Shown piece after piece: positions 1 through 64,000 of a stretch of DNA of 64,000 bases. Numbering within the stretch: the stretch's first letter is position 1; the number at the start of each line of letters is the position of its first letter. The translations under genes were made by a program, and so were the position numbers. This DNA comes from a virus. Location of the stretch: IMG/VR virus record IMGVR_UViG_3300027509_000012. One strand, 5' to 3'. A model generated the notes under the pieces. It was given only the letters and a program-made list of their open reading frames with translations, did no database searches and was not told the DNA's origin.

Positions 1-2
1 GC

Positions 3-1601
3 AGCACCAAAGGTCAAGTTTATTGGAATTCGGTATCAGACGCTATAATAGTCAATAAAAATGGTGGAGCAGAGTTAAAACTTAATACAAGCGATGCAAC
101 ATTTAATACTGTAGTTCGTGGTTCTACACCAGTGAATGGAGGTGATTTAACAACACGTAGTTGGGTATTATCTGAACTGACAGATAAACTTAACTTGACT
201 GGTGGCACACTCACTGGTGCATTAATTCTTAACGCAAATCCAACCACTAATCTTGGTGCAGCTACGAAACAATATGCAGATGATAATTTTGTTAATTTAA
301 CGACTAGTCAAACAATTGCAGGCAATAAAACATTTAAAAATGCGAGTGGCAATACAACTGCCAATATTGCAGCAGACGGTGGTTCATTTCCGATTCTTGA
401 TTTTTACATGGATGGAATTTTAAAAGCACGTAAAGCCACCACAGGAAGTTATTTTGTAAATCGCTGGTATCACACTGCTTCAGGTACAAACACAGAATTC
501 TTTTTAAGGAATGATTACCTTGATGTAAACAAAGAATTTAGAGGTATTTCTACTACTGCTGGTAGTAATAATCTTGCATTCACGACTAAAGACTGGGTTG
601 ATGGTGAACTAGACGATAAAGTTGATTTGTCTGGTGACACAATGACTGGTGATCTTGAGATTGATTCTGCTACTCCAACTCTTACTTTAGATTCAAATGC
701 AGGTAACGATTCAGTCTTGAACTTTAGAGAAAACGGCGCTATCAAATCACAAGTATATTTTGATGCATCTACTGACAACTTTATTGTTAAGAAATCTGGT
801 GGTTCAACTCTTACAATGGATGCAGTTGCAACTTTTAACACTGTTGCTAGAGCTTCAACTCCTATTAGTAATTCTGACCTTACTACTAAATTATACGTTG
901 ATGATGGGTTGGCCGATAAATTTGATAAAATTGGTGGGACGTTAAGCGATAATATAACTATCCAAAAATCGACTGGAAATGCTACATTAGTATTAGACAG
1001 TACCGCATCGACTGGCGCATCCACTATATTGTTTCGTCGTACTGGCACTCAAACAGGATTCATTCAATCTTCAACTTCTAGATTGTTACATCGGCGCGAG
1101 CATTCTTCTGGTGGAACGGATACCGATATTAGCATGTATAATTCTCGTGTAGATGTTAATAAAGAAATGCGTGGTGTCGCCACAACGTCTAGTTCTAATG
1201 CCTTAGCATTCACTACAAAAGGCTACGTTGACGGTGATCGAGATTTGAAAGCCAATAATGGTGATGAAACAAATCCAAGCATTGAATTCACTAATGGATC
1301 AGGATTGTATTCTTCTGCTTCTACGCAAATTGCTATGAAGATCAACGGAACAACAGCGTTTGCATTTGGGAATACTGGAGCAGATGTTTCATTAACCATC
1401 AATGGTGGTACAGGTACTGGTGGTCGATTGAGAATGGGTGAGAAAAGTTCAAACGGTACAAACTTCTTGGAATTTAGGCCAGCAGACGCTATGGCTGCTA
1501 GTCATTTTTATATTTTTCCGTCGTCGGTTGGCAATGTTGGTGATAGTTTGAAAATTGCATCTAAATCTGGAAATGAAATAACACTTGAGTGGAGTGCTTA
1601 A
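3..1601 (+). CDS. tail fibre-like virion protein, 5'-truncated by window edge
   Basis: Frame is open from position 3 (STKGQVYWNS...), upstream of the listed GTG at 132. G/T/S/N-rich, with repeated ATK-x-YVD / LAFTTKxxVDG modules and LxGGTLTG motifs typical of fibre proteins. Confidence 0.75.
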   Translation, partial: STKGQVYWNSVSDAIIVNKNGGAELKLNTSDATFNTVVRGSTPVNGGDLTTRSWVLSELTDKLNLTGGTLTGALILNANPTTNLGAATKQYADDNFVNLTTSQTIAGNKTFKNASGNTTANIAADGGSFPILDFYMDGILKARKATTGSYFVNRWYHTASGTNTEFFLRNDYLDVNKEFRGISTTAGSNNLAFTTKDWVDGELDDKVDLSGDTMTGDLEIDSATPTLTLDSNAGNDSVLNFRENGAIKSQVYFDASTDNFIVKKSGGSTLTMDAVATFNTVARASTPISNSDLTTKLYVDDGLADKFDKIGGTLSDNITIQKSTGNATLVLDSTASTGASTILFRRTGTQTGFIQSSTSRLLHRREHSSGGTDTDISMYNSRVDVNKEMRGVATTSSSNALAFTTKGYVDGDRDLKANNGDETNPSIEFTNGSGLYSSASTQIAMKINGTTAFAFGNTGADVSLTINGGTGTGGRLRMGEKSSNGTNFLEFRPADAMAASHFYIFPSSVGNVGDSLKIASKSGNEITLEWSA

Positions 1602-1671
1602 TAATTAATATCTGTAAATATACTATTAAAATAATAAATACAAATATAATAATTACTAAGGTAGAAATAAT

Positions 1672-2184
1672 ATGGATTGGATAGCATTCTTATCAGAAAA
1701 CTCTTGGATATTTGGTATTGTAGTGGCTGGTTCAATCGTTAACGTTCTAAAAAAATTAACGGAAGCCAGCAAAAGCAAGACAATAACAATTTCTAGATTA
1801 GAAGCCATATATGTGTTCATAGGAGCCATATTTAGTGGTGCTGTGTTCGCACTATTCGCAACTCATTGGGTTGATAGTCAACCTGTAATCGGCGCTCTAG
1901 CAGGCATGGGAGCATATCTTGGAGTTCGTGGTCTTGAGTCTGGATATGATTTAGCACTTGGTGCAATCAGAAAAATGACACAACAAGATGCTAAATCAAA
2001 ACAAGATAGACAAGATAAGCGTGAGCAACGTCAAGGACGATCTGATTCTGGAAGACGTTCTCGTAGAGATAGATCTGATAATGATGATTGGAAGCAAGAA
2101 GAATCTCCAGATGATCATTATAACCCCAATCAAGAAACAGATGAGTGGAAAGTAGAAGAAACTCCCACAGAAAATAAGGAGTAA
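1672..2184 (+). CDS. holin-like membrane protein with long charged C-terminal tail
   Basis: About 3 hydrophobic segments with GxxxG motifs (GALAGMGAYLG) in the first ~100 aa, then an R/D/E-rich tail; follows the fibre gene. Confidence 0.5.
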   Translation: MDWIAFLSENSWIFGIVVAGSIVNVLKKLTEASKSKTITISRLEAIYVFIGAIFSGAVFALFATHWVDSQPVIGALAGMGAYLGVRGLESGYDLALGAIRKMTQQDAKSKQDRQDKREQRQGRSDSGRRSRRDRSDNDDWKQEESPDDHYNPNQETDEWKVEETPTENKE

Positions 2185-2186
2185 CT

Positions 2187-2720
2187 ATGACACACACACA
2201 CGCTGAAGCTGCTAAAAAGGCAGGTTTTAACAAAAATATTTGGAAATCAATAATAATATTTGGTTTGATTATGTGGATTGCATCAATCGCTCAATATTGG
2301 TTGCCAGTGGTAATTTTACCACAGGAAGATATTATCGAGGTAACTGATGATTACGCACTATTGAGTATGTCATTTGTCAAAATTCTTAATTGTCAATATG
2401 TAGCTGGTAGCGAACGTGGCTATGCTCGAATTAAAAATGGAAGGTGGGAACCTATAACAGCATTTAAGTTTGAAGAACAAACTGATTTAGAATATACACA
2501 CCCACGATCTTTTTTGAAACGAGCAAATTCGGGTTGGTGGCGCTGGGATTGGAGTGAAAATAAATTTAACGAATCATATGATGAAGTTACTATGTTCGTT
2601 CAACACTCTTGTGATGGCGGCGTAGAATATGTAGATTTAGATACTAATAATCCAAAAATTAATATTACTGGTGATTTACGATGGACAGAAGTAGGTCCAT
2701 TTAAATTATCACAGGAGTAA
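2187..2720 (+). CDS. single-pass membrane protein, tandem paralogue 1 of 3
   Basis: THAxAAKKAGFNKNIWK + TM helix + 2 Cys + WRWDWSE + GDLxxxxxGPF, shared with the next two ORFs. Confidence 0.7.
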   Translation: MTHTHAEAAKKAGFNKNIWKSIIIFGLIMWIASIAQYWLPVVILPQEDIIEVTDDYALLSMSFVKILNCQYVAGSERGYARIKNGRWEPITAFKFEEQTDLEYTHPRSFLKRANSGWWRWDWSENKFNESYDEVTMFVQHSCDGGVEYVDLDTNNPKINITGDLRWTEVGPFKLSQE

Positions 2721-2723
2721 AAT

Positions 2724-3269
2724 ATGTCAGAGTCAAAATCAAATACAAATACACATGCAGATGCTGCAAATAACGCAGGATTTGGTAAAAACATATGGAA
2801 GTCAATAATAGCTGCTTTCTTTATCATGTGGATAGCAATAGCTGTTGTAAAAAAATTGCCTATTATTGTTTGGCAAAAGGCCGAAGTTGTTGAATTAACT
2901 GATACATCAGTTTCTCTTGCTGTGTCTGGAATTAAAATTCGAGATTGTGCTTATGTTCCAAGTAGTCCAATTGGATTCGTAAGAACTGAGTTTGGTATAC
3001 GAAAAATTACAGACTTTGGATATCCAGATATATCAGTTAATCGTTCAAGAGAAAGATCACCATTCAGAACAGACTTTGGTGTATGGCGTTGGGATTGGAG
3101 TGAAATACCAGAAATGAAAGATGAAACTGCATATGAAGTATTATTATTGTCGCAAAATGTATGTGGTACGGATGCCATCGTTGCCGAAGACAATGAACGT
3201 GGTGGTCATTCAATCACTGGTGATTTACGATTCTCTGTTATTGGTCCATTTAAAGTAAATCAGGAATAA
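2724..3269 (+). CDS. single-pass membrane protein, tandem paralogue 2 of 3
   Basis: Same motifs as 2187..2720. Confidence 0.7.
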   Translation: MSESKSNTNTHADAANNAGFGKNIWKSIIAAFFIMWIAIAVVKKLPIIVWQKAEVVELTDTSVSLAVSGIKIRDCAYVPSSPIGFVRTEFGIRKITDFGYPDISVNRSRERSPFRTDFGVWRWDWSEIPEMKDETAYEVLLLSQNVCGTDAIVAEDNERGGHSITGDLRFSVIGPFKVNQE

Positions 3270-3275
3270 TTAAAC

Positions 3276-3806
3276 ATGCCTAAGACCCATGCGACCGCAG
3301 CAAAAAAAGCTGGGTTTAATAAAAATATATGGAAAGCATTAATCGCAATGTTATTGATTATGTGGTTAGCTGTATATATGGTTAGTAAGTTTCCTGTTAT
3401 TATAAGTGTTAAAGTTAAAGTTGTCGAACAAACCGACACTTCAGTAACATACTCAGCATCAGGCATAAAAATACGAGATTGTGGTTTTGTTTTTAATAGT
3501 CCAGTCGGATACGTAAAAACAGACGACAGCCGATTATATCTTGCAAAATTTGATTTTGTACGAGTGCCAAAGGTTTCATCTGATCCACGATCATTCTTTA
3601 GAACAGATATGAAGTTCTGGCAATGGGATTGGAGTGAAACACCAGAACTACAAGGTAAGACAGTTACTGAAGTTCGAGTAGTCTCACAGCACGTATGTGG
3701 TGATTATTTAATTGAACGAGATGACGATGAAGTTGGAACTCAACATATTAAATCTGGTGATTTAATATTTTCGATATATGGTCCTTTTGATGTTCCAAAA
3801 AATTAA
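3276..3806 (+). CDS. single-pass membrane protein, tandem paralogue 3 of 3
   Basis: Same motifs (WQWDWSE, GDLIFSIYGPF). Confidence 0.7.
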   Translation: MPKTHATAAKKAGFNKNIWKALIAMLLIMWLAVYMVSKFPVIISVKVKVVEQTDTSVTYSASGIKIRDCGFVFNSPVGYVKTDDSRLYLAKFDFVRVPKVSSDPRSFFRTDMKFWQWDWSETPELQGKTVTEVRVVSQHVCGDYLIERDDDEVGTQHIKSGDLIFSIYGPFDVPKN

Positions 3807-3810
3807 TTCT

Positions 3811-3818
3811 TATAAATA
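3811..3818 (+). promoter_or_regulatory. T4-like late promoter TATAAATA
   Basis: Exact T4 late consensus in an intergenic gap ~33 nt before ATG 3851. Confidence 0.55.
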
Positions 3819-3850
3819 ATATAATAAACCATAGTTTTAGGATAAGAGGT

Positions 3851-4135
3851 ATGAAACTTAACGATTTAATTGAACAAACAAATTCAGCAGCATTTTCTAA
3901 CAATGCACCAGATGGACTGCCAGATCATCTAAAGGCTAAATGGAAGTCTTGGGATTTAAAAACCCGCAACCGAATATTGACAAATATTGTAATTGGTTCT
4001 GCTGAAAAAGCAGCAAAGAAAAATAAAGAAATGACAGCAAAAACTGCTGCATTTATAACCAGAGCCAAAGCGCGTGAAAATCCACCTAAGAAACTACAGC
4101 CTAGAGAGCGAACATTTAGAGATAATATAGATTAA
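3851..4135 (+). CDS. hypothetical basic protein with MKLNDLIE leader (putative internal head protein)
   Basis: AAGAGG RBS, late promoter upstream, leader shared with other small ORFs. Confidence 0.55.
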   Translation: MKLNDLIEQTNSAAFSNNAPDGLPDHLKAKWKSWDLKTRNRILTNIVIGSAEKAAKKNKEMTAKTAAFITRAKARENPPKKLQPRERTFRDNID

Positions 4136-4200
4136 TATAGTGTTAATTAATCATTACACACATAAATACTTAACATTTAATAAATTTTAAGGAAAATAAC

Positions 4201-4386
4201 ATGAGTATTAATATTATAAGCGGCCCATTTAAGGGTAAAGAAGCAGTAATCGTCGCTGAAACAAAATCAAATGCACCAAGACTCTGTGGTGGACCAGCAA
4301 ATAAACATAGTTTTTCTGTTTTAGTAAGGGGTATGCTATATCCAATCGAATTTAACGTAAGTGAATTAGCTAAGATAGAAAAATAA
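4201..4386 (+). CDS. small KOW-motif protein
   Basis: IISGPFKGKEAVI matches the KOW motif of NusG/L24; AAGGA RBS. Confidence 0.5.
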   Translation: MSINIISGPFKGKEAVIVAETKSNAPRLCGGPANKHSFSVLVRGMLYPIEFNVSELAKIEK

Positions 4387-4457
4387 GCAATGTATAATCG
4401 ATGGTTTTTAAGAAATTAATTGCCATCGACTCCCTCCCAAAAAAATTCAAATTTAAT

Positions 4458-4486
4458 TTGACATAGTACCCAAAGTTGTCTATCAT
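4458..4486 (+). promoter_or_regulatory. sigma70-type promoter
   Basis: TTGACA (4458-4463) -17 nt- TATCAT (4481-4486) upstream of the SSB gene. Confidence 0.65.
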
Positions 4487-4548
4487 CTGTTTTGAGATGT
4501 GAAACACAACTCAAATAGATTATAACTAGACATTTTGGAGACAATTAG

Positions 4549-5538
4549 ATGGCACGAAAACAATTAGATATGGATGCACTAAAAAATGCATTCTCAGACG
4601 ATAAAGGTAACGGTACTGGTGGTGGCGGCGGGGCTGGTAAGTATTATAACTTCTTTAATATGGGCTTTGATGAAAGCTGTACAGTTCGCTTTCTTCCCGA
4701 CTTAAACGAAGATAATAACAAATTCTTTTTAGTCGAAAAGAAATCTCATAGACTTTACATTAATGGAAAAAATGAAAACATACCTTGCTTAACAATGTAT
4801 GGCAAAGATTGCCCTATATGTGATGTTTCAAGAGGATTCTATGACGAAGATAATAAGGACGAAGGTAAAAAGTACTACCGCAAAGTCCAACATATTGGTC
4901 AAGTTCTTATCCGCAAAGATCCTATGGAAGATGAAGATGGTGAAAGCTTAACTGGTCAAGTTAAAGCAATCAGTATCAACTGGCAAGTATATAAAATCAT
5001 TCGTCAAGCATTCGCTGATGGTGAATTAGATGCTCATCCATATGACTTCGAAGAAGGAACCGATTTTATTATTAAAAAAAGTAAAAACGGAGAATGGGCT
5101 GACTATACGCTAGGAACAAAATTCGCTCGAAGGGATTCAGCACTTACTGACGAAGAAATGGAAGTCGTAGGTGAAGCGATGGTAGATCTTTCTGAATACC
5201 TACCAGATGAACCAAAATTAGAAATTGTAGAAGCTAAATTAGCTGCATCGCTAAATGGCACCAGCTACAATGACTCTAAAGATGATTCTGATGACGATGA
5301 TACTAAGGCTGAAGATAAAAAAGCAGCTAAAGCAAAGCCTAAGAAAAAGGCTAAGAAGGTCGTTGAAGATGAAGAAGAAACTGAGGAAGAAGAAACTGCT
5401 GCTGAAGTTTCTGCTAAATCAGAAGAATCTGATGATACTGACGATGACAATGATGACAATGATGACGATGATGGAGATGACAATCCAGTATTGCGAAAGA
5501 TTCGTGAGCGTCGAGCTGCACAGAAAAAGGCTTCTTAA
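4549..5538 (+). CDS. gp32-like single-stranded DNA-binding protein
   Basis: TVRFLP, Zn ligands (H..CL..YGKDCPICD), EGTDFIIKK..G.WADY, long D/E-rich tail; precedes UvsX. Confidence 0.85.
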   Translation: MARKQLDMDALKNAFSDDKGNGTGGGGGAGKYYNFFNMGFDESCTVRFLPDLNEDNNKFFLVEKKSHRLYINGKNENIPCLTMYGKDCPICDVSRGFYDEDNKDEGKKYYRKVQHIGQVLIRKDPMEDEDGESLTGQVKAISINWQVYKIIRQAFADGELDAHPYDFEEGTDFIIKKSKNGEWADYTLGTKFARRDSALTDEEMEVVGEAMVDLSEYLPDEPKLEIVEAKLAASLNGTSYNDSKDDSDDDDTKAEDKKAAKAKPKKKAKKVVEDEEETEEEETAAEVSAKSEESDDTDDDNDDNDDDDGDDNPVLRKIRERRAAQKKAS

Positions 5539-5540
5539 TT

Positions 5541-6629
5541 ATGAGCTTTCTTTCTAAGCAAAAAAAGAATCTGGATAAGAAAGATATTACTAATGGAAAA
5601 TCCAGCCCACCAGCTTATTGGGTTTCCACTGGTAATTATGCTCAGAATAAAGTTATTTCTGGCTCTTTCTTAAATGGCATCCCACAGGCGCGTGTTACGT
5701 GTTTCTGTGGGCCTGCTGGTTCAGGCAAATCGTTCAACGTAGTTAATCTAATGCGCGAGACTCAATTAGCAGGCGGTATAGTAATCGCTGTTGATACAGA
5801 GAATGCATTGGATGATGGCTTCGTTGAAAAGCTGGGTGTTGATACAGATGAAGAAAATTATCTTCCAATATCAGTTAATACCATTGGCGAATGTAAAAAG
5901 GCCGTTTCGTCTATAGTCACTGACTATAAAAACGAATACAGTCCAGCCGATGGACCAGATGCACCAAAGATTTCCATTTTTATTGACAGCTTGAGTATGC
6001 TTATGACAGATACTGAGCAAGAACAATTTAAGAAGGGAGAAAATAAAGGTGATCAAGGTCAACGCAACAAACAGTTGAAAGCAATGCTATCATCTTTCAC
6101 TAACAATATAAAAAATACCAATATAACAATGGTTGTTACATCCCATGTTTATAAAAATCAAGATCTACTCAATGGTGAAGGTTTATATATTGTTCCTGAT
6201 GCAATTAAATATGCTTGTTCGCAAATTGTATTAGTATCCAAGTTAACACTAAAGAATAAAGAAACCAAAGAAATTACTGGTATTCGGATGAAGTGTTATG
6301 GATATAAGACTAGATTTACTAGACCATTTCAATCAGTAACGATTGAAGTACCATACGAAGCAGGTATGGATCCGTATAATGGTTTATTGGATATCGCAGA
6401 AGATATCGGTGTAGTTAAAAAAGTCAGTGCGTGGTATACATTAGAATCTAGTGGCGAAAAATTTCAACGAAAAAACTTTCACACTGTTCAAGAAGAAGTA
6501 TTAAAACAGTGTGAAGAAAAATCTGGCATTAGTCTAGAAGCTATTATTGGTGAAGATGAAGAAGAAGAAGTTGTAGAAAATAAATTTTCTTCTAAGAAAC
6601 TTCGACAAGACAAAGCTGTAGGCGAATAA
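5541..6629 (+). CDS. uvsX: RecA/UvsX-like recombinase
   Basis: VSTGNY, Walker A GPAGSGKS, DTENALD, IFIDSL, DQGQR..K, KTRF..PF. Confidence 0.92.
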   Translation: MSFLSKQKKNLDKKDITNGKSSPPAYWVSTGNYAQNKVISGSFLNGIPQARVTCFCGPAGSGKSFNVVNLMRETQLAGGIVIAVDTENALDDGFVEKLGVDTDEENYLPISVNTIGECKKAVSSIVTDYKNEYSPADGPDAPKISIFIDSLSMLMTDTEQEQFKKGENKGDQGQRNKQLKAMLSSFTNNIKNTNITMVVTSHVYKNQDLLNGEGLYIVPDAIKYACSQIVLVSKLTLKNKETKEITGIRMKCYGYKTRFTRPFQSVTIEVPYEAGMDPYNGLLDIAEDIGVVKKVSAWYTLESSGEKFQRKNFHTVQEEVLKQCEEKSGISLEAIIGEDEEEEVVENKFSSKKLRQDKAVGE

Positions 6630-6640
6630 ACGATAAGATG

Positions 6641-6664
6641 TTAGCCCACTTAATTGTGGGCTAA
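6641..6664. terminator. likely bidirectional intrinsic terminator between convergent uvsX and topoisomerase
   Basis: Perfect 9-bp stem TTAGCCCAC-ttaatt-GTGGGCTAA between convergent stops. Confidence 0.7.
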
Positions 6665-6671
6665 TTAATGA

Positions 6672-8543
6672 TTAGTTACGTAACCATTCCTTTCTTAAAT
6701 CTGGATCTGGACCAAATAATAATTCTAACGATTCTGAGAAATCACCTTCGTTGATTATTGGAATAAATGTATCAGTCTCTCCTGACAGGATCATATCCCA
6801 ATCAGTCTTACTCATACCACCAAGACCTTTCATATATTCAACATCCCAACCAGAGTATTTTTTCTTTTGCTTTTCAAACTCACTTAGATTTGGAATATGA
6901 ATCCGCTTCTTTCCTTTTGATACAACCACATTAGGAGCAATCATTCTATAAAAGAATGGTGGATATTTTGGATCGAACAACTCAGGCCAAAACTGAAAGA
7001 ATAAATTAACTAATAAAGTGGTTATATGATCACCATCCAAGTCAGCATCCGTTGCAAAACATACTTGACCATATCTTAATTCAGATCGCATCGCTCTCTT
7101 ACCCGGCACAAGTCCGATTATAGATATAAGATCAGATACCTTACCCATCTTCAAAAGCTCCGCTACAGAGATACCATAGACGTTGTTAATCTTACCTTTT
7201 AGTGGATATGCAGCATCCGTAGGAGGATTTCTCGATTGTACAATATTAGCTTTAGCTGAGTTACCTTCTGTTACTAGCAATCGACAAGTATCGCGCTTCT
7301 TAGAGTTAGCTTCCATGAAACCATCAATAGGACCAAGCTTCTTTTTACTACCAGCCACAGCCTTTTTGGTTGCATCTGCATTACTTCGTTTAATTGCCTG
7401 ATCAACAACGCTAGTTAACCAGTCTTTATATTTTCTAACAAACGCTTTCCATCCAGCTTCAACAATATCATCAAAGTCTTTTCGTAGTGATGGTCCAGTC
7501 ATTTTTGTTTTTGCCTGTGAATCATATTGAGGATCACTGACTTTTAAATTACCTAACAATAACAATCCAGATCTAACATCGTTTCTATTAATTGTTACTT
7601 TCTTTCTTTTAGCTTCACGTTCAAGGTGACTCATTACTTTATCGAAAAAAGCATTGGTAAACTGAGTATTACAAGAACCACCATCGTATAGCATAGAGCT
7701 ATTAACCCAAGAAAATATTTGTTCTTCAGGTCTATTGTGAGTATCGAATACAACAAAGAATTCTAATTCATCATTACCAAATCTATAATAATCACCAAAG
7801 TGTTGATTTAATAGTTGATCAAATCCACGCTTATAATTGTATTTGGTTCCATTGTAATCGACAGTAAGGCCGGGGTTTGTAGCAGCCATTTCGATAGCAC
7901 GATTTCTAATTATTCGTTCTGGTAAAATAACACTAGAAAAAATATCATCCTTTAATTTAAATTCAACTAACGTACCAGTATTTTTAGTTGTCTTTCTAGT
8001 GACTTTAGGTTTGCCGATCTTTCGAGTAGCATCTGTAAATACTTGTTCATATCGTTTATTATCACGATGTATCACTACTTTAAATTCTTCAGAGCATATC
8101 GCCGATAAAGATACACCCATACCATTAGTTCCAATTACACCAGCTTCTTTATCATCTTTAAAGTTTCGCCCAGAGCGTAGTGTGGTGAAAACAACTTGTG
8201 GTGTGGGAACTCCAGTCTTGTGTTTACCAATTGGAACACCACGTCCATTATCTTCTACAGAGAATGTTGCATTAGCAACATCTGAATTAATTTTAATTAG
8301 TGGCTTGCGAGGTTTTGATTGAATCAATTCATCATTGGAGTTATCAACTACCTCAGAAAATAGTTTACTCACCGCTGGCACAAATGTTATTTCTTCAATG
8401 GAGAAATCTTCTCCAAAAATAGGAACCTGATAATTTGTCTCTCTCGTATTACCAAGATATACAGAGCTTCTTTTGTGTACATGTTCGATTTCACTGAGTA
8501 CTTGGATATCAGCTTCGCTATAGGCAGTGTTCTTCTTTGTCAT
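6672..8543 (-). CDS. type II DNA topoisomerase ATPase/Toprim subunit (T4 gp39+gp60 fused, GyrB/ParE-like)
   Basis: EVVDNSNDE, VEDNGRGVP, GTNGMGV (GHKL); TEGNSA, PLKGK, DADLDG (Toprim); YMKGLG. Confidence 0.93.
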   Translation of the reverse strand: MTKKNTAYSEADIQVLSEIEHVHKRSSVYLGNTRETNYQVPIFGEDFSIEEITFVPAVSKLFSEVVDNSNDELIQSKPRKPLIKINSDVANATFSVEDNGRGVPIGKHKTGVPTPQVVFTTLRSGRNFKDDKEAGVIGTNGMGVSLSAICSEEFKVVIHRDNKRYEQVFTDATRKIGKPKVTRKTTKNTGTLVEFKLKDDIFSSVILPERIIRNRAIEMAATNPGLTVDYNGTKYNYKRGFDQLLNQHFGDYYRFGNDELEFFVVFDTHNRPEEQIFSWVNSSMLYDGGSCNTQFTNAFFDKVMSHLEREAKRKKVTINRNDVRSGLLLLGNLKVSDPQYDSQAKTKMTGPSLRKDFDDIVEAGWKAFVRKYKDWLTSVVDQAIKRSNADATKKAVAGSKKKLGPIDGFMEANSKKRDTCRLLVTEGNSAKANIVQSRNPPTDAAYPLKGKINNVYGISVAELLKMGKVSDLISIIGLVPGKRAMRSELRYGQVCFATDADLDGDHITTLLVNLFFQFWPELFDPKYPPFFYRMIAPNVVVSKGKKRIHIPNLSEFEKQKKKYSGWDVEYMKGLGGMSKTDWDMILSGETDTFIPIINEGDFSESLELLFGPDPDLRKEWLRN

Positions 8544-8788
8544 GGTTTTATTTATTTTGATTTGTTTGTGTGGTCATTATACCATGAATAATTAATGTTA
8601 TTTAATTTGATTATGATACAATGCACTGGTGAAAGAGAAATCAGACCATCATATATCATACGTTGCGATGCAGTAATATTGAAGTTATGAACGGTGTCAC
8701 ACAACAAAATTAATAGTAAACTCACTATAATTAATTTTGTAGTAAACTAACAGTATTGAAAAATGATAACAATGGGAATTTATCAAAA

Positions 8789-11515
8789 ATGTATAAAAAA
8801 ATATTTAGTGTGTTGATACTTTCAGCAATTTCTAGTGTTTGTTTCGCGCATGGAGCGGAAGAACATAATCTGGCTGAAATACCAGAGTATATAACTAGAG
8901 AAAAATCAGATGCCATCGTAGGTGGTGAATGGTCTGACGTTTATGATTGGCCTGTATTGGCTGTTCATGCAACTGTACTCCCAACAGGAAACGTTTTTGT
9001 ATGGGATGCAACACCAGATGATTTTGATACTGAATTTGATGGTTCACCAACAAACTTTCATGATTCACAGCGAAATCAAACTCGTGTGACTGTATGGAAT
9101 CCCAAAACGAATCAACACATGCAAACATATAATCCAGAAGGTACTGGTGATTTGTTCTGTGCTGGCAGTGTTCATTTAACTGATGGACGAATTATATTTG
9201 TTGGTGGTGATTCTGGTGTAAGTGGAAAAAACGGCCCAACATCAAATAGTAACATTTATGATCCTTATACTAATCAATGGTCAACAACAGATAACCTAAA
9301 TGCCGCTCGATGGTATGCATCATCTGTTTCACTACCCAATGGTGAAATTTTAACATTGGGTGGAACTTACACACCAACACCATACGGTGAAATTTTAGAA
9401 CACAATAAACAATATCGTGAATTCAACGGCGAATTGGATTCACCATTAGTTTTATCTGGTGATTATGCATGGCTATCAGTAGTGTCAGATGGTTCTGTAG
9501 CTTATGTAGGGCCACACAATAGAGTTGATAGTTTATACACTGATGATACCTTTGAAAAAGATAAGTGGATAAATGGTCCTAGACGCGATATTAATGAGCT
9601 TGAAGGTGAGCTTGCTTCATATCGTGGTTATGGTAGTTACGCAACATACGATACTGATAAAGTACTAATATCTGGTGGTGGATCATCTATTAAATCATCT
9701 GTAATTGTTGATACGAAGAATCGTAGTGTAACTGAAACATCACCAATGAATTTTGGTCGTCGCCAACACAACCTAACAATATTAGCTGATGGTTCTGTAC
9801 TTGCAACTGGTGGTAACTGGTCTGGTGAAGATTTATATGATCCTAATGCTGGTGTAGTAACTCCAGAAATTTGGAATCCAAATACTGGTGATTGGACAAT
9901 TATGAATGATATGAAAGTTGATCGCCAATATCATTCTGTTGCTTTGTTGTTGCCTGATGCCAGAGTGTTATTAGCTGGTAGTGGATATTGTGTTCCTTGT
10001 TTTACCTTCGATCATGAAGAACAAAATGCTGAGATATTCTCACCACCATATTTGTTTAAAGGTGAACGTCCTGTGATTTCTGGAGCACCAGAAAAAGCAA
10101 ACTTCAATACTTATTTTAATATGAATGTATCTACTGATATTACAGAAGTTAATTTTATTAAATTAAGTTCGGTTACACATTCGCAAAGCCAAGATCAACG
10201 ATTGGTTAAAGGTGAGATTATTAGTCAGGCTAATGGCGTTGCAACTATTGCTGCACCCAAGTCTAGATTCTTAGCACCCCCCGGCCACTACATGGTTTTC
10301 GCTGTTAAGAATGGTGTTCCATCTGAAGCTGCAATAGTTAATTTTGGTGGCCCATTGGTTGAGACTGGTGATGTAATGATTAACAATGCTAGACCTAATC
10401 ATTGGGAGTATTACGAAATTAAAGGTAATGATGAACATACACTTACTGTTAACTTTAATACTAACTTAAATGCTGCATCGATTCATGTAAAGAATGGCTC
10501 GTGGCCCACTGATCCAAATAATAGCGGTTTTAATTCTTGTGCGAGTATCACTGATGATCAACATCAGTGTGTTATATCAGCACAGAATGACACTAGTTGG
10601 TTTATCGGTGTTAATGGTAAAGCCAATACTGAATTTTCAATATCATTTGATGTTACTACTGGCACCAATGCACAAGTAGTTAATTTTATTGCTAAGCCAG
10701 AAAATCTAACTTTAGCTAAATTAGGCGACGGTCGATTTGAAGTTGTCTGGAACAGTGTAGATGGTGCTAAAGAATATGAAATATTCAGGGATGGTCGATT
10801 GGTAAATAAATCAGATGATACTTATTATGTTGCTGATAATTTGCAGGCAATGAGAACATATTCGTTTCAAGTTCTTGCGATAGCAACTGATGGTTCACGT
10901 TCAACTTTGACTGATGCACAGCAAATAAGAACGTCAGATCAACCTTATATAATTGATCCTACGTCAGTATTTAATCCAGTGATTCCATCTACACCTGTAG
11001 ATCTAAGAATGTATAAAACATCACCATCGGAAGGTACGTTGACTTGGGGCCGATCTTATGATGATAAAGGTGTTAGTGGTTATATCATTTATAGAAATGG
11101 TGTGGAAATTGGCAGACGTAATGATGCTGGTATAGGTTTTAATCAATTTGAACTTGAAGCTGGACAGACATATGAATATGCAGTAGCTGCATTTGATTTT
11201 GATGGTAACACATCACCAAAGTCTGTTGTGTTTAGAACAACTGGTTCTACATTTGTTACAGATAGCAATATGGCACCAGCCCGTAAAAATCCTGATTTCA
11301 ATCCTGTAGTTGATAATACTCCAGTAGTTGAAGTGCATATTGAAGTGCCTGTAGTGGAAACTCCAGTGGTTGAAGAACCGAATATAGAAGAAAACACCGC
11401 CACCAAATCTGGCAACGGTGCTCTATTCAGAGGATCAATCAATATGTTTATATTGATATCCCTACTTGGTAGTTTGCTGATCCGTTTAGGACAGCTTGCG
11501 AAGCTTCGCCAATAG
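8789..11515 (+). CDS. secreted AA5 galactose/glyoxal-oxidase-like copper radical oxidase with Kelch repeats, DUF1929-type Ig domain, PPC-like and two FN3 domains, C-terminal TM anchor
   Basis: Signal peptide MYKKIFSVLILSAISSVCFA; catalytic motifs LFCAG (Cys), RWYASS (Tyr), RQYHSVALLLPDARV (Tyr-His), VTHS..QDQR (His); PPGHYMVF; C-terminal SGNG + hydrophobic helix + basic end. ATG 8789 preferred over TTG 8756. Confidence 0.88.
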   Translation: MYKKIFSVLILSAISSVCFAHGAEEHNLAEIPEYITREKSDAIVGGEWSDVYDWPVLAVHATVLPTGNVFVWDATPDDFDTEFDGSPTNFHDSQRNQTRVTVWNPKTNQHMQTYNPEGTGDLFCAGSVHLTDGRIIFVGGDSGVSGKNGPTSNSNIYDPYTNQWSTTDNLNAARWYASSVSLPNGEILTLGGTYTPTPYGEILEHNKQYREFNGELDSPLVLSGDYAWLSVVSDGSVAYVGPHNRVDSLYTDDTFEKDKWINGPRRDINELEGELASYRGYGSYATYDTDKVLISGGGSSIKSSVIVDTKNRSVTETSPMNFGRRQHNLTILADGSVLATGGNWSGEDLYDPNAGVVTPEIWNPNTGDWTIMNDMKVDRQYHSVALLLPDARVLLAGSGYCVPCFTFDHEEQNAEIFSPPYLFKGERPVISGAPEKANFNTYFNMNVSTDITEVNFIKLSSVTHSQSQDQRLVKGEIISQANGVATIAAPKSRFLAPPGHYMVFAVKNGVPSEAAIVNFGGPLVETGDVMINNARPNHWEYYEIKGNDEHTLTVNFNTNLNAASIHVKNGSWPTDPNNSGFNSCASITDDQHQCVISAQNDTSWFIGVNGKANTEFSISFDVTTGTNAQVVNFIAKPENLTLAKLGDGRFEVVWNSVDGAKEYEIFRDGRLVNKSDDTYYVADNLQAMRTYSFQVLAIATDGSRSTLTDAQQIRTSDQPYIIDPTSVFNPVIPSTPVDLRMYKTSPSEGTLTWGRSYDDKGVSGYIIYRNGVEIGRRNDAGIGFNQFELEAGQTYEYAVAAFDFDGNTSPKSVVFRTTGSTFVTDSNMAPARKNPDFNPVVDNTPVVEVHIEVPVVETPVVEEPNIEENTATKSGNGALFRGSINMFILISLLGSLLIRLGQLAKLRQ

Positions 11516-13003
11516 TTTGGTGATTTGAGCGATAATAACAGCAGCCGATTCAGTATCGGTGGTTGGTTCATTTACTACTGGTTCATCTACAATATTAGAT
11601 TTTGAATATTCGACTTTATTAGAATCAATAAATCTCTTACTAGATGGAGTAGCAGTTACATAATAAGTACCTTCTTTATAAGAATCAGGTATTGTAAAAG
11701 TAGTTCCTTTAACAGATTTTTTATATTCATTTTTATCAAATTTAATGTCATACTTGTTTTCATCATGAGTTTGATTCCATGTTAAAACATTTCCATTAAT
11801 CTTCAATCCAAATTCAGAATCAGTATCTTCCATCACAAGTGGTTCAGCATCATTAGATGTAACTGGAGTAGCAGATGGAGTAGCAGCAACAGGCTTATCG
11901 CCAATAGCTTCAACACCTTCACCATTTCTCCAATTAGGAGCAATCCAATTACCGTCATGATCTTCATCTTGCCATACGCGAACATAATGAATAAGAGCTT
12001 CATCAGAATTAATTGTTTCTGCTGATTCGGTTCCTAAGTTATACGCATATAAACCCGGATCGTTCTGAATAAACGGAGGTTGGGCAGTAACACCACCACC
12101 AGAGTTTGCACCAGAATTACCTTCTCGTGTTAGATATAGAGCCATCGCGATTTCAACTTTACAAACTAGATCTTCGCAAATTAAAACACCGTCTACATAC
12201 CATCGAGTACCTTCAGTAGACCAATGAACAGCAATCGTATGATCGCCCTTAGTCATATCAATTCCAAATGGACCTAAATCAACTGGTGGAATTTTCTTTG
12301 CATTAGCACCAATGTTTTTACATAGTAAAAGATTTCTTGAACTTGGAGTATTTTCATATTCCCATACATCTAATTCAACACCATTACCATCGTCATCATC
12401 GTATGTACCACCTACAAGTGATTTATTCTCATCGCTTGGATTAACAGCAGGTAGTAACCAACCGGATATTCTAAACCCCTCAGTATGTACATTTTCAAAA
12501 TTAACTCCAAATTCTACGAAGCCATATCGAAAATAAAAGTTTGGTGAATGTTCAGAAGAAGGTCGAACGGCTCCATCTTCCCATGTCATCGCGTAAGTAT
12601 CAATCCACGATGTATAAATTTTCTTTCTAAAATCCGCAGTTTTCCCATTACGTGGATGTTCATATGGGTGATGTGAATCTTTGATCGTTGGATCATCTTC
12701 ATCAGATTTGTATCCACCCATAACCAAAGAACCATCGCGAATCTTTAGTGTTTTATCTAAGTGCTTGTCGTACCACATAGCATGACGTTTACCCAAAGGG
12801 TATGCGCCATCTTTTTTATTGCCATCAGTATCGAAACCAAAAGTATTGGTTACATGTTGAGACATTTGAGCACGATTGTCGTTATGATCAGGTAGGATTT
12901 TTTCAAATCGCCACTTGTCTTGGTTTAGTTCATTTTCATTAAATTCGCTATTCCAAATTAATTTGAAATTAGCTTTTGAATCTTTAAGATTTGGTTTAGC
13001 CAT
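11486..13003 (-). CDS. GH16 family glycoside hydrolase
   Basis: WNSEFNENELNQDKW N-terminal motif, FRYGFVEF, catalytic ELDVWE (ExDxxE), HTIAVHWS...RWYVDG, IHYVRVWQ. Confidence 0.8.
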   Translation of the reverse strand: MAKPNLKDSKANFKLIWNSEFNENELNQDKWRFEKILPDHNDNRAQMSQHVTNTFGFDTDGNKKDGAYPLGKRHAMWYDKHLDKTLKIRDGSLVMGGYKSDEDDPTIKDSHHPYEHPRNGKTADFRKKIYTSWIDTYAMTWEDGAVRPSSEHSPNFYFRYGFVEFGVNFENVHTEGFRISGWLLPAVNPSDENKSLVGGTYDDDDGNGVELDVWEYENTPSSRNLLLCKNIGANAKKIPPVDLGPFGIDMTKGDHTIAVHWSTEGTRWYVDGVLICEDLVCKVEIAMALYLTREGNSGANSGGGVTAQPPFIQNDPGLYAYNLGTESAETINSDEALIHYVRVWQDEDHDGNWIAPNWRNGEGVEAIGDKPVAATPSATPVTSNDAEPLVMEDTDSEFGLKINGNVLTWNQTHDENKYDIKFDKNEYKKSVKGTTFTIPDSYKEGTYYVTATPSSKRFIDSNKVEYSKSNIVDEPVVNEPTTDTESAAVIIAQITKLLAKLRKLS

Positions 13004-13115
13004 AATATTCTCCCTTGTACATTATTTATCTAAAAACAGGAGGTATTTCACAGATTAATTACTAGAAAAATAGTAGATATGATATAATATCGAATTATTT
13101 ACACAATAGAGTAGT

Positions 13116-14042
13116 ATGTTTTCAATGAAATCAATAACATTGACATTTTTGATGGCCCTGACATTATCTGGATGTAATTGGGTTGATTCTACAGGCGTAC
13201 AGGCTGGAGCCGTAGACGATTCAACTATTGACCAAACATCAATACCCACGTTTCCAGTAGCTCCAATTGGTGAGCAACGAGAGCTTATTCCTCGTGCTCG
13301 TTTTAATAATTGGATTGATGCTATGGCTGGCCCTGATTTACGTACTGGAATTTATAAAGGAACAACACGAACATTTAATTCTCGTGTAAATGAAGTATTG
13401 GGAATAGAAGCAAGTTTGAAAGTGGAATGTGCAATAAACGAACAATCCCCGAAAATTAATATTATTACTTACTATGATACTCCAGATGATTTGTTGCTCA
13501 TGTATGCAACAGAAAGTATGATAGCTAATAGTGAAGCTGACTTCACTACTTTTAGTGTAGAAGAATCAGGGGGAATATATTCTAATACAATCAGAGAATC
13601 TGATACATTATATATGCTCCCGCAAATGCTCACTAATCGTATTTTTAGAATTTTATTGATGGAAGATGGTGTGTCAATTCAATATGTATTCGATCTAGAT
13701 GGATTTTATGATTCATTTAAATACGCATGTGAATGGCACAACGCAACAAATAATTATGTTAACTTAGATGAGTCAATGATCGAAGAACCAGTTATAGAAG
13801 AACCTGTAGTTGAAGAACCTGTAGTTGAAGAACCTGTAGTTGAAGAACCTGTAGTTGAAGAACCTGTAGTTGAAGAACAAGAACCAGAACCAGTTTTTGT
13901 AGATAAAAATTGTGGTGATTTTGAAACACAATCAGAAGCACAGGAATTCTTTATAGCCGCTAAAGAGGAAACTGGCGAACGCGATGCCCATTTCTTAGAC
14001 AGTAATGGTGATGAAACGGTTTGTGAATATTTACCTGAATAG
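13116..14042 (+). CDS. lipoprotein with EEPVV linker and C-terminal Excalibur-like Ca-binding domain
   Basis: Lipobox LSGC; C-terminal NCGDFETQSEAQ...LDSNGDETVCE. Confidence 0.7.
   Translation: MFSMKSITLTFLMALTLSGCNWVDSTGVQAGAVDDSTIDQTSIPTFPVAPIGEQRELIPRARFNNWIDAMAGPDLRTGIYKGTTRTFNSRVNEVLGIEASLKVECAINEQSPKINIITYYDTPDDLLLMYATESMIANSEADFTTFSVEESGGIYSNTIRESDTLYMLPQMLTNRIFRILLMEDGVSIQYVFDLDGFYDSFKYACEWHNATNNYVNLDESMIEEPVIEEPVVEEPVVEEPVVEEPVVEEPVVEEQEPEPVFVDKNCGDFETQSEAQEFFIAAKEETGERDAHFLDSNGDETVCEYLPE
13782..13880 (+). repeat. 15-bp tandem repeat GAAGAACCTGTAGTT (EEPVV)
   Basis: 5 perfect copies at 13797-13871 plus degenerate flanking copies. Confidence 0.95.
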
Positions 14043-14048
14043 AATAAT

Positions 14049-14588
14049 ATGAATACTAACGATTTATTAGAAACTAATTTAATTTGTACAGTGCTTGAGG
14101 GTAGTCATGCATATGGAACAGTCATACCATCTTCAGATCTTGATATGCGCGGAATTTTTTGTGGAAATCCAATTAATGTTAGAACACCATTTTTTCCTGT
14201 TAGGGAAATAGAGGTTGTTGAAGATGAAGATACTAAGTATTTTGAACTTAATCACTTTATGCGCTTATTGCTGGATCAAAATCCAAATATTGTACAGATG
14301 TTATGGGTACGCAATCAGGACATTATAAAATCAACTGAAGCATATGAGCTATTAAGATCACGTAGGGACAATTTTTTATCATCCAAAATAGCTTTCACAA
14401 CAGCAGGATATGCAGATTCTCAATTAAAAAGAATTAAATCATCAAAAAAACATGTAAACTACACCGATCAATTACATTCATTATCAACCGTTTTAACAAA
14501 AGCTTTGAAAGTGGGTGATATTGATCATACATGGATAAAAAACAATTGTGGTGATCAAGTATTGGACTATATAAAAAATGAAAAATGA
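14049..14588 (+). CDS. Pol-beta-family nucleotidyltransferase (putative RNA repair), N-terminal piece
   Basis: GSHAYG...SDLDMRG catalytic motif, NPNIVQMLW, GYADSQLKRIK; stops early with a ~40 aa unrelated tail. Confidence 0.82.
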   Translation: MNTNDLLETNLICTVLEGSHAYGTVIPSSDLDMRGIFCGNPINVRTPFFPVREIEVVEDEDTKYFELNHFMRLLLDQNPNIVQMLWVRNQDIIKSTEAYELLRSRRDNFLSSKIAFTTAGYADSQLKRIKSSKKHVNYTDQLHSLSTVLTKALKVGDIDHTWIKNNCGDQVLDYIKNEK

Positions 14589-15600
14589 TGAGTTGTTATT
14601 TAGAATCAACAATGAATTAATTCGAAAAGATGGAAAATTAAATGCACCCCTTTTAAACTTAAACTCTAAATGTGGGGATTTAATTTCATCTATTATAAAA
14701 CATACGCATTATTTAAATAGTGATGCGACTATAAGCCAAAGAATATGGCATATCACAAAAAATGTTCACACTACACCAAAATGTTGGTGTGGGAAAAATT
14801 CGTTGTGGATAAATCCAAAATATTCAAAATATTGTTCTCAGGTTTGTGCAACTACTTCATTAGAAGCAAGACAGAGAACTAAAAAACAATTTACAGGGGT
14901 TAAATTGTCAAAAGAACGCATAGATAAAATTATAAAAAGAAATACTGGTTCTAAACGTTCTATCGAATGTAGGAAAAAACTTAGTGATGGTAAATTAGGC
15001 AAAAAAAATCCACAATACGGTAAAAAATCATGGAACGCTGGGCTGTATGGAACTGATAATCCAATGTTTGGAGTTAAAAGACCCGGCACCGGATTGAAGG
15101 GTAAAGACAATCCATCATATGGAAAATCACCTCCCCTCGGCACAGGCTTTGGAATAAATGGAAAATTCAACGAAATACATTTTAGAAGTAGTTTAGAATT
15201 GTTGTATCTCATGTATTGGTATTCAACAAATATTATAGTAATTTCCGCAGAATCGTCAGATTTTAGAGTTAAATATTCCGATGATAAAAATGATATTAGA
15301 GCATATACGCCAGATTTCTATATACCATCGTTGAATACAGTTTATGAAATAAAACCTGAAAAATTACAAAAAAATAAAATAGTTCAGTTAAAATTTAATG
15401 CATTAATTGAACATCATAGTAATTTAATATGTAAATTAATTGGATATTCTGAAATAAGTGATTTTATTTTTTCAATTGATTTAAATTCCACTATTAATAA
15501 TTATATTGATAGTGGAGTTCTTAAAATTAACAAAAAACAATTTGAGAGGTTGCAAAAAAATTATGGAGATATCATTAGAGAATCTGCTAAACAAGTATGA
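14578..15600 (+). mobile_element. free-standing homing endonuclease (Cys-rich N-domain, NUMOD3-like repeats, PD-(D/E)xK/TnsA-like nuclease)
   Basis: PKCWCG...YCSQVCA; HxxxxK-like / GKKNPQYGK / NPMFG repeats; FRSSLE...YTPDFY...YEIKP; overlaps both halves of the nucleotidyltransferase. Confidence 0.8.
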
Positions 15601-16273
15601 TGCTCCAGATAATCATATTAATGATTGTTTGAAATTATGTATTCCGAGGCAAGAGTGTTATATTCATTTAATTCAGTGGTTCGCGGATAATAAAGTTATG
15701 CCGAATACATTTGATATAATGACATACAGCAATAATCATAGATTTATAAGTTATGGAAATGATTTGTATGGAATGTACGACTGGAATAAATTTAAATTAT
15801 TTAATCCAGATGGTTCGATTAAAGATAATTTTGATGGCTCAAGAGAATCACTGGGACAACCAAAGGCGATTGTTAAATTAAATAGATCTAAATGGACAGA
15901 TGATAAAAATTTCTATGACAAATATTGGTTATGGAAAAAAAATAGAAATGAAAAACGAGCTAAGTTAGAAGCTGAATTTTTTTATGATACAAAAAATGCT
16001 ATGCATCTCGTCAGACTTCTCAGAATGGGCTACGAAACACTTACTACAGGACAAGTAAACGTGTTCAGAGATGATGCTTCAGAGCTGTTAGAGATTCGCA
16101 ATGGCTCTCTCACATACGACGAAATATTAGCATATGCAGATACTATGGACATTAAAATAAAAGAAGCGTATGATAATACCGAACTGTCCCGCAAACCTAA
16201 TGTTAAATTAGCGGCACAGACTATAATGGAAGTACAAGATTTAATTTGGAATTCAAATGACAATAACAAATAA
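15563..16273 (+). CDS. nucleotidyltransferase, C-terminal piece
   Basis: YWLWKKNRNEKRAKLE..FFYDTKNAMHLVRLL.MG...L is the typical C-half of this family; GAGAGG RBS then ATG 15563 inside the endonuclease 3' end. Confidence 0.8.
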   Translation: MEISLENLLNKYDAPDNHINDCLKLCIPRQECYIHLIQWFADNKVMPNTFDIMTYSNNHRFISYGNDLYGMYDWNKFKLFNPDGSIKDNFDGSRESLGQPKAIVKLNRSKWTDDKNFYDKYWLWKKNRNEKRAKLEAEFFYDTKNAMHLVRLLRMGYETLTTGQVNVFRDDASELLEIRNGSLTYDEILAYADTMDIKIKEAYDNTELSRKPNVKLAAQTIMEVQDLIWNSNDNNK

Positions 16274-16766
16274 AATTAATCATAAAATTGACATTCGTGA
16301 AAAACAGTATGATGATTACACACAAGAAATCTTTGAATTGATTTCGCCTATAATAATAGGCGTCAATGAATTTTTATTTCATACTTCTATATTAAGTGAT
16401 GGTGACGAACTAATATTAAATACTATTGATCCTGTCGAAGATGTGTATATCATCACAGGATTTATAACTGCACCAGTCGGTACTGACATTCAATTGCAAG
16501 ATGGTTCAATAGTAGAAATCAATGATATACAAGATCAATTTGAATATAGAAAGAAATTTCGAATTCAAGTACCATCTGATTTAATAGATGCTAATGATAG
16601 TGATGAAGTGTTTGAATATTTGGTAAATCATGCAGAGCCAAAAGCTAGAAAAAGAAAACATCTTAATTCGCTTAGAAAAGATGTTGCCGCTTCTATATCT
16701 AATGATATGGATGAAGAAGATATGAATGACATATTAGAAAATATGGATACAGGGGTAGCTCATTAA
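16257..16766 (+). CDS. hypothetical protein
   Basis: ORF in operon, phage-like codon use. Confidence 0.6.
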   Translation: MTITNKINHKIDIREKQYDDYTQEIFELISPIIIGVNEFLFHTSILSDGDELILNTIDPVEDVYIITGFITAPVGTDIQLQDGSIVEINDIQDQFEYRKKFRIQVPSDLIDANDSDEVFEYLVNHAEPKARKRKHLNSLRKDVAASISNDMDEEDMNDILENMDTGVAH

Positions 16767-17225
16767 ATGGCAGGAGATATTAATTTAGGACGGAAGTTTG
16801 AAAAGCTCCCAGATGTATTGGAATACTATGAAAACGAGTATGCTAATTTTGAATCTGATTTAAAAATGAAAGGTAAGACTATCGAGCGCATCAGCACCGA
16901 TATTCCAGCCTACTATGCTTTTTATTCTGAACGTCACAATGAATTAAAGAAAATCCTATCCTATATGGAAGCCAGAGTCGCCCAAGTTAGAGGAAAATTA
17001 TATAGTGGAATTAAGAAAAGCTCACAGGTTGCCCTCGGAGAAAGAGAGATAAATAAATACATCGATGCAGATGATATTTACCTAGAAGTGCATGGATATA
17101 TGCTAGAAGTAAGAGAGGTACACGACATGTATGCATCAGCAGTCGAAAGCTGGAGAGTCGCAGGATTTTCCATGAACAATATTGTTAAAGCGAGGGTAGC
17201 GGATGTTTCTGACATTACATTATAA
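16767..17225 (+). CDS. uvsY: UvsY-like recombination mediator
   Basis: All-helical ~150 aa, EREINKYIDADD; directly upstream of UvsW. Confidence 0.7.
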   Translation: MAGDINLGRKFEKLPDVLEYYENEYANFESDLKMKGKTIERISTDIPAYYAFYSERHNELKKILSYMEARVAQVRGKLYSGIKKSSQVALGEREINKYIDADDIYLEVHGYMLEVREVHDMYASAVESWRVAGFSMNNIVKARVADVSDITL

Positions 17226-18748
17226 TGGATAAAAAATGCACTCTCGTAATCAAAGATGAAGTTAATTGTTCTGTACGTGGATTGCAAAACCAACACAAAG
17301 ATAAATTAAAAGCTCAATACGCAATATTCTCACCCACCAGATTTTATAATATAAAATTTAAGCTCGGCCAATGGGACGGTAAAATCATGTTCTTTAAGGA
17401 CAATGGTGACACCTATCTGCACTTATTAGATGAAATTGTTCCCTATCTTGATGATGTTGGGTATGACATAGAACTTGTCGATAACAGACGTTCAAAAATT
17501 TGCGAACCGGATCCCATTGATAATCAGTACTTAAATTATATGACTGGGCCTGATGGCAATCCTCTGATACTCAGGGATCACCAAGTGGACGTTATTAATA
17601 CGTTAATTAAACATGGTAATGGCATCGGAAAAGCCAGCACCGGATCTGGTAAAACTTACGTAACCGGATGCTTAACTAAAATATACGAAGAAGCATGTGG
17701 ATTTAATGTTATCACAATAGTACCTAATAAAACATTGGTAAGGCAAACACACAAGGATTATGTGTTAATGGGAATAGATGCTGGAGTTTATTACGGAGAT
17801 AAAAAGGAATTGAATCATATTCATTTAGTATCAACGTGGCAATCATTAAAAAACAAACCAGAATTAATGGATCGTTTTCATGCGGTGATAGTAGACGAAG
17901 CGCATATGGTAAAAGGACCAATACTCCAAACACTTTTATTAAAACATGGAAGAAATCTTCCAGTTCGGTTTGGTGTGACTGGAACAATGCCAAAAGAAGA
18001 AATAGATGAAATGACTGTACATATGGCATTAGGCCCAGAACGCATAGATATTCCAGCACACACTTTGATAGAAAAAGGATTATTGTCTAATCTTGATATT
18101 GAAATTTATGAGTTAGAACATGATCTAGCCATTCATTACGATGCGTATCTCGAAAGTTTTAGACCATCACTTGTAGAAAAGAAGCCAGTAACCTATAAAC
18201 AATTTAGAGATACATTTCTACCAGACTATCAATCTGAAAAGAAATTTAATAATAATTCAAAAGAACACATGGCATGGATAGCTCAAAAACTAGTTCATTA
18301 CAGAGATAATTATGGAAATGTATTATGTTTAGTAGATGGTGTTAAATACGGAAAAGATCTAGCCAATATGATTGAAGGTGGAGTATTTCTTTCTGGTAGT
18401 GATAAAGTAAAAGATCGAGAGAAGATATATGCAGAATACGCAGACAGAGATGATATTATATTAATAGCAACATCTCAAATAGCAAGCACAGGCTTAAATA
18501 TCAAACGTATATTCACACTAGCATATATTAATTTTGGAAAGTCTGGAATTAAAACAGTGCAAAGTATTGGCCGTGGGCTTCGAATGGATGTGGATAAGAA
18601 CAAAGTAAAAGTATTGGACATTTATGCTGATTTAAAATATTCTAGGAGACATAGTAGAGAGCGCATTAATTTTTATAAAGAGGCGAAGTATCCATACAAA
18701 AAACAAATCGTAAAATTCAAAGGGTTGGATTCAGATATATTTGATTAA
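17225..18748 (+). CDS. uvsW: UvsW-like SF2 DNA helicase
   Basis: LRDHQ, STGSGKT, IVDEAH, FGVTGT, STGLNI, QSIGRGLR. Confidence 0.92.
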   Translation: MDKKCTLVIKDEVNCSVRGLQNQHKDKLKAQYAIFSPTRFYNIKFKLGQWDGKIMFFKDNGDTYLHLLDEIVPYLDDVGYDIELVDNRRSKICEPDPIDNQYLNYMTGPDGNPLILRDHQVDVINTLIKHGNGIGKASTGSGKTYVTGCLTKIYEEACGFNVITIVPNKTLVRQTHKDYVLMGIDAGVYYGDKKELNHIHLVSTWQSLKNKPELMDRFHAVIVDEAHMVKGPILQTLLLKHGRNLPVRFGVTGTMPKEEIDEMTVHMALGPERIDIPAHTLIEKGLLSNLDIEIYELEHDLAIHYDAYLESFRPSLVEKKPVTYKQFRDTFLPDYQSEKKFNNNSKEHMAWIAQKLVHYRDNYGNVLCLVDGVKYGKDLANMIEGGVFLSGSDKVKDREKIYAEYADRDDIILIATSQIASTGLNIKRIFTLAYINFGKSGIKTVQSIGRGLRMDVDKNKVKVLDIYADLKYSRRHSRERINFYKEAKYPYKKQIVKFKGLDSDIFD

Positions 18749-18796
18749 AATGTGATGTGTGTGGTATAATTCTTTTAACTACAAAGAGAATTAAAT

Positions 18797-19285
18797 ATGC
18801 TGGTATTTCAAGAATCACAGGCAGTAACAATGATAGATAATATCCGTCCTATTATTATGGAAGAATATTTTTGGGTCATGGATTTAGATATGAAAGATTT
18901 CATAATTACACCATTAAATGTCATTGAAGCAACTACAGCACCGTCAATAGAATTGTTAATAGATGGTTTTAATTTTATTGTACCAGCAACATGGAATATA
19001 TTAATTGTAGATCCAGAAACATCACAGCTTGATATATCAGAAGTAGGAGCGGTGTTGGGGAAACAATTTCATTGCTTTTGTTATGGTTTTAATAACTCAA
19101 TGGTTGAAATGCACGTAATAGAAGCAGTGGATTATCATGCATCTGAAACATCGTTCTCTCCATCGATGAGTAAAAGTCATATGCTTTGTCATCCAATAGA
19201 TCAAGATCGATGGATTAATTTATCTCCAGCCGATTCATATAACAAACATTTTAGAAACACATTATTATCAGGAGATTTTGTATGA
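18797..19285 (+). CDS. conserved jumbo-phage hypothetical protein downstream of uvsW
   Basis: ORF preceded by extended -10 TGgTATAAT; beta-rich sequence. Confidence 0.6.
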   Translation: MLVFQESQAVTMIDNIRPIIMEEYFWVMDLDMKDFIITPLNVIEATTAPSIELLIDGFNFIVPATWNILIVDPETSQLDISEVGAVLGKQFHCFCYGFNNSMVEMHVIEAVDYHASETSFSPSMSKSHMLCHPIDQDRWINLSPADSYNKHFRNTLLSGDFV

Positions 19286-19860
19286 CCGACAATGACGAGA
19301 TTATCAGCAATTCAGAGGTTGGAAAGAAAGCCGTACCATCATTTAAAGATACATTGAAAGAATCATTAAAGACTCCTGAATCTGATAAACCAAACATGCC
19401 AGTAAAGGTAAAAGCTGAGACTAAAAAGCCAGCAGCTAAAAAACGAGCACCACGCAAAAAAGCGAAACCAAAGGTTGAGGAAATATCTGCATCTGATTTA
19501 AAAACATGGATAGAAGGTGTTGAATCTATGCAAGATGATGATTGGCATCCATCACCAGAGCAATGGCAAAAAATTAGAGATAAGATTGCATCACTGGAAA
19601 CTACTCCATCGGTTGTGCAACAACCTGTTGCATCTAAAGTTCAACAAACATCAACGCAACAAGTAATTCACGAAGCACCAGCTCAGCAAGCACCAGCCCA
19701 ATCTTCATTGATCATTCATGAAGCACCACCAACACAAGCAGGGCCATCAGTGATATTGCCTAATGAAAATCCATTAAAGCCAGTTAATGCAGATGGACTT
19801 GTTGATGTTTCACCTAAAGTTAAACCTGACGGATCGTATGAATCATCATTCGGTTCGTAA
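19282..19860 (+). CDS. hypothetical protein (WIEGVESMQDDDWHPSPEQWQKIR core, low-complexity flanks)
   Basis: ATGA overlap with previous gene. Confidence 0.6.
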   Translation: MTDNDEIISNSEVGKKAVPSFKDTLKESLKTPESDKPNMPVKVKAETKKPAAKKRAPRKKAKPKVEEISASDLKTWIEGVESMQDDDWHPSPEQWQKIRDKIASLETTPSVVQQPVASKVQQTSTQQVIHEAPAQQAPAQSSLIIHEAPPTQAGPSVILPNENPLKPVNADGLVDVSPKVKPDGSYESSFGS

Positions 19861-20374
19861 TAGAATTGTTTGGTATGATGGGACCACTACTGTCCCATCG
19901 TCAGAGATAGAAGAATATATTCAGTATGCAAATACTGGAAAAGTGTTTGTGGATGAAATGACTGATGATCTACGACAATATAATAAATTTGCATCAGACG
20001 CAAAAATCACAACACGCGAATCAGACTTATCAATAACACCTAAATGGTTATTGCCAAAATATTTTATTGATATGGATCTACAATCTCTTATAGATCAACA
20101 ACTTGCAGACGAAATAGATAAATCTAACTTCTCTGACGATGAAACCAACAAAAGAATTGATAGAATTGATGAAGAAATGATCGCTTATCGAGAATTTAAT
20201 TTAATTCCAGTATTACATGCTATTTTATATATAATAAATAGGTTTGAGGAAAAGGATATAGTCTGGGGTGTGGGCCGAGGTAGTTCGGTAAGCTCATACG
20301 TATTGTATTTAATGAAAGTCCATGATGTGGATAGTGTTGAATATGATCTAGATTTTAATGAATTTATAAGATAG
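19838..20374 (+). CDS. DNA polymerase III alpha (DnaE)-like fragment A
   Basis: WGVGRGSSVSSYVLYLMKVHDVDSVEYDLDF matches the DnaE GxGRGS..LV.Y.L.IT.vDP..y.L.FERF segment; ATG 19838 preferred. Confidence 0.8.
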   Translation: MNHHSVRNRIVWYDGTTTVPSSEIEEYIQYANTGKVFVDEMTDDLRQYNKFASDAKITTRESDLSITPKWLLPKYFIDMDLQSLIDQQLADEIDKSNFSDDETNKRIDRIDEEMIAYREFNLIPVLHAILYIINRFEEKDIVWGVGRGSSVSSYVLYLMKVHDVDSVEYDLDFNEFIR

Positions 20375-20382
20375 GTCAAATC

Positions 20383-20799
20383 ATGAGTCGAAAACCAAAA
20401 CATATTACATCTGCTGGTGTTGAAGTTAATTATGATCTTATACGTGCAAAGCAACAAATGGCTGAAATGCCAGCATCTGCTGAAGTCCAAGAACGTCAGG
20501 AAAGAATTAATGCTAGACTTCGACGTAAGATGAATGCACTAGGTCCAACTCGAAAGAAAATTAAAAAAGATGAAGTAAAAACAAAATCAGAAAAACCAGA
20601 AGCTGAGAAGCGAATAATTAAAGAAGAAAAATTAGTCGAAGAAGTTGAAAGTACTGATGTAGAAAATGAAAAAGAAGTTGTGAAAGATAGTGATGTTGAT
20701 GTACAATCTAATGATAAGAAATCAACTAGGGGCCGCCAAAAAGCGAAGCCACCAACTATTAAGAGAGATAAAGACGATGACAACAGCAGCGGATCTTAA
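20383..20799 (+). CDS. hypothetical charged protein
   Basis: ORF; TSAGVEVNYDLIR N-terminus. Confidence 0.55.
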   Translation: MSRKPKHITSAGVEVNYDLIRAKQQMAEMPASAEVQERQERINARLRRKMNALGPTRKKIKKDEVKTKSEKPEAEKRIIKEEKLVEEVESTDVENEKEVVKDSDVDVQSNDKKSTRGRQKAKPPTIKRDKDDDNSSGS

Positions 20800-21103
20800 A
20801 CCACTACACAATCAAATTTTTTTTAGATTTGAAGAAAAGACAGTAACAAACTCAAAAGGTCAAAAAATGTTCGAAACTCAAACAGACAATGGTATCGTTG
20901 TTATGGGTAATATCGAAGACTCCACATCCACACCTAAATGGGGAACAGTAATCGCCGTAGGCCATAAAACAAAAGAAGTTGTTGTTGGTGATAGAATTTT
21001 AATTGAACCTTTAATGTGGACAAATGGAATTAAATTAAAAAACGATGATACGTTCTGGAAAACAAACGAAGATAAAGTAATAGGCATAGATAAAGTAGTT
21101 TAA
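20777..21103 (+). CDS. groES: GroES-like co-chaperonin
   Basis: LKPLHNQIF, TDNGIVV, GTVIAVG, VVVGDRILI; ATG 20777 preferred. Confidence 0.8.
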   Translation: MTTAADLKPLHNQIFFRFEEKTVTNSKGQKMFETQTDNGIVVMGNIEDSTSTPKWGTVIAVGHKTKEVVVGDRILIEPLMWTNGIKLKNDDTFWKTNEDKVIGIDKVV

Positions 21104-21107
21104 TATA

Positions 21108-21136
21108 TTGACATTAAATATACTCACCAGTATAAT
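21108..21136 (+). promoter_or_regulatory. consensus sigma70 promoter
   Basis: TTGACA (21108-21113) -17- TATAAT (21131-21136). Confidence 0.8.
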
Positions 21137-21160
21137 TCAATGATTTACTGGTGAGTGTTC

Positions 21161-22102
21161 ATGCATAGAAAATTCAAAGAACTATGGGTTGAGAAGTATA
21201 GACCCAAGAAAATCGACGATTATATTTTTGAAAATGAGACTCACAAAGTCGCGTTTCAAACATTCATTAAAGAAAAATCAATTCCACATTTACTACTCAC
21301 AGGTATTCAGGGTAGTGGTAAGTCAACAATATCTCAAATATTAATTGATTCGATGAATGTTGACGAAGCCGATATTCTCACTATCAATGCATCTGATGAA
21401 AACTCAGTTGATATTATGCGCGAAAAAATAAATTCGTTTGTAATGTCATACGCATTTGGTGATGGTACTAAAATAGTCTTACTTGAAGAAGCTGATTACA
21501 TTACACCCAACGGTCAAGCAGTAATGCGTAGGTTAATGGAAGAATATGTTGACGAAGCAAGATTCATACTGACAGGTAATTACGAAAATAAAATTAAAGA
21601 GCCTATTAAATCAAGATGCCAGCATTTTAGATTTAAGGCAGCAGATCCTGATGATATTGCAGAGTATGTAGCGAACATATTAGTTTCAGAAGAAATTGAT
21701 TTTGATTTAGAACAACTTGATTTATATGTAGCAGCCAGTTATCCAGACATTCGAAAGATTGTTAATTCGATTCAACAAAGCATTGATGATGATAGTTTGA
21801 TGGATATAGCAGCAAAAGCTGCAACAAGCACCGAGGATTTTCGTATAACGTTAATGGGCCACATCACAAATGATGATTGGATTAAGGCTAGACAAGTTGT
21901 TTGTGGACATGCCTCTAATCAAGAGATAGAAGAAATATATACATTCTTGTACAAAAACTTAGATAAATCTAAGAAGTTCTCTAAACAAGATAAGTGGGAA
22001 GCTGGACAATTAAAAATCGCGGAATACTTATACACACATTCAATGGTGGCCGATCCAGAAATAAATCTGGCAGCACTGTTCATCGAATTAAAGCAGGTAT
22101 AA
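21161..22102 (+). CDS. clamp loader AAA+ subunit (gp44/RFC small)
   Basis: LWVEKYRP, GIQGSGKS, INASDE, LLEEAD, SRCQ, YPDIRK. Confidence 0.92.
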   Translation: MHRKFKELWVEKYRPKKIDDYIFENETHKVAFQTFIKEKSIPHLLLTGIQGSGKSTISQILIDSMNVDEADILTINASDENSVDIMREKINSFVMSYAFGDGTKIVLLEEADYITPNGQAVMRRLMEEYVDEARFILTGNYENKIKEPIKSRCQHFRFKAADPDDIAEYVANILVSEEIDFDLEQLDLYVAASYPDIRKIVNSIQQSIDDDSLMDIAAKAATSTEDFRITLMGHITNDDWIKARQVVCGHASNQEIEEIYTFLYKNLDKSKKFSKQDKWEAGQLKIAEYLYTHSMVADPEINLAALFIELKQV

Positions 22103-22106
22103 CATA

Positions 22107-22403
22107 ATGACTACAAATGATCAAAAGCAGGCCGTAGAAACAGCTTCATCAAAGCCAGAAAAAGCTTCATGGAAACGTAAACAAAAAAATATCGATAAAC
22201 TTCATGTAGAGTTAGAAGAATTAGAAGATAAAATCTTTGAGCTTATGGCAGAAAAAATAAAACTTATTGATAGAATAACTACAACCCGAGGGGTTATGGT
22301 TAATGAATGTATTCACCCACATGATATGTTAGTGGGTCAGGATGATGATTCAATTCTATGTAAGTTTTGTAATAAATCTTTGGGTGTCGTTAAAAGACCG
22401 TAA
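22107..22403 (+). CDS. hypothetical coiled-coil protein with C-terminal Cys/His motif
   Basis: ECIHPHD...CKFC. Confidence 0.55.
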   Translation: MTTNDQKQAVETASSKPEKASWKRKQKNIDKLHVELEELEDKIFELMAEKIKLIDRITTTRGVMVNECIHPHDMLVGQDDDSILCKFCNKSLGVVKRP

Positions 22404-22417
22404 TTGGAGATTTTATC

Positions 22418-22879
22418 TTGCCAGATAAAAAAACATATAAGTTTGATATATTTGATATTCTAAAACGTATATCATTAAAATCTAGAAGTTTTTCCGAAGA
22501 AGAAGAAAAGGCTATGCAGCCCATTGTAATTATGCGCTGGTTATCTGGAACAAAATCCGAGCGACAGATATATCTTTTGAATCAAACAGTAAATAAATAC
22601 ATATTTGATTTCTATCATCATAAACAGTTATTAATTAATTTGATGAGTATATCAACTAATGGAAAATATCAAAAATATAATTGGTTAAAAAGAACAAAGG
22701 AAGCACCAAAAACAAAACATATGATAACAGTAGTTTCCGAATACTATAACTATTCATCACGTAGATGCTCAGAAGTATTACCAATCTTAGATGATGATAC
22801 ATTTATAGAATTAGCAAACGATTTAGGAAAAACAAAAGAATTTATTAGAGATTTGAAAAAAGAATTAAAGACTAGATGA
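22418..22879 (+). CDS. clamp loader subunit (gp62-like)
   Basis: PIVIMRWLSG, HHKQLL, YNWLK, SEYYNYS..R; near gp44. Confidence 0.65.
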   Translation: MPDKKTYKFDIFDILKRISLKSRSFSEEEEKAMQPIVIMRWLSGTKSERQIYLLNQTVNKYIFDFYHHKQLLINLMSISTNGKYQKYNWLKRTKEAPKTKHMITVVSEYYNYSSRRCSEVLPILDDDTFIELANDLGKTKEFIRDLKKELKTR

Positions 22880-23556
22880 AAACATTTAAATATAACTGCG
22901 CTTATTGCAACAAAAAGTATAAGATAGAAAAATACTTCCTAGCGCACGAATGTCCAACTAAGGCTAGAATCGATAGATCCAAAACTGCATTAGGTCAACG
23001 AGCATACGAATTGTATTGCAGATTTATGGAAATAAAATTTAATAATGTCCCACCACTAGAAACATTTATAGAATCCAGTTACTATAAAGCTTGTTTTGAA
23101 TTCATTCCATTTTCAGAAAAAGTGGGATTAGTTGATATCGATATATATCTAAAAGTGATGAGTAGTAAGGGACTAACGCCATCAGAATGGACTGATCCAT
23201 TATCATATTCATATTATATTGATAACATCGATAAATTTATAAAACCTGAAAAACAAATAGAAATATCAGTCACTACTATATTAGATTTTTGTGAAATGGT
23301 TGGTGTTGATACTTCTGAATTCTTTGATTTAATAACACCCGCCGATTTAGTTGAAATGATCACATCACGAGAACTTAGTCCGTGGCTCATCTTAAATAGT
23401 TCAAAATTTATGGAATTTTATAAAAATGAACTGAGTAATCATTTCAAAAAGCTTGTGAGTGAATTAATTGATGGGAAAACATGGAATTCTAAACTAAAAA
23501 TTAATCCCAACATCCGAGCAACTGCCAAAGAATGTGTTAAAGAACTAATGCTATAA
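22876..23556 (+). CDS. hypothetical protein with N-terminal zinc finger
   Basis: CAYCNKKY......HEC. Confidence 0.6.
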   Translation: MKTFKYNCAYCNKKYKIEKYFLAHECPTKARIDRSKTALGQRAYELYCRFMEIKFNNVPPLETFIESSYYKACFEFIPFSEKVGLVDIDIYLKVMSSKGLTPSEWTDPLSYSYYIDNIDKFIKPEKQIEISVTTILDFCEMVGVDTSEFFDLITPADLVEMITSRELSPWLILNSSKFMEFYKNELSNHFKKLVSELIDGKTWNSKLKINPNIRATAKECVKELML

Positions 23557-23568
23557 AAGTCATCAATC

Positions 23569-23576
23569 TATAAATA
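23569..23576 (+). promoter_or_regulatory. T4-like late promoter TATAAATA
   Basis: Exact consensus before the virion gene cluster at 23621. Confidence 0.65.
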
Positions 23577-23620
23577 AGAGTATTGAAATCAAGTAAAAGA
23601 ACTCTTATGGGTAGAAATTA

Positions 23621-25705
23621 ATGACAATTTATTCAATTACATCAACAGATGCATCAAAAACCATTGTAGTCAATGCAGGAACAACTAATGGTCCTGTTGT
23701 TGCTCCAGCCAATATCGATACGGATCTGATTCTATATGGACAAGGTTCTTTCAATTGGGGTCAAGGAATTGAACAAAACTTGTTCAGAATCATGGAATCA
23801 TTTGCTAGTCCAGCAAAAAATCCACTTCAACCAGACGAAGATCAAGTACCAGATCCAGAACCAGTTGCCGCCAATCCAGATTTATATGGAATAAAAAATC
23901 CAGTTATAGGACAAACATGGTTTAATAAATCAAACAAACGTTTATACGTATGTACCATCGCCGCCACAGAAACGGAAGATGCTGTGTGGAAATTAGATGG
24001 TGAAGGACGATTTTTAGATTTAAAGGGTGGTGAATTATCCGGAAATGTAAAAATTATTCGACCGGCTGGTAATGGTGGAACTGGAATAGAATTAATTAGT
24101 AAAGATGAATTATCTCCAATGTATGTTCAATTTGAAGATTTATCTGCTGTTAAAGGGCGATTGTTTGTTGAGCAAGAAGCGGGTACGGGAGTAGATACGC
24201 TAAAATTTGAAAAACGTGTTAATGAAACAATTAAAAACTCTATACACATGCACGATGGATATATCGAAACTCACGCCACTCAAGGTAAGATACGAACTCC
24301 ATCCACCATAGCATCTGATACAGGCCAAACACTAGCAACCAAAAATTATGTTGATTTTGAAATAGCAGCTAATGGATTTGATGATGGTATATTTGAAGAT
24401 GATATTACAGTATCTAAACCGAATGCTGGATTTTATGCAAAATCAACTAATAACACAACAGATCCAAAATTTGTATTAGCAGATTCGTCTGGTAACAAAG
24501 GAAAATTTTGGTTGAGTCAAGAAGGAACTGCTGATGTTTTAGTTCTTAGTAAAGGTATTTTTAATGGTGCAGAGGTTACAGGAACCACACAAAATGAAAT
24601 TAGAATGACTGATACTGGTGTAGATTTTACTAAAAATATTACATTAAAAAATGCATTTCCTGTTATGACAATAGAATCAACAAGTCCAACATCTGGATCT
24701 ATTTTATACTTTAAAGATAATCAAGCTGTGAAAGCTGAATTATCAATTTTACCAATAAATGGATCTGGCAGTATTGATGATTTAGTTTTACAGAAAAAAG
24801 CTGGATCTAATATTTTAAGTGAACTTAGAATGAAAGATGGATTGACAACTATGAGTCAACCATTTGAAGTACTAAAATCAGATGATATTATTAGATTAAA
24901 CCCAGCAGTAGATAGTGCAAATGTCTCATTAAGTTCAAATGCAGGGGCACGACTTGCTAAGTTTGGTTTAAATTCAGATGATTCAGCAGTGATTGAATAC
25001 ACTTCAGGCACTACTGATTCAAGAGTTACATTAGAGCAAAATGGCACAGTTACCATTACAAAACCTAGAGCCACAGATCATGCCGATGTCGAAGTAACCG
25101 AAGATGAAAGACTAATAACTAAAAAATATGCTGATAGTAGGGGTTATATAGGTATAGGTAGAAATGTAAGCCCTAATAGGCTAGCATTAGAGAAAAATGG
25201 TACGTCTTGGAGAACTTCATCCAATTTTGTTGACATTCCAACTTCAACTGCAAATCTTAATTCGTTCCCTACTAATGGAACTAGTAATGCAGTAAATAAA
25301 ACATATAGTACGGTAGCTGATATAAAAACATCTGGTTTAGCAACTGTATTAATTCGAATATCTTTTAGTTATGCATTAAGAGTAGCAGGCGGCGGTGAAG
25401 GGTCTAGTGGATTTTTTACATTTGCACCAGTGGATATACAATATCGAAGTTCTGCTGTTCCAGTAGGTGCATGGACAGATTTAGTATTGCCGGGTATTCC
25501 TATGGATACTTATCAGAATGTATATTCTGGTCAATATTTCGCTACAACCACGGCCCAAATAAACGCAGCTCAATCGGAAATAGAATTTAGATTCGGTAAT
25601 ACATCAAATGAATTTGTATTTGGTCCTATCAATAGAACAGGCACCATAGTTGAAAAATTTGATGCTGTTCTTATAGATAATGCAACATTTAACGTGGAAT
25701 ATTAA
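23621..25705 (+). CDS. baseplate-attached fibre / virion structural protein
   Basis: N-domain LILYG..SFNWG..IEQNL...ESFA..P..GQTWF shared with 25936; ATKNYVD fibre repeats. Confidence 0.7.
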   Translation: MTIYSITSTDASKTIVVNAGTTNGPVVAPANIDTDLILYGQGSFNWGQGIEQNLFRIMESFASPAKNPLQPDEDQVPDPEPVAANPDLYGIKNPVIGQTWFNKSNKRLYVCTIAATETEDAVWKLDGEGRFLDLKGGELSGNVKIIRPAGNGGTGIELISKDELSPMYVQFEDLSAVKGRLFVEQEAGTGVDTLKFEKRVNETIKNSIHMHDGYIETHATQGKIRTPSTIASDTGQTLATKNYVDFEIAANGFDDGIFEDDITVSKPNAGFYAKSTNNTTDPKFVLADSSGNKGKFWLSQEGTADVLVLSKGIFNGAEVTGTTQNEIRMTDTGVDFTKNITLKNAFPVMTIESTSPTSGSILYFKDNQAVKAELSILPINGSGSIDDLVLQKKAGSNILSELRMKDGLTTMSQPFEVLKSDDIIRLNPAVDSANVSLSSNAGARLAKFGLNSDDSAVIEYTSGTTDSRVTLEQNGTVTITKPRATDHADVEVTEDERLITKKYADSRGYIGIGRNVSPNRLALEKNGTSWRTSSNFVDIPTSTANLNSFPTNGTSNAVNKTYSTVADIKTSGLATVLIRISFSYALRVAGGGEGSSGFFTFAPVDIQYRSSAVPVGAWTDLVLPGIPMDTYQNVYSGQYFATTTAQINAAQSEIEFRFGNTSNEFVFGPINRTGTIVEKFDAVLIDNATFNVEY

Positions 25706-25706
25706 A

Positions 25707-25955
25707 ATGAATAGTATTTTAATTTATGAAAAAGATTCTGGAATTGTTCAATCAGTGGTGAACAATAATATATCAGATATAAAATCTGATAATTATAAAA
25801 ATTCACTTAAATCTGTGGAATCTAAATTACCCAAAGGCTTTGCCGCTGTCTATTTTAAAATAGAAGGTAATGAAATGCCCACTAAAATAAAAGTATCAAA
25901 AGATAAAAAAGTTAAAGTAATGGAACTATGTGAATATGGCATACAAGATAAATAA
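25707..25955 (+). CDS. small hypothetical (possible fibre assembly helper)
   Basis: Lies between two fibre-like genes; ATG 25707. Confidence 0.45.
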   Translation: MNSILIYEKDSGIVQSVVNNNISDIKSDNYKNSLKSVESKLPKGFAAVYFKIEGNEMPTKIKVSKDKKVKVMELCEYGIQDK

Positions 25956-27435
25956 AACCAACCCATTTGCAGAAAATGCGACGATAAACATTTCTGAGTT
26001 TACCAGTAATGGGCCATTGCATCCATTGAGTCCAATATTGGATGATACCGCAATAGCAGCTAATAGTAGCTTAATACTCTATGGTAAAGCGCATCCTAAT
26101 TATGGTGAGCGTCTTTCAGAGAATATTCTTAATATACTAGAAAATTTTTCCGGTTCAACAGAACCATCTTTCGCCACCGAAGGACAGCAATGGAGTTGTA
26201 GAATTGATTTTATTTTAACCGATACTGAATGGTATGAATGGGATCCAGTAGGAAAGACTTGGAATGTAGCAGTAGTAACAACTGGAACACCGTCAGATTT
26301 TGTTCATGGTGAATTGTTTTTTGATAATAGTTCGAAGCAATTAACTCGTGTTGTTAATACAGCAAACAATGCATTATCACCATCTACAATTAAAATCAAA
26401 CACACCACAACAGGTGCTTTCTCTAACCCAAATTCTGTGGGATTCTTACCAGAAGTCGTTACTATGGAATATAGAAATGGTGAATGGCGAGGCATCTGTA
26501 ATATAACAGTTAGTAAAATAGAACCAACTAGTGCTGACGAAGGACGTGTTTGGTATGACACTACCGCCAATAGATTAAAAATATATGTTGATGATGATTT
26601 CATTGAGTTAAATGATAATTTCTTAGATTTATCTGGTGGTACAATGTCTGGTGATATTGATATGGCAACCAATTCTATTGTTAACTTGGGAACACCAAGT
26701 ACCAATTTCGATGCCACTACTAAAAAATATGTTGATGATTTAGTTCTTGCAAGTTCTGTGGCTTCATCTAATGTAAATGATTTATCGAATGTCGATGATG
26801 GAACCGCTCCATCTACAGCCACACCATTTTTAAAATACAACACAACATCTAGTAAATATGAAGTTAAAGCCCTTCAATTAGCCGATCTACAAGATGTTTC
26901 AGTTTCCGCTACAGAAATAAACTATCTATCTGGTTTAACATCCAATGTTAAAAGTGCAGTTGATACATTAACAATTAATTTAGGAAATCAAGAACAGGCG
27001 TTTATGGTTGCAGAAGGAACTACATTTGTAGCCGTACCTTCTAACACCATTACCGTTGTTGATGGATCATTCACTACAATATATGATCCAGATTCTATAT
27101 TCGATGCCACCACTGGTGAATTTGATTTAGATGATTTCCCTGCAATTGGTGGTAATGCAGTTGTAGAGATTTCTGTTATGGTTAAATGGGAAACTGATGC
27201 AACCGCAGGTAGTTGGAGAAAGGTTGGATTATCAGTATCACCATCAGCATTGACTTCATACGAAGATCTTCGTGAAATTATTACTGGTCAAGAAACTACT
27301 AATAGTATTAATACTGGCCCAGTTAGAATTGATGGAACAAGTACAATTGCGATTAATGTAGAGCATTCAGCATCATCAGCTCAAGATTTAACGTTTTTCT
27401 CAATTGGAATTAAAATTCTAGATAAATCTGCTTAA
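25936..27435 (+). CDS. baseplate/fibre virion structural protein
   Basis: LILYGK..PNYGE...ENIL..LENFS...P....GQQW; GRVWYDT; LSGGTMSGDIDM; ATTKKYVD. Confidence 0.7.
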   Translation: MAYKINKTNPFAENATINISEFTSNGPLHPLSPILDDTAIAANSSLILYGKAHPNYGERLSENILNILENFSGSTEPSFATEGQQWSCRIDFILTDTEWYEWDPVGKTWNVAVVTTGTPSDFVHGELFFDNSSKQLTRVVNTANNALSPSTIKIKHTTTGAFSNPNSVGFLPEVVTMEYRNGEWRGICNITVSKIEPTSADEGRVWYDTTANRLKIYVDDDFIELNDNFLDLSGGTMSGDIDMATNSIVNLGTPSTNFDATTKKYVDDLVLASSVASSNVNDLSNVDDGTAPSTATPFLKYNTTSSKYEVKALQLADLQDVSVSATEINYLSGLTSNVKSAVDTLTINLGNQEQAFMVAEGTTFVAVPSNTITVVDGSFTTIYDPDSIFDATTGEFDLDDFPAIGGNAVVEISVMVKWETDATAGSWRKVGLSVSPSALTSYEDLREIITGQETTNSINTGPVRIDGTSTIAINVEHSASSAQDLTFFSIGIKILDKSA

Positions 27436-27463
27436 AATAAATTGATGTGATATTATCTATGTC

Positions 27464-28051
27464 ATGGATATAGACATAGATACTAAAACAGGCTTCGATC
27501 CATCCACCGTATTTCCTGACATTGTGCAAGCCTCCATGCTTGTCGATGATGGGTATAAGAAACATAACGTTGGTTGGTATTTCCAAAACATGCCCAGCGA
27601 TCCAGTAACAAACCTTGCAGCAATCCCATATGACGAAGCAGAACAATATGGATTCTTTAAAATAGATTTCCTATCAATTAATGTATATGATAATTTTAAT
27701 TCTAAATCAGAAATTAGAGAATTGCTTAAATTAGAACCAAACTGGGATTTGTTGTTGGATAAAGAGAACTATCTTAATCTATTCCAGATTCATCGCTATT
27801 TTGATGTAGTTAGCCGTATACGACCACGATCAATACCAGAGTTAGCAGATTGCATTGCACTCATAAGACCCGGCCCACGCTCTCTCTTAGACTCGTATGT
27901 TAATTCTAATCCCGAAGATAGAATTAAAATTAGACCATTAATTTATGATGGGAATTGGGAAGGGTTTTCATTTAAGAAAAGTCATGCCCATGCATACGCA
28001 TTGACAATAGTATTACAGCTTCATTTAATTGATATGGATAAAATTATTTAA
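27464..28051 (+). CDS. DNA polymerase III alpha (DnaE)-like fragment B (catalytic DxD)
   Basis: DIDID, KHNVG, GFFKIDFL, ALIRPGP, FKKSHAHAYA are all DnaE motifs. Confidence 0.85.
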   Translation: MDIDIDTKTGFDPSTVFPDIVQASMLVDDGYKKHNVGWYFQNMPSDPVTNLAAIPYDEAEQYGFFKIDFLSINVYDNFNSKSEIRELLKLEPNWDLLLDKENYLNLFQIHRYFDVVSRIRPRSIPELADCIALIRPGPRSLLDSYVNSNPEDRIKIRPLIYDGNWEGFSFKKSHAHAYALTIVLQLHLIDMDKII

Positions 28052-28487
28052 TAAATTTTTCCGTTATGATCGTATTAGATGGTAAATTAATTTTTTTCCG
28101 CTTTTTCCGTTTAACAGTGGCTATAGCAACTTCAATTGCTGGTAATGGTCCAATAACACGCTCAATAAAGTCTTTATTGAATGATCTATGTAAAACAGTT
28201 GTTTCGTTGGTCAATTGTAGCCGAGCGAACTCATAAGATATTGGAAAGTTCTTTCGTTCTGAATCAGACCATTCATAAGCTATATTTAATATAGTTTCTT
28301 CATCTATATTTTGAGGACCACATAAATCTAGTATATAAGCAGAAATAGTCTTCTCAGTAACACGATCAACGATGGTTAAAAACTTATCACCATTAAATTG
28401 AATGAGAGTTATAAATTTATACCCAGTATAATCAGGTGGGTATTCTTCTCTAATTAATTTACTGATTTTTCGCGTTGACATAGCCAA
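28044..28487 (-). CDS. conserved hypothetical protein
   Basis: Only long ORF in the interval; basic C-terminal KRKKRKK. Confidence 0.6.
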   Translation of the reverse strand: MAMSTRKISKLIREEYPPDYTGYKFITLIQFNGDKFLTIVDRVTEKTISAYILDLCGPQNIDEETILNIAYEWSDSERKNFPISYEFARLQLTNETTVLHRSFNKDFIERVIGPLPAIEVAIATVKRKKRKKINLPSNTIITEKFIK

Positions 28488-28596
28488 TTTCTCTTATTAT
28501 TGTTATTATATTTGTATTTATCTGTGTTTTTTAATGCTGTTATGACGAAAAGTTAATAAATACATTTAAATTTTGTATATTTCGAAGGAATACTAA

Positions 28597-29280
28597 ATGG
28601 CTCGCGAACGTCCAATTAAATTAATTTTAAATGAAGTCACCAAGAAGGAAGAGGCGAGAAATTTTTTAAGACCAATTTTTCGTCGTGGTGACATGCAAAA
28701 AGATGATGTAATAGCAGCTATGATGCAACGATTGAAAATAGCTAACAATACAGCTATAACGTATTACCATATGTTAGCTAAAGATTTAGGAGTTAAAGAT
28801 GACGAAGAAGATAACAAAATGGGGGGTGGTGGATCAGGAGAAGAATCCGATGACATCGATCTATCAGACGAAGATGGAGAACTCGAAGATGACGAAGGTG
28901 GTTTTGGTTCTGAAGAAGATGATTTTGAAACCGCTGGAAACTTCGATACCGATGAAGACGGCAATGTTGTGGTCGATCCAGATGAACTCGAAGATGGGGA
29001 ATTCGTAAAAAACGACGATCCAGACCGACAAGGTGTTATTAGAACAGTTAAAGGCGCTAAGCTAGTTTATAAAAGAGAAAATTCTCAAGGTTTGTACGAT
29101 GAGATGTGGATTTTTAACATTCACACTACATTAAATAAAGAAACTGATATTAAACAAGACATATTAGCTGGTACAGACATTCCACCCAGATCGACTAGAT
29201 CAGAAGATGGCGTACAAAAGTACACATTAACGACTCTAGGAAATGCACAAATATTATTAATTACAAATTTAAGTCAATAA
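28597..29280 (+). CDS. hypothetical protein with acidic linker (probable virion protein)
   Basis: AATAAATA upstream; DDPDRQGVIRTVKGAKLVYKR..G.YDEMWI. Confidence 0.6.
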   Translation: MARERPIKLILNEVTKKEEARNFLRPIFRRGDMQKDDVIAAMMQRLKIANNTAITYYHMLAKDLGVKDDEEDNKMGGGGSGEESDDIDLSDEDGELEDDEGGFGSEEDDFETAGNFDTDEDGNVVVDPDELEDGEFVKNDDPDRQGVIRTVKGAKLVYKRENSQGLYDEMWIFNIHTTLNKETDIKQDILAGTDIPPRSTRSEDGVQKYTLTTLGNAQILLITNLSQ

Positions 29281-29340
29281 AGTATTTGATTTATTGACTT
29301 AGTTATCATATTATAATCACTTGACCATCTGGAGAGTGAT

Positions 29341-29643
29341 ATGCACGAAGAAGAAATTAATGAAGAACACGAATCTAAAGATTCTTTATTAAAAGAAGCA
29401 GCCTCTCAAGAATTAATTGCTCTCCTAGAATCAGGAAAAAATCTCAAAACTGAAATAGAAGAATCATCCACTCGAACAAAAAAATCATATCTTCAAAAAA
29501 AGTTAGATAAAATTAATACTCAAGCTATCCAAATGATAGTGGCAATGGAAACATTAGATGATATTGAACAGCGCAAAGCTGAATCTGATGTAGATATAGA
29601 TGAAGAAGCAATACAAAAATCACTTGATGGAGTAAGTCAATGA
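29341..29643 (+). CDS. hypothetical helical protein
   Basis: GGAG RBS, ORF. Confidence 0.55.
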   Translation: MHEEEINEEHESKDSLLKEAASQELIALLESGKNLKTEIEESSTRTKKSYLQKKLDKINTQAIQMIVAMETLDDIEQRKAESDVDIDEEAIQKSLDGVSQ

Positions 29644-30074
29644 TTGAGAATAGCTTCTCAGACAGGATTATCATAAAACCCAATACATTAAAGCGCTTAG
29701 CTGGTTTGCCAGATACGCATAATGATATGTTGAATCAGGCAAGCGTTGATGATTTTTTCGATAACATTGGTACTGAAACAGTTTCTGTAGAAATAATCAC
29801 TCTAAGTCAATTTAAATATGAAACTACTTTTGATTATGTGTTGGATAAACACACATCTAATTCATTCACAGTTGAACAGATGGCATCGGAAATAGAGAAA
29901 AATTTAAAACGATTCGATAATCTTGTTCCCCATATATTAATTGAAGAAGTTGGTATTTTGGTAGTAATAGATACTGACAAAGTTGATCATGAAGATATAG
30001 AATATGTTTCGCAATTATTATCCAGACTTCCAAGTACAGATGTTGGTTTTGTTTGGCATTACCTAGAGGAATAA
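29640..30074 (+). CDS. hypothetical protein
   Basis: ATGA overlap. Confidence 0.55.
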   Translation: MIENSFSDRIIIKPNTLKRLAGLPDTHNDMLNQASVDDFFDNIGTETVSVEIITLSQFKYETTFDYVLDKHTSNSFTVEQMASEIEKNLKRFDNLVPHILIEEVGILVVIDTDKVDHEDIEYVSQLLSRLPSTDVGFVWHYLEE

Positions 30075-30077
30075 ATT

Positions 30078-30704
30078 ATGTTGTTTGCAGTATCAGGAAG
30101 TCAAGGTAGTGGAAAGAGTACAACATTAGCAATGCTGGAAAGCTTTGGCTATAACGTTTTAAAGCGAAAAATAAGTAGATCTATATTAGACGATTGGAAT
30201 GTTACATTAAATGAAGTTAACACTGATATGGAATTAACATTAAAGTTTCAAGATGAAATTTTAAAACGCAAAGCAGAAGATGAACTTATTGCAGCCAATT
30301 CAGATGATATATATTTTACCGAGCGTGTGTTTACCGATTCGTTTGTATACTATCTTTTTAGTTTTGGTAAAGTATCTGATATGGGTTCTAAAATTAATGA
30401 TTATTACAGTCGATGCGTGGAATATAACAAATACTATGATGGTGTATTTCAACTACCGACTGGTAAGTTTAAAACAGAAGATGATGGTGTGCGAAATGCA
30501 AATCCATTATACGGTGCATCCGTAGACGTTGTATTAAATCATTTTTTAGAAATTGAATTTAATAGAGAATTGGAATTTGATGGCGAAACATTCAAAACGC
30601 CTCGTTTATATAATGTCACTCCAATTGATGCTACCGAACGTGCAAATTTTGTCAGAGGAATTACAGAAAAAATTGTTTTTGAAAAACGTTACAATAATGC
30701 TTGA
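30078..30704 (+). CDS. P-loop NTPase / nucleotide-kinase-like protein (AAA_28-type)
   Basis: AVSGSQGSGKSTTL, FTERVFTD. Confidence 0.7.
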   Translation: MLFAVSGSQGSGKSTTLAMLESFGYNVLKRKISRSILDDWNVTLNEVNTDMELTLKFQDEILKRKAEDELIAANSDDIYFTERVFTDSFVYYLFSFGKVSDMGSKINDYYSRCVEYNKYYDGVFQLPTGKFKTEDDGVRNANPLYGASVDVVLNHFLEIEFNRELEFDGETFKTPRLYNVTPIDATERANFVRGITEKIVFEKRYNNA

Positions 30705-30789
30705 CAGTTCACAAAAGATATATTATTCTGTGCGGCATCACAAGTATTTAGTGATTGATCAAAATTAATTTATTTCAGGAGAATATTCT

Positions 30790-30996
30790 ATGGCAAAATC
30801 TAAAAGTTTAGCTACACCACAAGCAGTAAAAGCAACATACCCATCCAGTCATACAGTACGGTTTACATCTATTCGTAGTGCAAGCCGGTCACTGACAGGT
30901 AATGGTTCAGATGCTCTAAGCACCAGCATTCGCCGCCGATTGAAAGAAGGTGGTGGATACGTAGGCAATGACGTTTATGTAGAAGCTGTAAACTAA
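30790..30996 (+). CDS. small hypothetical protein
   Basis: AGGAG RBS; followed by terminator. Confidence 0.6.
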   Translation: MAKSKSLATPQAVKATYPSSHTVRFTSIRSASRSLTGNGSDALSTSIRRRLKEGGGYVGNDVYVEAVN

Positions 30997-31020
30997 ACAA
31001 TCTACTTGTTATGTAGTATC

Positions 31021-31054
31021 AAAGGGCGACTTTATTGGTCGCCTTTTTTGTTTT
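31021..31054 (+). terminator. Rho-independent terminator
   Basis: AGGGCGAC-tttattg-GTCGCCTT followed by T-run. Confidence 0.8.
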
Positions 31055-31177
31055 AGAAATAAAAATAAGCATAAGAGCGTTTTGTGAACAACACGTCAGA
31101 AAAAATTAATTACATAGTTCAGAATTACCGCACTGACAGATGACAACAAATTACTACTACATAGGAATTAAAGATTT

Positions 31178-32482
31178 ATGAGTACAGCAACTAAAACAAA
31201 ACCAATGGACGTTAATACTACATTGAATGACAAGATTGACTTTTGGATTGAACATGATCTGAATGTATTGTTCACCGGCACACAGGGTGTTGGTAAATCA
31301 ACCATTATGGAAGAATCCTTCCGTCGCAATAACGTCAACTATAAGTATTTCACTGCATCGTTGATGGATCCGTACCTAACACTAATCGGCGTTCCTAAAG
31401 AACAGAAGAACGAAAAGACTGGTGAATCATTTCTTGAATACATCAAACCTAAAGAATTTAGCACCGATGCTGACTATGGTGTAGAAGCTATTTTCTTCGA
31501 CGAATTTAATCGAGCTGGTCCTGCCGTTCGAAATGCCGTTATGGAATTGATTCAATTCAAATCTATCAATGGTGTTCGTCTTCCAAATCTTCGCTTTGTT
31601 TGGGCAGCTATCAACCCTGCCGATGATGAAGAAACATTTGATGTTCATGAACTTGATCCAGCACAAAAAGATCGATTCCATGTTCAATACGTTCTTGAGA
31701 ACAAGCCTTGTCCTATTTATTTTAAAGATAAATTTGGTAGTCACATTGCTAAGGTAGCAATCAAGTGGTGGAACGCTATTCCAGAAGAAATCAACAAACA
31801 CGTATCTCCACGTCGCTTAGACTACGCACTAGAAATGTATCAGCGTGGTGGTGATGTAAGTGATTCACTAGTTCCAGATTCACGTCCAGCCGATCTTATT
31901 CGTAAGCTACAGGATATGACAGCAGGTGAAGGTTCCAACATTGATCGTTGGGCATCTGATCCACAATCATTCTTGAATGAGATAACAGATCGAAATGATC
32001 CAATGCCTGACGATAAGGTTGTTGAAGCGTTTCGTGATCTTAAAAACTACTCTATCGATATGTCGGTTGATTTGGTTGCAAGTCTGCTACCAGAACAGCT
32101 TCGAGCATTGACACAGCAGCACGATACTGTTGATATACTACTTCGTAACATGAACGGTATTAAGAGTGAGACTGTTAAATCAGCGCTTGAAGAAGGTACT
32201 TGGTACGAGCAACACCGAGACTTTGTTTATGATCGTTGTGAAAAGGCATCATCAGCAGAATTCTCTAAAGCATTCAAAGATGGTGATCTTGATGGTATGT
32301 TACAACACAAAGGCACTGGTTATACGTATCAAGTGATCCTGATGTGGGCCAAAGATAACATGGATGAATTTCCAATGGATATCATGCGAGACATGTACAA
32401 AGAGAAGCCAAAACTTCTTGTATACCTGACACAGTGGGATTATGAATTGTCAGCCAAACTGTTTGAAGCTAAAAGCGTTTAA
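31178..32482 (+). CDS. MoxR-like AAA+ ATPase
   Basis: GTQGVGKS, FFDEFNRA, VRNAVMEL, WAAINP, LDPAQKDRF, SPRRLD. Confidence 0.85.
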   Translation: MSTATKTKPMDVNTTLNDKIDFWIEHDLNVLFTGTQGVGKSTIMEESFRRNNVNYKYFTASLMDPYLTLIGVPKEQKNEKTGESFLEYIKPKEFSTDADYGVEAIFFDEFNRAGPAVRNAVMELIQFKSINGVRLPNLRFVWAAINPADDEETFDVHELDPAQKDRFHVQYVLENKPCPIYFKDKFGSHIAKVAIKWWNAIPEEINKHVSPRRLDYALEMYQRGGDVSDSLVPDSRPADLIRKLQDMTAGEGSNIDRWASDPQSFLNEITDRNDPMPDDKVVEAFRDLKNYSIDMSVDLVASLLPEQLRALTQQHDTVDILLRNMNGIKSETVKSALEEGTWYEQHRDFVYDRCEKASSAEFSKAFKDGDLDGMLQHKGTGYTYQVILMWAKDNMDEFPMDIMRDMYKEKPKLLVYLTQWDYELSAKLFEAKSV

Positions 32483-32514
32483 GCAGTAAGGGATAACCCA
32501 TGTAGTAGTGCTGG

Positions 32515-32550
32515 AAGGGGCTGGAATCATTGATTCTCAGTCCCTTTTGG
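32515..32550 (+). terminator. probable intrinsic terminator
   Basis: AAGGGGCTG-GAATCA-t-TGATTC-t-CAGTCCCTT then TTGGTTT. Confidence 0.6.
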
Positions 32551-32625
32551 TTTATGATACTTGAAACACACAAAATTAATTAATTTTCTATATAATACCC
32601 ACATTACATAACGGGATACGAACAA

Positions 32626-33963
32626 ATGGCTTTAATGAAAAAAATTCCAAAGAAAGAACGAATGGCGATTATCGATCAGCTAGAAGAACGAAATCTATTC
32701 TTTCGAAAGTTTTGGGGTTGTTCAGATATATTCTGGACTGATGTAATTCCTACCGCTGCTGTTACTAGTGTAAATGGTAGAATTCAATTCCTATTCAACC
32801 CTGAGTTCTGGGAAAGCCTATCTGAACGTGCTCGATTGTTCGTGGTATGCCATGAGCAATTACACCTTTTGAATAATCACTTCAGTCGTATGAAGTTCCA
32901 AGAAGGTAACGCACAATTAAAAAACGTAGCTGCCGATGTAGCTATAAACGAATTGCTGGTTAGACATTTTGAATTTGAAAAAACCGATCTTCCTGACTGG
33001 AAAAACTATTGCTGGTTAGAAACTACGTTTAAAGATCCTAAGTTTGATTTTGTTTCTGATAATGAAACAGCAGAATACTATTACTCTATTCTTTTAGCTC
33101 AACAAGAAGAAAGACAAAAAGAGCTTGCAGAAAAAATTCGCAACGGTGAAGTCAAAGTAGTTCCCGGTGAAAGCATGGAAGGTGATGGTGAAGGTCTACC
33201 AATGCCTTTGGATGATCATCAGTTTTCAGCACAAGAACAAGATCAATTGTCTGATGAATTGCGTGAAGCTATTGAAGAAGCACTTGAGGAATATGAAGAA
33301 AATAATCCAAAAAGTAAAGAAATCAAGCAAGCTGCTAAGCGAATAGAATATCGCAAAGGTAAAAAAGCTGGTAATGTTCATGGCTTGGATTCAATGCAAT
33401 ATAACTTTCCTGTACCTAAACGTAAAAGCTGGAAAGCTCTATGGTTGAAGCTTTGTAAAAGTGTGCATGATCAAAAACAACACGGCCATTGGGCTTTTAT
33501 TGATCGTAGAATGGTTTTACTTAAAACTGGCGTTGATTTACCCGGCGAACATGTTAAAGAATTTACGAAAAAAACTAAAGTATTAATCTATCTTGATACT
33601 TCTGGGTCATGTGTTAATGACAGCGAGTTTTTCTTGAATAATGCAATGTCATTACCAAGAGATTTGTTTGAAGTTAAATATTTTGGCTTTGACACTGAAG
33701 TATATTCAATAGCTAAAAACCCACCATATAACTTACAAGGTGGTGGTGGTACTTCATTCAACTGTATTCGTGATCATGTAGAAAACGAAAATGGTTATTA
33801 TGATGCTGTATTTGTATTTACCGATGGATGTGCTGGTCGAACTACACCAGAATACCCTAAGAAATGGGTTTGGTTTATAACTCCAGATGGCACAGAAGAC
33901 GCAACATCTATTGGTAGTAAGGTTTATCGTCTAGGCGATAAAGGAATGGAGTGGAGAAAATAG
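32626..33963 (+). CDS. DUF2201-type metallopeptidase + vWA domain protein
   Basis: HEQLHLLNNH (HExxH), NVAADVAIN, MIDAS DTSGS, GGGGTSF, FTDG. Confidence 0.85.
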   Translation: MALMKKIPKKERMAIIDQLEERNLFFRKFWGCSDIFWTDVIPTAAVTSVNGRIQFLFNPEFWESLSERARLFVVCHEQLHLLNNHFSRMKFQEGNAQLKNVAADVAINELLVRHFEFEKTDLPDWKNYCWLETTFKDPKFDFVSDNETAEYYYSILLAQQEERQKELAEKIRNGEVKVVPGESMEGDGEGLPMPLDDHQFSAQEQDQLSDELREAIEEALEEYEENNPKSKEIKQAAKRIEYRKGKKAGNVHGLDSMQYNFPVPKRKSWKALWLKLCKSVHDQKQHGHWAFIDRRMVLLKTGVDLPGEHVKEFTKKTKVLIYLDTSGSCVNDSEFFLNNAMSLPRDLFEVKYFGFDTEVYSIAKNPPYNLQGGGGTSFNCIRDHVENENGYYDAVFVFTDGCAGRTTPEYPKKWVWFITPDGTEDATSIGSKVYRLGDKGMEWRK

Positions 33964-33964
33964 A

Positions 33965-34606
33965 ATGGCGATGAACTTTGAATTTATACTAGGTTTGGAT
34001 TGTGAAACAACTGGAGTCTGTGTAAAGAACAATGATCCATTATATAACAAAAAAACCAAAGAGAAACATCAAGCTCTCTCTTGGGGTTTTCTTGTTATTG
34101 ATGCACTCACATATAAAGTGATTGAAAAATTGTATCTTGAAGTTAAGTGGAACGAGGAATCAATTCAACAAAAAGAAAAAGATCCTGAGTTTGGTCAATA
34201 CGCAGTAAACATTCATGGTCTATCCCAAGATTATCTGGACGTAAATGGTGTCGATGAAGAAGAAGCTGTAAGACAAATTGCTAACTTGATAATTAAATAT
34301 TGGGGTACAAGCTCACCATTAAACTGTCTTGGACATAATGTACATTTTGATATTCGATTTTTACAGGATGTATTTGAACGTCACGAACTTACTCTTAGAT
34401 TCAGTCAACGTCATGTAGATTCATTCTCGTTAGCACATCCACTTTGGAATGCTCATAACTCTGATGAATTATTTAATTTATTGGTTGGTACGGAAAGGAA
34501 AGACCATAATGCTTTGGAAGATATCGAAATGACTTTGGAATCAATAAAAGTCACTCGTGATCTATTCACTAAGTTTTTATCGGAAAATAATATCGAGCGA
34601 CTATAA
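33965..34606 (+). CDS. DEDDh 3'-5' exonuclease (DnaQ-like)
   Basis: LDCETTG, GHNVHFD, HNALED. Confidence 0.85.
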   Translation: MAMNFEFILGLDCETTGVCVKNNDPLYNKKTKEKHQALSWGFLVIDALTYKVIEKLYLEVKWNEESIQQKEKDPEFGQYAVNIHGLSQDYLDVNGVDEEEAVRQIANLIIKYWGTSSPLNCLGHNVHFDIRFLQDVFERHELTLRFSQRHVDSFSLAHPLWNAHNSDELFNLLVGTERKDHNALEDIEMTLESIKVTRDLFTKFLSENNIERL

Positions 34607-34609
34607 ATA
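34602..34609 (+). promoter_or_regulatory. T4-like late promoter TATAAATA
   Basis: Exact consensus ~30 nt before ATG 34639. Confidence 0.55.
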
Positions 34610-34638
34610 CTATATAATTAATTATTATAGGTTTTATT

Positions 34639-34866
34639 ATGTCAGCATTAAAAGAATTATTATCTGAAGCTCGTAAGCGCAGAGTTGCCAACGTAGGCAC
34701 TAAGGCTGAAAAGGATGAAGCTATGGGCGGTCGCACTAATAACTTCGTAGCCAAGAACTCACAGAACATGACAGGCGCTGGAGCGCACGAAGATAAAAAT
34801 GGCAAGAAAGCATCCAGAAATCGCCAGAAGCGAGACTGGAAAAAAGAGGCCAAATCAGAATATTGA
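34639..34866 (+). CDS. small basic protein with MSALKELLSE leader
   Basis: Late promoter, shared leader. Confidence 0.6.
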   Translation: MSALKELLSEARKRRVANVGTKAEKDEAMGGRTNNFVAKNSQNMTGAGAHEDKNGKKASRNRQKRDWKKEAKSEY

Positions 34867-34997
34867 ACCAGTCGAGGTTTTTCGTTAATTAAAAATTAAT
34901 TTTAAATTAATTTTGTGAATTAATAGATTGTCTCTCACTCCCGTATCATTTACAATGTCCGTATTGATATTAACAAGTAATAACAACGGGAAAAGAC

Positions 34998-37403
34998 ATG
35001 AAGATCAACAAGACGAAATCACAGGTTTTACGTGGAGGCGCAGTAGGCGCTGAAACAAGTTTTTCACTAAATCAAAGTCAACACGCATTTGAAATTCTAA
35101 GTTCTGGTCTATACACAGACTCTGTAAATGCGATTGTTCGAGAATTATCATCAAACGCATACGATTCACATCGTATCAACGGTAACGCCGATGAGCCGTT
35201 TGAAATTCATATTCCAAGTACACTAGAACCATACTTCTCTATTCGAGATTTTGGTACTGGTCTTTCACCCGAAGATGTAAAGGGTTTATATTCAACTTAT
35301 TTTGAAACAACTAAATCTGCATCAAATGATTTTATTGGTGGATTTGGTCTTGGTTCAAAAACTCCATTTTCTTACACAGATAATTTTCAAGTCACATCTT
35401 ACATGGATGGTACTGCCTACATGTTTGCAGTATTTGTTGAAGATGGTTATCCTAAGATTGCTGAAATGGGTTCAAAAGATACTCCAGAGCGCAACGGTCT
35501 TGATGTTCGTATATCTTCTTCTGAGACAGAGCGATTCGTAACAGCGATTGAACACTTCACCGCATACTTTACCGTTCGCCCTACAATTAAAAATTACAGC
35601 GAAACAATGTATGATGAAGATAATGTTCGTAATAAATCAGATTCAAACTTAAACGATCCTGATGGTGAATGGATGTTTGCTTCTAGATTGTCTGGTTGGG
35701 GTAACGACAATAAAGTTGGTGCCATATACGGTCAAGTTCCATATCCTGTAGATTATTCTTTGGTTCAGCAACAACTAGAGAAGCGTATTTCAGAAGAAGC
35801 ATTAACAATGTATAAAGCACTTGCACCATATGTAGTGTTCTTGTTCGATGTTGGTGAAATATCAGTTACAGCTAACCGCGAAGATATGAAGTATGATGAT
35901 GTTACGATTAAATCATTTGCATCTAAAATCAAAAAACTGCATAAGTTTTTTAATGATACTGTTCGTGAGACTGTTGAGAATTACGAAAAGAATAATTCAT
36001 TGACTGCTATATATACGCATTTAATGGATAATGTATTCCCTGATTCTGAGTATCTTGGATTTATCGATTATGACAGCATAGATTGTCCTGAGTTTTCACA
36101 GGTCAAAGATATGCTTGGTGGTTACAATAAAGATTATATTAATCGTTCTATCAACCACATCCCAGATGAAATTATGACTACGATCTTCAAAGGATTTTCT
36201 TTGTCGTATCTTAAAGAATCAACTTCTAGAAAAACTCATGAAAATCTTGTATCAGTAACATCTAAGTTGCCTAGTAATAGATTACTAGAGGGTCAAGGAA
36301 CGCAATTTCAGTTTATCGTTGTAGATGAACATAGACTTGGTGTTGCCAAAGCAAAACAATATGCTCTTGACAACTATGATGAAGTTGGTCATTTTGTTTT
36401 GATCAAAGCCGATAACAAAGATGCATTAGAATCTGTTGATTATCCACAAAAAATCGAAGCTATTCGTAACTGGTTGTTGAATCCAGAATTATTGTTTGTT
36501 AGTAACATGACATACACTAAGCCTGAAAGAGTCAAATCAATTACCACAAGCAGTGGCAAACAGCGTGTGGTTAGTGGTGCAACATATCAGTCAGATTACA
36601 ATATTAGTAGCTGGCATGTTCGTGATTCTTCTATTGATATGGAGAAGGGCGGCGTATATGTATATGTAGCTGGTGGGAACAATGTGTATTTTGGTAGTAA
36701 AGCAAAACCAGAATTTGCAGCAGCATATAAACTTCCAGAATATACAAAGACTAAAGCATTGGTTACGCTTTACAATGACTCAAAGAGTGACACTTCAGAT
36801 CATATAGAAACGTCTGACATTATAGGTGTATCAGCAGCCGATATTAAATTGTTTGATGCGGATGAAAACTGGACGAACATCTTTGATGTGATTCGTCCAC
36901 AGGCTACAAGCGATATAGAAAGATATGCTGATATGAATTCTGAATATTTTTCTTTGAAATCTTCTGCTTTGGGATTTACAACTGTGCAGTTTAGTTATTC
37001 ACATGATACGAATAATGAAATTATAAAGTTTGCTTCATATCTTGCTGATACGATTGTAAATGGTGATACATTAGTTGATGATTTTCCTAATTTAGCACAT
37101 ACTACATTAATTAAAAATGCTAAATTGCTGGCCGCTAATATCACCCGAAGAACTGAATTGGAAAATTATGCTGAAGGGGAATTTTTCAAAACAGTTAAAG
37201 GCTTGTGTACCACCAACACTAGCGATATTGAATCGAATACTAGTAACCCAGATTACATTACTTCTTTCATTGATAATATGATAGAAGACACTGCAAAGGC
37301 GTATCCAATGATGCGATATATGAACAGTGTTCACACAACTGAACTTAGATTAGTGTTAGAATACGCTGATATGATCGAAACCAACAAATTGAATAAGGGA
37401 TAA
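34998..37403 (+). CDS. rIIA: rIIA-like protein
   Basis: LSSGLYTD..AIVRELSSNAYDS, IRDFGTGLS, TK..SND.IGGFGLGSK; precedes rIIB. Confidence 0.88.
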   Translation: MKINKTKSQVLRGGAVGAETSFSLNQSQHAFEILSSGLYTDSVNAIVRELSSNAYDSHRINGNADEPFEIHIPSTLEPYFSIRDFGTGLSPEDVKGLYSTYFETTKSASNDFIGGFGLGSKTPFSYTDNFQVTSYMDGTAYMFAVFVEDGYPKIAEMGSKDTPERNGLDVRISSSETERFVTAIEHFTAYFTVRPTIKNYSETMYDEDNVRNKSDSNLNDPDGEWMFASRLSGWGNDNKVGAIYGQVPYPVDYSLVQQQLEKRISEEALTMYKALAPYVVFLFDVGEISVTANREDMKYDDVTIKSFASKIKKLHKFFNDTVRETVENYEKNNSLTAIYTHLMDNVFPDSEYLGFIDYDSIDCPEFSQVKDMLGGYNKDYINRSINHIPDEIMTTIFKGFSLSYLKESTSRKTHENLVSVTSKLPSNRLLEGQGTQFQFIVVDEHRLGVAKAKQYALDNYDEVGHFVLIKADNKDALESVDYPQKIEAIRNWLLNPELLFVSNMTYTKPERVKSITTSSGKQRVVSGATYQSDYNISSWHVRDSSIDMEKGGVYVYVAGGNNVYFGSKAKPEFAAAYKLPEYTKTKALVTLYNDSKSDTSDHIETSDIIGVSAADIKLFDADENWTNIFDVIRPQATSDIERYADMNSEYFSLKSSALGFTTVQFSYSHDTNNEIIKFASYLADTIVNGDTLVDDFPNLAHTTLIKNAKLLAANITRRTELENYAEGEFFKTVKGLCTTNTSDIESNTSNPDYITSFIDNMIEDTAKAYPMMRYMNSVHTTELRLVLEYADMIETNKLNKG

Positions 37404-37407
37404 GAAC

Positions 37408-38469
37408 ATGAACTCATTTATAATGACAGGCACTGGAATCACCGTCTTTCTAGCTGATAGCGGTGAAACTCACACAGTTGATTCAAACCATACGAATTTT
37501 AACCAAATCTGTAAAGCAGTTTCGGCTGGCGAGTTTGATGATGTACTCGCTATGATTAGTCCTAAAGCTGCTATGGAGAAGTTCACTTATAACTCTCCTG
37601 AATTTAAAATTGAAGGTGGACAGGTCTTCTATAAAGACCGTCTTATTAAAAACTATGCCTGTGACATTATGATCGAAATGGCTATGAAAGATATGGATGT
37701 TTCATACATCGAAAAATTTCTAGCAAATTTGTATGATAATCCATCACGAAAAGCAGTGAATGATTTATACAAATTCCTTGAAAAAGGTCAATTGCCAATC
37801 ACTCCAGATGGTCATTTTGTCGCATACAAAGTGATAACTGAAGATTTTAAGGATTGCCGAACAAGCACATTCGATAACAGTATAGGCTCTATCGTAGAAA
37901 TGGAGCGTAATGAAGTTGATGAAGATGCAGACCGTTTATGTTCTTATGGATTACATTTTTGTTCTCTTGAATATATTGGTTGGTTTTCCAATAAGCGAAA
38001 TCGAGTAGTTGCAGTTAAAATCAATCCTCGTGATGTTGTTGCTATTACACCAGATCATAATGAATCTAAAGGCCGCTGCTGCAAGTACGAAGTATTGCGT
38101 GAAATGGATGGTTACTATGATCCAGAAGCAGCAGATCGAGAAGATGCTGAGCGCGAAGCTCGACAGCGAGAAGAACTGCATCATCAAACTATCTATGGAT
38201 ATGACGATGATGAATATGAAGAAAATAATCTCGATGAAGATGAATGCTACGCATGTGGTGAAACAGAAGAATATTGTGATTGCCATGAAGAAGAAAATGA
38301 TAATGACGATGAAGTTATCATTGCAATTAATACTGCAAATGGTGTTGAATACGAATACGGCGATGTAGAAGAAGCATCCGATCAGACTGGTATTAGAGCA
38401 GATATTATAGAAGAAGTTCTAGCAGATAATCTTGAAACTGCATTAGGCTATACATTCGAGTGGAGATAA
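37408..38469 (+). CDS. rIIB: rIIB-like protein with acidic C-terminal extension
   Basis: NPSRKAV..LYKFL....LPITPDGHFVAYK, CSYGLHFC, KINPRDVV, KGRCCKYEV. Confidence 0.88.
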   Translation: MNSFIMTGTGITVFLADSGETHTVDSNHTNFNQICKAVSAGEFDDVLAMISPKAAMEKFTYNSPEFKIEGGQVFYKDRLIKNYACDIMIEMAMKDMDVSYIEKFLANLYDNPSRKAVNDLYKFLEKGQLPITPDGHFVAYKVITEDFKDCRTSTFDNSIGSIVEMERNEVDEDADRLCSYGLHFCSLEYIGWFSNKRNRVVAVKINPRDVVAITPDHNESKGRCCKYEVLREMDGYYDPEAADREDAEREARQREELHHQTIYGYDDDEYEENNLDEDECYACGETEEYCDCHEEENDNDDEVIIAINTANGVEYEYGDVEEASDQTGIRADIIEEVLADNLETALGYTFEWR

Positions 38470-38482
38470 TCCAATTTAATTC

Positions 38483-38511
38483 TTGACCGCTTTGTTAGCA
38501 CGTAGTAATAT
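38483..38511 (+). promoter_or_regulatory. sigma70-type promoter
   Basis: TTGACC -17- TAATAT upstream of prs. Confidence 0.5.
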
Positions 38512-38564
38512 AATGGCTCATCAAATAGATGGGCCATTATTGTTTTAACCAGCGAGAAAAGCAC

Positions 38565-39536
38565 ATGCCATTAGACAACAACGTTACTTTCTTCACCGGA
38601 ACTTCAAATCCAGAACTAGCATTAAAAATAATTAAACAATTACCACTGCCAGCAGAATTAGGCAAAATGAGTTTATCAAAATTCTCTGATGGAGAATTAA
38701 GTTGTAAAATAGAAGAAAACGTTAGAGGCTCAAACGCTTATATAATTCAATCAACCTGTGCTCCAGCAAACGATTCAATCATGGAGATAATGGTTATTGC
38801 AGACGCTCTATTCAGAGCATCAGTTAATAGCATTACATTAGTAGTTCCTTATTGGGGATACGCAAGACAGGATCGCAGACCACATCGAGAACGAACTGCC
38901 ATATCATCTAAGATGGTCGCAACAATGATGGCATCAATTCCCTGCATCACTCAAATTATTATTATGGATATCCACTCTGATCAACAGGGTGGATTTTTCG
39001 TTTGGCCGATGATCGATGTTCATGCCACAACTATTTTTGTAGACGATATTAAACGTCGATATTCATTGGCAGAGCAGAAAAAAATAACATTCGTATCTCC
39101 TGATATTGGTGGAGTTGTTAGAAATAGAAAAGCAGCAAAAAAATTAAATGCAGAGTTGGCTATTATTGATAAACGCCGACCTAAAGAAAATGTAGCAGAA
39201 GTGATGAACATCATAGGTGATATAGACGGTCGCCATTGCGTTCTGCTGGACGATATGATTGATACGGCTGGCACAGCATCTAAAGCAGCAGCAGCGCTTA
39301 AACAAGCTGGTGCTCTCAGTGTCGTTATGTATGCTACACATCCTGTATTGTCTGGTTCTGGTTATGAGACAATTGATCAATCTGGCATGGATAAATTAAT
39401 TGTTACCGATACAATTCCTTTGCGACCTGATCGAATTTGTGATAAGATCGAGGTTCTTTCGGTAGCGGAATTAATGGCAAAGACTATTAGCAGAATCCTA
39501 CTGAATGGTTCAGTGGGAGAACTTGATGAAAGTTAG
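38565..39536 (+). CDS. prs: ribose-phosphate pyrophosphokinase
   Basis: FSDGE, VRG, GYARQDR, DIHS.Q..GFF, SPDIGGVVR, DKRR, LLDDMIDTAGT, ATHPVLSG; ATG 38565 preferred. Confidence 0.95.
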   Translation: MPLDNNVTFFTGTSNPELALKIIKQLPLPAELGKMSLSKFSDGELSCKIEENVRGSNAYIIQSTCAPANDSIMEIMVIADALFRASVNSITLVVPYWGYARQDRRPHRERTAISSKMVATMMASIPCITQIIIMDIHSDQQGGFFVWPMIDVHATTIFVDDIKRRYSLAEQKKITFVSPDIGGVVRNRKAAKKLNAELAIIDKRRPKENVAEVMNIIGDIDGRHCVLLDDMIDTAGTASKAAAALKQAGALSVVMYATHPVLSGSGYETIDQSGMDKLIVTDTIPLRPDRICDKIEVLSVAELMAKTISRILLNGSVGELDES

Positions 39537-40251
39537 GATACCAGTACCCGGCGTTATATTAATTTCTGAAGAAACACAATTTGATATTGCGTATGCATTT
39601 ATGCGTATGCAGGAATTTTATGAGCATCGAGATATTTCTCGACAGGGAAAATTCTATTCATTAGATGAAGTAATAGAAAACTACGCATCATTTGGCCCAG
39701 ACAAAGATAAGAAATTTTCATATCTAGAATCGTGGGCAGGATTTAATGTAAATGGGAATGTTGTAGATAAATTCCGTGATATGTACAAACCAGACTTCAC
39801 TGATCGCGAAGCTAAACTATTTGATGCTATTGATAGAACATTAGAACAAGAAGAAGATGCAACATATAAAGGCAAGTACTATGTCATAGGTACATGCTCA
39901 GACCTTTATTTGGATCACGAACTATGTCATGGACTTTTTTACTTATATCCAGAATTTAAAAAAGACTCTTTAAAATTAATCAACTCTTTACGTCAAGATC
40001 AATATAAAGCTGTTGAAAAGATGTTAATCGATGGTGGATATGCAGCTAATGTCATTGATGATGAAATTAATGCTTACATTTCCACTTCAGACATGTATTA
40101 TATAAAAGAGACAGTATTTGAAGAATTAACAGAAGCACAAATGAAGCATTTTAACTGGAATAAAATTTATAAACTAGTTGAAAACTATTGGACATTTAAA
40201 GAAGAACACGAGCTTGAAGAAGAAGATCAAATAATCACACTTACAGAGTAA
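39526..40251 (+). CDS. hypothetical protein
   Basis: FMRMQEFYE, WAGFNV, HELCHGLF (HExxH). Confidence 0.6.
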   Translation: MKVRIPVPGVILISEETQFDIAYAFMRMQEFYEHRDISRQGKFYSLDEVIENYASFGPDKDKKFSYLESWAGFNVNGNVVDKFRDMYKPDFTDREAKLFDAIDRTLEQEEDATYKGKYYVIGTCSDLYLDHELCHGLFYLYPEFKKDSLKLINSLRQDQYKAVEKMLIDGGYAANVIDDEINAYISTSDMYYIKETVFEELTEAQMKHFNWNKIYKLVENYWTFKEEHELEEEDQIITLTE

Positions 40252-40256
40252 TTAAA

Positions 40257-41423
40257 ATGAATTTAGATTTAGAGCCAATGCAGGAAGTATTCCCAACCCT
40301 ATATAAAAAGGACAGCACTGGAAAGACACGCATTTGGTGTATGGAATTAAATGGTAATACTTATCGCACAATCGCAGGCGTAAAAGATGGACAGTTAGTT
40401 ACATCGGAATGGACTACGTGTGCTGAAAAAAATGTAGGCAGAGCCAACGCTACTACAGCCGAAGAACAAGCATTGGCAGAAATTGAAGCTCAGTATAAAA
40501 AGAAATTGTCGGTTGATTATTTTGAATCGGAAGATAATATTGATGAAGTTAAAGTATTCAAACCAATGTTAGCTGTTGATTGGATGAAGCGAAAAGCAAA
40601 GCTTAAATGGGAACCAGATGCAGGAACAATGATTCAACCTAAATTAGATGGTATTCGTTGTATTGCATCTAAGCATGGTTTATTTTCCCGCAACGGAAAA
40701 CCAATTGTAGCGGTTCCACATATAGAAGAATCATTAATACCGTTTTTCAAATTATATCCAGATCATGTACTGGATGGTGAATTGTATAATCATGATCTAA
40801 AGGCTGACTTTAATAAAATCGTATCATTGGTTCGTAAGACAAAACCAAAAGCAGCCGATCTTGTAGAAACATCTGAGAAGGTTCAATATCATATTTACGA
40901 TGTTGCTGCTGGTGAAGCTGGAGATTTTAAATCTAGAGATGAATTTTTATCTTTGGCACTATTAATTCGCGATCCTATGATTGCTACTGAAGAAAGTATG
41001 CTTAGAGTAGTACCATCTGATTTAATTTTCGATGAAGAAGCTTGTGATCAAATGCATGGCAAATATATTGCCGATGGTTACGAAGGATCAATTATTCGAT
41101 TAAACACACCATATGCAGTGGGTAAACGATCCAATAATTTAATGAAACGAAAAGATTTCGACGATGAAGAAATGAAGATTGTTGGATATGAACTAGGAAA
41201 TGGTAATTTTGCTGGCCTACCAAAAGTATTAAAAGTAGATATGGGTGATGGAACAATCGCCGATGCAACAATGACTGGAACTAGAGAATATTTAAAAGAA
41301 GTTCTGGATAATTTCGGTGATTACATTGGGAAAGAAGCTACTGTACAATACTTTGGAAAGACTCCCAGTGGAGCTTTACGGTTTCCAGTAGTTAAAGCCT
41401 TACATAAAAATTCACGCATATAA
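40257..41423 (+). CDS. ATP-dependent DNA ligase
   Basis: QPKLDGIR, LDGELY, YHIYD, GYEGSIIR, KRSNNLMKRK, LRFP. Confidence 0.92.
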   Translation: MNLDLEPMQEVFPTLYKKDSTGKTRIWCMELNGNTYRTIAGVKDGQLVTSEWTTCAEKNVGRANATTAEEQALAEIEAQYKKKLSVDYFESEDNIDEVKVFKPMLAVDWMKRKAKLKWEPDAGTMIQPKLDGIRCIASKHGLFSRNGKPIVAVPHIEESLIPFFKLYPDHVLDGELYNHDLKADFNKIVSLVRKTKPKAADLVETSEKVQYHIYDVAAGEAGDFKSRDEFLSLALLIRDPMIATEESMLRVVPSDLIFDEEACDQMHGKYIADGYEGSIIRLNTPYAVGKRSNNLMKRKDFDDEEMKIVGYELGNGNFAGLPKVLKVDMGDGTIADATMTGTREYLKEVLDNFGDYIGKEATVQYFGKTPSGALRFPVVKALHKNSRI

Positions 41424-41432
41424 GACTTTTGA

Positions 41433-41440
41433 TATAAATA
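41433..41440 (+). promoter_or_regulatory. T4-like late promoter TATAAATA
   Basis: Exact consensus before the ORF at 41466. Confidence 0.5.
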
Positions 41441-41465
41441 AAAGTATTAAAACAGTGTAAATTTT

Positions 41466-41852
41466 ATGAATTTAATTAAAGTAATAAATGACAATATGAA
41501 GCTAAATGCTGAACTCGATGCCGAAATCGAAGCTGATAATGAGCGCGAGCGTGAGCAAGAAGCAAATATAGCAGCATCATTTCCGTTAATGAATTATTTA
41601 AGTGACGAAGATGAAGACGAACCAGAAGAAGTTCTTGGTGAATTCTTTGGTTTTGATTTTGGTCGTGCAAAGAAGCGGAAGCAAAAAGCATTGGAATATG
41701 CTCGCTCTAAAGGAAAAAGCGGTAGAGTGAATAAGAATAAATTTAATGATGAATATATTACAGGCGGCGATCAAGCTCGTAAAGATACTGAAAAAAAGAT
41801 AAAAAAGGATATTGCAGCCGAACAGAATGCATTAAAACAAAAAAAGAACTAA
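41466..41852 (+). CDS. hypothetical charged protein
   Basis: Acidic N-half, basic C-half; start 41466 or 41496. Confidence 0.55.
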   Translation: MNLIKVINDNMKLNAELDAEIEADNEREREQEANIAASFPLMNYLSDEDEDEPEEVLGEFFGFDFGRAKKRKQKALEYARSKGKSGRVNKNKFNDEYITGGDQARKDTEKKIKKDIAAEQNALKQKKN

Positions 41853-41934
41853 GTACACAATTTAAATGGAGTGCTTGAGAAAGCACCCTTTAAGTGACCT
41901 ACTCAAGTACTCCCTAATTCTCAGGGAGAATAAA

Positions 41935-42141
41935 ATGGAAGATAATAATTTAGAACTATTGGAATCATGCTTAGCACGATTGCAGAAGATTGGTGCGCGT
42001 GAACCATTACCAACACAGTACTTTTTCAAAGAAGCACAGGAAATCATACGTGGTTCTGTAGATGAAGCGTATAAGGCTGGTGTGGCCGATGGAAAGTCAG
42101 GTGCAAAGAAGCCATCTGTTAGTGAGTACATTATTAAATAA
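41935..42141 (+). CDS. small hypothetical protein with structured leader
   Basis: AGGGAG RBS then ATG 41935; DEAYKAGVADG. Confidence 0.55.
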   Translation: MEDNNLELLESCLARLQKIGAREPLPTQYFFKEAQEIIRGSVDEAYKAGVADGKSGAKKPSVSEYIIK

Positions 42142-42274
42142 GATTTTCGCGCAAACTTAGCGCGAACGATGGGTAAGATTAACATTAACTGGTTAATCCC
42201 AACAATTATGGGGATTGTTGAGAATCGGAGCCGAGGGATTGAGGGGGCATCTGATATTGTGTTAGAATAGTTGT

Positions 42275-42601
42275 ATGAAGTCAAAGTTTAATACCTTTAG
42301 AATTAGAGTAGACTTAATATCTGAAAAAAATCCAGAAAAAGATAGTTATCCATACACATACAATACTGCAAGAGATAGCATTTTAAAAATGTCGGATTTC
42401 CAATATAATAGTTTAAATACTGCAAGAGCGGAAACATCTATAATAAGTTTAGAAACAACAGAAATCATGTTTGAACAAATTAAATCTGATCCTGAATTTA
42501 CAAATGCATTTACTAATTTTAGAATTGAAATTGATGTAAACGGCGAATGGTTTGAAATTGAATATTTAGATTCTTTAATAGAAGATCTGGCCGCAATTTA
42601 A
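42275..42601 (+). CDS. hypothetical protein
   Basis: ORF. Confidence 0.5.
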   Translation: MKSKFNTFRIRVDLISEKNPEKDSYPYTYNTARDSILKMSDFQYNSLNTARAETSIISLETTEIMFEQIKSDPEFTNAFTNFRIEIDVNGEWFEIEYLDSLIEDLAAI

Positions 42602-42660
42602 TGCTTGATTAACGATTACCTTTTCTATATTATCTTCAATTAACATAAAGGTAATAGAGA

Positions 42661-43719
42661 ATGCGGATTGTCCACGAACCAGCTTTAGATTTTAGTGATG
42701 TATTAATTCAACCCAAGCGATCATTTGGAATAGAGTCCCGCTCTCAAATTAAAGTTAATCGTCCTTTTAAATTTCTCCATAGCGAAACAGAATACGATAG
42801 TATTCCCATCATCGCAGCAAACATGGACACTGTTGCAACCACGTCAATGGCATCTGCCCTGTTAAAGCACAATATCAGTACAGCTCTCCACAAGCATTAT
42901 TCATCGAAAGAATTAATTGAATTCTTTACAGGTTATAACAATAAAAGAAGATCGCAATTATCAATCGCTCCGATTTTTTATACAATGGGAACATCCACAG
43001 GAGAGTATGATAAATTTACAGAATTAACTAATCAAACCCACATCCCATATGTTTGCATTGATAATGCAAATGGCTATACTGAAAAATTTAATGATTTCAT
43101 TAAATACTTTCGAGAAAATAATCCTACAGTTACAATCATGGCTGGCAATGTAGTCTCACCAGAGATGACAGAACAGTTATTGATTTCAGGTGCTGATATA
43201 GTTAAATGTGGCATCGGAAGTGGCAGTTCTTGCATTACTAGAAAAGTAACAGGAGTAGGTCTACCACAACTATCTGCAACAATCGAATGCGCAGATGCTG
43301 CCCACGGAATCAGAGGTCACATTTGTTCGGATGGTGGAATGACATCAAGTGGTGATATTGTTAAAGCCTTTGCTGGTGGAGCAGACTTTGTAATGCTTGG
43401 TGGGATGTTATCAGGCCACAAAGAAATAGGATTACCTGAAATAGTAATAGACGATAAAGAATTTTATGAATTCTATGGAATGAGTTCATCTAGTGCAATG
43501 GAAAAACATGTTGGGCATGTTGCCTCTTATAGAGCACCAGAGGGAAAGCGAGTTTTAATTCCAGCTAAGGGATCGGTTGATAAAACAATCAATTCTATTT
43601 TAGGTGGAATACGTTCTGCATGTACTTATGTTGGTGCCAGCGAACTTAAAGAGTTAAGTAAGTGCACAACATTCAGACTAGTTAATAATCAACTAAACAC
43701 AATTTACGGAGACAGCTAA
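42661..43719 (+). CDS. guaC: GMP reductase
   Basis: LDFSDVLIQPKRS, IIAANMD, IDNANGY, MAGNV, GIGSGSSCITR..TGVG.PQ, DGG, FYGMSS, EGK, GGIRSACTYVGA. Confidence 0.93.
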   Translation: MRIVHEPALDFSDVLIQPKRSFGIESRSQIKVNRPFKFLHSETEYDSIPIIAANMDTVATTSMASALLKHNISTALHKHYSSKELIEFFTGYNNKRRSQLSIAPIFYTMGTSTGEYDKFTELTNQTHIPYVCIDNANGYTEKFNDFIKYFRENNPTVTIMAGNVVSPEMTEQLLISGADIVKCGIGSGSSCITRKVTGVGLPQLSATIECADAAHGIRGHICSDGGMTSSGDIVKAFAGGADFVMLGGMLSGHKEIGLPEIVIDDKEFYEFYGMSSSSAMEKHVGHVASYRAPEGKRVLIPAKGSVDKTINSILGGIRSACTYVGASELKELSKCTTFRLVNNQLNTIYGDS

Positions 43720-43805
43720 TGTGACTTTTTAAATAATGATTGTAAATCATCCGATTAATTACATATAAGGCGAAGTAAAAATGAACACCAATAGGAAAAA
43801 CATTA

Positions 43806-44063
43806 ATGAATACACCAACAATGATAAACGAAGAACAACCAATGAAATTCAAGCTAGAAGGATTTCTAGTAGATCATCTTAAAAATCGATCATCTATGGA
43901 AGAAGGTGAGCGTGAATCTAACCGAGAAGTTGAGCGACTGTTAACGCTTGGTAAATACCAAGAAGCATATGATCTATATGAATCTGATGGATATGCTGAC
44001 GAGCTAATGGATTATGAAGAATTTGTGAATTCTCGCACACTTTCAGAGTCTAACTTAGATTAA
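43806..44063 (+). CDS. hypothetical protein
   Basis: ORF, AGGA RBS. Confidence 0.5.
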   Translation: MNTPTMINEEQPMKFKLEGFLVDHLKNRSSMEEGERESNREVERLLTLGKYQEAYDLYESDGYADELMDYEEFVNSRTLSESNLD

Positions 44064-44090
44064 AATTAATTATTAACTAAAACGGGAAAT

Positions 44091-45425
44091 TTGATGTTTG
44101 TACGAAAAATATTATTCTTATCAGTTCTACTAGTGTTGACTGGATGTAATGGTGAAGCATTAGATCTTAGTATGGGTTCAAAATACGACGACACTGAATT
44201 AGATAAAGAAACAGTTAATAATGAAATAATTGTTAAAGGTTCTGATGGATATTTTTTCGTATCGAATGGAACGTGCGCGATGCTATCTTCATTGGCACAT
44301 GGCTATACTCCAGAAGAATTTGATGAAGCTTGCACCAATGAAGATGCAAAGCAAATTGATTTATCAGTTATGACTGATTTGGTTGAACAGTCTAATATCA
44401 CTCCACCAATACAAGATGCTGTTAGTGATGAACTAATATCAACGATAGACACACCACCAGAAGTAGTGATTGACACTCCAGTTGAAACAGAAATGACAAT
44501 TGATGAATCTATCACTGATATCTTTGATCAAATCGATGCACTAGATTGTATTTTGGGTGGAACTGAAGAACAAATTCAACTCAAAGAAATATACATGGAA
44601 GAATGTGAAGAAGAAGGATACACCACATTTGAATGTAGAACAGTTATGCCACAAGATTATAATTACTGTTCTACTGATGAAATAAATCAACAACCAACAC
44701 AAGGTGAAAATATCCCAGAACAAATAATTCCAGAAACTCCAACTGAAATTAAAACCGAGTTTGCTATTGCATCAACCGAAATTAATATTCGTAGTGCATC
44801 TAGCTATCTTGCAAATGGCCGCTGCTTCATCAATAATTTAAGTCCAACATTAGCAGATTATACATTAGAAGCTGGTCAACATGGATTTAAAACAGTACGT
44901 GAAATTGATGCTATTTTAAAAGGCCAAACAAGTTATCGTCCATATAAATCTTCGTATCCGTCATACAATGATATTCAATGTGGGAATATATTAACGACAA
45001 TTGATGTAGGTGCAGACTGTGCTGGTCGTATAGATATGGGTAATATTGGTTGTTCTGTTATAGGACCAAAATGGAAATTTGATACAGATCATCTAACCAC
45101 TATAAACTTTATGAAAGATCTTGAGATTTCCAGTACCAAAGTAACAACCAATAATATTGAAAAATATGGTGAGTGGTGGAATACTTTATTAATTGATGGA
45201 AGATCTATTTGGGTTGATGGTGCATCTGATAATGTTGCCTATGTTATCGAATACATAAATGTCGTGTATCCAGAAACAGACACAAAGAATATCAATGTGA
45301 TAGATGTTGTAACGACTGATACATTAAAAGGTCCAGTGGTTACTATGATATCTCAATTAGCATCATTTATTGGTGTAGACACTGAACGTCAAGTAATAGA
45401 CGTTATTATTAATAACAGAAAATAA
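44091..45425 (+). CDS. Cys-rich multi-domain lipoprotein of unknown function
   Basis: Lipobox LTGC; several Cys pairs; P/T/E-rich linkers. Confidence 0.65.
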   Translation: MMFVRKILFLSVLLVLTGCNGEALDLSMGSKYDDTELDKETVNNEIIVKGSDGYFFVSNGTCAMLSSLAHGYTPEEFDEACTNEDAKQIDLSVMTDLVEQSNITPPIQDAVSDELISTIDTPPEVVIDTPVETEMTIDESITDIFDQIDALDCILGGTEEQIQLKEIYMEECEEEGYTTFECRTVMPQDYNYCSTDEINQQPTQGENIPEQIIPETPTEIKTEFAIASTEINIRSASSYLANGRCFINNLSPTLADYTLEAGQHGFKTVREIDAILKGQTSYRPYKSSYPSYNDIQCGNILTTIDVGADCAGRIDMGNIGCSVIGPKWKFDTDHLTTINFMKDLEISSTKVTTNNIEKYGEWWNTLLIDGRSIWVDGASDNVAYVIEYINVVYPETDTKNINVIDVVTTDTLKGPVVTMISQLASFIGVDTERQVIDVIINNRK

Positions 45426-45434
45426 GGATTCGTT

Positions 45435-45815
45435 ATGAACGAACAAAACTTTTTTCCAAATCCGATACCTGATGAATGGCTTGAACAAATGTCAGGTGAA
45501 TCATCTGGTGATGGTGGTACGTTAGTAGCAGAGCCTGAGATAGATCATAAATTAGAAGAACCAAATAAATATCAGGTGTATTTTCTAAATGATGATTTTA
45601 CTCCAATTGATTTTGTTGTTGATTTGATTGTATATGTTTTCAAATTATCAAAATCAGAAGCAGAAGTGATCACACAAAACATCCATGAAAATGGAAAAGG
45701 TGTCTGTGGTCAATTTACTAAAGATATAGCAGAGAGTAAAGTTGCGTTGGCAACCACCGCTGCTAAAAAAATGGAATTTCCATTACTGTGTGACTTGGAG
45801 CCAGTGGATGAATAA
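45435..45815 (+). CDS. clpS: ClpS N-degron adaptor
   Basis: YQVYFLNDDFTPIDFVV, IHENGKGVCG.FTKDIAESK, FPLLC. Confidence 0.92.
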   Translation: MNEQNFFPNPIPDEWLEQMSGESSGDGGTLVAEPEIDHKLEEPNKYQVYFLNDDFTPIDFVVDLIVYVFKLSKSEAEVITQNIHENGKGVCGQFTKDIAESKVALATTAAKKMEFPLLCDLEPVDE

Positions 45816-46383
45816 AAAAATATTAATTATGATGGGACCGTCTGGTTGTGGTAAAAGCACACTAGAGAAAAATCTATTATCAAAATCAGCAGATGTATAC
45901 AAAGCTGTATCTGTCACCACTAGAGATATTCGAGAGGGTGAGGTCGATGGAGTTGATTACCATTTCATATCTAAAGATGAATTCAAAGAACTATCTAATG
46001 GTGGTAAGTTAATTCAAACTACTCACTTTGGTGATAACGATTATGGTACTACCTTTGCAGAATACGAAACGGAACATAAATTTGTTACACTGGTTGCAGT
46101 TCCAAGTTCTGCATACATATTCTCTTTGTTGTTAAACACAAACTATCCAGATTATGATGTTAATGTAATTTACTTTGACATATCAACACAGCGATTGGTT
46201 CATAACATGCTTTCTCGTGGCGACACAAATGATGAAATAGTCCATCGTTTAATAAAAGACGATATTCAATCTCAATGGAAGGATGTTGCTAATAAATTTG
46301 ATGTAGAAAAAAGTGTTATTGTTACTGATGATTTATTGAATCATGAATTACCTGAGAGAATGGCTAAGATTTTTACTATATGA
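45808..46383 (+). CDS. gmk: guanylate kinase
   Basis: GPSGCGKST, VSVTTR..REGEVDGVDYHFIS, YGT; ATG 45808. Confidence 0.88.
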   Translation: MNKKILIMMGPSGCGKSTLEKNLLSKSADVYKAVSVTTRDIREGEVDGVDYHFISKDEFKELSNGGKLIQTTHFGDNDYGTTFAEYETEHKFVTLVAVPSSAYIFSLLLNTNYPDYDVNVIYFDISTQRLVHNMLSRGDTNDEIVHRLIKDDIQSQWKDVANKFDVEKSVIVTDDLLNHELPERMAKIFTI

Positions 46384-47207
46384 AATTTCAATTAATAAGC
46401 GATATTCACGGAGAGCAATTTAAATCATACTGGCAGTTACCAGTAGGTGAAGATGAAAAGAACACTATATTGCTGCTTGCTGGTGATATAGGTGTTGCTA
46501 AACGCCCCACCACCTTTCAATTTTTATTAGAAGATGCCAGCGAACGATTTGCTCAAGTTGTTTATATAATGGGCAACCATGAACACTATGGTTCATGTTT
46601 CAACGAAACCGATGCCAAGATTAAAAAAATCATTGTGGGTAAGGGTTGGAGTAACGTTCACTTCGACAAACAACTTAAAATTGAAACTGGTGGTTATGGT
46701 GGATATTCTATTATCGCTGCATCTTTATGGACTGATATAAACAAAAATAATCCCGGCGACCGAGCCGTAGTTGGTTATTCAATGAATGATTATCACCAGA
46801 CTAAGTTTAGAACATCAAGCCCAACACAGCCTCGCGAAGTTCGTCCAATGAATGTTGACGATACATTAGAGCAACATTATCGTGACCGTGATTTTATCTT
46901 TAGTCAAATTGAACTTGCAATGCGCGAAGATAGAAAGATTGTTGTCATGACACATCATGCACCATCAAGTCGTTCTATACATGAAAAGTATAAAGGTTCA
47001 TCATTAAATGCTGGATTTTATTCTGAAATGACAGAACAGATACACGCGCTTGATTATGAAATGATTTGGTGTCATGGTCACACACATACATCCTTTGATT
47101 ATAATATTGGCAAGTGTCGTGTTGTGTGTAATCCACATGGTTACATTGGAACCTTCAGCAATTATGGTCTTGAGAATCCAGAATTTAATCCATTATTAAT
47201 TCTATAA
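46380..47207 (+). CDS. calcineurin-like metallophosphoesterase
   Basis: SDIHGE, LAGDI, GNHEHY, THHAP, WCHGHTH. Confidence 0.88.
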   Translation: MKFQLISDIHGEQFKSYWQLPVGEDEKNTILLLAGDIGVAKRPTTFQFLLEDASERFAQVVYIMGNHEHYGSCFNETDAKIKKIIVGKGWSNVHFDKQLKIETGGYGGYSIIAASLWTDINKNNPGDRAVVGYSMNDYHQTKFRTSSPTQPREVRPMNVDDTLEQHYRDRDFIFSQIELAMREDRKIVVMTHHAPSSRSIHEKYKGSSLNAGFYSEMTEQIHALDYEMIWCHGHTHTSFDYNIGKCRVVCNPHGYIGTFSNYGLENPEFNPLLIL

Positions 47208-47209
47208 TC

Positions 47210-47758
47210 ATGTATTTCACTGGCATAGGCTCACGAAACACCCCAAAGGACGTTCTATCCACTATGCAGTCAATATCAGAGCAACTATGCTCTAGCGGTA
47301 TGGTATTGCGTAGTGGAGGCGCTGACGGAGCTGATACAGCGTTTGAGCGGGGTTGTGACGCCGTTTCTGGCAAAAAAGAGATATATTTACCGTGGAAAGG
47401 CTTTAATGATAACGATTCTGAGCTTTTTAACGTCTGTGGACAGGCATTAATCATAGCAGGCGATATCTATGGCTCACGTTGGAATACCCAATCACTGGCA
47501 GTTAAAAAATTAATGGCTCGAAATATATATCAAATTATAGGTCAAGAACTAACGTATGACACTCGTAGTGAGTTTGTCATTTGCTATACACCAGATGGTT
47601 GTGAAACGGATGGTTCTAGGTCTAGAAAGTCAGGAGGTAGTGGACAAGCAATTTCTCTCGCTAATATTATGGGAATTCCTGTTTTTAATTTAAAGAATAA
47701 AAATGCCATAAATCGAATAAATAATGAGATAGAGATAATTAATTTATTCAGCGAGTAG
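47210..47758 (+). CDS. SLOG-fold (DprA/YspA-like) nucleotide-binding protein
   Basis: FTGIGSRNTP, LRSGGADGAD.AFE, RN..QI.G, GGSGQAI. Confidence 0.75.
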   Translation: MYFTGIGSRNTPKDVLSTMQSISEQLCSSGMVLRSGGADGADTAFERGCDAVSGKKEIYLPWKGFNDNDSELFNVCGQALIIAGDIYGSRWNTQSLAVKKLMARNIYQIIGQELTYDTRSEFVICYTPDGCETDGSRSRKSGGSGQAISLANIMGIPVFNLKNKNAINRINNEIEIINLFSE

Positions 47759-47762
47759 CAAT

Positions 47763-48155
47763 ATGCTCTTATTAGAAATCAGTATGTTCACCGAAATGGC
47801 CGATAAGGACGAACTTCGAAAAGCATACGAAGCAGTTTACAAAATGTTTAATTCTATTGGAATTAAATTTGTTATGCACCCACATGCAATGGATGATCGT
47901 CTACTTGGTCGTGATGCTGCAATAACTGCTGAACAAATGATTGATACCTTTCAGCGAGCAATGGCTCGATCCCCAAAGCGTTTCAAGCAAATTAAAAATA
48001 GAGATTATATTAAATTTGTAATACGCGATTCCTCTAATAATGGTAATTATGTAATCGCAGTAAGAAATAATAAAGCATTATTAATTACTGTTATGTACAA
48101 AGCTAACTACAAATTAGACAACGATAAAGAAACTTCTTTCACTATAGACCTTTAA
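47763..48155 (+). CDS. hypothetical protein with MLLLEI leader
   Basis: F.MHPHAMDDRL..R; leader like other late small ORFs. Confidence 0.55.
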   Translation: MLLLEISMFTEMADKDELRKAYEAVYKMFNSIGIKFVMHPHAMDDRLLGRDAAITAEQMIDTFQRAMARSPKRFKQIKNRDYIKFVIRDSSNNGNYVIAVRNNKALLITVMYKANYKLDNDKETSFTIDL

Positions 48156-48159
48156 TGAT

Positions 48160-48188
48160 TTGACATTAATTTTTTAATAGCTTATAGT
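48160..48188 (+). promoter_or_regulatory. sigma70-type promoter
   Basis: TTGACA -17- TATAGT. Confidence 0.65.
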
Positions 48189-48196
48189 TTTGAAAT

Positions 48197-48709
48197 ATGA
48201 GCGATGAAAAATTTAAAGCTATCGAAGGATCTATCTCCAGACTTTCTTCTGAAGTAGAAAATCATTTAAAAGATGGTTGGTCACTTCATGGAACTGTGAT
48301 TGAATCTATTGATAAAATTACAACCATCCCAATATATATTCAATTTTTATATAGAGAAGAAAAGTCTGATTCTCCACCAGAGACATATGCAGAACAGTAT
48401 ACCAGAGAACAGCGAGAGTCTTTACAAAAATTAAAAGATGTTGTTCGAAGGAAAAATAAATCAAAAATATATCATATGTTCTCTGTTAGAGCTAATTTTT
48501 TAATCGAGCCACATGAAATGGTTGGTATTGATAAAATCTATACAGCAGATACTACATCAAATTCTGAGCAGGGATGGGTTTACAGGTTTGATATTTTATC
48601 TAGAGATGGAGAAGATGCTCGCGAATTTCTTGTAAGCTTGTTGGAACCACAATTAACGAGTGATATGAATTGGTATAACATAACTGAGATTAAATTACTC
48701 AATGACTAA
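48197..48709 (+). CDS. hypothetical protein (DUF1737-like N-terminus)
   Basis: LSSEVENHLKDGWSLHG. Confidence 0.55.
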   Translation: MSDEKFKAIEGSISRLSSEVENHLKDGWSLHGTVIESIDKITTIPIYIQFLYREEKSDSPPETYAEQYTREQRESLQKLKDVVRRKNKSKIYHMFSVRANFLIEPHEMVGIDKIYTADTTSNSEQGWVYRFDILSRDGEDAREFLVSLLEPQLTSDMNWYNITEIKLLND

Positions 48710-48899
48710 TGAAACCGAAAAACCTAACACAGTAAATCATATAACAAACGAATCAACAGATTGGTCTGGACCATTATTTATTTTGGCAATCGCAATAGCA
48801 CTTGGTGTATACTACGAAGTAGGCATATCATTTGAAGATGTTAATGGTAAAGAAGGATACTTTTTAGAATATAAAAACAAAGGCGGTGAAGATGATTAA
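48702..48899 (+). CDS. small membrane protein
   Basis: One hydrophobic segment. Confidence 0.45.
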   Translation: MTNETEKPNTVNHITNESTDWSGPLFILAIAIALGVYYEVGISFEDVNGKEGYFLEYKNKGGEDD

Positions 48900-49608
48900 T
48901 ATCGATCATAAAAATGGAACAATTTACTTATCTGGTGGAATGGAATATGCACCACCAGATGATCCACTAGGTGGAAAATGGAGACTTGCTTGTGCTAAAG
49001 AATTAGTCAATATGGATTATGTACCACTTGATATAACAGCACTGGACGTATCTTATCAAGAAAAGCATGGCGATATTATGGGTGATATAAGATTTGATAC
49101 ATCACGTAGTGAACTTCACCGAAAGGCAGCGGTACGCCAACACTTCATTATTTCTGATATTCGATTATTAGAAGAAGATACTGATGCTGTCATTTTATTA
49201 TATGATGAATCAGCAAGACGTGGAGCTGGAACAATCTCAGAGGCACAGATGTGCTTTCAATATGACATTCCATTGTTTGTGGTATCAGCATGGGAAGATT
49301 GGCAAACTGAAGTTCCATCGTGGTTGCATGGTTTATCAACCAAAGTATTCACTGACTTTGAAACCTTATATCACTACTTGGATAATCTACCAGAACGTAT
49401 TTTAACTAAAGACTTATATGGTAATCGTGGTGCAGGTAATGAATATCTTTGTTCTTTGAGTGGAGAAGTATTCACTAAAAAAGATGATCATTTCGTTTCA
49501 ACGATAAAACCACTGTATTCTAAACCAGCAGTTGATGTGGTTAAAGAAACCAGAGAAAAGATGTATGATCGATACCAACATTTTAAAGACGTATTAGAGG
49601 AAACATAA
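48892..49608 (+). CDS. nucleoside 2-deoxyribosyltransferase-like protein
   Basis: IYLSGGME, WR, D...L...D, GAGTISEA, IPLFVV. Confidence 0.65.
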   Translation: MINIDHKNGTIYLSGGMEYAPPDDPLGGKWRLACAKELVNMDYVPLDITALDVSYQEKHGDIMGDIRFDTSRSELHRKAAVRQHFIISDIRLLEEDTDAVILLYDESARRGAGTISEAQMCFQYDIPLFVVSAWEDWQTEVPSWLHGLSTKVFTDFETLYHYLDNLPERILTKDLYGNRGAGNEYLCSLSGEVFTKKDDHFVSTIKPLYSKPAVDVVKETREKMYDRYQHFKDVLEET

Positions 49609-49895
49609 TGCCTTATATTAAACAAAATAAACGAGATGATTTAGATAAACAAATTGATAAATTGCTCACCGCAATTAAATTTACAGCATCTGGTGAACCA
49701 GAAAACTTAGAAGGTATTATGAATTATACCATTACTAAACTGGTTCATGAATTTTATGGCAGTGACGAATTTTCCACTAGCTATAAACAAATCTCTAAAG
49801 CCACTGGTATGTTGGAGAATGTAAAACAGGAATATTATCGTAAAGTAGCATCACCCTACGAAGATATTGCTGAAGAGAAAAATGGTAAACTCTAA
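49608..49895 (+). CDS. conserved phage hypothetical protein
   Basis: MPYIKQ..R...G.MNY.ITKL...G.LE.VKQEYYR...PYED....NG. Confidence 0.65.
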
Positions 49896-49906
49896 TAAAT
49901 AGTATT

Positions 49907-50230
49907 ATGGCAATTACAATAACAGAACAAGCTGCTGAGCACATCAGTAGCTGTATAACTAAACGTGGTAAGGGTATAGGTTTACGCCTAGCTGTACGCA
50001 CGACTGGTTGTTCTGGTATGGCATACGTTCTCGAATACGTAGATGAAGTTAATGAAGAAGATATTGTATTTGAACAGTATGATATTAATATTTTTGTTGA
50101 TAAAAAAAGCTTTGCTTATCTTGATGGTACTGAACTTGATTTTGGAAAGGATGGATTAAATGAAGGAATTCAATTCAATAATCCAAATGTAGCCGATGAA
50201 TGTGGTTGCGGTGAAAGTTTTAATGTTTAA
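49907..50230 (+). CDS. iscA: A-type Fe-S cluster carrier IscA
   Basis: [27 protein letters not shown]...[12 protein letters not shown], closely matching gammaproteobacterial IscA. Confidence 0.95.
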
Positions 50231-50299
50231 TTAATAATTAAATTAATTGGTTCGTCCTCTCTTAACTTTAATAAGTATTAAGGAATTAGGAGATAATTA

Positions 50300-50482
50300 A
50301 TGATTACTGAACAAGAAAAAACTTATTACGTAGTGACTATAGACGGAAGACCAGTATCAACTGAGCGTCATGAATCACAGATGCTTGCTGAAATGGCAAA
50401 ATCTAATCTTCCAGAAGATCAAAAATCCCTCGCCGAAATTACTCAAGTTGCCGAAAACGGCCAACAAGTTCTTCTAGGATAA
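50300..50482 (+). CDS. small hypothetical protein
   Basis: AGGAG RBS. Confidence 0.55.
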   Translation: MITEQEKTYYVVTIDGRPVSTERHESQMLAEMAKSNLPEDQKSLAEITQVAENGQQVLLG

Positions 50483-50486
50483 GAAC

Positions 50487-50645
50487 ATGATTAAATCCGA
50501 CATAGAAAAGTTGTTAGAAGATATGGAAGTTGTTGTTCGTGATTTACAGGATAATGCTCCTGATCGTGATGATAATTATGATGATGCAATCGATTTAATA
50601 ACCACTTTGTCAGAACAATTGAGTATAATATATTTAACTGAATAA
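50487..50645 (+). CDS. small acidic hypothetical protein (not in ORF track)
   Basis: MIKSDIEKLLEDMEVVVRDLQ..., 52 aa, fills the gap. Confidence 0.45.
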   Translation: MIKSDIEKLLEDMEVVVRDLQDNAPDRDDNYDDAIDLITTLSEQLSIIYLTE

Positions 50646-50663
50646 TCAATAAACGTTTTAAAA

Positions 50664-51041
50664 ATGGAAGATATCATTAAATACAGTACAATGTTAAATT
50701 CTCGTTGGGAGAAATTTATGTCAACTGGGTTCAATGCTCTTTACGTAGACGATATAAGAACATGTCCAGAAGATACCGATGAGTATAGATGGACTACCGC
50801 TAGAACTGGCTGGGAAGCTTTGGTTAAGCTTGAATTAATAGATTTCGAGCTTGTATCATTAGATCATGATATAGCATCGTTTATAGGTAACAAGGAAATT
50901 ACTGGCGCAGATATAGCAATGTGGTTAGCAACAAGAAACCATAATGGATTATATGTACCACCTAAGATAGAAATCCATAGTGCTAATCCTGTGGGTTGTG
51001 AAAACATAGAAGCAATAGTTAAAAGATATTTAACAAAGTAA
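50664..51041 (+). CDS. cyclic-phosphate-processing receiver-like domain protein
   Basis: LYVDDIR..P, LVSLDHDI, TG.DIA.WL, IHSANPVG. Confidence 0.75.
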   Translation: MEDIIKYSTMLNSRWEKFMSTGFNALYVDDIRTCPEDTDEYRWTTARTGWEALVKLELIDFELVSLDHDIASFIGNKEITGADIAMWLATRNHNGLYVPPKIEIHSANPVGCENIEAIVKRYLTK

Positions 51042-51093
51042 AGTTTGATTCAGTTTTCGTTTTATACTATAATAGTAAAAAGCGAGAGTATCT

Positions 51094-52008
51094 ATGATAA
51101 TAGAAAATGAATTAGTTATAGAAGCATTTGAACGTTTTAAAGAAACAAACTCAGTTTCATCTGAACCAGACGAAATAATTCTTACCAGTAAGAAAGTTCT
51201 TTTCAAAAAATTAATAAAGAATAAAAAGCTATATAAATTCAGAGAAGAATGTAAGAACGAATTTAATCGACGTGAAGTACAACGAAAACGCCGAGAAAGA
51301 ATACTCACCGATCAAGTACCACCATTAATGTTTAAACTTGAATGTGCTTATGATTTAGCAAATTTCCTTCATTTAAAAATCCTAAGTAAAATTAAAGCAG
51401 GCGGTCAAGAACAAGAGATAGAAAACTATCTTAGAGATGCAGGCAGAACCATTGGTGCAAAGTTGTATGATCTTCCAGCAATTCAATCTGGCCTATATTC
51501 ATTAGATGCTTTAACTAATATTGCATCTAAGCGCAAATTCACAGACAGAGCCACCACTAACACAAATGAGCATTTCTTTTCACTGTATGCAAACGCTGGA
51601 CCACTTATACTACGAAAGGCAATGCTTCAAACAATGATGAAAGGTAAACCTAACTTTCAATTATCTGAATTTGTAAGAATAGTCTCGTATTTAAATCAAA
51701 CAATTAAAACCACCAGATTAGAAAATGCAAGACTTCAACAGTACCATAGTTTTAATTCATTAATTAATGTTCAAGAATCATATGATAAAGCCATCGTTTC
51801 CAGACTGGTTAACTGTGGACATGATTACGATTCTGATATTCATATAAAATGGATGTTCGCCTGTCAGGAACATGGGTTTGATCTTAAAATAGAAGCAGGC
51901 AGACACTTTACTGGTATAATAGAATTAGAGGATGCAATAGAGGCATATCCAGAGATTAAAAATATAAAGAAATATTTACCAAAATCTTTGAAACCATATC
52001 GTGGCTAA
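51094..52008 (+). CDS. hypothetical protein
   Basis: Long ORF, no motif recognised. Confidence 0.6.
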   Translation: MIIENELVIEAFERFKETNSVSSEPDEIILTSKKVLFKKLIKNKKLYKFREECKNEFNRREVQRKRRERILTDQVPPLMFKLECAYDLANFLHLKILSKIKAGGQEQEIENYLRDAGRTIGAKLYDLPAIQSGLYSLDALTNIASKRKFTDRATTNTNEHFFSLYANAGPLILRKAMLQTMMKGKPNFQLSEFVRIVSYLNQTIKTTRLENARLQQYHSFNSLINVQESYDKAIVSRLVNCGHDYDSDIHIKWMFACQEHGFDLKIEAGRHFTGIIELEDAIEAYPEIKNIKKYLPKSLKPYRG

Positions 52009-52023
52009 TTAATAAATAGCAAT

Positions 52024-52197
52024 ATGTCAAACAACAAAGATGCTCATTTAATAAAGATTTTATCAGAACTTGGTTTGAGGGATGAACCGGAATTGACTCC
52101 AGAACAGGAAGATCAGTTTCGGGCAGCTTATGACCCAGAATTTAAATTTCAGAAGGATTTAGAGCGTATTTTTAATTCAGATTCTAACGAGGAATAA
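52024..52197 (+). CDS. small hypothetical protein (not in ORF track)
   Basis: MSNNKDAHLIKIL..., 57 aa, preceded by AATAAATA. Confidence 0.4.
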   Translation: MSNNKDAHLIKILSELGLRDEPELTPEQEDQFRAAYDPEFKFQKDLERIFNSDSNEE

Positions 52198-52201
52198 ACA
52201 A

Positions 52202-52444
52202 ATGCCAGATATAACATATGATTACCAACCATCCGACGAAGTATATGTAATAGTTGATTGTGGTAAATCACATTCTGTATTACCAGCCAAAGTTATAAAG
52301 GTGGCTGTTGAAGTAGTGTCAACAAAAACAACTATCGAATACACTGTATCTACTTCACTTAGCAATTCAGAAATAGTGTCTGCTGACGATATTTACGCAA
52401 CTAAAGAATCAGCTATTACAGCTTACACAGAACTTGTAGATTAA
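52202..52444 (+). CDS. hypothetical protein
   Basis: GAGG RBS. Confidence 0.55.
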   Translation: MPDITYDYQPSDEVYVIVDCGKSHSVLPAKVIKVAVEVVSTKTTIEYTVSTSLSNSEIVSADDIYATKESAITAYTELVD

Positions 52445-52447
52445 TAA

Positions 52448-53893
52448 ATGCCACTATCTGATTACATCGTTGATGTTACGCCTGACGGTTCACGTAAAGG
52501 TTTAATATTAAATCGTATTGACGAAAAACGTCAAAGTATTTCTGACGGTACGGTTAAAAATACAGTTGATATGACAGCAGCAGAAATTGCTGACAGTGAT
52601 ATTATTGAAACTGAAAAAGTTATATTTGCTGATACAAGTAGAATCGATGATGAGTTAGATGAAGATGATGACAGTGGTGTAGCCATGTCAGATCAATTAG
52701 GTGAGCTATTAGATGTAGTCAATAGTATTAATACTATCGATACAAATCAAGGCACTGGCCCATTCAATAGTGCACAACCAATGCAGCTAAAAAACATACC
52801 AGCAGATCGCGTATTAACTCATGTTGAAACTACCAGAAACTTTAGATTTAAATTTGGTTTTGGAGATAAAGTAGGTGAAAGAATTATTAATGGGGCTGAT
52901 ATTGAAACATATGATAAGTTAATCGATAAACTTAATGAAATTATATCTATAAATGGTTTAGATGGAACTGTTACATATGTAAGCTTGGATTATAAAACAG
53001 GCGAACATGGATTAGTATTTAAAAGTAACGTAACAGGCCAACCAGCCAACTTAACACCGATTGATGATAGTCCACCTACAGTAGCAATTGTTAGTGAAGC
53101 AACGGTTCAAATTATATTTGATTATGATTATTCTATTGATGGAGAAAATGACTATTCAAATACTTCAGTATCAACAACAGTTGATGGTGATAATGCAGAA
53201 ATTTATATACCACTTCCTGCAATTGATGATAGATCCATTTTAACAAAATTAGATTCCACCAAAACATATTCATTTACATTCGAACGTTTAAATTCTGCAA
53301 CCAATGGAGTTAAGGGACTTGAAGGTAATCAAAGAGCGAAGGTAATTAGAGTGACTGGTGATAATGTTACTAGACTAGATACTCTTATTGAAGAAATAAA
53401 CACAGTGTTGGATGGTACTGCAACAATAGAATTTGGAAAGAAGATTCCAAATTATGGATTATTAATATTAAAAAGTGTTGACACAGAAATACTTGGACTG
53501 TCCGTATCAGTGGCAGATCTGTTTCATGAAATAGGAATACCATTTGAATTGTATAGTCCGATATCAGGCGGTGAAAATTTACTTCAAGTATTAAAATTTA
53601 CTTGGAGATATGATCAACGAGAGTGGACTCGTGTAATACCTTATGAATGGTTAGAATATAGGCTTGGAGTTGGAACTGAGGAACGTGGTCAACTTACTGC
53701 TAGTGGAGTTGAATCATCTGGCGTTATAGTCGCAGAGGGCGAATCAGAACCTGCTGATACACCAGACGTGGCAGCGTTCGGTACTAATCAAACTATTAGC
53801 TTAGATTCTGGTGGAACATTCACAGGTAATACTACCGTAGGCAAAACAGATGATGGTTTTGATAGAACATCAATTGGCGTTGGTTTAATTTAA
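52448..53893 (+). CDS. probable virion structural protein with internal duplication
   Basis: Repeated units (I.G.DI.TYDKLIDKLNE..I..G / VTGDNVTRLDTLIEEINTVLDG). Confidence 0.5.
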   Translation: MPLSDYIVDVTPDGSRKGLILNRIDEKRQSISDGTVKNTVDMTAAEIADSDIIETEKVIFADTSRIDDELDEDDDSGVAMSDQLGELLDVVNSINTIDTNQGTGPFNSAQPMQLKNIPADRVLTHVETTRNFRFKFGFGDKVGERIINGADIETYDKLIDKLNEIISINGLDGTVTYVSLDYKTGEHGLVFKSNVTGQPANLTPIDDSPPTVAIVSEATVQIIFDYDYSIDGENDYSNTSVSTTVDGDNAEIYIPLPAIDDRSILTKLDSTKTYSFTFERLNSATNGVKGLEGNQRAKVIRVTGDNVTRLDTLIEEINTVLDGTATIEFGKKIPNYGLLILKSVDTEILGLSVSVADLFHEIGIPFELYSPISGGENLLQVLKFTWRYDQREWTRVIPYEWLEYRLGVGTEERGQLTASGVESSGVIVAEGESEPADTPDVAAFGTNQTISLDSGGTFTGNTTVGKTDDGFDRTSIGVGLI

Positions 53894-53916
53894 TTCAAGC
53901 TTCACTAGGCTAAATC

Positions 53917-53924
53917 TATAAATA
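53917..53924 (+). promoter_or_regulatory. T4-like late promoter TATAAATA
   Basis: Exact consensus before the holin-like gene. Confidence 0.55.
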
Positions 53925-53955
53925 TCTATTATAATTATTAATTAAAATGTGAGAT

Positions 53956-54216
53956 TTGCTAGTGGATTTAAATGACATGTCACCGGAGCGTAAGGAAATG
54001 CTTCAAAAATTGTCCGATCTATCTCAAGAAGATCTTAAAGGTCTTTTGAAGATAGTCGAACGCCATCCTGACATACTACAAATTGTTAAAAAGAACGAAG
54101 CTTTTGGAATTGTAGCAGCATGGATGAAAAACGGTGCCATATGGATCACCGTGGTTGTTGGTGCATATTATCTTGGCATCGAAAAACTAGGCGCATTTTT
54201 AACTGGATTAATGTAA
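53956..54216 (+). CDS. small membrane protein, holin-like
   Basis: Charged N-half, C-terminal hydrophobic segment; TTG start uncertain. Confidence 0.4.
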   Translation: MLVDLNDMSPERKEMLQKLSDLSQEDLKGLLKIVERHPDILQIVKKNEAFGIVAAWMKNGAIWITVVVGAYYLGIEKLGAFLTGLM

Positions 54217-54818
54217 TGGGAATGTCTGAGTCGAAGCGGTTAGTATGGAAAATCACGCACAATGTTTTAGCACTAGTATTTTTAGTGATATTTGGTTTTT
54301 ATTTCTACGAAAGTAAAATACTAACGTTTAATTCATATACTGATATAGTTTCTATTGTTCCAACAAAGAATGAATTTGAAGGTGAAGAAGATATTGAATT
54401 TTATATCTTCATGACTGATGAAGATGGTACTGATGAACACAAGGATAAAGATTTAACTGTTATAGAATCATTACGCTGTGATGCTGGAAGTACATCAGGG
54501 TTTGAAGTAATATCATCTCAGAATGTAACAATCGAAACTGATCTATTAATAGAATCAGAAGATGCACGAACAATTATATCCAAAGGTAAGGATGTAATGT
54601 CCTACTCTCAAATATCAAGCACATTACGCCAGCTAGCAAAAAGCCTAGCAAATTCGGATACTGTTATATACAAAGGATCACTTCCTAATACAACATCAGA
54701 ATGTTTAATTGAATATGAATTTATAACATTCACCGAAAGATTTGGTCTAGAAAAAACATTATCTCTGCAAAGCTATCCATTCGATTATGTCTGGTATTAC
54801 TCTCCATTTGATGACTAA
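54216..54818 (+). CDS. single-pass membrane protein with periplasmic beta-domain and Cys pair
   Basis: N-terminal TM, LRCD...ECLIEY; TAATG overlap. Confidence 0.55.
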   Translation: MGMSESKRLVWKITHNVLALVFLVIFGFYFYESKILTFNSYTDIVSIVPTKNEFEGEEDIEFYIFMTDEDGTDEHKDKDLTVIESLRCDAGSTSGFEVISSQNVTIETDLLIESEDARTIISKGKDVMSYSQISSTLRQLAKSLANSDTVIYKGSLPNTTSECLIEYEFITFTERFGLEKTLSLQSYPFDYVWYYSPFDD

Positions 54819-54932
54819 TTAATTCATTCCATTAAGGCATATATTAAAGTAGTCAGTTTCTAAGATTTACAATCCCTTATTATACTATATAGTAGGTATA
54901 ATAGTATTTAAATTAAGGGGATATTTTCCATC

Positions 54933-55139
54933 ATGGAACAAATTGATTACCAGAAACACATAAGACACGCACATATTTTACGAGCTGAAATGGTTAGAAA
55001 TTTTTTTAAAGATCGACGCGATAAAAAAATGGCATATAAACAGCTAAAGTTTTTATCCAATCAACAATTATTTGATATCGGCATAGATCCTCATTTGCTT
55101 AATAAGGGACCAAAGTATTTTCCGTGGAAAGCTAAATAA
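54933..55139 (+). CDS. DUF1127 (YjiS-like) small protein
   Basis: RRDKKMAYKQLKFLSNQQLFDIGI; R-rich N-part. Confidence 0.75.
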   Translation: MEQIDYQKHIRHAHILRAEMVRNFFKDRRDKKMAYKQLKFLSNQQLFDIGIDPHLLNKGPKYFPWKAK

Positions 55140-55208
55140 TTTTAGATTAAGGTATTTTGGAATGTAAAACCATGATATAATTATTTCTCATTAATTAATA
55201 ATTATATC

Positions 55209-56474
55209 ATGGAACAATTTGCATCATATTTAGACAGTATGGGCTTAGGGGAGATGTCAGCCTCTCTCATTGGCCTTGCAGCATTATCTACTGCATTTCA
55301 TTTTATTTGGGGTTTCATAGCACCAGTACTGAATGGTTTTCAAAAATCTCTTTACAATATGATTGTAAGAGAACTTGAAGTCTATGTTGCAGATCCTGAT
55401 TATAATAAAATTAATATCTGGATTGAACAAAATCAACAGTATACTAGATTTCAACGCACCTATAAAATAATAACACCTCGTGGTGAAACTGAAACTGCTC
55501 ATGATGATTATGAAACATCAGTTACTAAAGAAAAGAAAGTTAATAAGTTAGTTGCAGGCTACGGTACTATATGGATGTTCCATCCAAAATATAAACTAAT
55601 GTCTATATCAAGACAGAAAATTGAAAACAAGCAAGTCTATGCACAGACAGAATCACTGTACGTTAGATTCTTTTCTTTTTCAGCATTAAATATTCTTAAA
55701 TTTTTCAGCGCAATTTCTCATTTAGAAGATGATGATGGCCCGTTTGTCTATGATACATCAGATTCATATTCACAATGGTGGCGCAATTTGGGAATGCCTA
55801 AGAAGGTATATCCACCAGTGGGTGAGCAAGCCAATTATTTTTTAAATGATATTAAAAACTTTTTGGAGAAGAAGGAACTATATAAGAAAAGAAATGTTCC
55901 ATTCAAAAGAGGTTATTTATTGTATGGAGAGCCGGGTACTGGGAAGACTTCAATTATTTCACATCTCTCCTACAAACATAGTTTGAATTTGTATTCTTTA
56001 AAAGCAGAATCAATTTCTAATTTTTCTCAATTGATGCACCAGATAAAACCAAACTCTATAATTGTAATTGAAGATATAGATTTTACATCTATCGGAAAGA
56101 AACGAAGGGGTGCTGGCAATAAAAAATCAGAGACAGCCGAAGAACCAAAAAAGAAAGATGAATCAACAATGCAACAATTTTTAAATGTACTTGATGGTAT
56201 TATTGATTTCAATGGATGTATTGTTGTAGCTACTACAAATAAAAATCCAGATGATTTGGATGGTGCATTAATTCGACCCGGCAGATTAGATCAAAAAATT
56301 CACATTGGAAGATTAAATCATGATTCACAAGTAAATCACATAAACCATTTCTATGAATCTGAGATATCTCCCGCAGATATACCAACACAGGAACCTAGAA
56401 CATTTGCAGAATTACAGCATTTATGTTTAGCTCACATAGAATCAATAGATGATTTGGTGGAGAATTTGAAATGA
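55209..56474 (+). CDS. BCS1-like membrane-anchored AAA ATPase
   Basis: N-terminal TM; D.YNKI..WI, GYG.IW; VPFKRGYLLYGEPGTGKTS, IVIEDID, LNVLDG, TTN, ALIRPGRLD. Confidence 0.8.
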   Translation: MEQFASYLDSMGLGEMSASLIGLAALSTAFHFIWGFIAPVLNGFQKSLYNMIVRELEVYVADPDYNKINIWIEQNQQYTRFQRTYKIITPRGETETAHDDYETSVTKEKKVNKLVAGYGTIWMFHPKYKLMSISRQKIENKQVYAQTESLYVRFFSFSALNILKFFSAISHLEDDDGPFVYDTSDSYSQWWRNLGMPKKVYPPVGEQANYFLNDIKNFLEKKELYKKRNVPFKRGYLLYGEPGTGKTSIISHLSYKHSLNLYSLKAESISNFSQLMHQIKPNSIIVIEDIDFTSIGKKRRGAGNKKSETAEEPKKKDESTMQQFLNVLDGIIDFNGCIVVATTNKNPDDLDGALIRPGRLDQKIHIGRLNHDSQVNHINHFYESEISPADIPTQEPRTFAELQHLCLAHIESIDDLVENLK

Positions 56475-56884
56475 AAGAACAGCACATAAACATACCAGAA
56501 GAAATGAAAAAACATTTAGATGAAAAATATTCATCACACATTCCTGTAGGATGGAAATCATTGGTTGAAGAATTACATACAGAATTAGTTGCTGTGGATG
56601 AAGATTATAAACTAACATTAATTAAAGAAAAATTTGGTGTATTAGTAATATATGTTGAATATATAAAAAATAAAAATCCATTAAAAACTGCTATAGATGT
56701 AATGCGCCGATACGAACAAAAATCATCAACTGTGTGTATGGAATGTTCAAGCACTGATGGTATTTGGGGTATAAAATCAAAGGATGTTAATTGGTTAGTA
56801 GTAAATTGTCTTAAATGTCAATCAGATACGTTCAAAGACAATAGAGATACGGAAATATATAATCGAATAACAGGAGCTACTTAA
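56471..56884 (+). CDS. conserved phage hypothetical protein
   Basis: GWKSL...IKEKFG.L..Y...CMEC...C..C. Confidence 0.65.
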   Translation: MKEQHINIPEEMKKHLDEKYSSHIPVGWKSLVEELHTELVAVDEDYKLTLIKEKFGVLVIYVEYIKNKNPLKTAIDVMRRYEQKSSTVCMECSSTDGIWGIKSKDVNWLVVNCLKCQSDTFKDNRDTEIYNRITGAT

Positions 56885-57481
56885 ATGAAAAAGAATAACG
56901 TTAGTCCGATTGATCCTAGTATTAAAGTGGTTAAAAATCTTAAAGATCATCCACCAAAGCCTCCTAAGCGACCATCATGGGATCAAACATATATTAGTAT
57001 GTGCTACACCATAGCTGCAAAATCGCACGATCCTCGTACTAAGATTGGTTCTGTGGTTGTTGGTAAAGACATGACAATTAAAACAATTGGCTATAATGGC
57101 TTTCCTAGAGGCGTAAGCGCAAGGCCAGAGATATTAGAATCTCCAGAAAAATATAAATGGATGATTCATGCAGAAGTTAATGCAATGTCGAATGCTGGAC
57201 GAAATGGAATGTCATTAATCGATGCATCTATATACGTTAATTTAACACCATGTAATACTTGCGCTGGTATAATTATTCAACATGGAATCACTGAAGTAAT
57301 TGTTCATAAAAATGGTCAATCACTTTACGAAACTAGTTCTGGAAAAGACGGAAGTTATTGGGAAGAAAGTTTTATATGTACCAAAAAAATGTTCAGAGAG
57401 GCTGGAATAAAATTAAGATACGTTGACTATTCTCCAAATCAATTAGATGCGTGGTTTAATTCTCAAAGTTTTAGAATTTGA
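56885..57481 (+). CDS. dCMP deaminase-like protein
   Basis: KSHDP.TKIG, GYNGFPRG, HAEVNA, PCNTCA. Confidence 0.9.
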   Translation: MKKNNVSPIDPSIKVVKNLKDHPPKPPKRPSWDQTYISMCYTIAAKSHDPRTKIGSVVVGKDMTIKTIGYNGFPRGVSARPEILESPEKYKWMIHAEVNAMSNAGRNGMSLIDASIYVNLTPCNTCAGIIIQHGITEVIVHKNGQSLYETSSGKDGSYWEESFICTKKMFREAGIKLRYVDYSPNQLDAWFNSQSFRI

Positions 57482-57579
57482 TTCTAAATAGAAGTATAGA
57501 TTTTATTGAAGAAATAAAATTGTATACTTCGACTATCCTGTTGAGGTATAATATTCACTCAATTTGGAGAGCAGCCTAG

Positions 57580-57894
57580 ATGTTATTAGAAGTCAATGAT
57601 AGTACGTTTGAGACAGAAGTTTTGAATAGTAAAGGGATTGTAGTTGTAGATTATTATTCTAACTCTTGCGCACCATGCAAACGATTGATGCCTAAATTGG
57701 AAAATGTTAGTGGAAGTATTACTTCTGGAAAAATTGTTAAAGTGGATGTTGAACATAATTTTGAAGCATCGATGCGGAATAAAGTTAAAACAATACCAAC
57801 TCTTATCGTTTATAAGAATGGTGAGGTTGTAGGCGACCATCGTGGATGCAGTCAATTGTCAGAATCTGAGATAAAAAATCTCCTAGAACAATAA
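57580..57894 (+). CDS. thioredoxin
   Basis: VDYYSNSCAPCK (CxxC), IVKVDV, IPTLIVYKNG. Confidence 0.88.
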   Translation: MLLEVNDSTFETEVLNSKGIVVVDYYSNSCAPCKRLMPKLENVSGSITSGKIVKVDVEHNFEASMRNKVKTIPTLIVYKNGEVVGDHRGCSQLSESEIKNLLEQ

Positions 57895-57917
57895 TTTGAT
57901 CGCCATAAATATTAATT

Positions 57918-58118
57918 ATGGCAGAAAAAACAGAACGTAAACTAGGCGATTTAACTTCCGACGCTCTCAGAGCCGCTAGATTGGATAGGTTAGCAACAGC
58001 ATATACTGCTGTGACTGGCAAACCATGCAATTGTGCTAATAACAAAAAGGCTCTAAATAACATACACGATAAGTTAAGAGAGGCGATGATCAATGGCAAA
58101 GGAAGAAAAAACGGCTGA
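57918..58118 (+). CDS. small hypothetical protein
   Basis: CATAAATA upstream; PCNC motif. Confidence 0.5.
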   Translation: MAEKTERKLGDLTSDALRAARLDRLATAYTAVTGKPCNCANNKKALNNIHDKLREAMINGKGRKNG

Positions 58119-58314
58119 ACAAAAGGCTATCGAGAAATTAATTGCTCGCAATGATAAATTAGAAAAGGTTGTAACTCAGCTTCTCGCCCAAAACAAAAGT
58201 CTCCTAAATACCTGCAATAAACTCCAACGTGAAACTAAACGATTGGATTCTAATCAAAAACAATCTACTGCAAAATTAACACGCGCACTGGATAGTTTAA
58301 CTGGTAGGTATTAA
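58093..58314 (+). CDS. small coiled-coil protein
   Basis: Heptad pattern; GAGG RBS. Confidence 0.55.
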   Translation: MAKEEKTAEQKAIEKLIARNDKLEKVVTQLLAQNKSLLNTCNKLQRETKRLDSNQKQSTAKLTRALDSLTGRY

Positions 58315-58315
58315 T

Positions 58316-58795
58316 ATGTACGCAATGGTAACTAAAATAATAATGTCTCAACTAGGACCGATTCTTAAAGTTGTCGGAACTAGATGGCGCGAATTATTAA
58401 TTGTTGCATTGATGGTTATTGTTGTTTATCAAAACATTTCAAACACTCGCTGGGTATTCTGGGCTGATACTATTCCATATCTACAGGCAGAAATTGTAGA
58501 TGCCGAACTCAAAGTAGATCTTGCACTCCAAGCAAACAGTACATTACGAGAATCTATCGAAAAAACTAACGATCAAATAACGGGATGGCGTATACTATCA
58601 AAAAGTCTAGAAAAGCAATCTGATTTATTGCAGATGGATTTAATTGTAGCTCGTATCAACACAGATACTACAGTTAGAGAAGTTATACGTGAAGATACTC
58701 CTACTTCGTGTTCAGCAGCATTTGAATATTTAAGAGATGCAATTCCAGAACTTAATTATACAGATGATCTAATCGATGGAGATTTGTTCGAATGA
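58316..58795 (+). CDS. i-spanin (Rz-like)
   Basis: N-terminal TM, coiled coil, distal Cys (PTSC); overlaps the lipoprotein gene by ATGA. Confidence 0.7.
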   Translation: MYAMVTKIIMSQLGPILKVVGTRWRELLIVALMVIVVYQNISNTRWVFWADTIPYLQAEIVDAELKVDLALQANSTLRESIEKTNDQITGWRILSKSLEKQSDLLQMDLIVARINTDTTVREVIREDTPTSCSAAFEYLRDAIPELNYTDDLIDGDLFE

Positions 58796-59124
58796 AATTA
58801 ATTTTTGTACTATTATTAATTACTCCAATTCTCACAGGATGTGGTGTGTTTGGTAAGCAGCGTATCGTAACTGAAACAATAGAAGTCAAGGTTCCCGTAC
58901 TATATTCACCTAAACCACCAGTTATCGTGCGACCAGTGCTAGCAATCCATGAGATGACAGAAGCTCAGAAGAAAGATGCTGGTACTATAGCTCAATATTA
59001 TAAAGCTACTATAATCCAACTTCTAGGATATTCTAAGGAATTGGAAGATGCACTTAATGATTATCAGTTAATAAGTGAAGCTTTAGAAGAAAAGGCTAAC
59101 GAAGCAACTCCTATTCTGGAGTAA
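58792..59124 (+). CDS. o-spanin (Rz1-like lipoprotein)
   Basis: Lipobox LTGC, Pro-rich VPVLYSPKPPVIVRP. Confidence 0.7.
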   Translation: MKLIFVLLLITPILTGCGVFGKQRIVTETIEVKVPVLYSPKPPVIVRPVLAIHEMTEAQKKDAGTIAQYYKATIIQLLGYSKELEDALNDYQLISEALEEKANEATPILE

Positions 59125-59202
59125 AATCCCTTAAATTAATATTTTTTAGCACAATGATGTTTATCTATACTAAATAGATGTATCATTTGCTGGAAAAGAT
59201 TA

Positions 59203-59556
59203 ATGTCGATACTGAAAGAATTGAACGAGCGGAAAAACGATACGGAAATTCCTTTAATGGAATGTATTGATGATGCTGTGGCTGAAATTCTTGGCGAAGC
59301 TAAAAACAGTGCTCGATTTAATAAATTTTTCAATTCAAATAGAGAGCTTGTTCAGAATGCTTCGGTTATAGCATTGAGTGATTTTAACAAGTTTAATAAA
59401 AATACACGAAAAACCGTAACGCTTCATGCTAAAGATGGACACGAACGTAGGACTGTTTCTGGCATTGTTGATTCACTGGTTAAGAGTGGAGATTATCGAA
59501 TCCAAAAATTGAAGTACCATATGGGCCGAAAAATGTGGATTCTTAAAAGAAAATAA
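59203..59556 (+). CDS. putative internal head protein (MSILKELNE leader)
   Basis: Shared leader; LHAKD..ER. Confidence 0.55.
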   Translation: MSILKELNERKNDTEIPLMECIDDAVAEILGEAKNSARFNKFFNSNRELVQNASVIALSDFNKFNKNTRKTVTLHAKDGHERRTVSGIVDSLVKSGDYRIQKLKYHMGRKMWILKRK

Positions 59557-59597
59557 AACCCTAAACCAAACTATTAAACAGTACAGGATATTAAATT

Positions 59598-60305
59598 ATG
59601 AAAATCAATCAAATACGTAATCTAAAAGAAGAACGCGATCTTGAAAAAGATGACGCTGAACTCAGGAAAATTAATGCAAAGAACAAAGATAAAGACGACG
59701 AAAAAGAAACTGCTGGTGATGCAGCCAAACGTCGAAGCGAAGCTTTCCGCAAAAAAGTAGGAAAAGCTCAAGGTGAAGATGGTGATGGTACTGTCGGTTC
59801 TAAACAAAAGCCATTGTCTGCTAAAGCTAAAGCTACAAATGATAAGAAAAAGGCTGATGCTAAAAAGTCTAAAGACACTTATGATAGTCCTGAAGCAAAA
59901 GCACGTCGAGCTGCTGGTGCAGAAGATGGTGATTATCTAGAAAGAACTGCAAAACGTCGAGCAGCTAAAGCAGCTCATGTTGGTGATGAGAAAGATCCAG
60001 TTAAAGCTAAAGCTAAGCGTAAAGAGTTCGATGATAATGATCCATATACTCAAGGTCAACGAAAAGCTAGTAAAGATTATAGAGATGAAAAGACAGCTAA
60101 AAAGTCTGTAGCTAAAGCATCAGAAAAAGCTGAGCGTAAGCAAGAAAATAAAGCAGCGCATAAAAAATCTATGGATAAAATAGCAGCTAAAGAGCCAAAT
60201 CGTGCTAGAGACATTAAGAAAGAGATGTCTGATCGAGATGAGACAACTGCAAAACGAAAGACTTTAAAGGTTAATCGTGACGAAAAGAAAGAAACAGCTA
60301 AATAA
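59598..60305 (+). CDS. Lys/Ala/Asp-rich low-complexity protein, putative internal head protein
   Basis: MKINQIRNLKEE leader; highly charged. Confidence 0.55.
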   Translation: MKINQIRNLKEERDLEKDDAELRKINAKNKDKDDEKETAGDAAKRRSEAFRKKVGKAQGEDGDGTVGSKQKPLSAKAKATNDKKKADAKKSKDTYDSPEAKARRAAGAEDGDYLERTAKRRAAKAAHVGDEKDPVKAKAKRKEFDDNDPYTQGQRKASKDYRDEKTAKKSVAKASEKAERKQENKAAHKKSMDKIAAKEPNRARDIKKEMSDRDETTAKRKTLKVNRDEKKETAK

Positions 60306-60386
60306 TAGCTTTTAATTTCAATAATAACCAAAAATGCCCAGCTATATGTTGGGCATTCTGGGTATAAACTTAGCGAGAATAATATA

Positions 60387-61376
60387 ATGGTTTCTAAAAA
60401 ATTATTAGAAAGTGTCAAAAAAGAATCCCCAACTACAAATACGGGTGGATTTAAAGATTTCCTATTGTCTGAAACAAAAGACGATCTTAATTTAAGTCCA
60501 AAAGAAAAGAAAAAGCGTGATGCAGCTATAGAAAAATATAATAAGTCTAAAGCTAACAGAACCTATTCTAAAAAAGAAGCGGAACCGACTAAAGTATATT
60601 ATGATCAAGATAAAATGGAAGAATCTGACTCTACTAAGCAAAAAACTAATGAAAGTGTAGTTACTGAAGGAAAAGGTGTCCGTACTGATTATGCTAAAGA
60701 TTCAGATCTTGTTTCAGTATATAACAAAGCTAATGATAAAGAAGAAATAGCCGTTGATAAAAAAGAAGTTTTTACTCAAAAGGATAAAACTAAAACAAAA
60801 GCCAACAAAAATGATCATCAAGCTGCCGCTCGTGAGCGTGGTAAGCAAATCGATGCAATGTTAAAAGCAAAAGCTGCTAAAGCTAAATCAGATAATAAAG
60901 AAGCTGTTACCGAAGCAGAAGATTTCTTAGTTAAAGAACAAGCTGATATGATTAATCGATCAATCCACTATGCTGAAGTTTACCTGCATGAGCATGGTAT
61001 TGCAGATCGACACTCAAGTGATTGGGATGATGTAGTTGCAGAAAAAGCCAAAGAGCGATTAGAAATAGTCATAGAATCTGGTTCTAATGCTGAAAAATGG
61101 GAAAAATGGAATGCACAGCGTGACGATTCTAAAGATAAGAAAAAAGTAGAAAAGAAAAAAGCAGAAAAGAAAGAAGATAAGCTAGAAGAAGCTGGTTGTG
61201 CTGATTGCGATGCTAAGCAAAAAGAAGATACTGATTTTACATTAGGTTGGAAATTACGCTCACAAGCTCGTGGTGCACCTCGTGATGTAGCGTCTGCATT
61301 AAACAAAAAAGCTGCTGATCATCAACAAAAATGGAATGATAAAAAAGCATCTATTAAATGCGATAAATGTAAGTAA
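60387..61376 (+). CDS. charged putative internal head protein with multiple (I/L/V)xE motifs
   Basis: LLE, LSE, VTE (x2), LVKE, KLEE. Confidence 0.55.
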   Translation: MVSKKLLESVKKESPTTNTGGFKDFLLSETKDDLNLSPKEKKKRDAAIEKYNKSKANRTYSKKEAEPTKVYYDQDKMEESDSTKQKTNESVVTEGKGVRTDYAKDSDLVSVYNKANDKEEIAVDKKEVFTQKDKTKTKANKNDHQAAARERGKQIDAMLKAKAAKAKSDNKEAVTEAEDFLVKEQADMINRSIHYAEVYLHEHGIADRHSSDWDDVVAEKAKERLEIVIESGSNAEKWEKWNAQRDDSKDKKKVEKKKAEKKEDKLEEAGCADCDAKQKEDTDFTLGWKLRSQARGAPRDVASALNKKAADHQQKWNDKKASIKCDKCK

Positions 61377-61389
61377 AATTTGATATAAA

Positions 61390-61650
61390 ATGTTATTAGA
61401 AGAAATTTTAGAAGAAGGGCAGGATTTCAAAACACTTAAAAAGAATAAAGTGGAACTGACACCTGAAGAACGTTCTGAAGTTTTAGCTAAAGATGGTGTT
61501 TGGGGTAACGACGAAGTTGCTGTTTGGAAATCTAAAAAGAAAGATGGATCTTTCGTTTATGTTACAAATTCTCATCGAGCATTTAATACCGCTCCATCAC
61601 TTAAAGGTGCCATAGGAAAATTTCATTCCTTCATTAAGAGTACTGGCTAA
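61390..61650 (+). CDS. conserved small phage protein (MLLEEILEE leader)
   Basis: FKTLKKNKV.LT.EER...AVWKS...VTNSHRA...LKGAI. Confidence 0.65.
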   Translation: MLLEEILEEGQDFKTLKKNKVELTPEERSEVLAKDGVWGNDEVAVWKSKKKDGSFVYVTNSHRAFNTAPSLKGAIGKFHSFIKSTG

Positions 61651-62186
61651 TGAGTATATTAAAAGAATTAACCACAATGTCTGAAGCCACTGATCTTACA
61701 CAATTTCCTTCTGATGTTTATCATGAACTTGAAGAACACATTCATAAAGGCGCTAAAGACTTAGAACGAACCTATGCAAATGCATTGGAATTGGTCAAAG
61801 AAGCATTTAAAGTAGAACATGTAGAACTTCCAGATCCATCAATGAAAAAAGCATGGGATCAATTTACCCAATTGATTCATTATGCAACTGAAAAGCTTTT
61901 AAAGTTTCGAGGTATTGATGGTGATTGGCGAATGAGTTCTCATGCATTTCGAGAATCAACTGAATTTAATGATTATGAAGTTACTGTTACTAATAAAGGT
62001 ATAAGCGAAAGCTACATTGTGCGTGATGAAGATATTCAATCTATTGTTGAAAGCACAACTGATGTAATGAGTAACTTGTATGATGTTTCTGTAGAGCAAG
62101 ATGGTGATTCAGATGCACTTATATCATTTAGTAAGTGGAGTATCAAACAGCCAAAATCAATTAAGATTCAAAAAATCACTCCCTAA
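61650..62186 (+). CDS. putative internal head protein (MSILKEL leader)
   Basis: Same first 7 aa as 59203. Confidence 0.6.
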   Translation: MSILKELTTMSEATDLTQFPSDVYHELEEHIHKGAKDLERTYANALELVKEAFKVEHVELPDPSMKKAWDQFTQLIHYATEKLLKFRGIDGDWRMSSHAFRESTEFNDYEVTVTNKGISESYIVRDEDIQSIVESTTDVMSNLYDVSVEQDGDSDALISFSKWSIKQPKSIKIQKITP

Positions 62187-62268
62187 AATTAATTTTTTGT
62201 GTGATGTAGTTCCACATTATAATTAATTTCTCCTGTATTATTGCCGAATATACATCGGGAGCACCCAC

Positions 62269-62622
62269 ATGAACGATTATCAACAAACACTATATTCTGA
62301 CTTGATGGCGCTGGTCGCTGGATCAAAGAAGAAAATGTTTTTCTTTAAAGATCACGAACGAGATGGAAACCATTATCGAGTTTTCAGCTATCACATGGGA
62401 TCATATTCTGATTGGTTACTTCCATCTGCATTAGAATGCCGTGGCATCATGTTTCAAATGAATGGTGAAGAACCTATTGCATTAGCATCATTACCATTTC
62501 CTAAATTTTTTAACGTTTACGAGGCGTCCGACGATATAAATACTCTAGCAGAAGCATTAGTTAGAGATGGGAGATTATCAGAAGATGTATTCAACAGATT
62601 TAAAAAGAGAAATAAAAAATAA
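62269..62622 (+). CDS. Rnl1-type RNA ligase, N-terminal piece
   Basis: YRVFSYH..SYSDW..P.ALECRGIMF...LPFPKFFN as in T4 RnlA N-terminus; stops before the KxDG motif. Confidence 0.85.
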   Translation: MNDYQQTLYSDLMALVAGSKKKMFFFKDHERDGNHYRVFSYHMGSYSDWLLPSALECRGIMFQMNGEEPIALASLPFPKFFNVYEASDDINTLAEALVRDGRLSEDVFNRFKKRNKK

Positions 62623-63439
62623 ACTATTTTTTAAAAGCGGAATAATAAACAAATATATCTATACAGAAAAATTTTGGATTAAAAATAATTTAGTAGAGTT
62701 GCGAACTAATATATATGAAAAAACATCATTTATTCCATATGATGCTAGATTGGATGAACGATTATTTGTCATAATTAATGATGTTGATATATTACCTTTA
62801 TGTCCAGTTTGTGAAAAAATGGTTAAATTTAAAAGATATGGTCTGGGATATTCAACTTATTGTTCAGTAAAATGTAGAGCAAACCATAGTGAATGGCAAA
62901 TGGTAGTTAGGGATACAAATAAAAAACGATATGGTGTCGAATTTATTGCTCAATTACCACATGAACGAATTAAGCGAGGTATTGAGTTTAGATATAATGT
63001 GAAACACACTTTTGATTATTCTAATGCCCAGAAAAAAAGAAGAAAAACTTTAGTTAGAATATATGGAGAAGATTATAATTCTGGTTGGACAGAAGAAGCA
63101 ATTAAAAAAAGAATTAATAATGGTAATATGGTTCCTTATGAACTTCGAGATGAATATTTAGAATATAAAAGACAAGTTGAATTGATTACTAGAAAACAGC
63201 CAATTAATACTTTAGAAAATCATGAATTGCGGGGAGTTATTGGCAAAGATGAAAATCCATATCATTTAGATCACGTAATTTCTATGTACGAAGGTTTTAT
63301 GGAAGATGTACCACCCGAAATAATAGGTAATATTATAAATTTACGATTTATCCCAGCAGGAAAAAATATAACAAAGGGAAATAAATCAAATGGATCATTA
63401 CAGGACTTAATAGAACGCTATGAAAAAAGAATTCGATGA
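62585..63439 (+). mobile_element. free-standing HNH homing endonuclease with Cys-rich N-domain
   Basis: LPLCPVC...YSTYCSVKC; YHLDHVIS..GF...PPEIIGNI.NL..IP...N..K; GGAG then ATG 62585 (62567 also possible). Confidence 0.8.
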
Positions 63440-64000
63440 CTTAGTTGAAGCAAATGGATTAGAATCATTGTATGATTATTTTCCACATCTTAAACCATTA
63501 AATTGGAGTAAGTTTAAATGGGCAGAAAATAAAGCAGACGGAAGTATGATAGCCACATACTCTGATAATGGTCCTATGCGATTAAAATCAAAAACAGCAT
63601 TAGAATCAATTATGGCTAAAGATGCAGAATCATATCTACAATTGCCAGAAAATGCTGATTTGGAAAGAGCAATGCGACATTATCATAATGCTGGATACAC
63701 AATTGTTGGTGAGTGGTGCGATTCAACTAAGCCAGAATCTAGAATTGTATTGGCTTATGATAAACCACAATTAATAATTTTTGGTGTGCGAAGAAATAGT
63801 GATGGTCAAATCATTGATTATCGTCATGACGAAGGTTTGGTTGGTGATTGTTCTGATGAATACAAAAAACAGATGCGCGAAATACTGGTCTTGAATTCGG
63901 TTGAGCGAACACTAATTACCGATCCAGAAGAATTTAATAAATTAGCATTGAGTGAAACTGGTATCGAAGGATACGTTTACGTATTCGAAGATGATGTTCG
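63420..64000 (+). CDS. Rnl1-type RNA ligase, C-terminal piece, 3'-truncated by window edge (not in ORF track)
   Basis: Own translation: MKKEFDDLVEANGL...NKADGSMIATY...RLKSKT...TIVGEW...RIVL.YDKPQL...R...ETGIEGYV (motif I KxDGS, motif IV EGYV); open to window end. Confidence 0.85.
   Translation, partial: MKKEFDDLVEANGLESLYDYFPHLKPLNWSKFKWAENKADGSMIATYSDNGPMRLKSKTALESIMAKDAESYLQLPENADLERAMRHYHNAGYTIVGEWCDSTKPESRIVLAYDKPQLIIFGVRRNSDGQIIDYRHDEGLVGDCSDEYKKQMREILVLNSVERTLITDPEEFNKLALSETGIEGYVYVFEDDV

Follow-up and report, generated by a model that had tools for sequence, protein, structure and literature searches.

Organization of the Split Locus

The DNA analysed here, called the window below, is a stretch of 64,000 nucleotides from the virus record IMGVR_UViG_3300027509_000012; the genome that carries the split gene belongs to a marine jumbo phage of the T4-like kind. 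The locus is made up of three overlapping genes on the plus strand. The first (14049–14588, 179 aa, hereafter the N-half) encodes the Pol-beta-type nucleotidyltransferase (NTase) domain of RlaP followed by a C-terminal tail (residues 131–179, 14439–14585), of which residues 138–179 match the first half of an insert of ~65 aa discussed below. The second (14578–15600, 340 aa) is a free-standing homing endonuclease gene (HEG), in which the catalytic motif, composed of E207 (FRSSLE), D246 (PDF) and E257-x-K259 (EIKP), spans 15196–15354. The third (15563–16273, 236 aa from its ATG, the C-half) begins with a head (residues 1–30, 15563–15652) and continues into the RlaP helical domain.

According to the ORF listing, each of the three is read in a different frame. 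The N-half and the endonuclease overlap by 11 nt (14578–14588), and the endonuclease and the C-half by 38 nt (15563–15600). The latter overlap is dual-coding, the last endonuclease codons (NYGDIIR...) doubling as the opening codons of the C-half (MEISLENL...), and about 12 C-half codons sit within the endonuclease ORF. The coordinates of the two halves, the length of the endonuclease and both overlaps had been reported in an earlier note on this DNA and were reproduced. A longer C-half ORF from a TTG at 15506 is possible. The ATG at 15563 is the C-half start kept in nine related loci, and the DNA of the overlap is kept in all eight type-A loci with the consensus AAAAATT-ATG-GNGACATCATTAGAGCAACT. 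The earlier note had given the C-half a ribosome-binding site as well as an ATG of its own; the start codon stands, but the GAGAGG at 15543–15548 is weak evidence for such a site because it lies 14 nt 5′ of the ATG, a long spacing for a Shine-Dalgarno sequence, and overlaps conserved endonuclease codons (R-L).

In a scan of 13000–17300, the counts of sigma-70 promoters and terminators were not above those of shuffled sequences, and the exact T4 late-promoter sequence TATAAATA was absent from 13001–17500 of the window. One T4 late-promoter match was seen in a related locus (L009), between the N-half stop and the HEG start.

The Two Halves Belong to the RlaP Family

RlaP enzymes add one or two NMP to the 3′-OH of RNA. 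The N-half matches the Pfam family RlaP (PF10127) with 49.3 bits and 7e-13 (cut-off 23), and the nucleotidyltransferase family phrog_388 is matched by both the N-half (4.9e-35) and the C-half (5.4e-26). The invariant Pol-beta NTase residues, G18, S19, D30, D32 and D61, are present in the N-half as judged from the alignment columns; three aspartates are strictly conserved in RlaP (PMC12776372). The C-half is 59% identical to P0002 (347 aa), one of the nearest intact relatives, and the core of the query is closer to short intact forms (P0002, 68–74%) than to long ones. Joined together, the two halves (415 aa) correspond to one intact homologue, with the endonuclease ORF lying between them. A PDB sequence search with the RlaP protein P0002 gave no match. 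In the crystal structure of PfRlaP, a C-terminal helix docks on helices of the NTase domain (PMC12776372), and a helical docking of this kind was predicted by co-folding of the two halves, in which residues 67–71 and 98–105 of the N-half touch residues 217–228 of the C-half with an expected error of ~0.6 Å. From sequence, the split gene is assigned to the RlaP family of RNA 3′-end nucleotidyltransferases, with the corresponding activity predicted.

The Endonuclease

The endonuclease consists of a Cys-rich N-terminal domain (about residues 1–105), NUMOD3 repeats (about 107–190) and a TnsA-like PD-(D/E)xK nuclease (about 195–340). NUMOD3 was recognized at residues 125–150 (27.9 bits, Pfam cut-off 20.4), and the match to Pfam TnsA_N was weak (15.8 against a threshold of 26.5, E = 0.021). 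The predicted model (pLDDT 85.7) has TnsA (1f1z_A) as its best structural match, with Z 8.1 and rmsd 4.1 over 139 aligned residues; the homing endonuclease I-Bth0305I (PDB 3r3p) gave Z 4.9. A Foldseek search of the whole model against the PDB returned nothing at E ≤ 0.001, and a PDB sequence search gave chance matches only. E207, D246, E257 and K259 are invariant in an alignment of 23 sequences that includes distant relatives carrying PF05367. Judged from the model, the C-terminal domain has a restriction-endonuclease-like PD-(D/E)xK fold. This fold with its E..D..ExK residues is common to TnsA and to the PD-(D/E)xK homing endonucleases I-Ssp6803I and I-Bth0305I. The present enzyme differs from the latter two in being free-standing rather than intron-encoded, and from all three in that NUMOD3 repeats and a Cys-rich domain precede the nuclease. 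Such a combination is a little-described endonuclease architecture.

Thirteen full-length homologues with 43–50% identity were found, and in all eight homologue loci for which DNA was examined, besides the window, the gene lies between RlaP halves. Between lineages the HEGs are 41–53% identical, and 77% within the pair L011/L013, with E..D..ExK invariant throughout. In the 23-sequence alignment, the distant relatives stop just short of the stretch that overlaps the C-half, so the overlap looks like read-through into host sequence. A tblastn search of the phage collection with the endonuclease gave one weak match (Vibrio phage pv27, 29%), an IMG/VR scan with the same query found no relatives, and tblastn revealed no significant paralogues in the window. 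In pairwise BLASTP, the N-terminal domain is shared with an HNH ORF at position 62567 of the window.

Absence of Splicing Signals

The earlier note had described a gene in pieces around a free-standing endonuclease that does not splice and had seen no intein signatures, and both descriptions are borne out. An Rfam covariance search of 13800–16500, group I and II introns included, gave no match even at E ≤ 10. No Hint or intein domain of Pfam was found in any of the three proteins, tails included, and the frame of the endonuclease differs from that of the halves, which does not fit an in-frame intein insertion. With overlaps of 11 and 38 nt and three reading frames, no non-coding sequence is left for a ribozyme core. 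An endonuclease ORF housed in a group I or II intron was rejected because there is no covariance match and the overlaps leave no room, and a contiguous or split intein because the endonuclease is in another frame and no Hint match exists. As read from the sequence, the halves are separately translated ORFs and nothing appears to be spliced.

Distribution and Exchange of the Cassette

The same order of N-half, endonuclease and C-half was found between uvsX and uvsY/uvsW in L009, L010, L011, L013, L016, L018 and L019, and a 2-kb contig (L017) carries the HEG and the C-half without a called RlaP N-half. In L014 and L015 the HEG has been lost; a remnant ending in KNYGDIIKATS and a stop codon is left, both halves are intact and the gene is still split. 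An IMG/VR scan with the N-half as query returned one intact short form (L008) only and a scan with P0137 gave no match. At the DNA level, searches of the phage collection for relatives of the locus produced only spurious short matches. P0148 and P0154 show a candidate second split site; their IMG/VR matches are all intact short forms.

In the tree of the RlaP core, the query is sister to the short intact P0002 (SH-aLRT 97), and the eight split alleles lie dispersed across it, so that eight changes are needed. A single clade of split alleles was rejected (dlnL 353.6, p-AU 3.6e-8) with trees obtained by quick search and with a tested group that was set by trait and chosen after the first tree had been viewed. 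HEG identity follows that of the tails and heads (Mantel r = 0.69, p = 0.027) and not that of the core (r = 0.36, p = 0.16). The most direct comparison is offered by the split allele L010 and the intact short allele L020/P0082, whose left flanks are 97.7% identical and whose right flanks show 3 mismatches over 608 nt. Between these near-identical flanks, a sharply bounded tract of 393 nt in the intact allele is replaced by about 1625 nt in the split allele, a presence/absence polymorphism at one site. It is the only recent exchange seen, and being a comparison of two sequences it can be read as gain or as loss. Between lineages, the HEGs have diverged as far as the cores have, which suggests that most transfers are old. 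The suggestion of the earlier note that the element may carry a pair of tags finds support in their co-inheritance with the HEG in the tree, in the L010/L020 pair and in the Mantel comparison. On these comparisons, tail, HEG and head appear to be inherited and exchanged as one mobile cassette.

Selection and Predicted Reassembly of the Halves

In every part of the locus, pN is 0.07–0.22 and pS 0.6–0.9, which indicates purifying selection. This selection on all parts, together with halves that stay intact after HEG loss, points to a retained function and presumably to an active enzyme.

The halves co-fold with an ipSAE of 0.83, the best of three controls reaching 0.00; the mark applied to ipSAE is attained by 58 of 80 solved complexes and by 2 of 110 mismatched pairs, and the pass partly reflects likeness to a solved structure, since a single fold has been split and the family structure is known. 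At least 93% of contacts recur between runs, and the pLDDT of the partners is at least 83. Type-B N-halves were kept out of the folding alignment, as MAFFT had misplaced their tails. Tail residues 138–174 and head residues 2–29 are in mutual contact, in keeping with the helical association tags that the earlier note had proposed. The two polypeptides are predicted to assemble non-covalently via the native RlaP interface, with tail and head packed together. The notion that the tags re-join the halves holds in part: tail and head do touch in the model, but most of the predicted interface is the native one between RlaP domains.

This last point gives substance to the view that the tails contribute nothing to association, the endonuclease having entered a permissive loop at a domain boundary where the native interface suffices, with the tails co-converted as mere neighbours. 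Most of the low-error contacts are core to core (for example, N-half 67–112 with C-half 208–228) and match the docking of the C-terminal helix in PfRlaP (PMC12776372), short forms function without the insert, and the Aeh1 heterodimer forms without tails (PMC3045599). Nevertheless, constraint on the N-tail matches that on the catalytic core (pN 0.073 in L011 vs L013, core 0.089), the predicted interface holds 24 tail and 17 head residues with several tail-head pairs below 0.8 Å expected error, and every split allele found has both tails. Passive tails are on balance rather unlikely, although this is the strongest of the competing explanations.

Origin of the Tails

The nearest intact homologues, P0002, P0003 and P0005, read KRIK/R-GHNKWIN-NPQP-x5-P.Q and have no insert. 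Relative to such short forms, ~42 aa are extra on the N-half and ~26–30 aa on the C-half, in agreement with the ~40 and ~26 aa that the earlier note had described as absent from intact relatives; the first 7 aa of the N-tail stand in place of GHNKWIN. The tails are absent from P0002, P0003, P0004, P0005 and about 100 other short forms and are found in a minority of long forms. In the long forms (CBB_159, GAP32_154, XbC2_151, ph0011 and A4_502 of jumbo phages, and the metagenomic P0069/P0088), an insert of ~65 aa lies between KRIK and P.Q. The joined halves, insert included, are colinear over their full length with intact long forms (CBB 416, GAP32 413, ph0011 410 and P0069 412 aa), which differ in being one continuous ORF without endonuclease and whose cores are 40–47% identical to the query.

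By hhalign, homology of the N-tail extends both to the long-form insert (P = 3.4e-5) and to the tail of type-B alleles (P = 3.1e-5), and the long-form insert is in turn homologous to the type-B tail (P = 2.9e-6) and the type-B head (P = 2.1e-5). A tblastn alignment of the N-half to phage CBB reaches residue 179. The type-A C-head matched neither the long-form insert (P = 0.18) nor the type-B head significantly in hhalign; with ~12 of its codons inside the HEG ORF, part of this head could be element-derived. In the P0069 model, the split position is the sole low-pLDDT loop of the insert (residues 176–188), and in L012 an unrelated GIY-YIG HEG occupies this loop, with the insert halves on either side. 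From this sequence homology, each tag appears to be one half of a helical insert of ~65 aa that long-form RlaP carries unbroken.

The opposite direction has been considered, in which the insert began as tails of an endonuclease insertion and the long forms (Mimasvirus, Asteriusvirus and P0069/P0088) are fused scars after HEG deletion. If true, RlaP would owe a new stretch of protein to a selfish element. The long forms make up two small clades, apart from each other, within a set of about 106 short forms, their central linker at the split point varies in length and sequence, and HEG loss does occur (L014). However, the sole observed loss left the gene split and unfused, the Mimasvirus/Asteriusvirus clade is deep and on a long branch, and the origin of the tails remains unexplained in this scheme, which we regard as improbable.

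Less credible again is that the tags were created or brought by the endonuclease element as dedicated association peptides not derived from RlaP, which is the strict form of what the earlier note had supposed. Apart from their absence from the nearest intact relatives, this finds encouragement in the C-half start and ~12 codons inside the HEG ORF, in the type-A head without a significant match to the insert, in the co-variation of tails and heads with the HEG, and in the Aeh1 precedent (PMC3045599). The earlier note had named the presence of the tag segments in uninterrupted homologues as evidence to the contrary, and for the N-tail such a segment was found by hhalign and tblastn in CBB and other long forms: it is homologous to an insert that is continuous in the uninterrupted RlaP of unrelated jumbo phages. 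Nor are the tags specific to the element, since a homologous tail and head surround an unrelated GIY-YIG HEG (L012) and the halves persist without a HEG (L014). Further, distant HEG relatives end before the overlap, and P0069 reads S-V-Q-E-Q-V-L where split forms begin M-x-T-S-L-E-Q-L. The homology of the N-tail to the insert, the flanking of the GIY-YIG HEG and the persistence after HEG deletion argue for tags captured from the host gene, not made by the element.

A dead pseudogene, or halves rejoined by an unrecognized intron, intein, frameshift or ribosomal bypassing, is scarcely conceivable: the poor ribosome-binding site of the C-half is the sole hint, against intact ORFs for both halves in at least ten lineages (40–60% identity) and also after HEG loss, purifying selection on every part, the Rfam and Hint results above, and the use of three frames whose stop and start codons are conserved.

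Proposed Mechanism

Taken together, we consider it probable that a free-standing HEG has settled in the RlaP gene, with the insert halves as tails, exchange as one cassette and a predicted non-covalent reassembly. The endonuclease gene would have entered the flexible loop in the middle of the ~65-residue helical insert, after which the N-half, the endonuclease and the C-half would be translated as three ORFs, the C-half starting inside the 3′ end of the endonuclease gene. N-tail, endonuclease and C-head would then pass as a cassette between RlaP alleles, insert-less ones included, most likely by repair of a double-strand break or by recombination that resolves in conserved motifs at either side (on the left GYA..QLKR; on the right P.Q or KHAMHLVRLL). 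Held together non-covalently, the halves may reassemble by way of the inter-domain interface native to RlaP. Within this scheme we infer the activity and target of the endonuclease, the assembly, the enzyme activity and the tail requirement.

A bolder version can be put forward tentatively, at somewhat less than even chance, in which the endonuclease captured the insert halves as portable protein-complementation tags, so that an invaded short allele is split and given the means of reassembly at once. If true, the element could colonise essential or useful genes without fitness cost, and two unrelated endonuclease families, PD-(D/E)xK and GIY-YIG, would have reached the same solution.

Relation to Known Systems

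The arrangement nrdA-a / mobE / nrdA-b in Aeh1 was reportedly described by Friedrich et al. in 2007. To our knowledge, Aeh1 NrdA is the only endonuclease-fragmented enzyme shown to be dependent on insertion-borne tails. As in Aeh1, a T4-like phage enzyme gene is split here into two separately translated ORFs by a free-standing HEG, the endonuclease ORF overlaps the downstream half, and there is no RNA or protein splicing. In Aeh1 the split enzyme requires the tails (pI 10.4 and 3.8) that arose when mobE was inserted (Crona et al. 2011, PMC3045599). A third way besides intron or intein, which the earlier note had raised, had therefore been reported before, in Aeh1 NrdA/mobE (Crona et al. 2011, PMC3045599), and the RlaP split is another, well-sampled natural example of this type of mechanism. 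The two cases differ in the gene (RlaP NTase here, RNR there) and in the nuclease (PD-(D/E)xK with NUMOD3 here, HNH MobE there). Moreover, the RlaP tails can be traced to an insert that existed beforehand and is uninterrupted in other phages, and RlaP has many natural alleles whereas Aeh1 offers just one case. Unlike in Aeh1, complementary charges on tail and head are not consistently seen among type-A RlaP alleles; they are present in alleles of the GIY-YIG type.

A composite cassette in T4 gene 60-mobA-gene 39 is said to have been described by Bonocora et al. in 2011. There too, the HEG travels with adjacent non-endonuclease sequence in a split essential gene, and both halves carry tail-like extensions. 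The mobile cassette of this split topoisomerase subunit consists of MobA and a 50-nt bypass insert (PMC3045599; 10.1101/2022.08.31.505936), whereas RlaP has no translational bypass element and the co-travelling sequence encodes protein tails. Fractured genes with split inteins, in metagenomic phage-like DNA, likewise have two gene pieces around a free-standing endonuclease gene (Dassa et al. 2009, PMC2677866). The RlaP tails differ from these in having no intein blocks or Hint domain, and trans-splicing is not expected since they are halves of a helical insert.

The RlaP family thus offers a natural series of short intact, long intact, PD-(D/E)xK-split, GIY-YIG-split and HEG-deleted split alleles, along with a near-isogenic pair differing only by the cassette. 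In this series, the tails can be followed back to an insert domain that already existed, and tails and endonuclease are shown to move together. The enzyme is small (about 350–415 aa) and structurally characterised, and the need for the tails, the target of the endonuclease and the homing tract are directly testable in it. If the tails are needed for assembly, these alleles would be the first natural allelic series for swap tests of the ‘molecular antidote’ idea raised for Aeh1.

Anatomy of the Split RlaP Gene

The RlaP gene of the window is laid out as an N-half carrying the RlaP nucleotidyltransferase domain (14049–14588, 179 aa), a middle ORF for the endonuclease (14578–15600, 340 aa) and a C-half running from the ATG at 15563 to 16273 (236 aa). 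They occupy three different frames with overlaps of 11 and 38 nt, and their placement in the earlier note matched the ORFs found exactly. The N-half is a Pol-beta-type nucleotidyltransferase domain (Pfam RlaP, PF10127, 49.3 bits, cut-off 23), and phrog_388 was matched by each half. In the middle protein, Pfam gave a NUMOD3 motif over threshold and a weak TnsA_N match. An Rfam search of 13800–16500 with permissive filters (E ≤ 10) gave no intron, only chance snoRNA-like matches, and no Hint/intein domain was found. The middle ORF shares its frame with neither half, and the split proposed to be non-splicing was upheld.

The GC content of the endonuclease is 28.7% vs 34.6% for the window, and the RlaP region is AT-rich. 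The neighbours of the locus are uvsY and uvsW, and the window is therefore assigned to a T4-like jumbo phage. The only sequencing run with window DNA is a marine metagenome, which may be its source; a 302-kb contig carries the protein. Just 5′ of the N-half lies a 308-aa ORF (13116–14042) without a Pfam match, whose N-terminus resembles that of a lipoprotein (LSGC) and which contains six (E)EPVV repeats in tandem. In blastn, the repeat DNA gave spurious matches to LysM/transglycosylase genes in phages of Enterococcus and Bacillus.

The C-half begins within the endonuclease ORF, which covers its ATG and first 10–12 codons; the shared DNA shows strong conservation (consensus AAAAATT-ATG-GNGACATCATTAGAGCAACT). 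Distant endonuclease relatives (P0135–P0141), some with PF05367, stop at ...RL.KN-L/I, just short of the overlap, and the metagenomic RlaP protein P0069 reads S-V-Q-E-Q-V-L at the start position of the split forms. From these sequences we infer that the endonuclease ORF probably runs on into host sequence and that the head, the extra N-terminal residues of the C-half, is not endonuclease-derived.

Origin of the Tail and the Head

The earlier note held that the tail, at the C-terminus of the N-half, and the head were additions, and the nearest intact relatives do lack them. In P0002, P0003, P0004 and P0005, KRIK/R-GHNKWIN and a short Pro-rich linker are followed directly by P.Q with no insert; P0002 (347 aa) shares 68–74% core identity with the query. 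The joined halves (415 aa) are nevertheless colinear from end to end with genes that are uninterrupted in phages CBB (416 aa), GAP32 (413), XbC2, ph0011 and A4, and with the likewise uninterrupted metagenomic P0069 (412) and P0088 (410). All seven contain an insert of ~65 aa at the split position; in terms of the PfRlaP crystal structure (PMC12776372), it lies in the linker that joins the two domains of RlaP.

Profile–profile comparison (hhalign) of the insert alone related it to the N-tail of alleles split by this endonuclease (type A; P 3.4e-5), to the N-tail of alleles split by a GIY-YIG endonuclease (P 2.9e-6) and, at its end, to the GIY-YIG-type C-head (P 2.1e-5). The two kinds of tail also match each other (P 3.1e-5), and the type-A C-head was not significant (P 0.18). 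Significant or not, the alignments fall at the colinear position. In an AlphaFold model of P0069 (pLDDT 84.9), the core helix runs on into the first part of the insert (113–151), followed by two short helices (157–163 and 166–175), the only low-confidence loop (176–188, <50 at 183–185) and a short helix that ends the insert (189–193). Because splits of both kinds fall in this loop, the tail and the head, as judged from sequence and model, are halves of one native insert, which was cut in its flexible loop.

Distribution of the Split Alleles

The same arrangement, with an endonuclease of 334–344 aa, was found in seven relatives' loci (L009, L010, L011, L013, L016, L018 and L019), where the split RlaP is positioned between uvsX and uvsY-uvsW. 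The 2-kb contig L017 holds endonuclease and C-half, the RlaP N-half not being called. Searching with the C-half gave ~12 C-half-only proteins, many with an identical start (M-[VLE]-[TI]-S-L-E-Q-L). All endonuclease homologues with readable context occupy the RlaP split site, and an unrelated GIY-YIG endonuclease with its own tail and head occupies the same loop in L012 and the P0064 contig. In L014 and L015, RlaP is split by a gap of merely 84 nt which, in the endonuclease frame, reads ...KNYGDIIKATS*, the conserved endonuclease C-terminus; the endonuclease has therefore been deleted and the gene is still in two intact pieces. The split is widespread and old. Between L011 and L013, where pS is 0.6–0.9 and synonymous sites are near saturation, pN is 0.089 for N-core, 0.073 for N-tail, 0.146 for endonuclease, 0.22 for C-head and 0.084 for C-core; no part is decaying.

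The GIY-YIG endonuclease (L012:2421–4209; P0064 contig) has LEM-3_GIY-YIG and NUMOD3 matches in 189–219 aa and belongs to other T4-like phages; its tail reads GHNKWI.Q.DRG..KL...WLE.HF and its head is acidic. The T4 late-promoter consensus TATAAATA is exact at L009:2960–3010, in the 36–43-nt spacer from N-half stop to endonuclease start, with near-copies in L010, L011 and L013. The window has lost this spacer, its N-half overlapping the endonuclease start by 11 nt. Two RlaP proteins, P0148 (269 aa) and P0154 (288 aa), stop early, right after the conserved YW.WK, and share an unrelated tail (PKD-K/N-KA-K/R-LFY..E.E); their ends may mark a second split site.

Invariant residues in the endonucleases are E207, D246, E257 and K259. 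In the model of the window's enzyme (pLDDT 85.7), the N-domain is helical and Cys-rich, the NUMOD3 repeats are poorly ordered and the C-terminal domain is alpha/beta. Foldseek found nothing for it at E ≤ 0.001, and a second structural look placed TnsA first (1f1z_A, Z 8.1, rmsd 4.1, 139 residues aligned), above other PD-(D/E)xK nucleases including I-Bth0305I (Z 4.9).

Mobility of the Cassette

In a tree of 120 proteins with the insert columns left out, the query and P0002, which is short and intact, are sisters (SH-aLRT 97), as are L010 and the short P0082 (SH-aLRT 100); L011 and L013 cluster with the short P0107 and with L012, the latter split by GIY-YIG (SH-aLRT 99). On a second tree, for which only the N-core and the final third of the C-half were used, the eight split alleles required eight changes, shuffled labels needing no more, and forcing them into one clade was 353.6 log-likelihood units worse (p-AU 3.6e-8). 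Endonuclease identity is 41–53% between lineages (77% for L011/L013), about as diverged as the cores. Across seven loci, it is correlated with the identity of tail plus head (Mantel r = 0.69, p = 0.027) and not with that of the core (r = 0.36, p = 0.16).

The near-isogenic pair L020 (short and intact, P0082) and L010 (split) delimits the exchanged tract. The left flanks are 97.7% identical over 830 nt, as far as the ...QLK codons, and the right flanks, from about KHAMHLVRLL, have 3 mismatches over 608 nt. The enclosed tract is 393 nt in L020 and about 1625 nt in L010, where it comprises the tail, the endonuclease, the head and some 100 C-core codons that have diverged (33% amino-acid identity). 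The query's C-core is still P0002-like next to the head (57% vs 31–42% to other split alleles), and what all events share is therefore the unit of tail, endonuclease and head. Such a pattern is what homing with co-conversion, or the reverse by recombination, would predict. Hence the proposal that the element carries its own tags stands in part: they arrive with the endonuclease in a short recipient allele, but appear to be native insert halves.

RlaP extends damaged RNA 3′ ends by one or two nucleotides and acts alongside RNA ligases (PMC12776372, PMC7824862). At 62269–64000, the window contains another fragmented gene, for an Rnl1-type RNA ligase; both split genes are RNA-repair genes. The N-piece of the ligase (62269–62622, 117 aa) and its C-piece (from 63420 as far as the window end; Pfam RNA_lig_T4_1, 1.1e-10) are both overlapped by an intervening 290-aa ORF (62567–63439), called HNH in the earlier note, for which Pfam gave DUF7487 only, below threshold. 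The N-terminus of this ORF is related to the N-terminal ~100 residues of the RlaP endonuclease (BLASTP E = 4e-6, single comparison). In L021, the P0002 contig and closest relative with intact RlaP, the 848-aa uvsW helicase (8008–10554) matches Hom_end_hint, Hom_end and LAGLIDADG_3, indicating an intein; the window uvsW (17225–18748, 507 aa) has none of these matches. Downstream of uvsW, L013:6031–6694 and L021:11432–11989 carry a 181–185-aa ORF with a DNA_pol3_alpha match, followed directly in L013 by a GIY-YIG/NUMOD3 ORF on the opposite strand; the L013 ORF may be another endonuclease-associated gene fragment.

Predicted Assembly of the Halves and Relation to Known Systems

Co-folding of the two halves (alignments of 35 and 33 rows) predicted an interface with ipSAE 0.83, a mark that 58 of 80 solved complexes and 2 of 110 mismatched pairs also reached; the best of three controls gave 0.00. 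The calibration is rough, as own alignments were used. The runs share at least 93% of contacts, with partner pLDDT of at least 83. Low-error contacts are mostly core–core, e.g., N-half 67–71 and 98–105 with the C-terminal helix 217–228, and the same helix docking is known in PfRlaP (PMC12776372). The predicted interface also takes in 24 tail residues (138–174) and 17 head residues (2–29), the pairs 145:22, 141:22, 167:26 and 148:9 having an expected error <0.8 Å. Since the two chains make up a single divided fold from a family with a solved structure, the model is read as showing compatibility of the halves, not binding.

Taken together, the observation of the earlier note is confirmed and its interpretation is partly supported. 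The "third way" of being harmless inside a conserved gene was already published, since Crona et al. (2011, PMC3045599) proposed for Aeh1 NrdA, split by mobE, that the tails are inherited with the endonuclease, and expected similar tails to occur on further genes in pieces, T4 gp39/gp60 among them. Compared with that system, what is new in RlaP is a second enzyme, a different class of nuclease, tails whose origin is traceable and a natural series of alleles.

Follow-up and report, generated by a model that had tools for sequence, protein, structure and literature searches.

Two phage genes split by endonuclease genes carry conserved tags at their broken ends, probably as independent target-specific cassettes

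Within the window, the 64,000-nt stretch of viral DNA analyzed here, two genes are each interrupted by an endonuclease gene, which raises the question of whether both interruptions derive from one mobile element. A preliminary description of this DNA, made from the sequence alone, had proposed a single family, recognizable by a Cys-rich endonuclease domain and by similar peptides (tags) at the broken ends. Our analysis indicates instead that the two loci are probably independent, target-specific homing cassettes of the 'genes-in-pieces' kind described in phage Aeh1.

Architecture of the two split genes

The features of the nucleotidyltransferase (NTase) locus, A, and of the Rnl1 RNA ligase locus, B, are the following:

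14049..14588, + strand: NTase N piece, 179 aa, RlaP-like (PF10127 / PHROG 388), with the Pol-beta GS and DxD motifs
14460..14588, + strand: N-tag A (type 2), about 42 aa, helix-Gly-turn-helix-helix, not present in intact alleles
14578..15600, + strand: endonuclease A, 340 aa, with a Cys-rich N-domain (about aa 1-100), NUMOD3 repeats and a TnsA-like PD-(D/E)xK domain
15544..15549, + strand: SD-like GAGAGG, read from the sequence, 13 nt 5' of the C-piece ATG and within the end of endonuclease A
15563..16273, + strand: NTase C piece, 236 aa, whose first 28 aa or so (to about 15646) are C-tag A
62269..62622, + strand: Rnl1 N piece, 117 aa, with the KFFN motif and then the tag at its end
62524..62622, + strand: N-tag B, about 32 aa, conserved across split Rnl1 alleles
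62585..63439, + strand: endonuclease B, 284 aa; its frame has a first ATG at 62567
63420..64000, continuing beyond the window end, + strand: Rnl1 C piece, with C-tag B as its first 24 aa or so, followed by the KxDG adenylation motif

At locus A, the NTase matched the RlaP family of Pfam (PF10127) with 49.3 bits, against a cut-off of 23, and the PHROG 388 profile was covered from 31 to 192 by the N piece and from 140 to 338 by the C piece, which identifies the two as one gene in two parts. The endonuclease A reading frame overlaps both pieces, and the start of C-tag A is dual-coded with the endonuclease C-terminus. The C piece has its own ATG at 15563, a start that is conserved across relatives, and separate translation is predicted. 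In bacteria, RlaP attaches NMP to damaged 3' ends of RNA, an activity for which two Pseudomonas proteins are the only demonstrated cases (PMC12776372). The split host gene belongs to this same enzyme family; the phage members of PHROG 388 are longer than RlaP, and the NMP-adding role is predicted for them. The papers that we found on the RlaP family mention no split member. Inteins are present elsewhere within the same NTase family.

At locus B, the N piece covered positions 4-93 of the PHROG 562 profile and the C piece positions 91-239, confirming that Rnl1 is split. As in locus A, the C piece has an ATG of its own (63420), conserved across relatives and predicted to serve separate translation; its full length, read from an identical contig (L008, 11152-12141), is 329 aa. 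Within the conserved core of N-tag B lie, in addition, an SD-like GGGAGA (62569-62574) and the codon at which endonuclease B probably starts (62585), and part of the conservation of this tag may come from the overlapping start signal. Endonuclease B comprises a Cys-rich N-domain, a DUF7487-like linker and an HNH-type C-domain, and shares 38% identity with the ORF that separates rnlA-A from rnlA-B in Acinetobacter phage 133 (HM114315), which carries the GenBank label 'split RnlA'. Gene, site, endonuclease and tags correspond, and locus B and the rnlA-A / hypothetical / rnlA-B arrangement of phage 133 are the same element. The split of Rnl1 was already annotated in that phage, although the middle ORF is left as hypothetical in GenBank and the phage analyzed here is a marine jumbo phage of roughly 300 kb with an Rnl1 from a different branch. 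Both targets are RNA-repair-type enzymes, in agreement with the preliminary description.

Comparison of the endonucleases and tags of the two loci

All eight motifs on which the proposal of a single family was based are present on the plus strand, two in endonuclease A (14725, 14821), two in endonuclease B (62744, 62849), two in the N-piece tails (14493, 62545) and two in the C-piece heads (15572, 63429). The Cys-rich N-domain is indeed common to both endonucleases (BLASTP, 26% identity over 175 columns, E 4e-6), its Cys residues being invariant in six aligned sequences, and the nuclease ends differ as had been noted, endonuclease A having the TnsA-like PD-(D/E)xK domain plus NUMOD3 and endonuclease B the HNH-type one. 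However, this domain does not mark gene-splitting elements. It was found in about 25 other phage ORFs, and the flanks that were read were intact genes on either side; the free-standing endonucleases of the Hef-like / F-LimVIII type (PHROG 3339) have a related N-domain and, unlike A and B, are located between genes that are intact and bring no tags with them. Conversely, most NTase splits carry a GIY-YIG enzyme that lacks the domain. In the N-domain tree, endonucleases A and B fell in two separate clades and were joined in 0 of 200 bootstrap trees, although an A+B clade was not rejected by the AU test (p = 0.079). The best explanation of the shared domain is a widely shuffled endonuclease module. 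About 58 loci of the GIY-YIG relatives yielded one further split gene only, again an NTase; their flanks were judged by eye and with tag HMMs, by which a split with unrelated tags could escape.

Peptides foreign to the host protein are present on all four broken ends, and they are conserved within each target family. Two types occur on the NTase, type 1 paired with the GIY-YIG enzyme and type 2, that of the window, with the Cys-domain PD-(D/E)xK enzyme. The N-tags of these two types are clearly related (hhalign, 81%, E 1.2e-5, a score reached by 0 of 81 null windows). The likeness claimed between the loci proved borderline: hhalign gave probabilities of 0.2-0.8% for the N tags and 8% for the C tags, among unrelated family windows, 7/81 and 2/81 attained the N-tag score and 2/71 and 0/71 the C-tag score, and single-sequence HMM cross-scores were at the level of decoys. 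Against the Rnl1 tags, window-type NTase tags outscored type-1 tags (N, 10.99 vs 7.63; C, 13.3 vs 10.2) and ranked in the top 0-9% of null windows. A search of 1.84 billion representatives with the NTase tag profile returned NTases and generic helical repeats only, and the Rnl1 tag pattern, in a strict scan of correspondingly limited reach, matched only Rnl1; no third target gene carrying either tag emerged from these searches. No Pfam family matched the tags consistently (the SHOCT domain, PF09851, matched 1/7 NTase tags at E 0.011 and 0/5 Rnl1 tags), and the fused tag domain (pLDDT 63), compared by fold, gave a best Z of 4.0, none reaching 5, and no viral match under E 0.001. The look-alike of tags A and B is best explained by a common helix-G-x-[IL]-[STND]-helix hairpin.

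Consequently, the idea of one ancestral cassette, with a Cys-domain endonuclease and a homologous, interchangeable pair of tags that was retargeted from one gene to the other, appears improbable to us. The common N-domain, the affinity of the window-type NTase tags to the Rnl1 tags and the A+B clade tolerated by the AU test speak for it; the near-null hhalign values, the separate clades, the intergenic carriers of the domain, the type-1 cassettes devoid of it and the finding, in these searches, of each tag on its own target only speak against it.

Spread of the cassettes, endonuclease loss and assembly of the halves

Tagged split alleles occupy one fixed site per target (15 NTase loci and 7 Rnl1 loci) and are scattered among intact alleles. 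In trees built from the core without tags, using quick searches and including co-converted flanks, monophyly was rejected for the type 1 NTase alleles (AU p = 1.7e-5; 7 changes needed for 7 rows) and for the split Rnl1 alleles (AU p = 2e-8), phage 133 being placed inside the T4-like phages. Monophyly of type 2 was not rejected (AU p = 0.24), so the mobility of this type rests on tree scatter and on one pair of phages, L011 and L267, which are identical in RecA (100%) and 92% identical in the NTase N-core, yet carry different cassettes; both show 83-89% identity to their intact relatives. Among near-identical phages, the NTase allele is intact in some and split by a GIY-YIG or a PD-(D/E)xK enzyme in others, and type-1 tags also occur on a distant NTase (core identity 38%, tag identity 45%). 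The GHNKW motif, kept by nearly all intact alleles, is altered in 5/5 type-2 alleles, and the GYDTKH motif in 5/6, an indirect sign that the endonuclease may cut the intact allele and spare its own; the cleavage sites are predicted inside the co-converted tract, for type 2 close to these codons. Each cassette demonstrably moves between phages, and this mobility is target-specific.

The split also outlasts the endonuclease. Three split NTase alleles are endonuclease-free (L062, with a gap of 64 nt; L071, 121 nt; L266, 42 nt); the gaps of L062 and L071 retain endonuclease remnants, and all three alleles keep the stop and the restart. In-frame fused NTases carry type-1-like tags in seven Rak2-like phages and type 2 tags in P0033 and P0037. 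The NTase alleles thus form a series of intact, split by two nuclease classes, nuclease-free and fused forms. A fused Rnl1 was not found among about 40 intact alleles.

For assembly of the Rnl1 N and C pieces, the model of the complex scored 0.79, a mark attained by 58/80 solved pairs and 2/110 mismatched pairs, and the best control scored 0.00. Runs agreed in at least 83% of contacts with a partner pLDDT of at least 81, and the lowest-error pairs joined tag residues 93-107 with tag residues 4-17. In this model, the tags pack on each other by hydrophobic helix contacts as the halves rebuild the ligase. The score may stem from likeness to the solved T4 Rnl1; to our knowledge, the tag-tag part is the only one without a known template. 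Of the proposal in the preliminary description that a mobile unit of tagN, endonuclease and tagC converts genes into heterodimers, the mobile unit is borne out by the polyphyly of the split alleles and by the persistence of the split after endonuclease loss; a heterodimer is the most likely product, the packing of the Rnl1 tags being modelled.

These observations suggest the following course. In each cassette, the DNA on either side of a free-standing endonuclease gene would extend the N piece at its end, and the C piece at its start, by a helical peptide each. The two pieces would be translated separately, and the tags would fold together into a small helical domain replacing the broken surface loop, leaving the enzyme active. 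In co-infection, the endonuclease would cut the intact allele, and homologous repair would copy in the cassette with its flanks. Deletion of the endonuclease and a later in-frame fusion could then leave an insertion domain behind, the direction from split to fused being a proposal.

The opposite direction deserves some, though limited, credence. The NTase tags could be halves of an older insertion domain such as that of the Rak2-like phages and P0033, the endonuclease having landed inside this tolerant domain and homing having spread the halves into insertion-free alleles, with the fused forms as ancestors and not scars. The fused alleles of the Rak2-like phages make up a clade that is deep and well supported (100), the insertion in them has diverged from the type-1 tags (low HMM scores), and the cutting of a folded domain (five helices, mean pLDDT 63) explains ready-made complementarity. 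Nevertheless, there are two fused forms, each matching one split type, for which two fusions are simplest; stepwise endonuclease deletions exist, type-2 C-tags start within the endonuclease C-terminus in another frame, and the roughly 40 intact Rnl1 alleles include no fused counterpart. It is highly improbable that the split genes are dead or dispensable, with tags as read-through by-products kept only by endonuclease gene signals, even though N-tag B overlaps the endonuclease B start signal, the tagged Rnl1 N piece of L009/L010 lacks an adjacent C piece, and a long branch leads to those parts of the window's NTase that adjoin the endonuclease: in all complete loci, the two halves are uninterrupted frames in which the catalytic motifs are preserved, and NTase N-tags lie mostly clear of the endonuclease and stay conserved in L062, L071 and L266. 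Removal of the insert by splicing of the RNA, as an atypical group I intron, by trans-splicing of the protein or by ribosome bypassing, yielding one polypeptide, is scarcely credible. Intron- and intein-borne endonucleases are frequent in such phages, and inteins do occur in this NTase family; however, there was no Rfam match and the overlapping ORFs leave no space for a ribozyme, no Hint domain was found and the ends of the C-tags lack His-Asn plus Cys/Ser/Thr, the endonuclease-free alleles still stop and restart across 42-121 nt, and the tags are conserved as protein and seen fused in frame. Two independent homing cassettes thus remain the reading that we prefer.

Relation to known split genes

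Natural tag pairs of such small size (about 30 + 25 aa) might also be used as heterodimerisation parts. Since the two tag families amount to many natural alleles and the NTase gives a full series, the function, specificity and origin of such tails become directly testable, with phage 133 as a cultured system for the split ligase. In annotation, gene halves of this kind are easily mistaken for pseudogenes. The fused form offers an explanation for the ~65-residue insertion in an enzyme of cultured Rak2-like jumbo phages (CBB, BF, K64-1, XaC1), whose RlaP-family proteins of about 415 aa have an insertion matching tagN, linker and tagC. A broader view is rather unlikely, in our judgment: that phages possess a class of mobile 'docking-tag' elements that do not splice and that, next to introns and split inteins, represent a third means of residing in a gene without harm. 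On this view, what is inherited is the pair of tags, which would acquire endonucleases of different kinds, descend from one remote ancestor in all targets, be functional on foreign proteins and become a domesticated insertion domain after endonuclease loss. Our literature search, limited to open papers, returned no paper on a split rnlA or a split NTase, nor on the NTase allele series.

Among known systems, fractured genes with split inteins and free-standing endonucleases (Dassa et al., PMC2677866) have the same layout of N piece with interaction module, endonuclease, and interaction module with C piece; their modules are the halves of an intein and splice the protein, whereas those of loci A and B are helical peptides, short and devoid of intein motifs. 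T4 gene 39 / mobA / gene 60 and the split gene 43 of Aeromonas phage 25 are likewise endonuclease-associated split enzymes that reassemble, with targets and nucleases that differ from those of loci A and B, and gp39 and gp60 bear tail-like extensions (PMC2988022, PMC3045599). The closest parallel is nrdA-a / mobE / nrdA-b of Aeromonas phage Aeh1 (PMC3045599; reviewed in PMC2988022), which likewise has an endonuclease of the free-standing type within the gene of an enzyme, reading frames that overlap, two polypeptides, foreign tails at the two broken ends and no splicing; both loci analyzed here have an endonuclease in a gene that is continuous in relatives, two ORFs and non-host tails. The Aeh1 case is described as a single transposition event whose tails had no database matches; these are oppositely charged and drive tetramer assembly, and the heterodimer forms without them (PMC3045599), so a role of the present tags in dimerizing the halves does not follow automatically. 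Crona et al. proposed tails as a possible general neutraliser of gene fragmentation from one tested case with no homologues (PMC3045599). In contrast to the opposite charges of Aeh1, the tags described here have small net charges (N/C, -1/-3 and +2/-4), with no evident charge complementarity of the Aeh1 type, and modelled hydrophobic helix packing. They also differ from the Aeh1 tails in being conserved families that are spread among phages distant from each other, persist when the endonuclease is gone, are combined with more than one nuclease class and are found fused.

The split genes and their surroundings

The window has a GC content of 34.6%, holds no tRNA genes, and belongs to a phage contig, at most 302 kb long, from a marine metagenome. 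Two of its genes, encoding an RlaP-like nucleotidyltransferase (NTase; locus A) and an Rnl1 RNA ligase (locus B), are each broken around a free-standing endonuclease:

14049-14588 and 15563-16273, + strand: locus A, RlaP-like NTase in two ORFs around a 340-aa endonuclease
62269-62622 and 63420 onward (329 aa), + strand: locus B, Rnl1 ligase in two ORFs around a 284-aa endonuclease

T4-superfamily-like uvsY/uvsW adjoin locus A, and contig L008, identical to the window, supplies the rest of locus B. Directly upstream of the NTase, positions 13116-14042 hold an ORF resembling a lipoprotein, which contains a tandem EEPVV repeat and whose short C-terminus is rich in Cys and Asp.

Relative to intact homologues, the break at both loci swaps out a few loop residues and adds a peptide to each broken end (N-tag and C-tag), of about 42 and 28 aa at locus A and of 32 and 24 aa at locus B. 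The conserved core of the locus B N-tag also supplies the endonuclease gene with its SD-like sequence and likely start codon. On the N piece of locus B lie the ECRG and KFFN motifs, sites of essential residues in T4 Rnl1, and on its C piece the adenylation motif; the active site would thus span both pieces.

Distribution and mobility of the split alleles

The NTase was found split as at locus A in 15 loci with two tag types. Type 1 accompanies a LEM-3-like GIY-YIG enzyme (L011, L014, L016-L018, L067, L178), and type 2 a PD-(D/E)xK enzyme with a Cys-rich domain (the window, L063, L065, L169, L267). The N-tags of the two types share homology (hhalign 81%, E 1.2e-5, beating 81/81 unrelated null windows); homology between their C-tags was not detectable in this comparison. 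Three alleles have lost the endonuclease and kept the split and tags, with gaps of 64 nt (L062, with a remnant of the type-2 enzyme's end), 121 nt (L071, with a remnant of the GIY-YIG start) and 42 nt (L266). Fused in frame, type-2 tags occur in the NTase proteins P0033 and P0037, and type-1-like tags in seven Rak2-like jumbo phages (L142-L147 and L004: CBB, BF, K64-1, Turkey5, XbC2, fHe-Yen9-03 and XaC1), whose ~415-aa NTase carries a ~65-aa insertion resembling them.

In a tree of the tag-free NTase core, both types were dispersed among intact alleles (type 1, seven changes over seven rows; type 2, five over five). Monophyly was rejected for type 1 (AU p=1.7e-5); for type 2, rejection was not reached (p=0.24). 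The clearest case of mobility is the pair L011 and L267, which share 100% identity in RecA, 97% in UvsY and 92% in the NTase N-core, and nonetheless carry different cassettes; intact alleles are 83-89% identical to both. Their DNA match is lost ~405 nt into the gene and regained ~400 nt into the C piece, a break that looks like a co-conversion tract. Two motifs preserved in intact alleles are consistently changed in type-2 alleles, a possible self-immunity signature.

An intein-like insertion of ~350 aa at the GYD motif of the NTase C half occurs in one split allele (L071, 3620-5443) and several intact ones (L107, L112, L115, L139), which marks this gene as a repeated target of homing elements. 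In the syntenic relative L001 (2499-3971), the NTase is intact and a different large free-standing endonuclease lies directly upstream.

The site, tags and endonuclease of locus B recur in L013, L019, L257, L258 and L028. The last is Acinetobacter phage 133, whose RnlA is already annotated as split, so this split is a known annotation. The split Rnl1 alleles do not form one clade (AU p=2e-8 for monophyly). In L009/L010 (5001-5646), an unrelated ORF of 115 aa comes after the tagged N piece and overlaps its tag, and neither endonuclease nor C piece lies within the ~780 nt to the contig end; this is possibly a dispersed split gene. In the intact RnlA of Aeromonas phage phiAS5 (L006, 1770-2927), a small number of additional residues occupy the split site; their faint likeness to the end of the locus B C-tag may reflect a reduced scar or be due to chance. 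An Rnl1 in L023 (from 3001; 758-aa frame) has an intein-like insertion right at KxDG, near the split site, and one in L056 (2806-4117) has two frameshifts, possibly sequencing errors, and lacks an endonuclease.

Predicted assembly of the pieces

Splicing of either gene appears unlikely, because Rfam and Hint domain searches gave no match, the ORFs overlap, and some split alleles retain gaps of only 42-121 nt. The modelled complex of the Rnl1 pieces scored 0.79 (best control, 0.00), passing a threshold that 58 of 80 solved pairs and 2 of 110 mismatched pairs attained, with contact agreement of at least 83% and partner pLDDT of at least 81; resemblance to the solved T4 Rnl1 may account for this score. 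The lowest-error contacts join tag residues 93-107 to tag residues 4-17. The fused NTase insertion was modelled as five helices, best in the N-tag part, and a fold search with this model returned no match. From this, we consider it probable that each tag pair would form a small helical domain, itself split, which staples together the broken loop.

One family or two, and the Aeh1 precedent

The preliminary description had suggested that both elements belong to one family. All the motifs it quoted were found in the window, and the endonucleases indeed have a related N-part (aligned over the first ~160 residues, 26%, E 4e-6) and different nuclease ends. The Cys-rich domain does not mark gene splitting: the other carriers whose flanks were read sit between intact genes (among them nrdB/nrdA, tail tube/sheath, major capsid, tRNAs). 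In the domain tree, A-type (98/97) and B-type (91/78) sequences form separate clades, joined in 0/200 bootstrap trees (AU p=0.079 for the grouping, short of rejection). The resemblance between the tags of the two loci survived as a borderline similarity, but HMMs detected none across targets, and it amounts to a helix-G-x-[IL]-helix hairpin, a pattern that pulled in unrelated repeat proteins as well. Nor did the proposed profile search reveal tag pairs in further genes: against 1.84 billion representatives the NTase tag profile gave 16 matches, the 14 inspected comprising 9 NTases and 5 repeats of helical or low-complexity type, and a strict pattern scan with the Rnl1 tags matched only Rnl1. 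Tags therefore go with the target site, not with the endonuclease family, and a remote common origin seems improbable.

The role of Rnl1 in RNA repair is established, and one has been demonstrated for bacterial RlaP (PMC12776372); here, the split enzymes may have an anti-defence role.

Both loci would work like Aeh1 nrdA/mobE. The Aeh1 tails are essential for activity, and its authors expected tails to differ from target to target (PMC3045599), which suits the present data better than the one-family claim. That headline claim is not supported, but the NTase allele series brings a long-standing question within reach of testing. As far as the literature was searched, several features go beyond Aeh1: the tags form conserved families, there is evidence of spread to a specific site, related tags accompany nucleases of two classes, splits persist without a nuclease, and fused forms occur.

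Follow-up and report, generated by a model that had tools for sequence, protein, structure and literature searches.

Introns and inteins are two well-known ways in which a selfish endonuclease can spare the gene that hosts it. A third way, in which the protein itself is split and the pieces carry tails that enable reassembly, is based on the biochemistry of Aeh1 NrdA and on the comparison of MobA insertions in topoisomerase genes. In the nrdA-a / mobE / nrdA-b arrangement of Aeh1, the tails are biochemically essential for dimerisation of the heterodimers, and this split nrdA is carried by one phage only (Friedrich et al. 2007; Crona et al. 2011, PMC3045599). In the case of MobA (gene 39 / mobA / gene 60), some lineages have lost the endonuclease yet retain the extensions, among them lineages with fused ORFs (Manning and Atkins 2022, bioRxiv 10.1101/2022.08.31.505936). 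The order of N-fragment, endonuclease ORF and C-fragment is also found, again in phage-derived metagenomic DNA, among the split-intein fractured genes, in which the exteins are ligated by split Hint domains on the fragments (Dassa et al. 2009, PMC2677866).

The stretch of viral DNA analysed here (64 000 nt; the window) comes from a T4-like phage whose RNA ligase 1 gene consists of two separately translatable pieces with a selfish endonuclease gene between them. Our analysis supports the view that rnlA, of the T4 Rnl1 type, has been split by a free-standing, non-splicing endonuclease gene. The same kind of arrangement is known from two other phage genes; the present one is a new, well-sampled case, which extends gene-splitting with tails to a third host gene and to a second endonuclease lineage. 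The likeness to Aeh1 lies in a free-standing endonuclease (HNH-family in Aeh1, HNH-like here) that splits an enzyme gene into two translated pieces, in the absence of RNA or protein splicing, and in unique C- and N-terminal tails of opposite charge that arose with the insertion. In contrast to Aeh1, the rnlA split is known here from sequence, yet with many independent natural insertions; also, the host enzyme is the monomeric Rnl1 and the endonuclease family is a different one. With MobA the locus shares an endonuclease (HNH in MobA, HNH-like here) placed out of frame between element-encoded C- and N-terminal extensions with short overlaps, repeated independent insertions at one site, and a short element-encoded replacement for a deleted host segment. 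However, the rnlA cassette comes without a translational bypass cassette, occupies another host gene and has shorter extensions (~32 and 20 aa versus ~44 and 45 aa in MobA). In a tblastn search with the rnlA endonuclease few Escherichia phage records were matched, and it is therefore not an obvious MobA orthologue. Compared with the fractured genes, the rnlA extensions have none of the splicing residues and fall far short of the length required.

The preliminary description of this locus presented it as a second, independent case in the window. Such a split is not without precedent: the same architecture is already annotated as 'split RnlA' in Acinetobacter phage 133 (GenBank HM114315; rnlA-A / Acj133p227 / rnlA-B), and it recurs in many metagenomic phages. 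The phage 133 case is known from the database annotation only, with no mention found in the literature searched. Phage 133 has the same host gene, the same insertion point, a homologous endonuclease, tail and head, and the same three-frame overlap. It differs in that its cassette is of a divergent subtype, with an acidic tail without the DINT/TATAAATA element, and in that its ligase body stems from another ligase lineage, as the sister of P0091.

Anatomy of the split ligase gene

The features of the locus, all on the + strand, are the following:

62269-62622, +, rnlA N-piece, 117 aa, from the ORF list
62269..62523, +, body of the rnlA N-piece, 85 codons, ending at KFFNVYE
62524..62622, +, N-tail, 32 extra codons plus stop codon
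62535..62542, +, T4-type late-promoter motif TATAAATA, within tail codons D-I-N-T
62569..62573, +, endonuclease RBS GGGAG, within tail codons G-R, read from the sequence
62585..63439, +, free-standing endonuclease gene, 284 aa from ATG 62585
63420..63497, +, C-head, ~20 extra acidic codons, then FPHLKP
63498..64000, +, body of the rnlA C-piece with motif I KADGS, continuing past the window end

The ORFs of the N-piece, the endonuclease and the C-piece lie in three different frames and each has its own start codon; RBS-like purine runs, read from the sequence, are located ahead of the endonuclease start and the C-piece start. Only ~120 nt of the cassette fall outside the endonuclease ORF. A second, upstream in-frame ATG of the endonuclease exists at 62567, but homologs begin with MY... 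at the ATG equivalent to 62585. The C-piece is seen as an ORF only if open-ended ORFs are allowed; its complete version (329 aa) is found at 5152-6141 of contig L024, which is identical to the window (0 mismatches over 5.7 kb). Most of the anatomy had been read correctly in the preliminary description: an N-piece ending in ...PFPKFFNVYE plus ~32 extra aa is present as described (62269-62622), a C-piece with extra N-terminal residues does start at ATG 63420, with ~20-24 aa ahead of ...KPLNWSKFKWAENKADGS, and the overlaps of the endonuclease ORF with both halves are confirmed when counted from the homolog-supported start at 62585 (38 nt with the N-piece, 20 nt with the C-piece).

In a phmmer comparison with T4 Rnl1 structures including PDB 2c5u, residues 6-87 of the N-piece correspond to T4 Rnl1 residues 3-84 (E 1e-25), and residues 33-300 of the C-piece to 95-349 (E 2e-23). 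The N-piece body equals approximately T4 Rnl1 residues 1-81, and according to phmmer and the PHROG profile no T4 Rnl1 residue is missing from the two pieces combined. The N-piece matches positions 4-93 of the PHROG 562 profile (E 1e-26) and, taken alone, stays under the Pfam cut-off (15.7 bits). The C-piece is recognized by Pfam RNA_lig_T4_1 (PF09511; 42.1 bits, cut-off 28.3, E 1.1e-10), and in its full length by PF09511 and PF20819 (T4_Rnl1_C). The equivalent of the adenylated lysine, K38 of the C-piece (63531-63533), is part of KADGS and aligns with T4 K99, while R58, K79 and F81 of the N-piece are by alignment the counterparts of T4 R54, K75 and F77, which lie upstream of motif I and are reportedly essential. 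In almost all of ~120 uninterrupted ligases, the KxDG lysine follows the KFFN lysine at a distance of 24 residues (range 22-26).

The endonuclease, the tail and the head

The N-terminal half of the endonuclease contains a CxxC...CxxxC zinc-finger-like element and matches PHROG 3339 'homing endonuclease' (E 4e-9); the HNH-like nuclease domain makes up the C-terminal ~100 aa (~63134-63430). The protein is 38% identical to Acj133p227 over 96% of its length. Across 45 homologs, which share a conserved H..DH...N...N motif, residues H227, D229, H230, N252 and N261 are invariant or nearly so, with K264 also listed as invariant. The AF2 model (pLDDT 95) predicts two strands (226-230 and 253-257) followed by a helix (258-264), i.e. 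a beta-beta-alpha element. Its best fold match, the GVE2 HNH nuclease 5h0o (Z 4.5, 76 residues, rmsd 5.4), is weak, as are those to Cas9 HNH, Gme HNH and McrA (Z 2.5-3.5), and Foldseek matches have E values >=0.05 throughout. Sequence searches gave no HNH domain in Pfam (DUF7487 appeared below threshold only) and no match in the PDB. The motif and the weak fold matches (Z <=4.5) are consistent with an HNH-like endonuclease; the 'HNH' label of the preliminary description is confirmed in part, on the strength of the motif and its predicted beta-beta-alpha element, and has no counterpart in a Pfam HNH domain.

Homologous N-tails were found in 8 other loci. In the split loci the tail follows the consensus D-INTLAE-LV--GRLSEDVY---K, its C-terminal end being basic, and it is absent from those sister ligases that have a short linker. 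As the codons of the tail vary synonymously across loci, it must be translated and under selection at the protein level. Its pN is 0.25 (versus 0.35-0.42 in the ligase bodies), but its pS is also low (0.50 versus ~0.8), and the embedded promoter, RBS and start codon, together with the 38-nt dual-coding overlap, are confounding factors for its conservation. Indeed, the expression signals of the endonuclease inside the tail explain part of the tail conservation. The motif TATAAATA sits 43 nt upstream of the endonuclease ATG. Six copies of it occur in the window, all on the + strand, and the other five are intergenic, 26-45 nt upstream of ORF starts. ATAAATAC is nucleotide-invariant in all six non-133 loci examined and decayed in L025, a locus without endonuclease. 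The GGGAG RBS is kept in L027, L029, L030 and L031. We also considered a conserved hairpin that sequesters the RBS; as it is found only in L026 and L030 of the loci checked (strong, z -4.6 for L026 and -4.9 for L030) and is absent in the window, L027, L029 and L031, it is not a general feature.

The head follows the pattern M..EFD-LVE--GLE-L and is present in at least 14 C-pieces. When the junction between head and body is mapped against short-linker sister ligases, FPHLKP turns out to be a cassette-encoded variant of the host NPxTxxL segment. The same sister ligases support the earlier claim that the extra peptides on both halves are absent from ordinary Rnl1. In three of the four loci measured, the tail has a pI of ~9.5 and the head of ~4.1, matching the charge pattern of the NrdA tails (Crona 2011, PMC3045599); the phage 133 tail is acidic (pI 4.8), and charge complementarity is hence not universal. 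A first alignment had suggested that tail and head are degenerate copies of the native linker from KFFN to KxDG. This idea was dropped given the short-linker sisters and the fused forms described below, and hhalign detected no similarity between tail and head, which counts against a duplication.

Distribution and movement of the cassette

The same three-ORF architecture occurs in phage 133 and in five complete metagenomic loci (L026, L027, L029, L030, L031), and within the best 150 ligase relatives, the head-bearing C-pieces fall into at least 12 clusters at 50% identity. Most split examples came from protein collections, the scans of IMG/VR and JGI metagenomes adding only phage 133 and the new locus L029. 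Among split loci, the identities are 47-81% for the tail, 38-70% for the head, 42-58% for the endonuclease and 39-49% for the C-body, i.e. the parts of the cassette are better conserved than the host ligase gene.

On the tree of ligase C-bodies the split forms are scattered, and several of them pair with uninterrupted short-linker ligases of the normal 24-residue spacing (SH-aLRT 99 for A133-P0091, 99 for L029-P0033 and 100 for L030-P0058). A single clade of cassette-bearers, split and fused, is rejected (delta lnL 395, p-AU 1.5e-109; AU test on 24 rows, for which short-linker sisters were picked after the first tree was seen). For L030, the flanks up to the junction are 74% and 67% identical to the short-linker sister versus 45% and 39% to other split forms. 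Because the split forms are scattered and a single origin is rejected, tail, endonuclease and head must, as judged from the phylogeny, have been gained and lost as one cassette, repeatedly and across ligase lineages. The endonuclease would home into empty rnlA alleles. We also looked for co-conversion tracts: the junction-side protein flanks are not closer to other split forms, and no long tract is visible at this divergence.

According to the preliminary description, tags in intact ligases would refute the two-chain reading. We did find rare single-chain ligases of 409-442 aa with tail and head in one chain, in five clusters (P0012, P0029, P0034, P0040, P0129), where tail-like and head-like segments are joined by a short connector and the endonuclease is missing. 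However, these fused forms nest among short-linker ligases and their tags are more diverged (19-41% identical to split forms versus 38-81% among non-133 split forms), and they are therefore best taken for cassettes whose endonuclease was lost. The two-chain reading is not weakened by them. The AF2 model of the fused P0012 shows two tail helices and two head helices around a low-confidence loop at the endonuclease site. In the DNA of L032 no endonuclease remnant was found, and L025 has the N-piece only, followed by unrelated ORFs.

The proposed cassette and its alternatives

With good confidence we explain the locus by a mobile homing-endonuclease cassette in rnlA, with the ligase made as two chains that must associate. 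The cassette of ~975 bp (roughly 62524-63497) sits between the KFFNxxE motif and the NPxT segment, with its insertion point 17 residues before the motif I lysine. It comprises a 32-codon C-terminal extension with stop codon for the upstream ligase fragment; the HNH-like endonuclease gene, whose putative late promoter, RBS and start codon are embedded in the N-tail; and, for the downstream fragment, a start codon and ~20 codons that extend its N-terminus with acidic residues, these three parts being arranged in three overlapping frames. It also brings along a short replacement for the host segment at the insertion site. Of the two chains, the N-chain has the residues matching T4 R54, K75 and F77, whereas motifs I-V and the C-terminal domain are located on the C-chain; association of the two would rebuild one nucleotidyltransferase domain. 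The basic tail and the acidic head may aid this assembly, as in Aeh1 NrdA; purifying selection, the charge pattern and the AF2 model of a fused relative lend this indirect support. The endonuclease would cut uninterrupted rnlA alleles, into which repair would then copy the cassette (homing), and the replaced host segment may shield the carrier allele from cleavage.

We consider it extremely improbable that the region between KFFNVYE and FPHLKP is instead lost through ribosomal bypass or through splicing of a group I intron or of a split or degenerate intein, which would leave a normal single-chain Rnl1. It is true that group I introns carrying HNH endonucleases, inteins and the gene 60 bypass are all known from T4-like phages, and that the spacing after a hypothetical removal would be near the normal 24 residues. 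However, no Rfam match including Intron_gpI is found within 62000-64000 at E values up to 10, and the ~120 nt outside the endonuclease ORF could not hold a group I core. The frame of the endonuclease differs from that of either ligase piece, the tail varies synonymously in the upstream frame, the flanks show protein-level selection, and every head starts with an ATG at a conserved distance from its motif. An intein would be hard to reconcile with a tail start of A, V, I or L in place of Cys/Ser, with a head end of FPxxxP without HN + Cys/Ser/Thr, with a tail and head of together ~52 aa (far too few for a Hint fold) and with the absence of a Hint or intein Pfam match, while a hop of ~900 nt would be without precedent. 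Of the refuting evidence named in the preliminary description, splicing or bypass into one chain, nothing was seen: intron, intein and bypass signals were looked for at the locus and none was found. Most likely, the ligase halves are separate chains. We consider it very unlikely, too, that the insertion inactivated rnlA and that both ORFs are decaying remnants without function. The gene is dispensable for T4 growth on most laboratory hosts, and the retention of the N-piece alone in L025 would fit such decay, but none of the seven complete loci has a damaged N- or C-piece ORF, although the proteins diverge by 40-50%. In addition, pN/pS values are 0.41 and 0.52 in the two ligase bodies (synonymous change being saturated), motif I and the counterparts of T4 R54, K75 and F77 are retained, and the Pfam and PDB matches are full-length.

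In another explanation, a ligase subfamily had a native, older helical insertion of ~55-65 aa, the endonuclease landed in the surface loop of this insertion, and tail and head are its two halves; the extensions would then be host structure and not element-borne assembly tags. The five clusters of single-chain ligases with joined tail-like and head-like segments would agree with this, as would the P0012 model, in which the helices flank a low-confidence loop exactly at the endonuclease position of the split forms, and the lack of a detectable endonuclease remnant in L032 DNA. We nevertheless regard a native origin as unlikely: cassette-bearing ligases, split and fused, are strongly polyphyletic among short-linker ligases, the sequence up to the junction follows the short-linker sister, and the higher divergence of the fused-form tags is expected after endonuclease loss. 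The same 'fused after loss' state exists for the MobA element (Manning and Atkins 2022). Even if its ultimate origin were native, the module now travels with the endonuclease.

An unusually wide range of natural states is available for the mobile cassette, from empty alleles through split ones (at least 12, diverged) to fused ones that lack the endonuclease. As Rnl1 is a small monomer whose structure is solved and which is easily assayed, experiments could address the function of the tails directly. For annotation, pairs of ligase ORFs of ~115 aa and ~320 aa around an ORF of ~280 aa are to be read as split rnlA and not as fragments or pseudogenes. A further and more tentative idea, to which we give slightly less than even weight, is that tail and head are an element-borne heterodimerisation module, a protein-level 'antidote' with which the cassette can enter rnlA in many phage lineages and leave the enzyme intact, and that related cassettes were retargeted to an RlaP-like gene. 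If it were true, no other system would lend itself as well as the split rnlA to comparative tests of how mobile elements make gene fragmentation harmless, because it offers many natural insertions, empty sister alleles and fused derivatives without endonuclease. In that reading, the retargeted cassettes have a common N-terminal DNA-binding domain of the endonuclease, and the RlaP-like RNA-repair gene lies at 14-16 kb in the same genome. An adaptor common to the two split loci of the window was rejected, since the rnlA tail and head profiles, compared by hhalign with the 14-16 kb pieces, gave probabilities <1%. The two loci had been described as independent of each other, and this holds for tails and heads, which lack detectable homology, but not for the endonucleases, whose N-terminal domains are related (BLASTP E 3e-6).

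Layout of the split rnlA locus and its recurrence

The rnlA gene, which encodes an RNA ligase of the T4 Rnl1 type, is split into two pieces by a middle ORF, and each of the three ORFs is in a different frame; the ORF list and the sequence both bear out the layout given in the preliminary description.

Features of the split rnlA locus
62269-62622: rnlA N-piece, 117 aa
ATG 62567 or 62585 to 63439: middle ORF (endonuclease); homologs support the start at 62585
ATG 63420 to past the window end: rnlA C-piece, called only with open ends
63531-63533: motif I lysine, K38 of the C-piece; motif I is kept

The C-piece was noted as missing from the ORF track, and indeed it is, because this ORF runs off the window and is listed only with open ends. 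The overlaps of 38 and 20 nt also hold, counting the middle ORF from ATG 62585. Metagenomic contig L024, which matches the window without a mismatch across 5.7 kb, provides the complete C-piece (329 aa, with PF09511 and PF20819). The ~32 extra residues at the C-terminus of the N-piece (the tail) stand as described; at the N-terminus of the C-piece (the head) we count ~20 rather than ~24.

Judged by alignment, no part of the ligase is missing. Compared with the solved T4 Rnl1, N-piece residues 6-87 correspond to T4 3-84 and C-piece residues 33-300 to T4 95-349; on the PHROG 562 profile the N-piece reaches position 93 and the C-piece begins at position 92. Uninterrupted ligases almost always have the K of KxDG 24 residues after the K of KFFN. 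N-piece residues R58, K79 and F81 align with T4 R54, K75 and F77, which are reportedly essential according to mutational work by Shuman, and all three are kept.

The middle ORF matches Acinetobacter phage 133 (tblastn; 38% identity, 96% of length), whose GenBank entry lists rnlA-A, a hypothetical protein and rnlA-B, annotated 'split RnlA', and whose tail and head share homology with the window's. Protein searches gave four further N-pieces with a tail; five complete three-ORF loci (L026, L027, L029, L030 and L031) came from contig look-ups and a single metagenome scan; and in an exhaustive C-piece search, C-pieces that bear a head (~303-329 aa) made up at least 12 clusters at 50% identity within the 150 best relatives. 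As the architecture recurs in phage 133 and these five contigs, the case is not unique: the original observation is real and its reading largely right, but it is not categorically new, and split rnlA adds a well-sampled example to an arrangement already known. The literature searched does not mention split rnlA; the phage 133 case was found as a GenBank annotation. Some split rnlA loci lie on very long contigs (L029, 450,775 bp; the window's own protein, up to 302 kb), which suggests large T4-like, putatively viral genomes.

A proposed mobile cassette and its alternatives

The locus is best read as a homing-endonuclease cassette (tail, endonuclease and head) that splits rnlA and brings its own extensions, in parallel to the split ribonucleotide reductase of phage Aeh1 (nrdA/mobE) and to the MobA element of T4-like topoisomerase (gene 39/mobA/gene 60). 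Two-chain assembly, homing and a role of the tails are inferred. In 3 of 4 loci measured, a basic tail (pI about 9.5) is paired with an acidic head (pI about 4.1), the pattern of the Aeh1 NrdA tails, which were reported to be essential (Crona et al. 2011, PMC3045599).

The cassette moves as one unit. Tails of the non-133 loci are 47-81% identical, heads 38-70% and endonucleases 42-58%, but ligase C-bodies only 39-49%. In the C-body maximum-likelihood tree, split forms are dispersed among uninterrupted ligases of normal spacing (short-linker ligases), with well-supported sister pairs A133-P0091 (99; A133 is phage 133), L029-P0033 (99) and L030-P0058 (100) and a clade (100) that includes the window, L027, short-linker P0011 and single-chain P0012. 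Constraining all cassette-bearers to one group lowers the log-likelihood by 395 units (p-AU 1.5e-109), with the caveat that short-linker rows were picked once the first tree was known. Up to the junction, L030 matches its short-linker sister at 74/67% and L029 at 74/63%, versus 45/39% to other split forms. In alignments, a cassette FPxxxP stands where the short-linker sisters have the host NPxTxxL, a replacement resembling 'homR' of the MobA element.

The preliminary description had named tags in intact ligases as evidence against its reading; literally, this is what we found. Five clusters of single-chain ligases (P0012, P0029, P0034, P0040 and P0129; 409-442 aa) carry tail-like and head-like segments with a short connector between them. 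It is rather improbable that these represent a native, ancestral insert, with tail and head original to the ligase. The fused ligases are placed within the short-linker ligases in the C-body tree and have extensions that diverged further (19-41% identity), and a search of L032, the contig encoding P0012, for an endonuclease remnant found none. They read as cassettes left after an in-frame loss of the endonuclease, a course also described for MobA clades (Manning and Atkins 2022, bioRxiv 10.1101/2022.08.31.505936). The AF2 model of P0012 (pLDDT 90.5; matches T4 Rnl1, E 5e-27) places helices 77-86 and 92-99 in the tail part and helices 116-121 and 123-129 in the head part, followed by a strand into motif I; between the two parts, where split forms have the endonuclease, lies a low-confidence loop (100-115). 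Two other Rnl1 homologs, P0013 (761 aa) and P0068 (669 aa), match the ligase from residue 400-470 and are probably ligases fused behind a large N-terminal region.

An intron, an intein and bypass were rejected on four grounds. Rfam gave no match in the whole window at gathering thresholds and no relevant match between 62000 and 64000 with E allowed up to 10; the insert outside the endonuclease ORF amounts to only ~120 nt; these flanks conserve amino acids while codons change synonymously (CTA/TTG/CTT/TTA for Leu, AGA/CGT for Arg, TCA/TCG/TCT/AGC for Ser); and tail and head, together ~52 aa, contain no intein splice residues.

The endonuclease and a second split gene

A Pfam search of the endonuclease did not match HNH, and a PDB sequence search gave no match. 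Across an alignment of 45 homologs H227, D229, H230, N252, N261 and K264 are invariant or nearly so, and the AF2 model (pLDDT 95) places the conserved residues on a strand-strand-helix element; structural matches are weak yet enriched in HNH nucleases (GVE2 5h0o, Z 4.5; Cas9 HNH, Gme HNH, McrA). In relatives, the C-terminal domain of the endonuclease comes with NUMOD3 or HTH modules, the same habit as in homing endonucleases. The N-terminal half has a CxxC...CxxxC element and is homologous to the N-terminal ~160 aa of the endonuclease at a second split gene (BLASTP E 3e-6).

This second gene (14049-16273) encodes an RlaP-family nucleotidyltransferase (PF10127, E 7e-13), and a 340-aa ORF carrying a NUMOD3 motif interrupts it. 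No relation was detected between the two loci in their tails or heads; both split genes belong to the class of RNA-repair functions. L030 has an intact RlaP gene ~3 kb downstream of its split rnlA. An ORF at 13116-14042, immediately preceding the split RlaP gene, has a signal-peptide/lipoprotein-like start and a VEEPV repeat run.

Expression signals in the tail

The window holds six copies of TATAAATA, on the + strand only; chance expectation is higher (mean 11.6).

Positions of TATAAATA
3811, 23569, 34602, 41433, 53917, 62535 (+): TATAAATA motifs
62535-62542 (+): sixth motif, encoding tail D-I-N-T; the endonuclease ATG lies 43 nt downstream

Five of the six lie in intergenic DNA and precede an ORF start by 26-45 nt, a placement indicating that this phage uses T4-type late promoters. 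ATAAATAC is nucleotide-invariant in 6/6 non-133 loci, and the GGGAG and ATG of the endonuclease fall inside the tail codons GRLSEDV. The embedded endonuclease expression signals thus account for part of the tail's conservation and for its low synonymous divergence (pS 0.50 vs about 0.8). In L025 (4001-5123), an N-piece with a conserved tail is followed by unrelated ORFs, without endonuclease or C-piece, and the contig ends 780 nt on; there the tail has kept its amino acids although the TATAAATA-like motif and the endonuclease's RBS and ATG have degenerated, which argues for an additional, putative protein-level role of the tail.

Strong local RNA hairpins occur at L026:4255-4350 (z -4.6) and L030:2104-2199 (z -4.9), with no comparable one in the window, L027, L029 or L031. 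In them, bases just past ATAAATA pair with the RBS and start codon of the endonuclease, which recalls how the RBS is sequestered when T4 endonuclease genes are carried on early transcripts.
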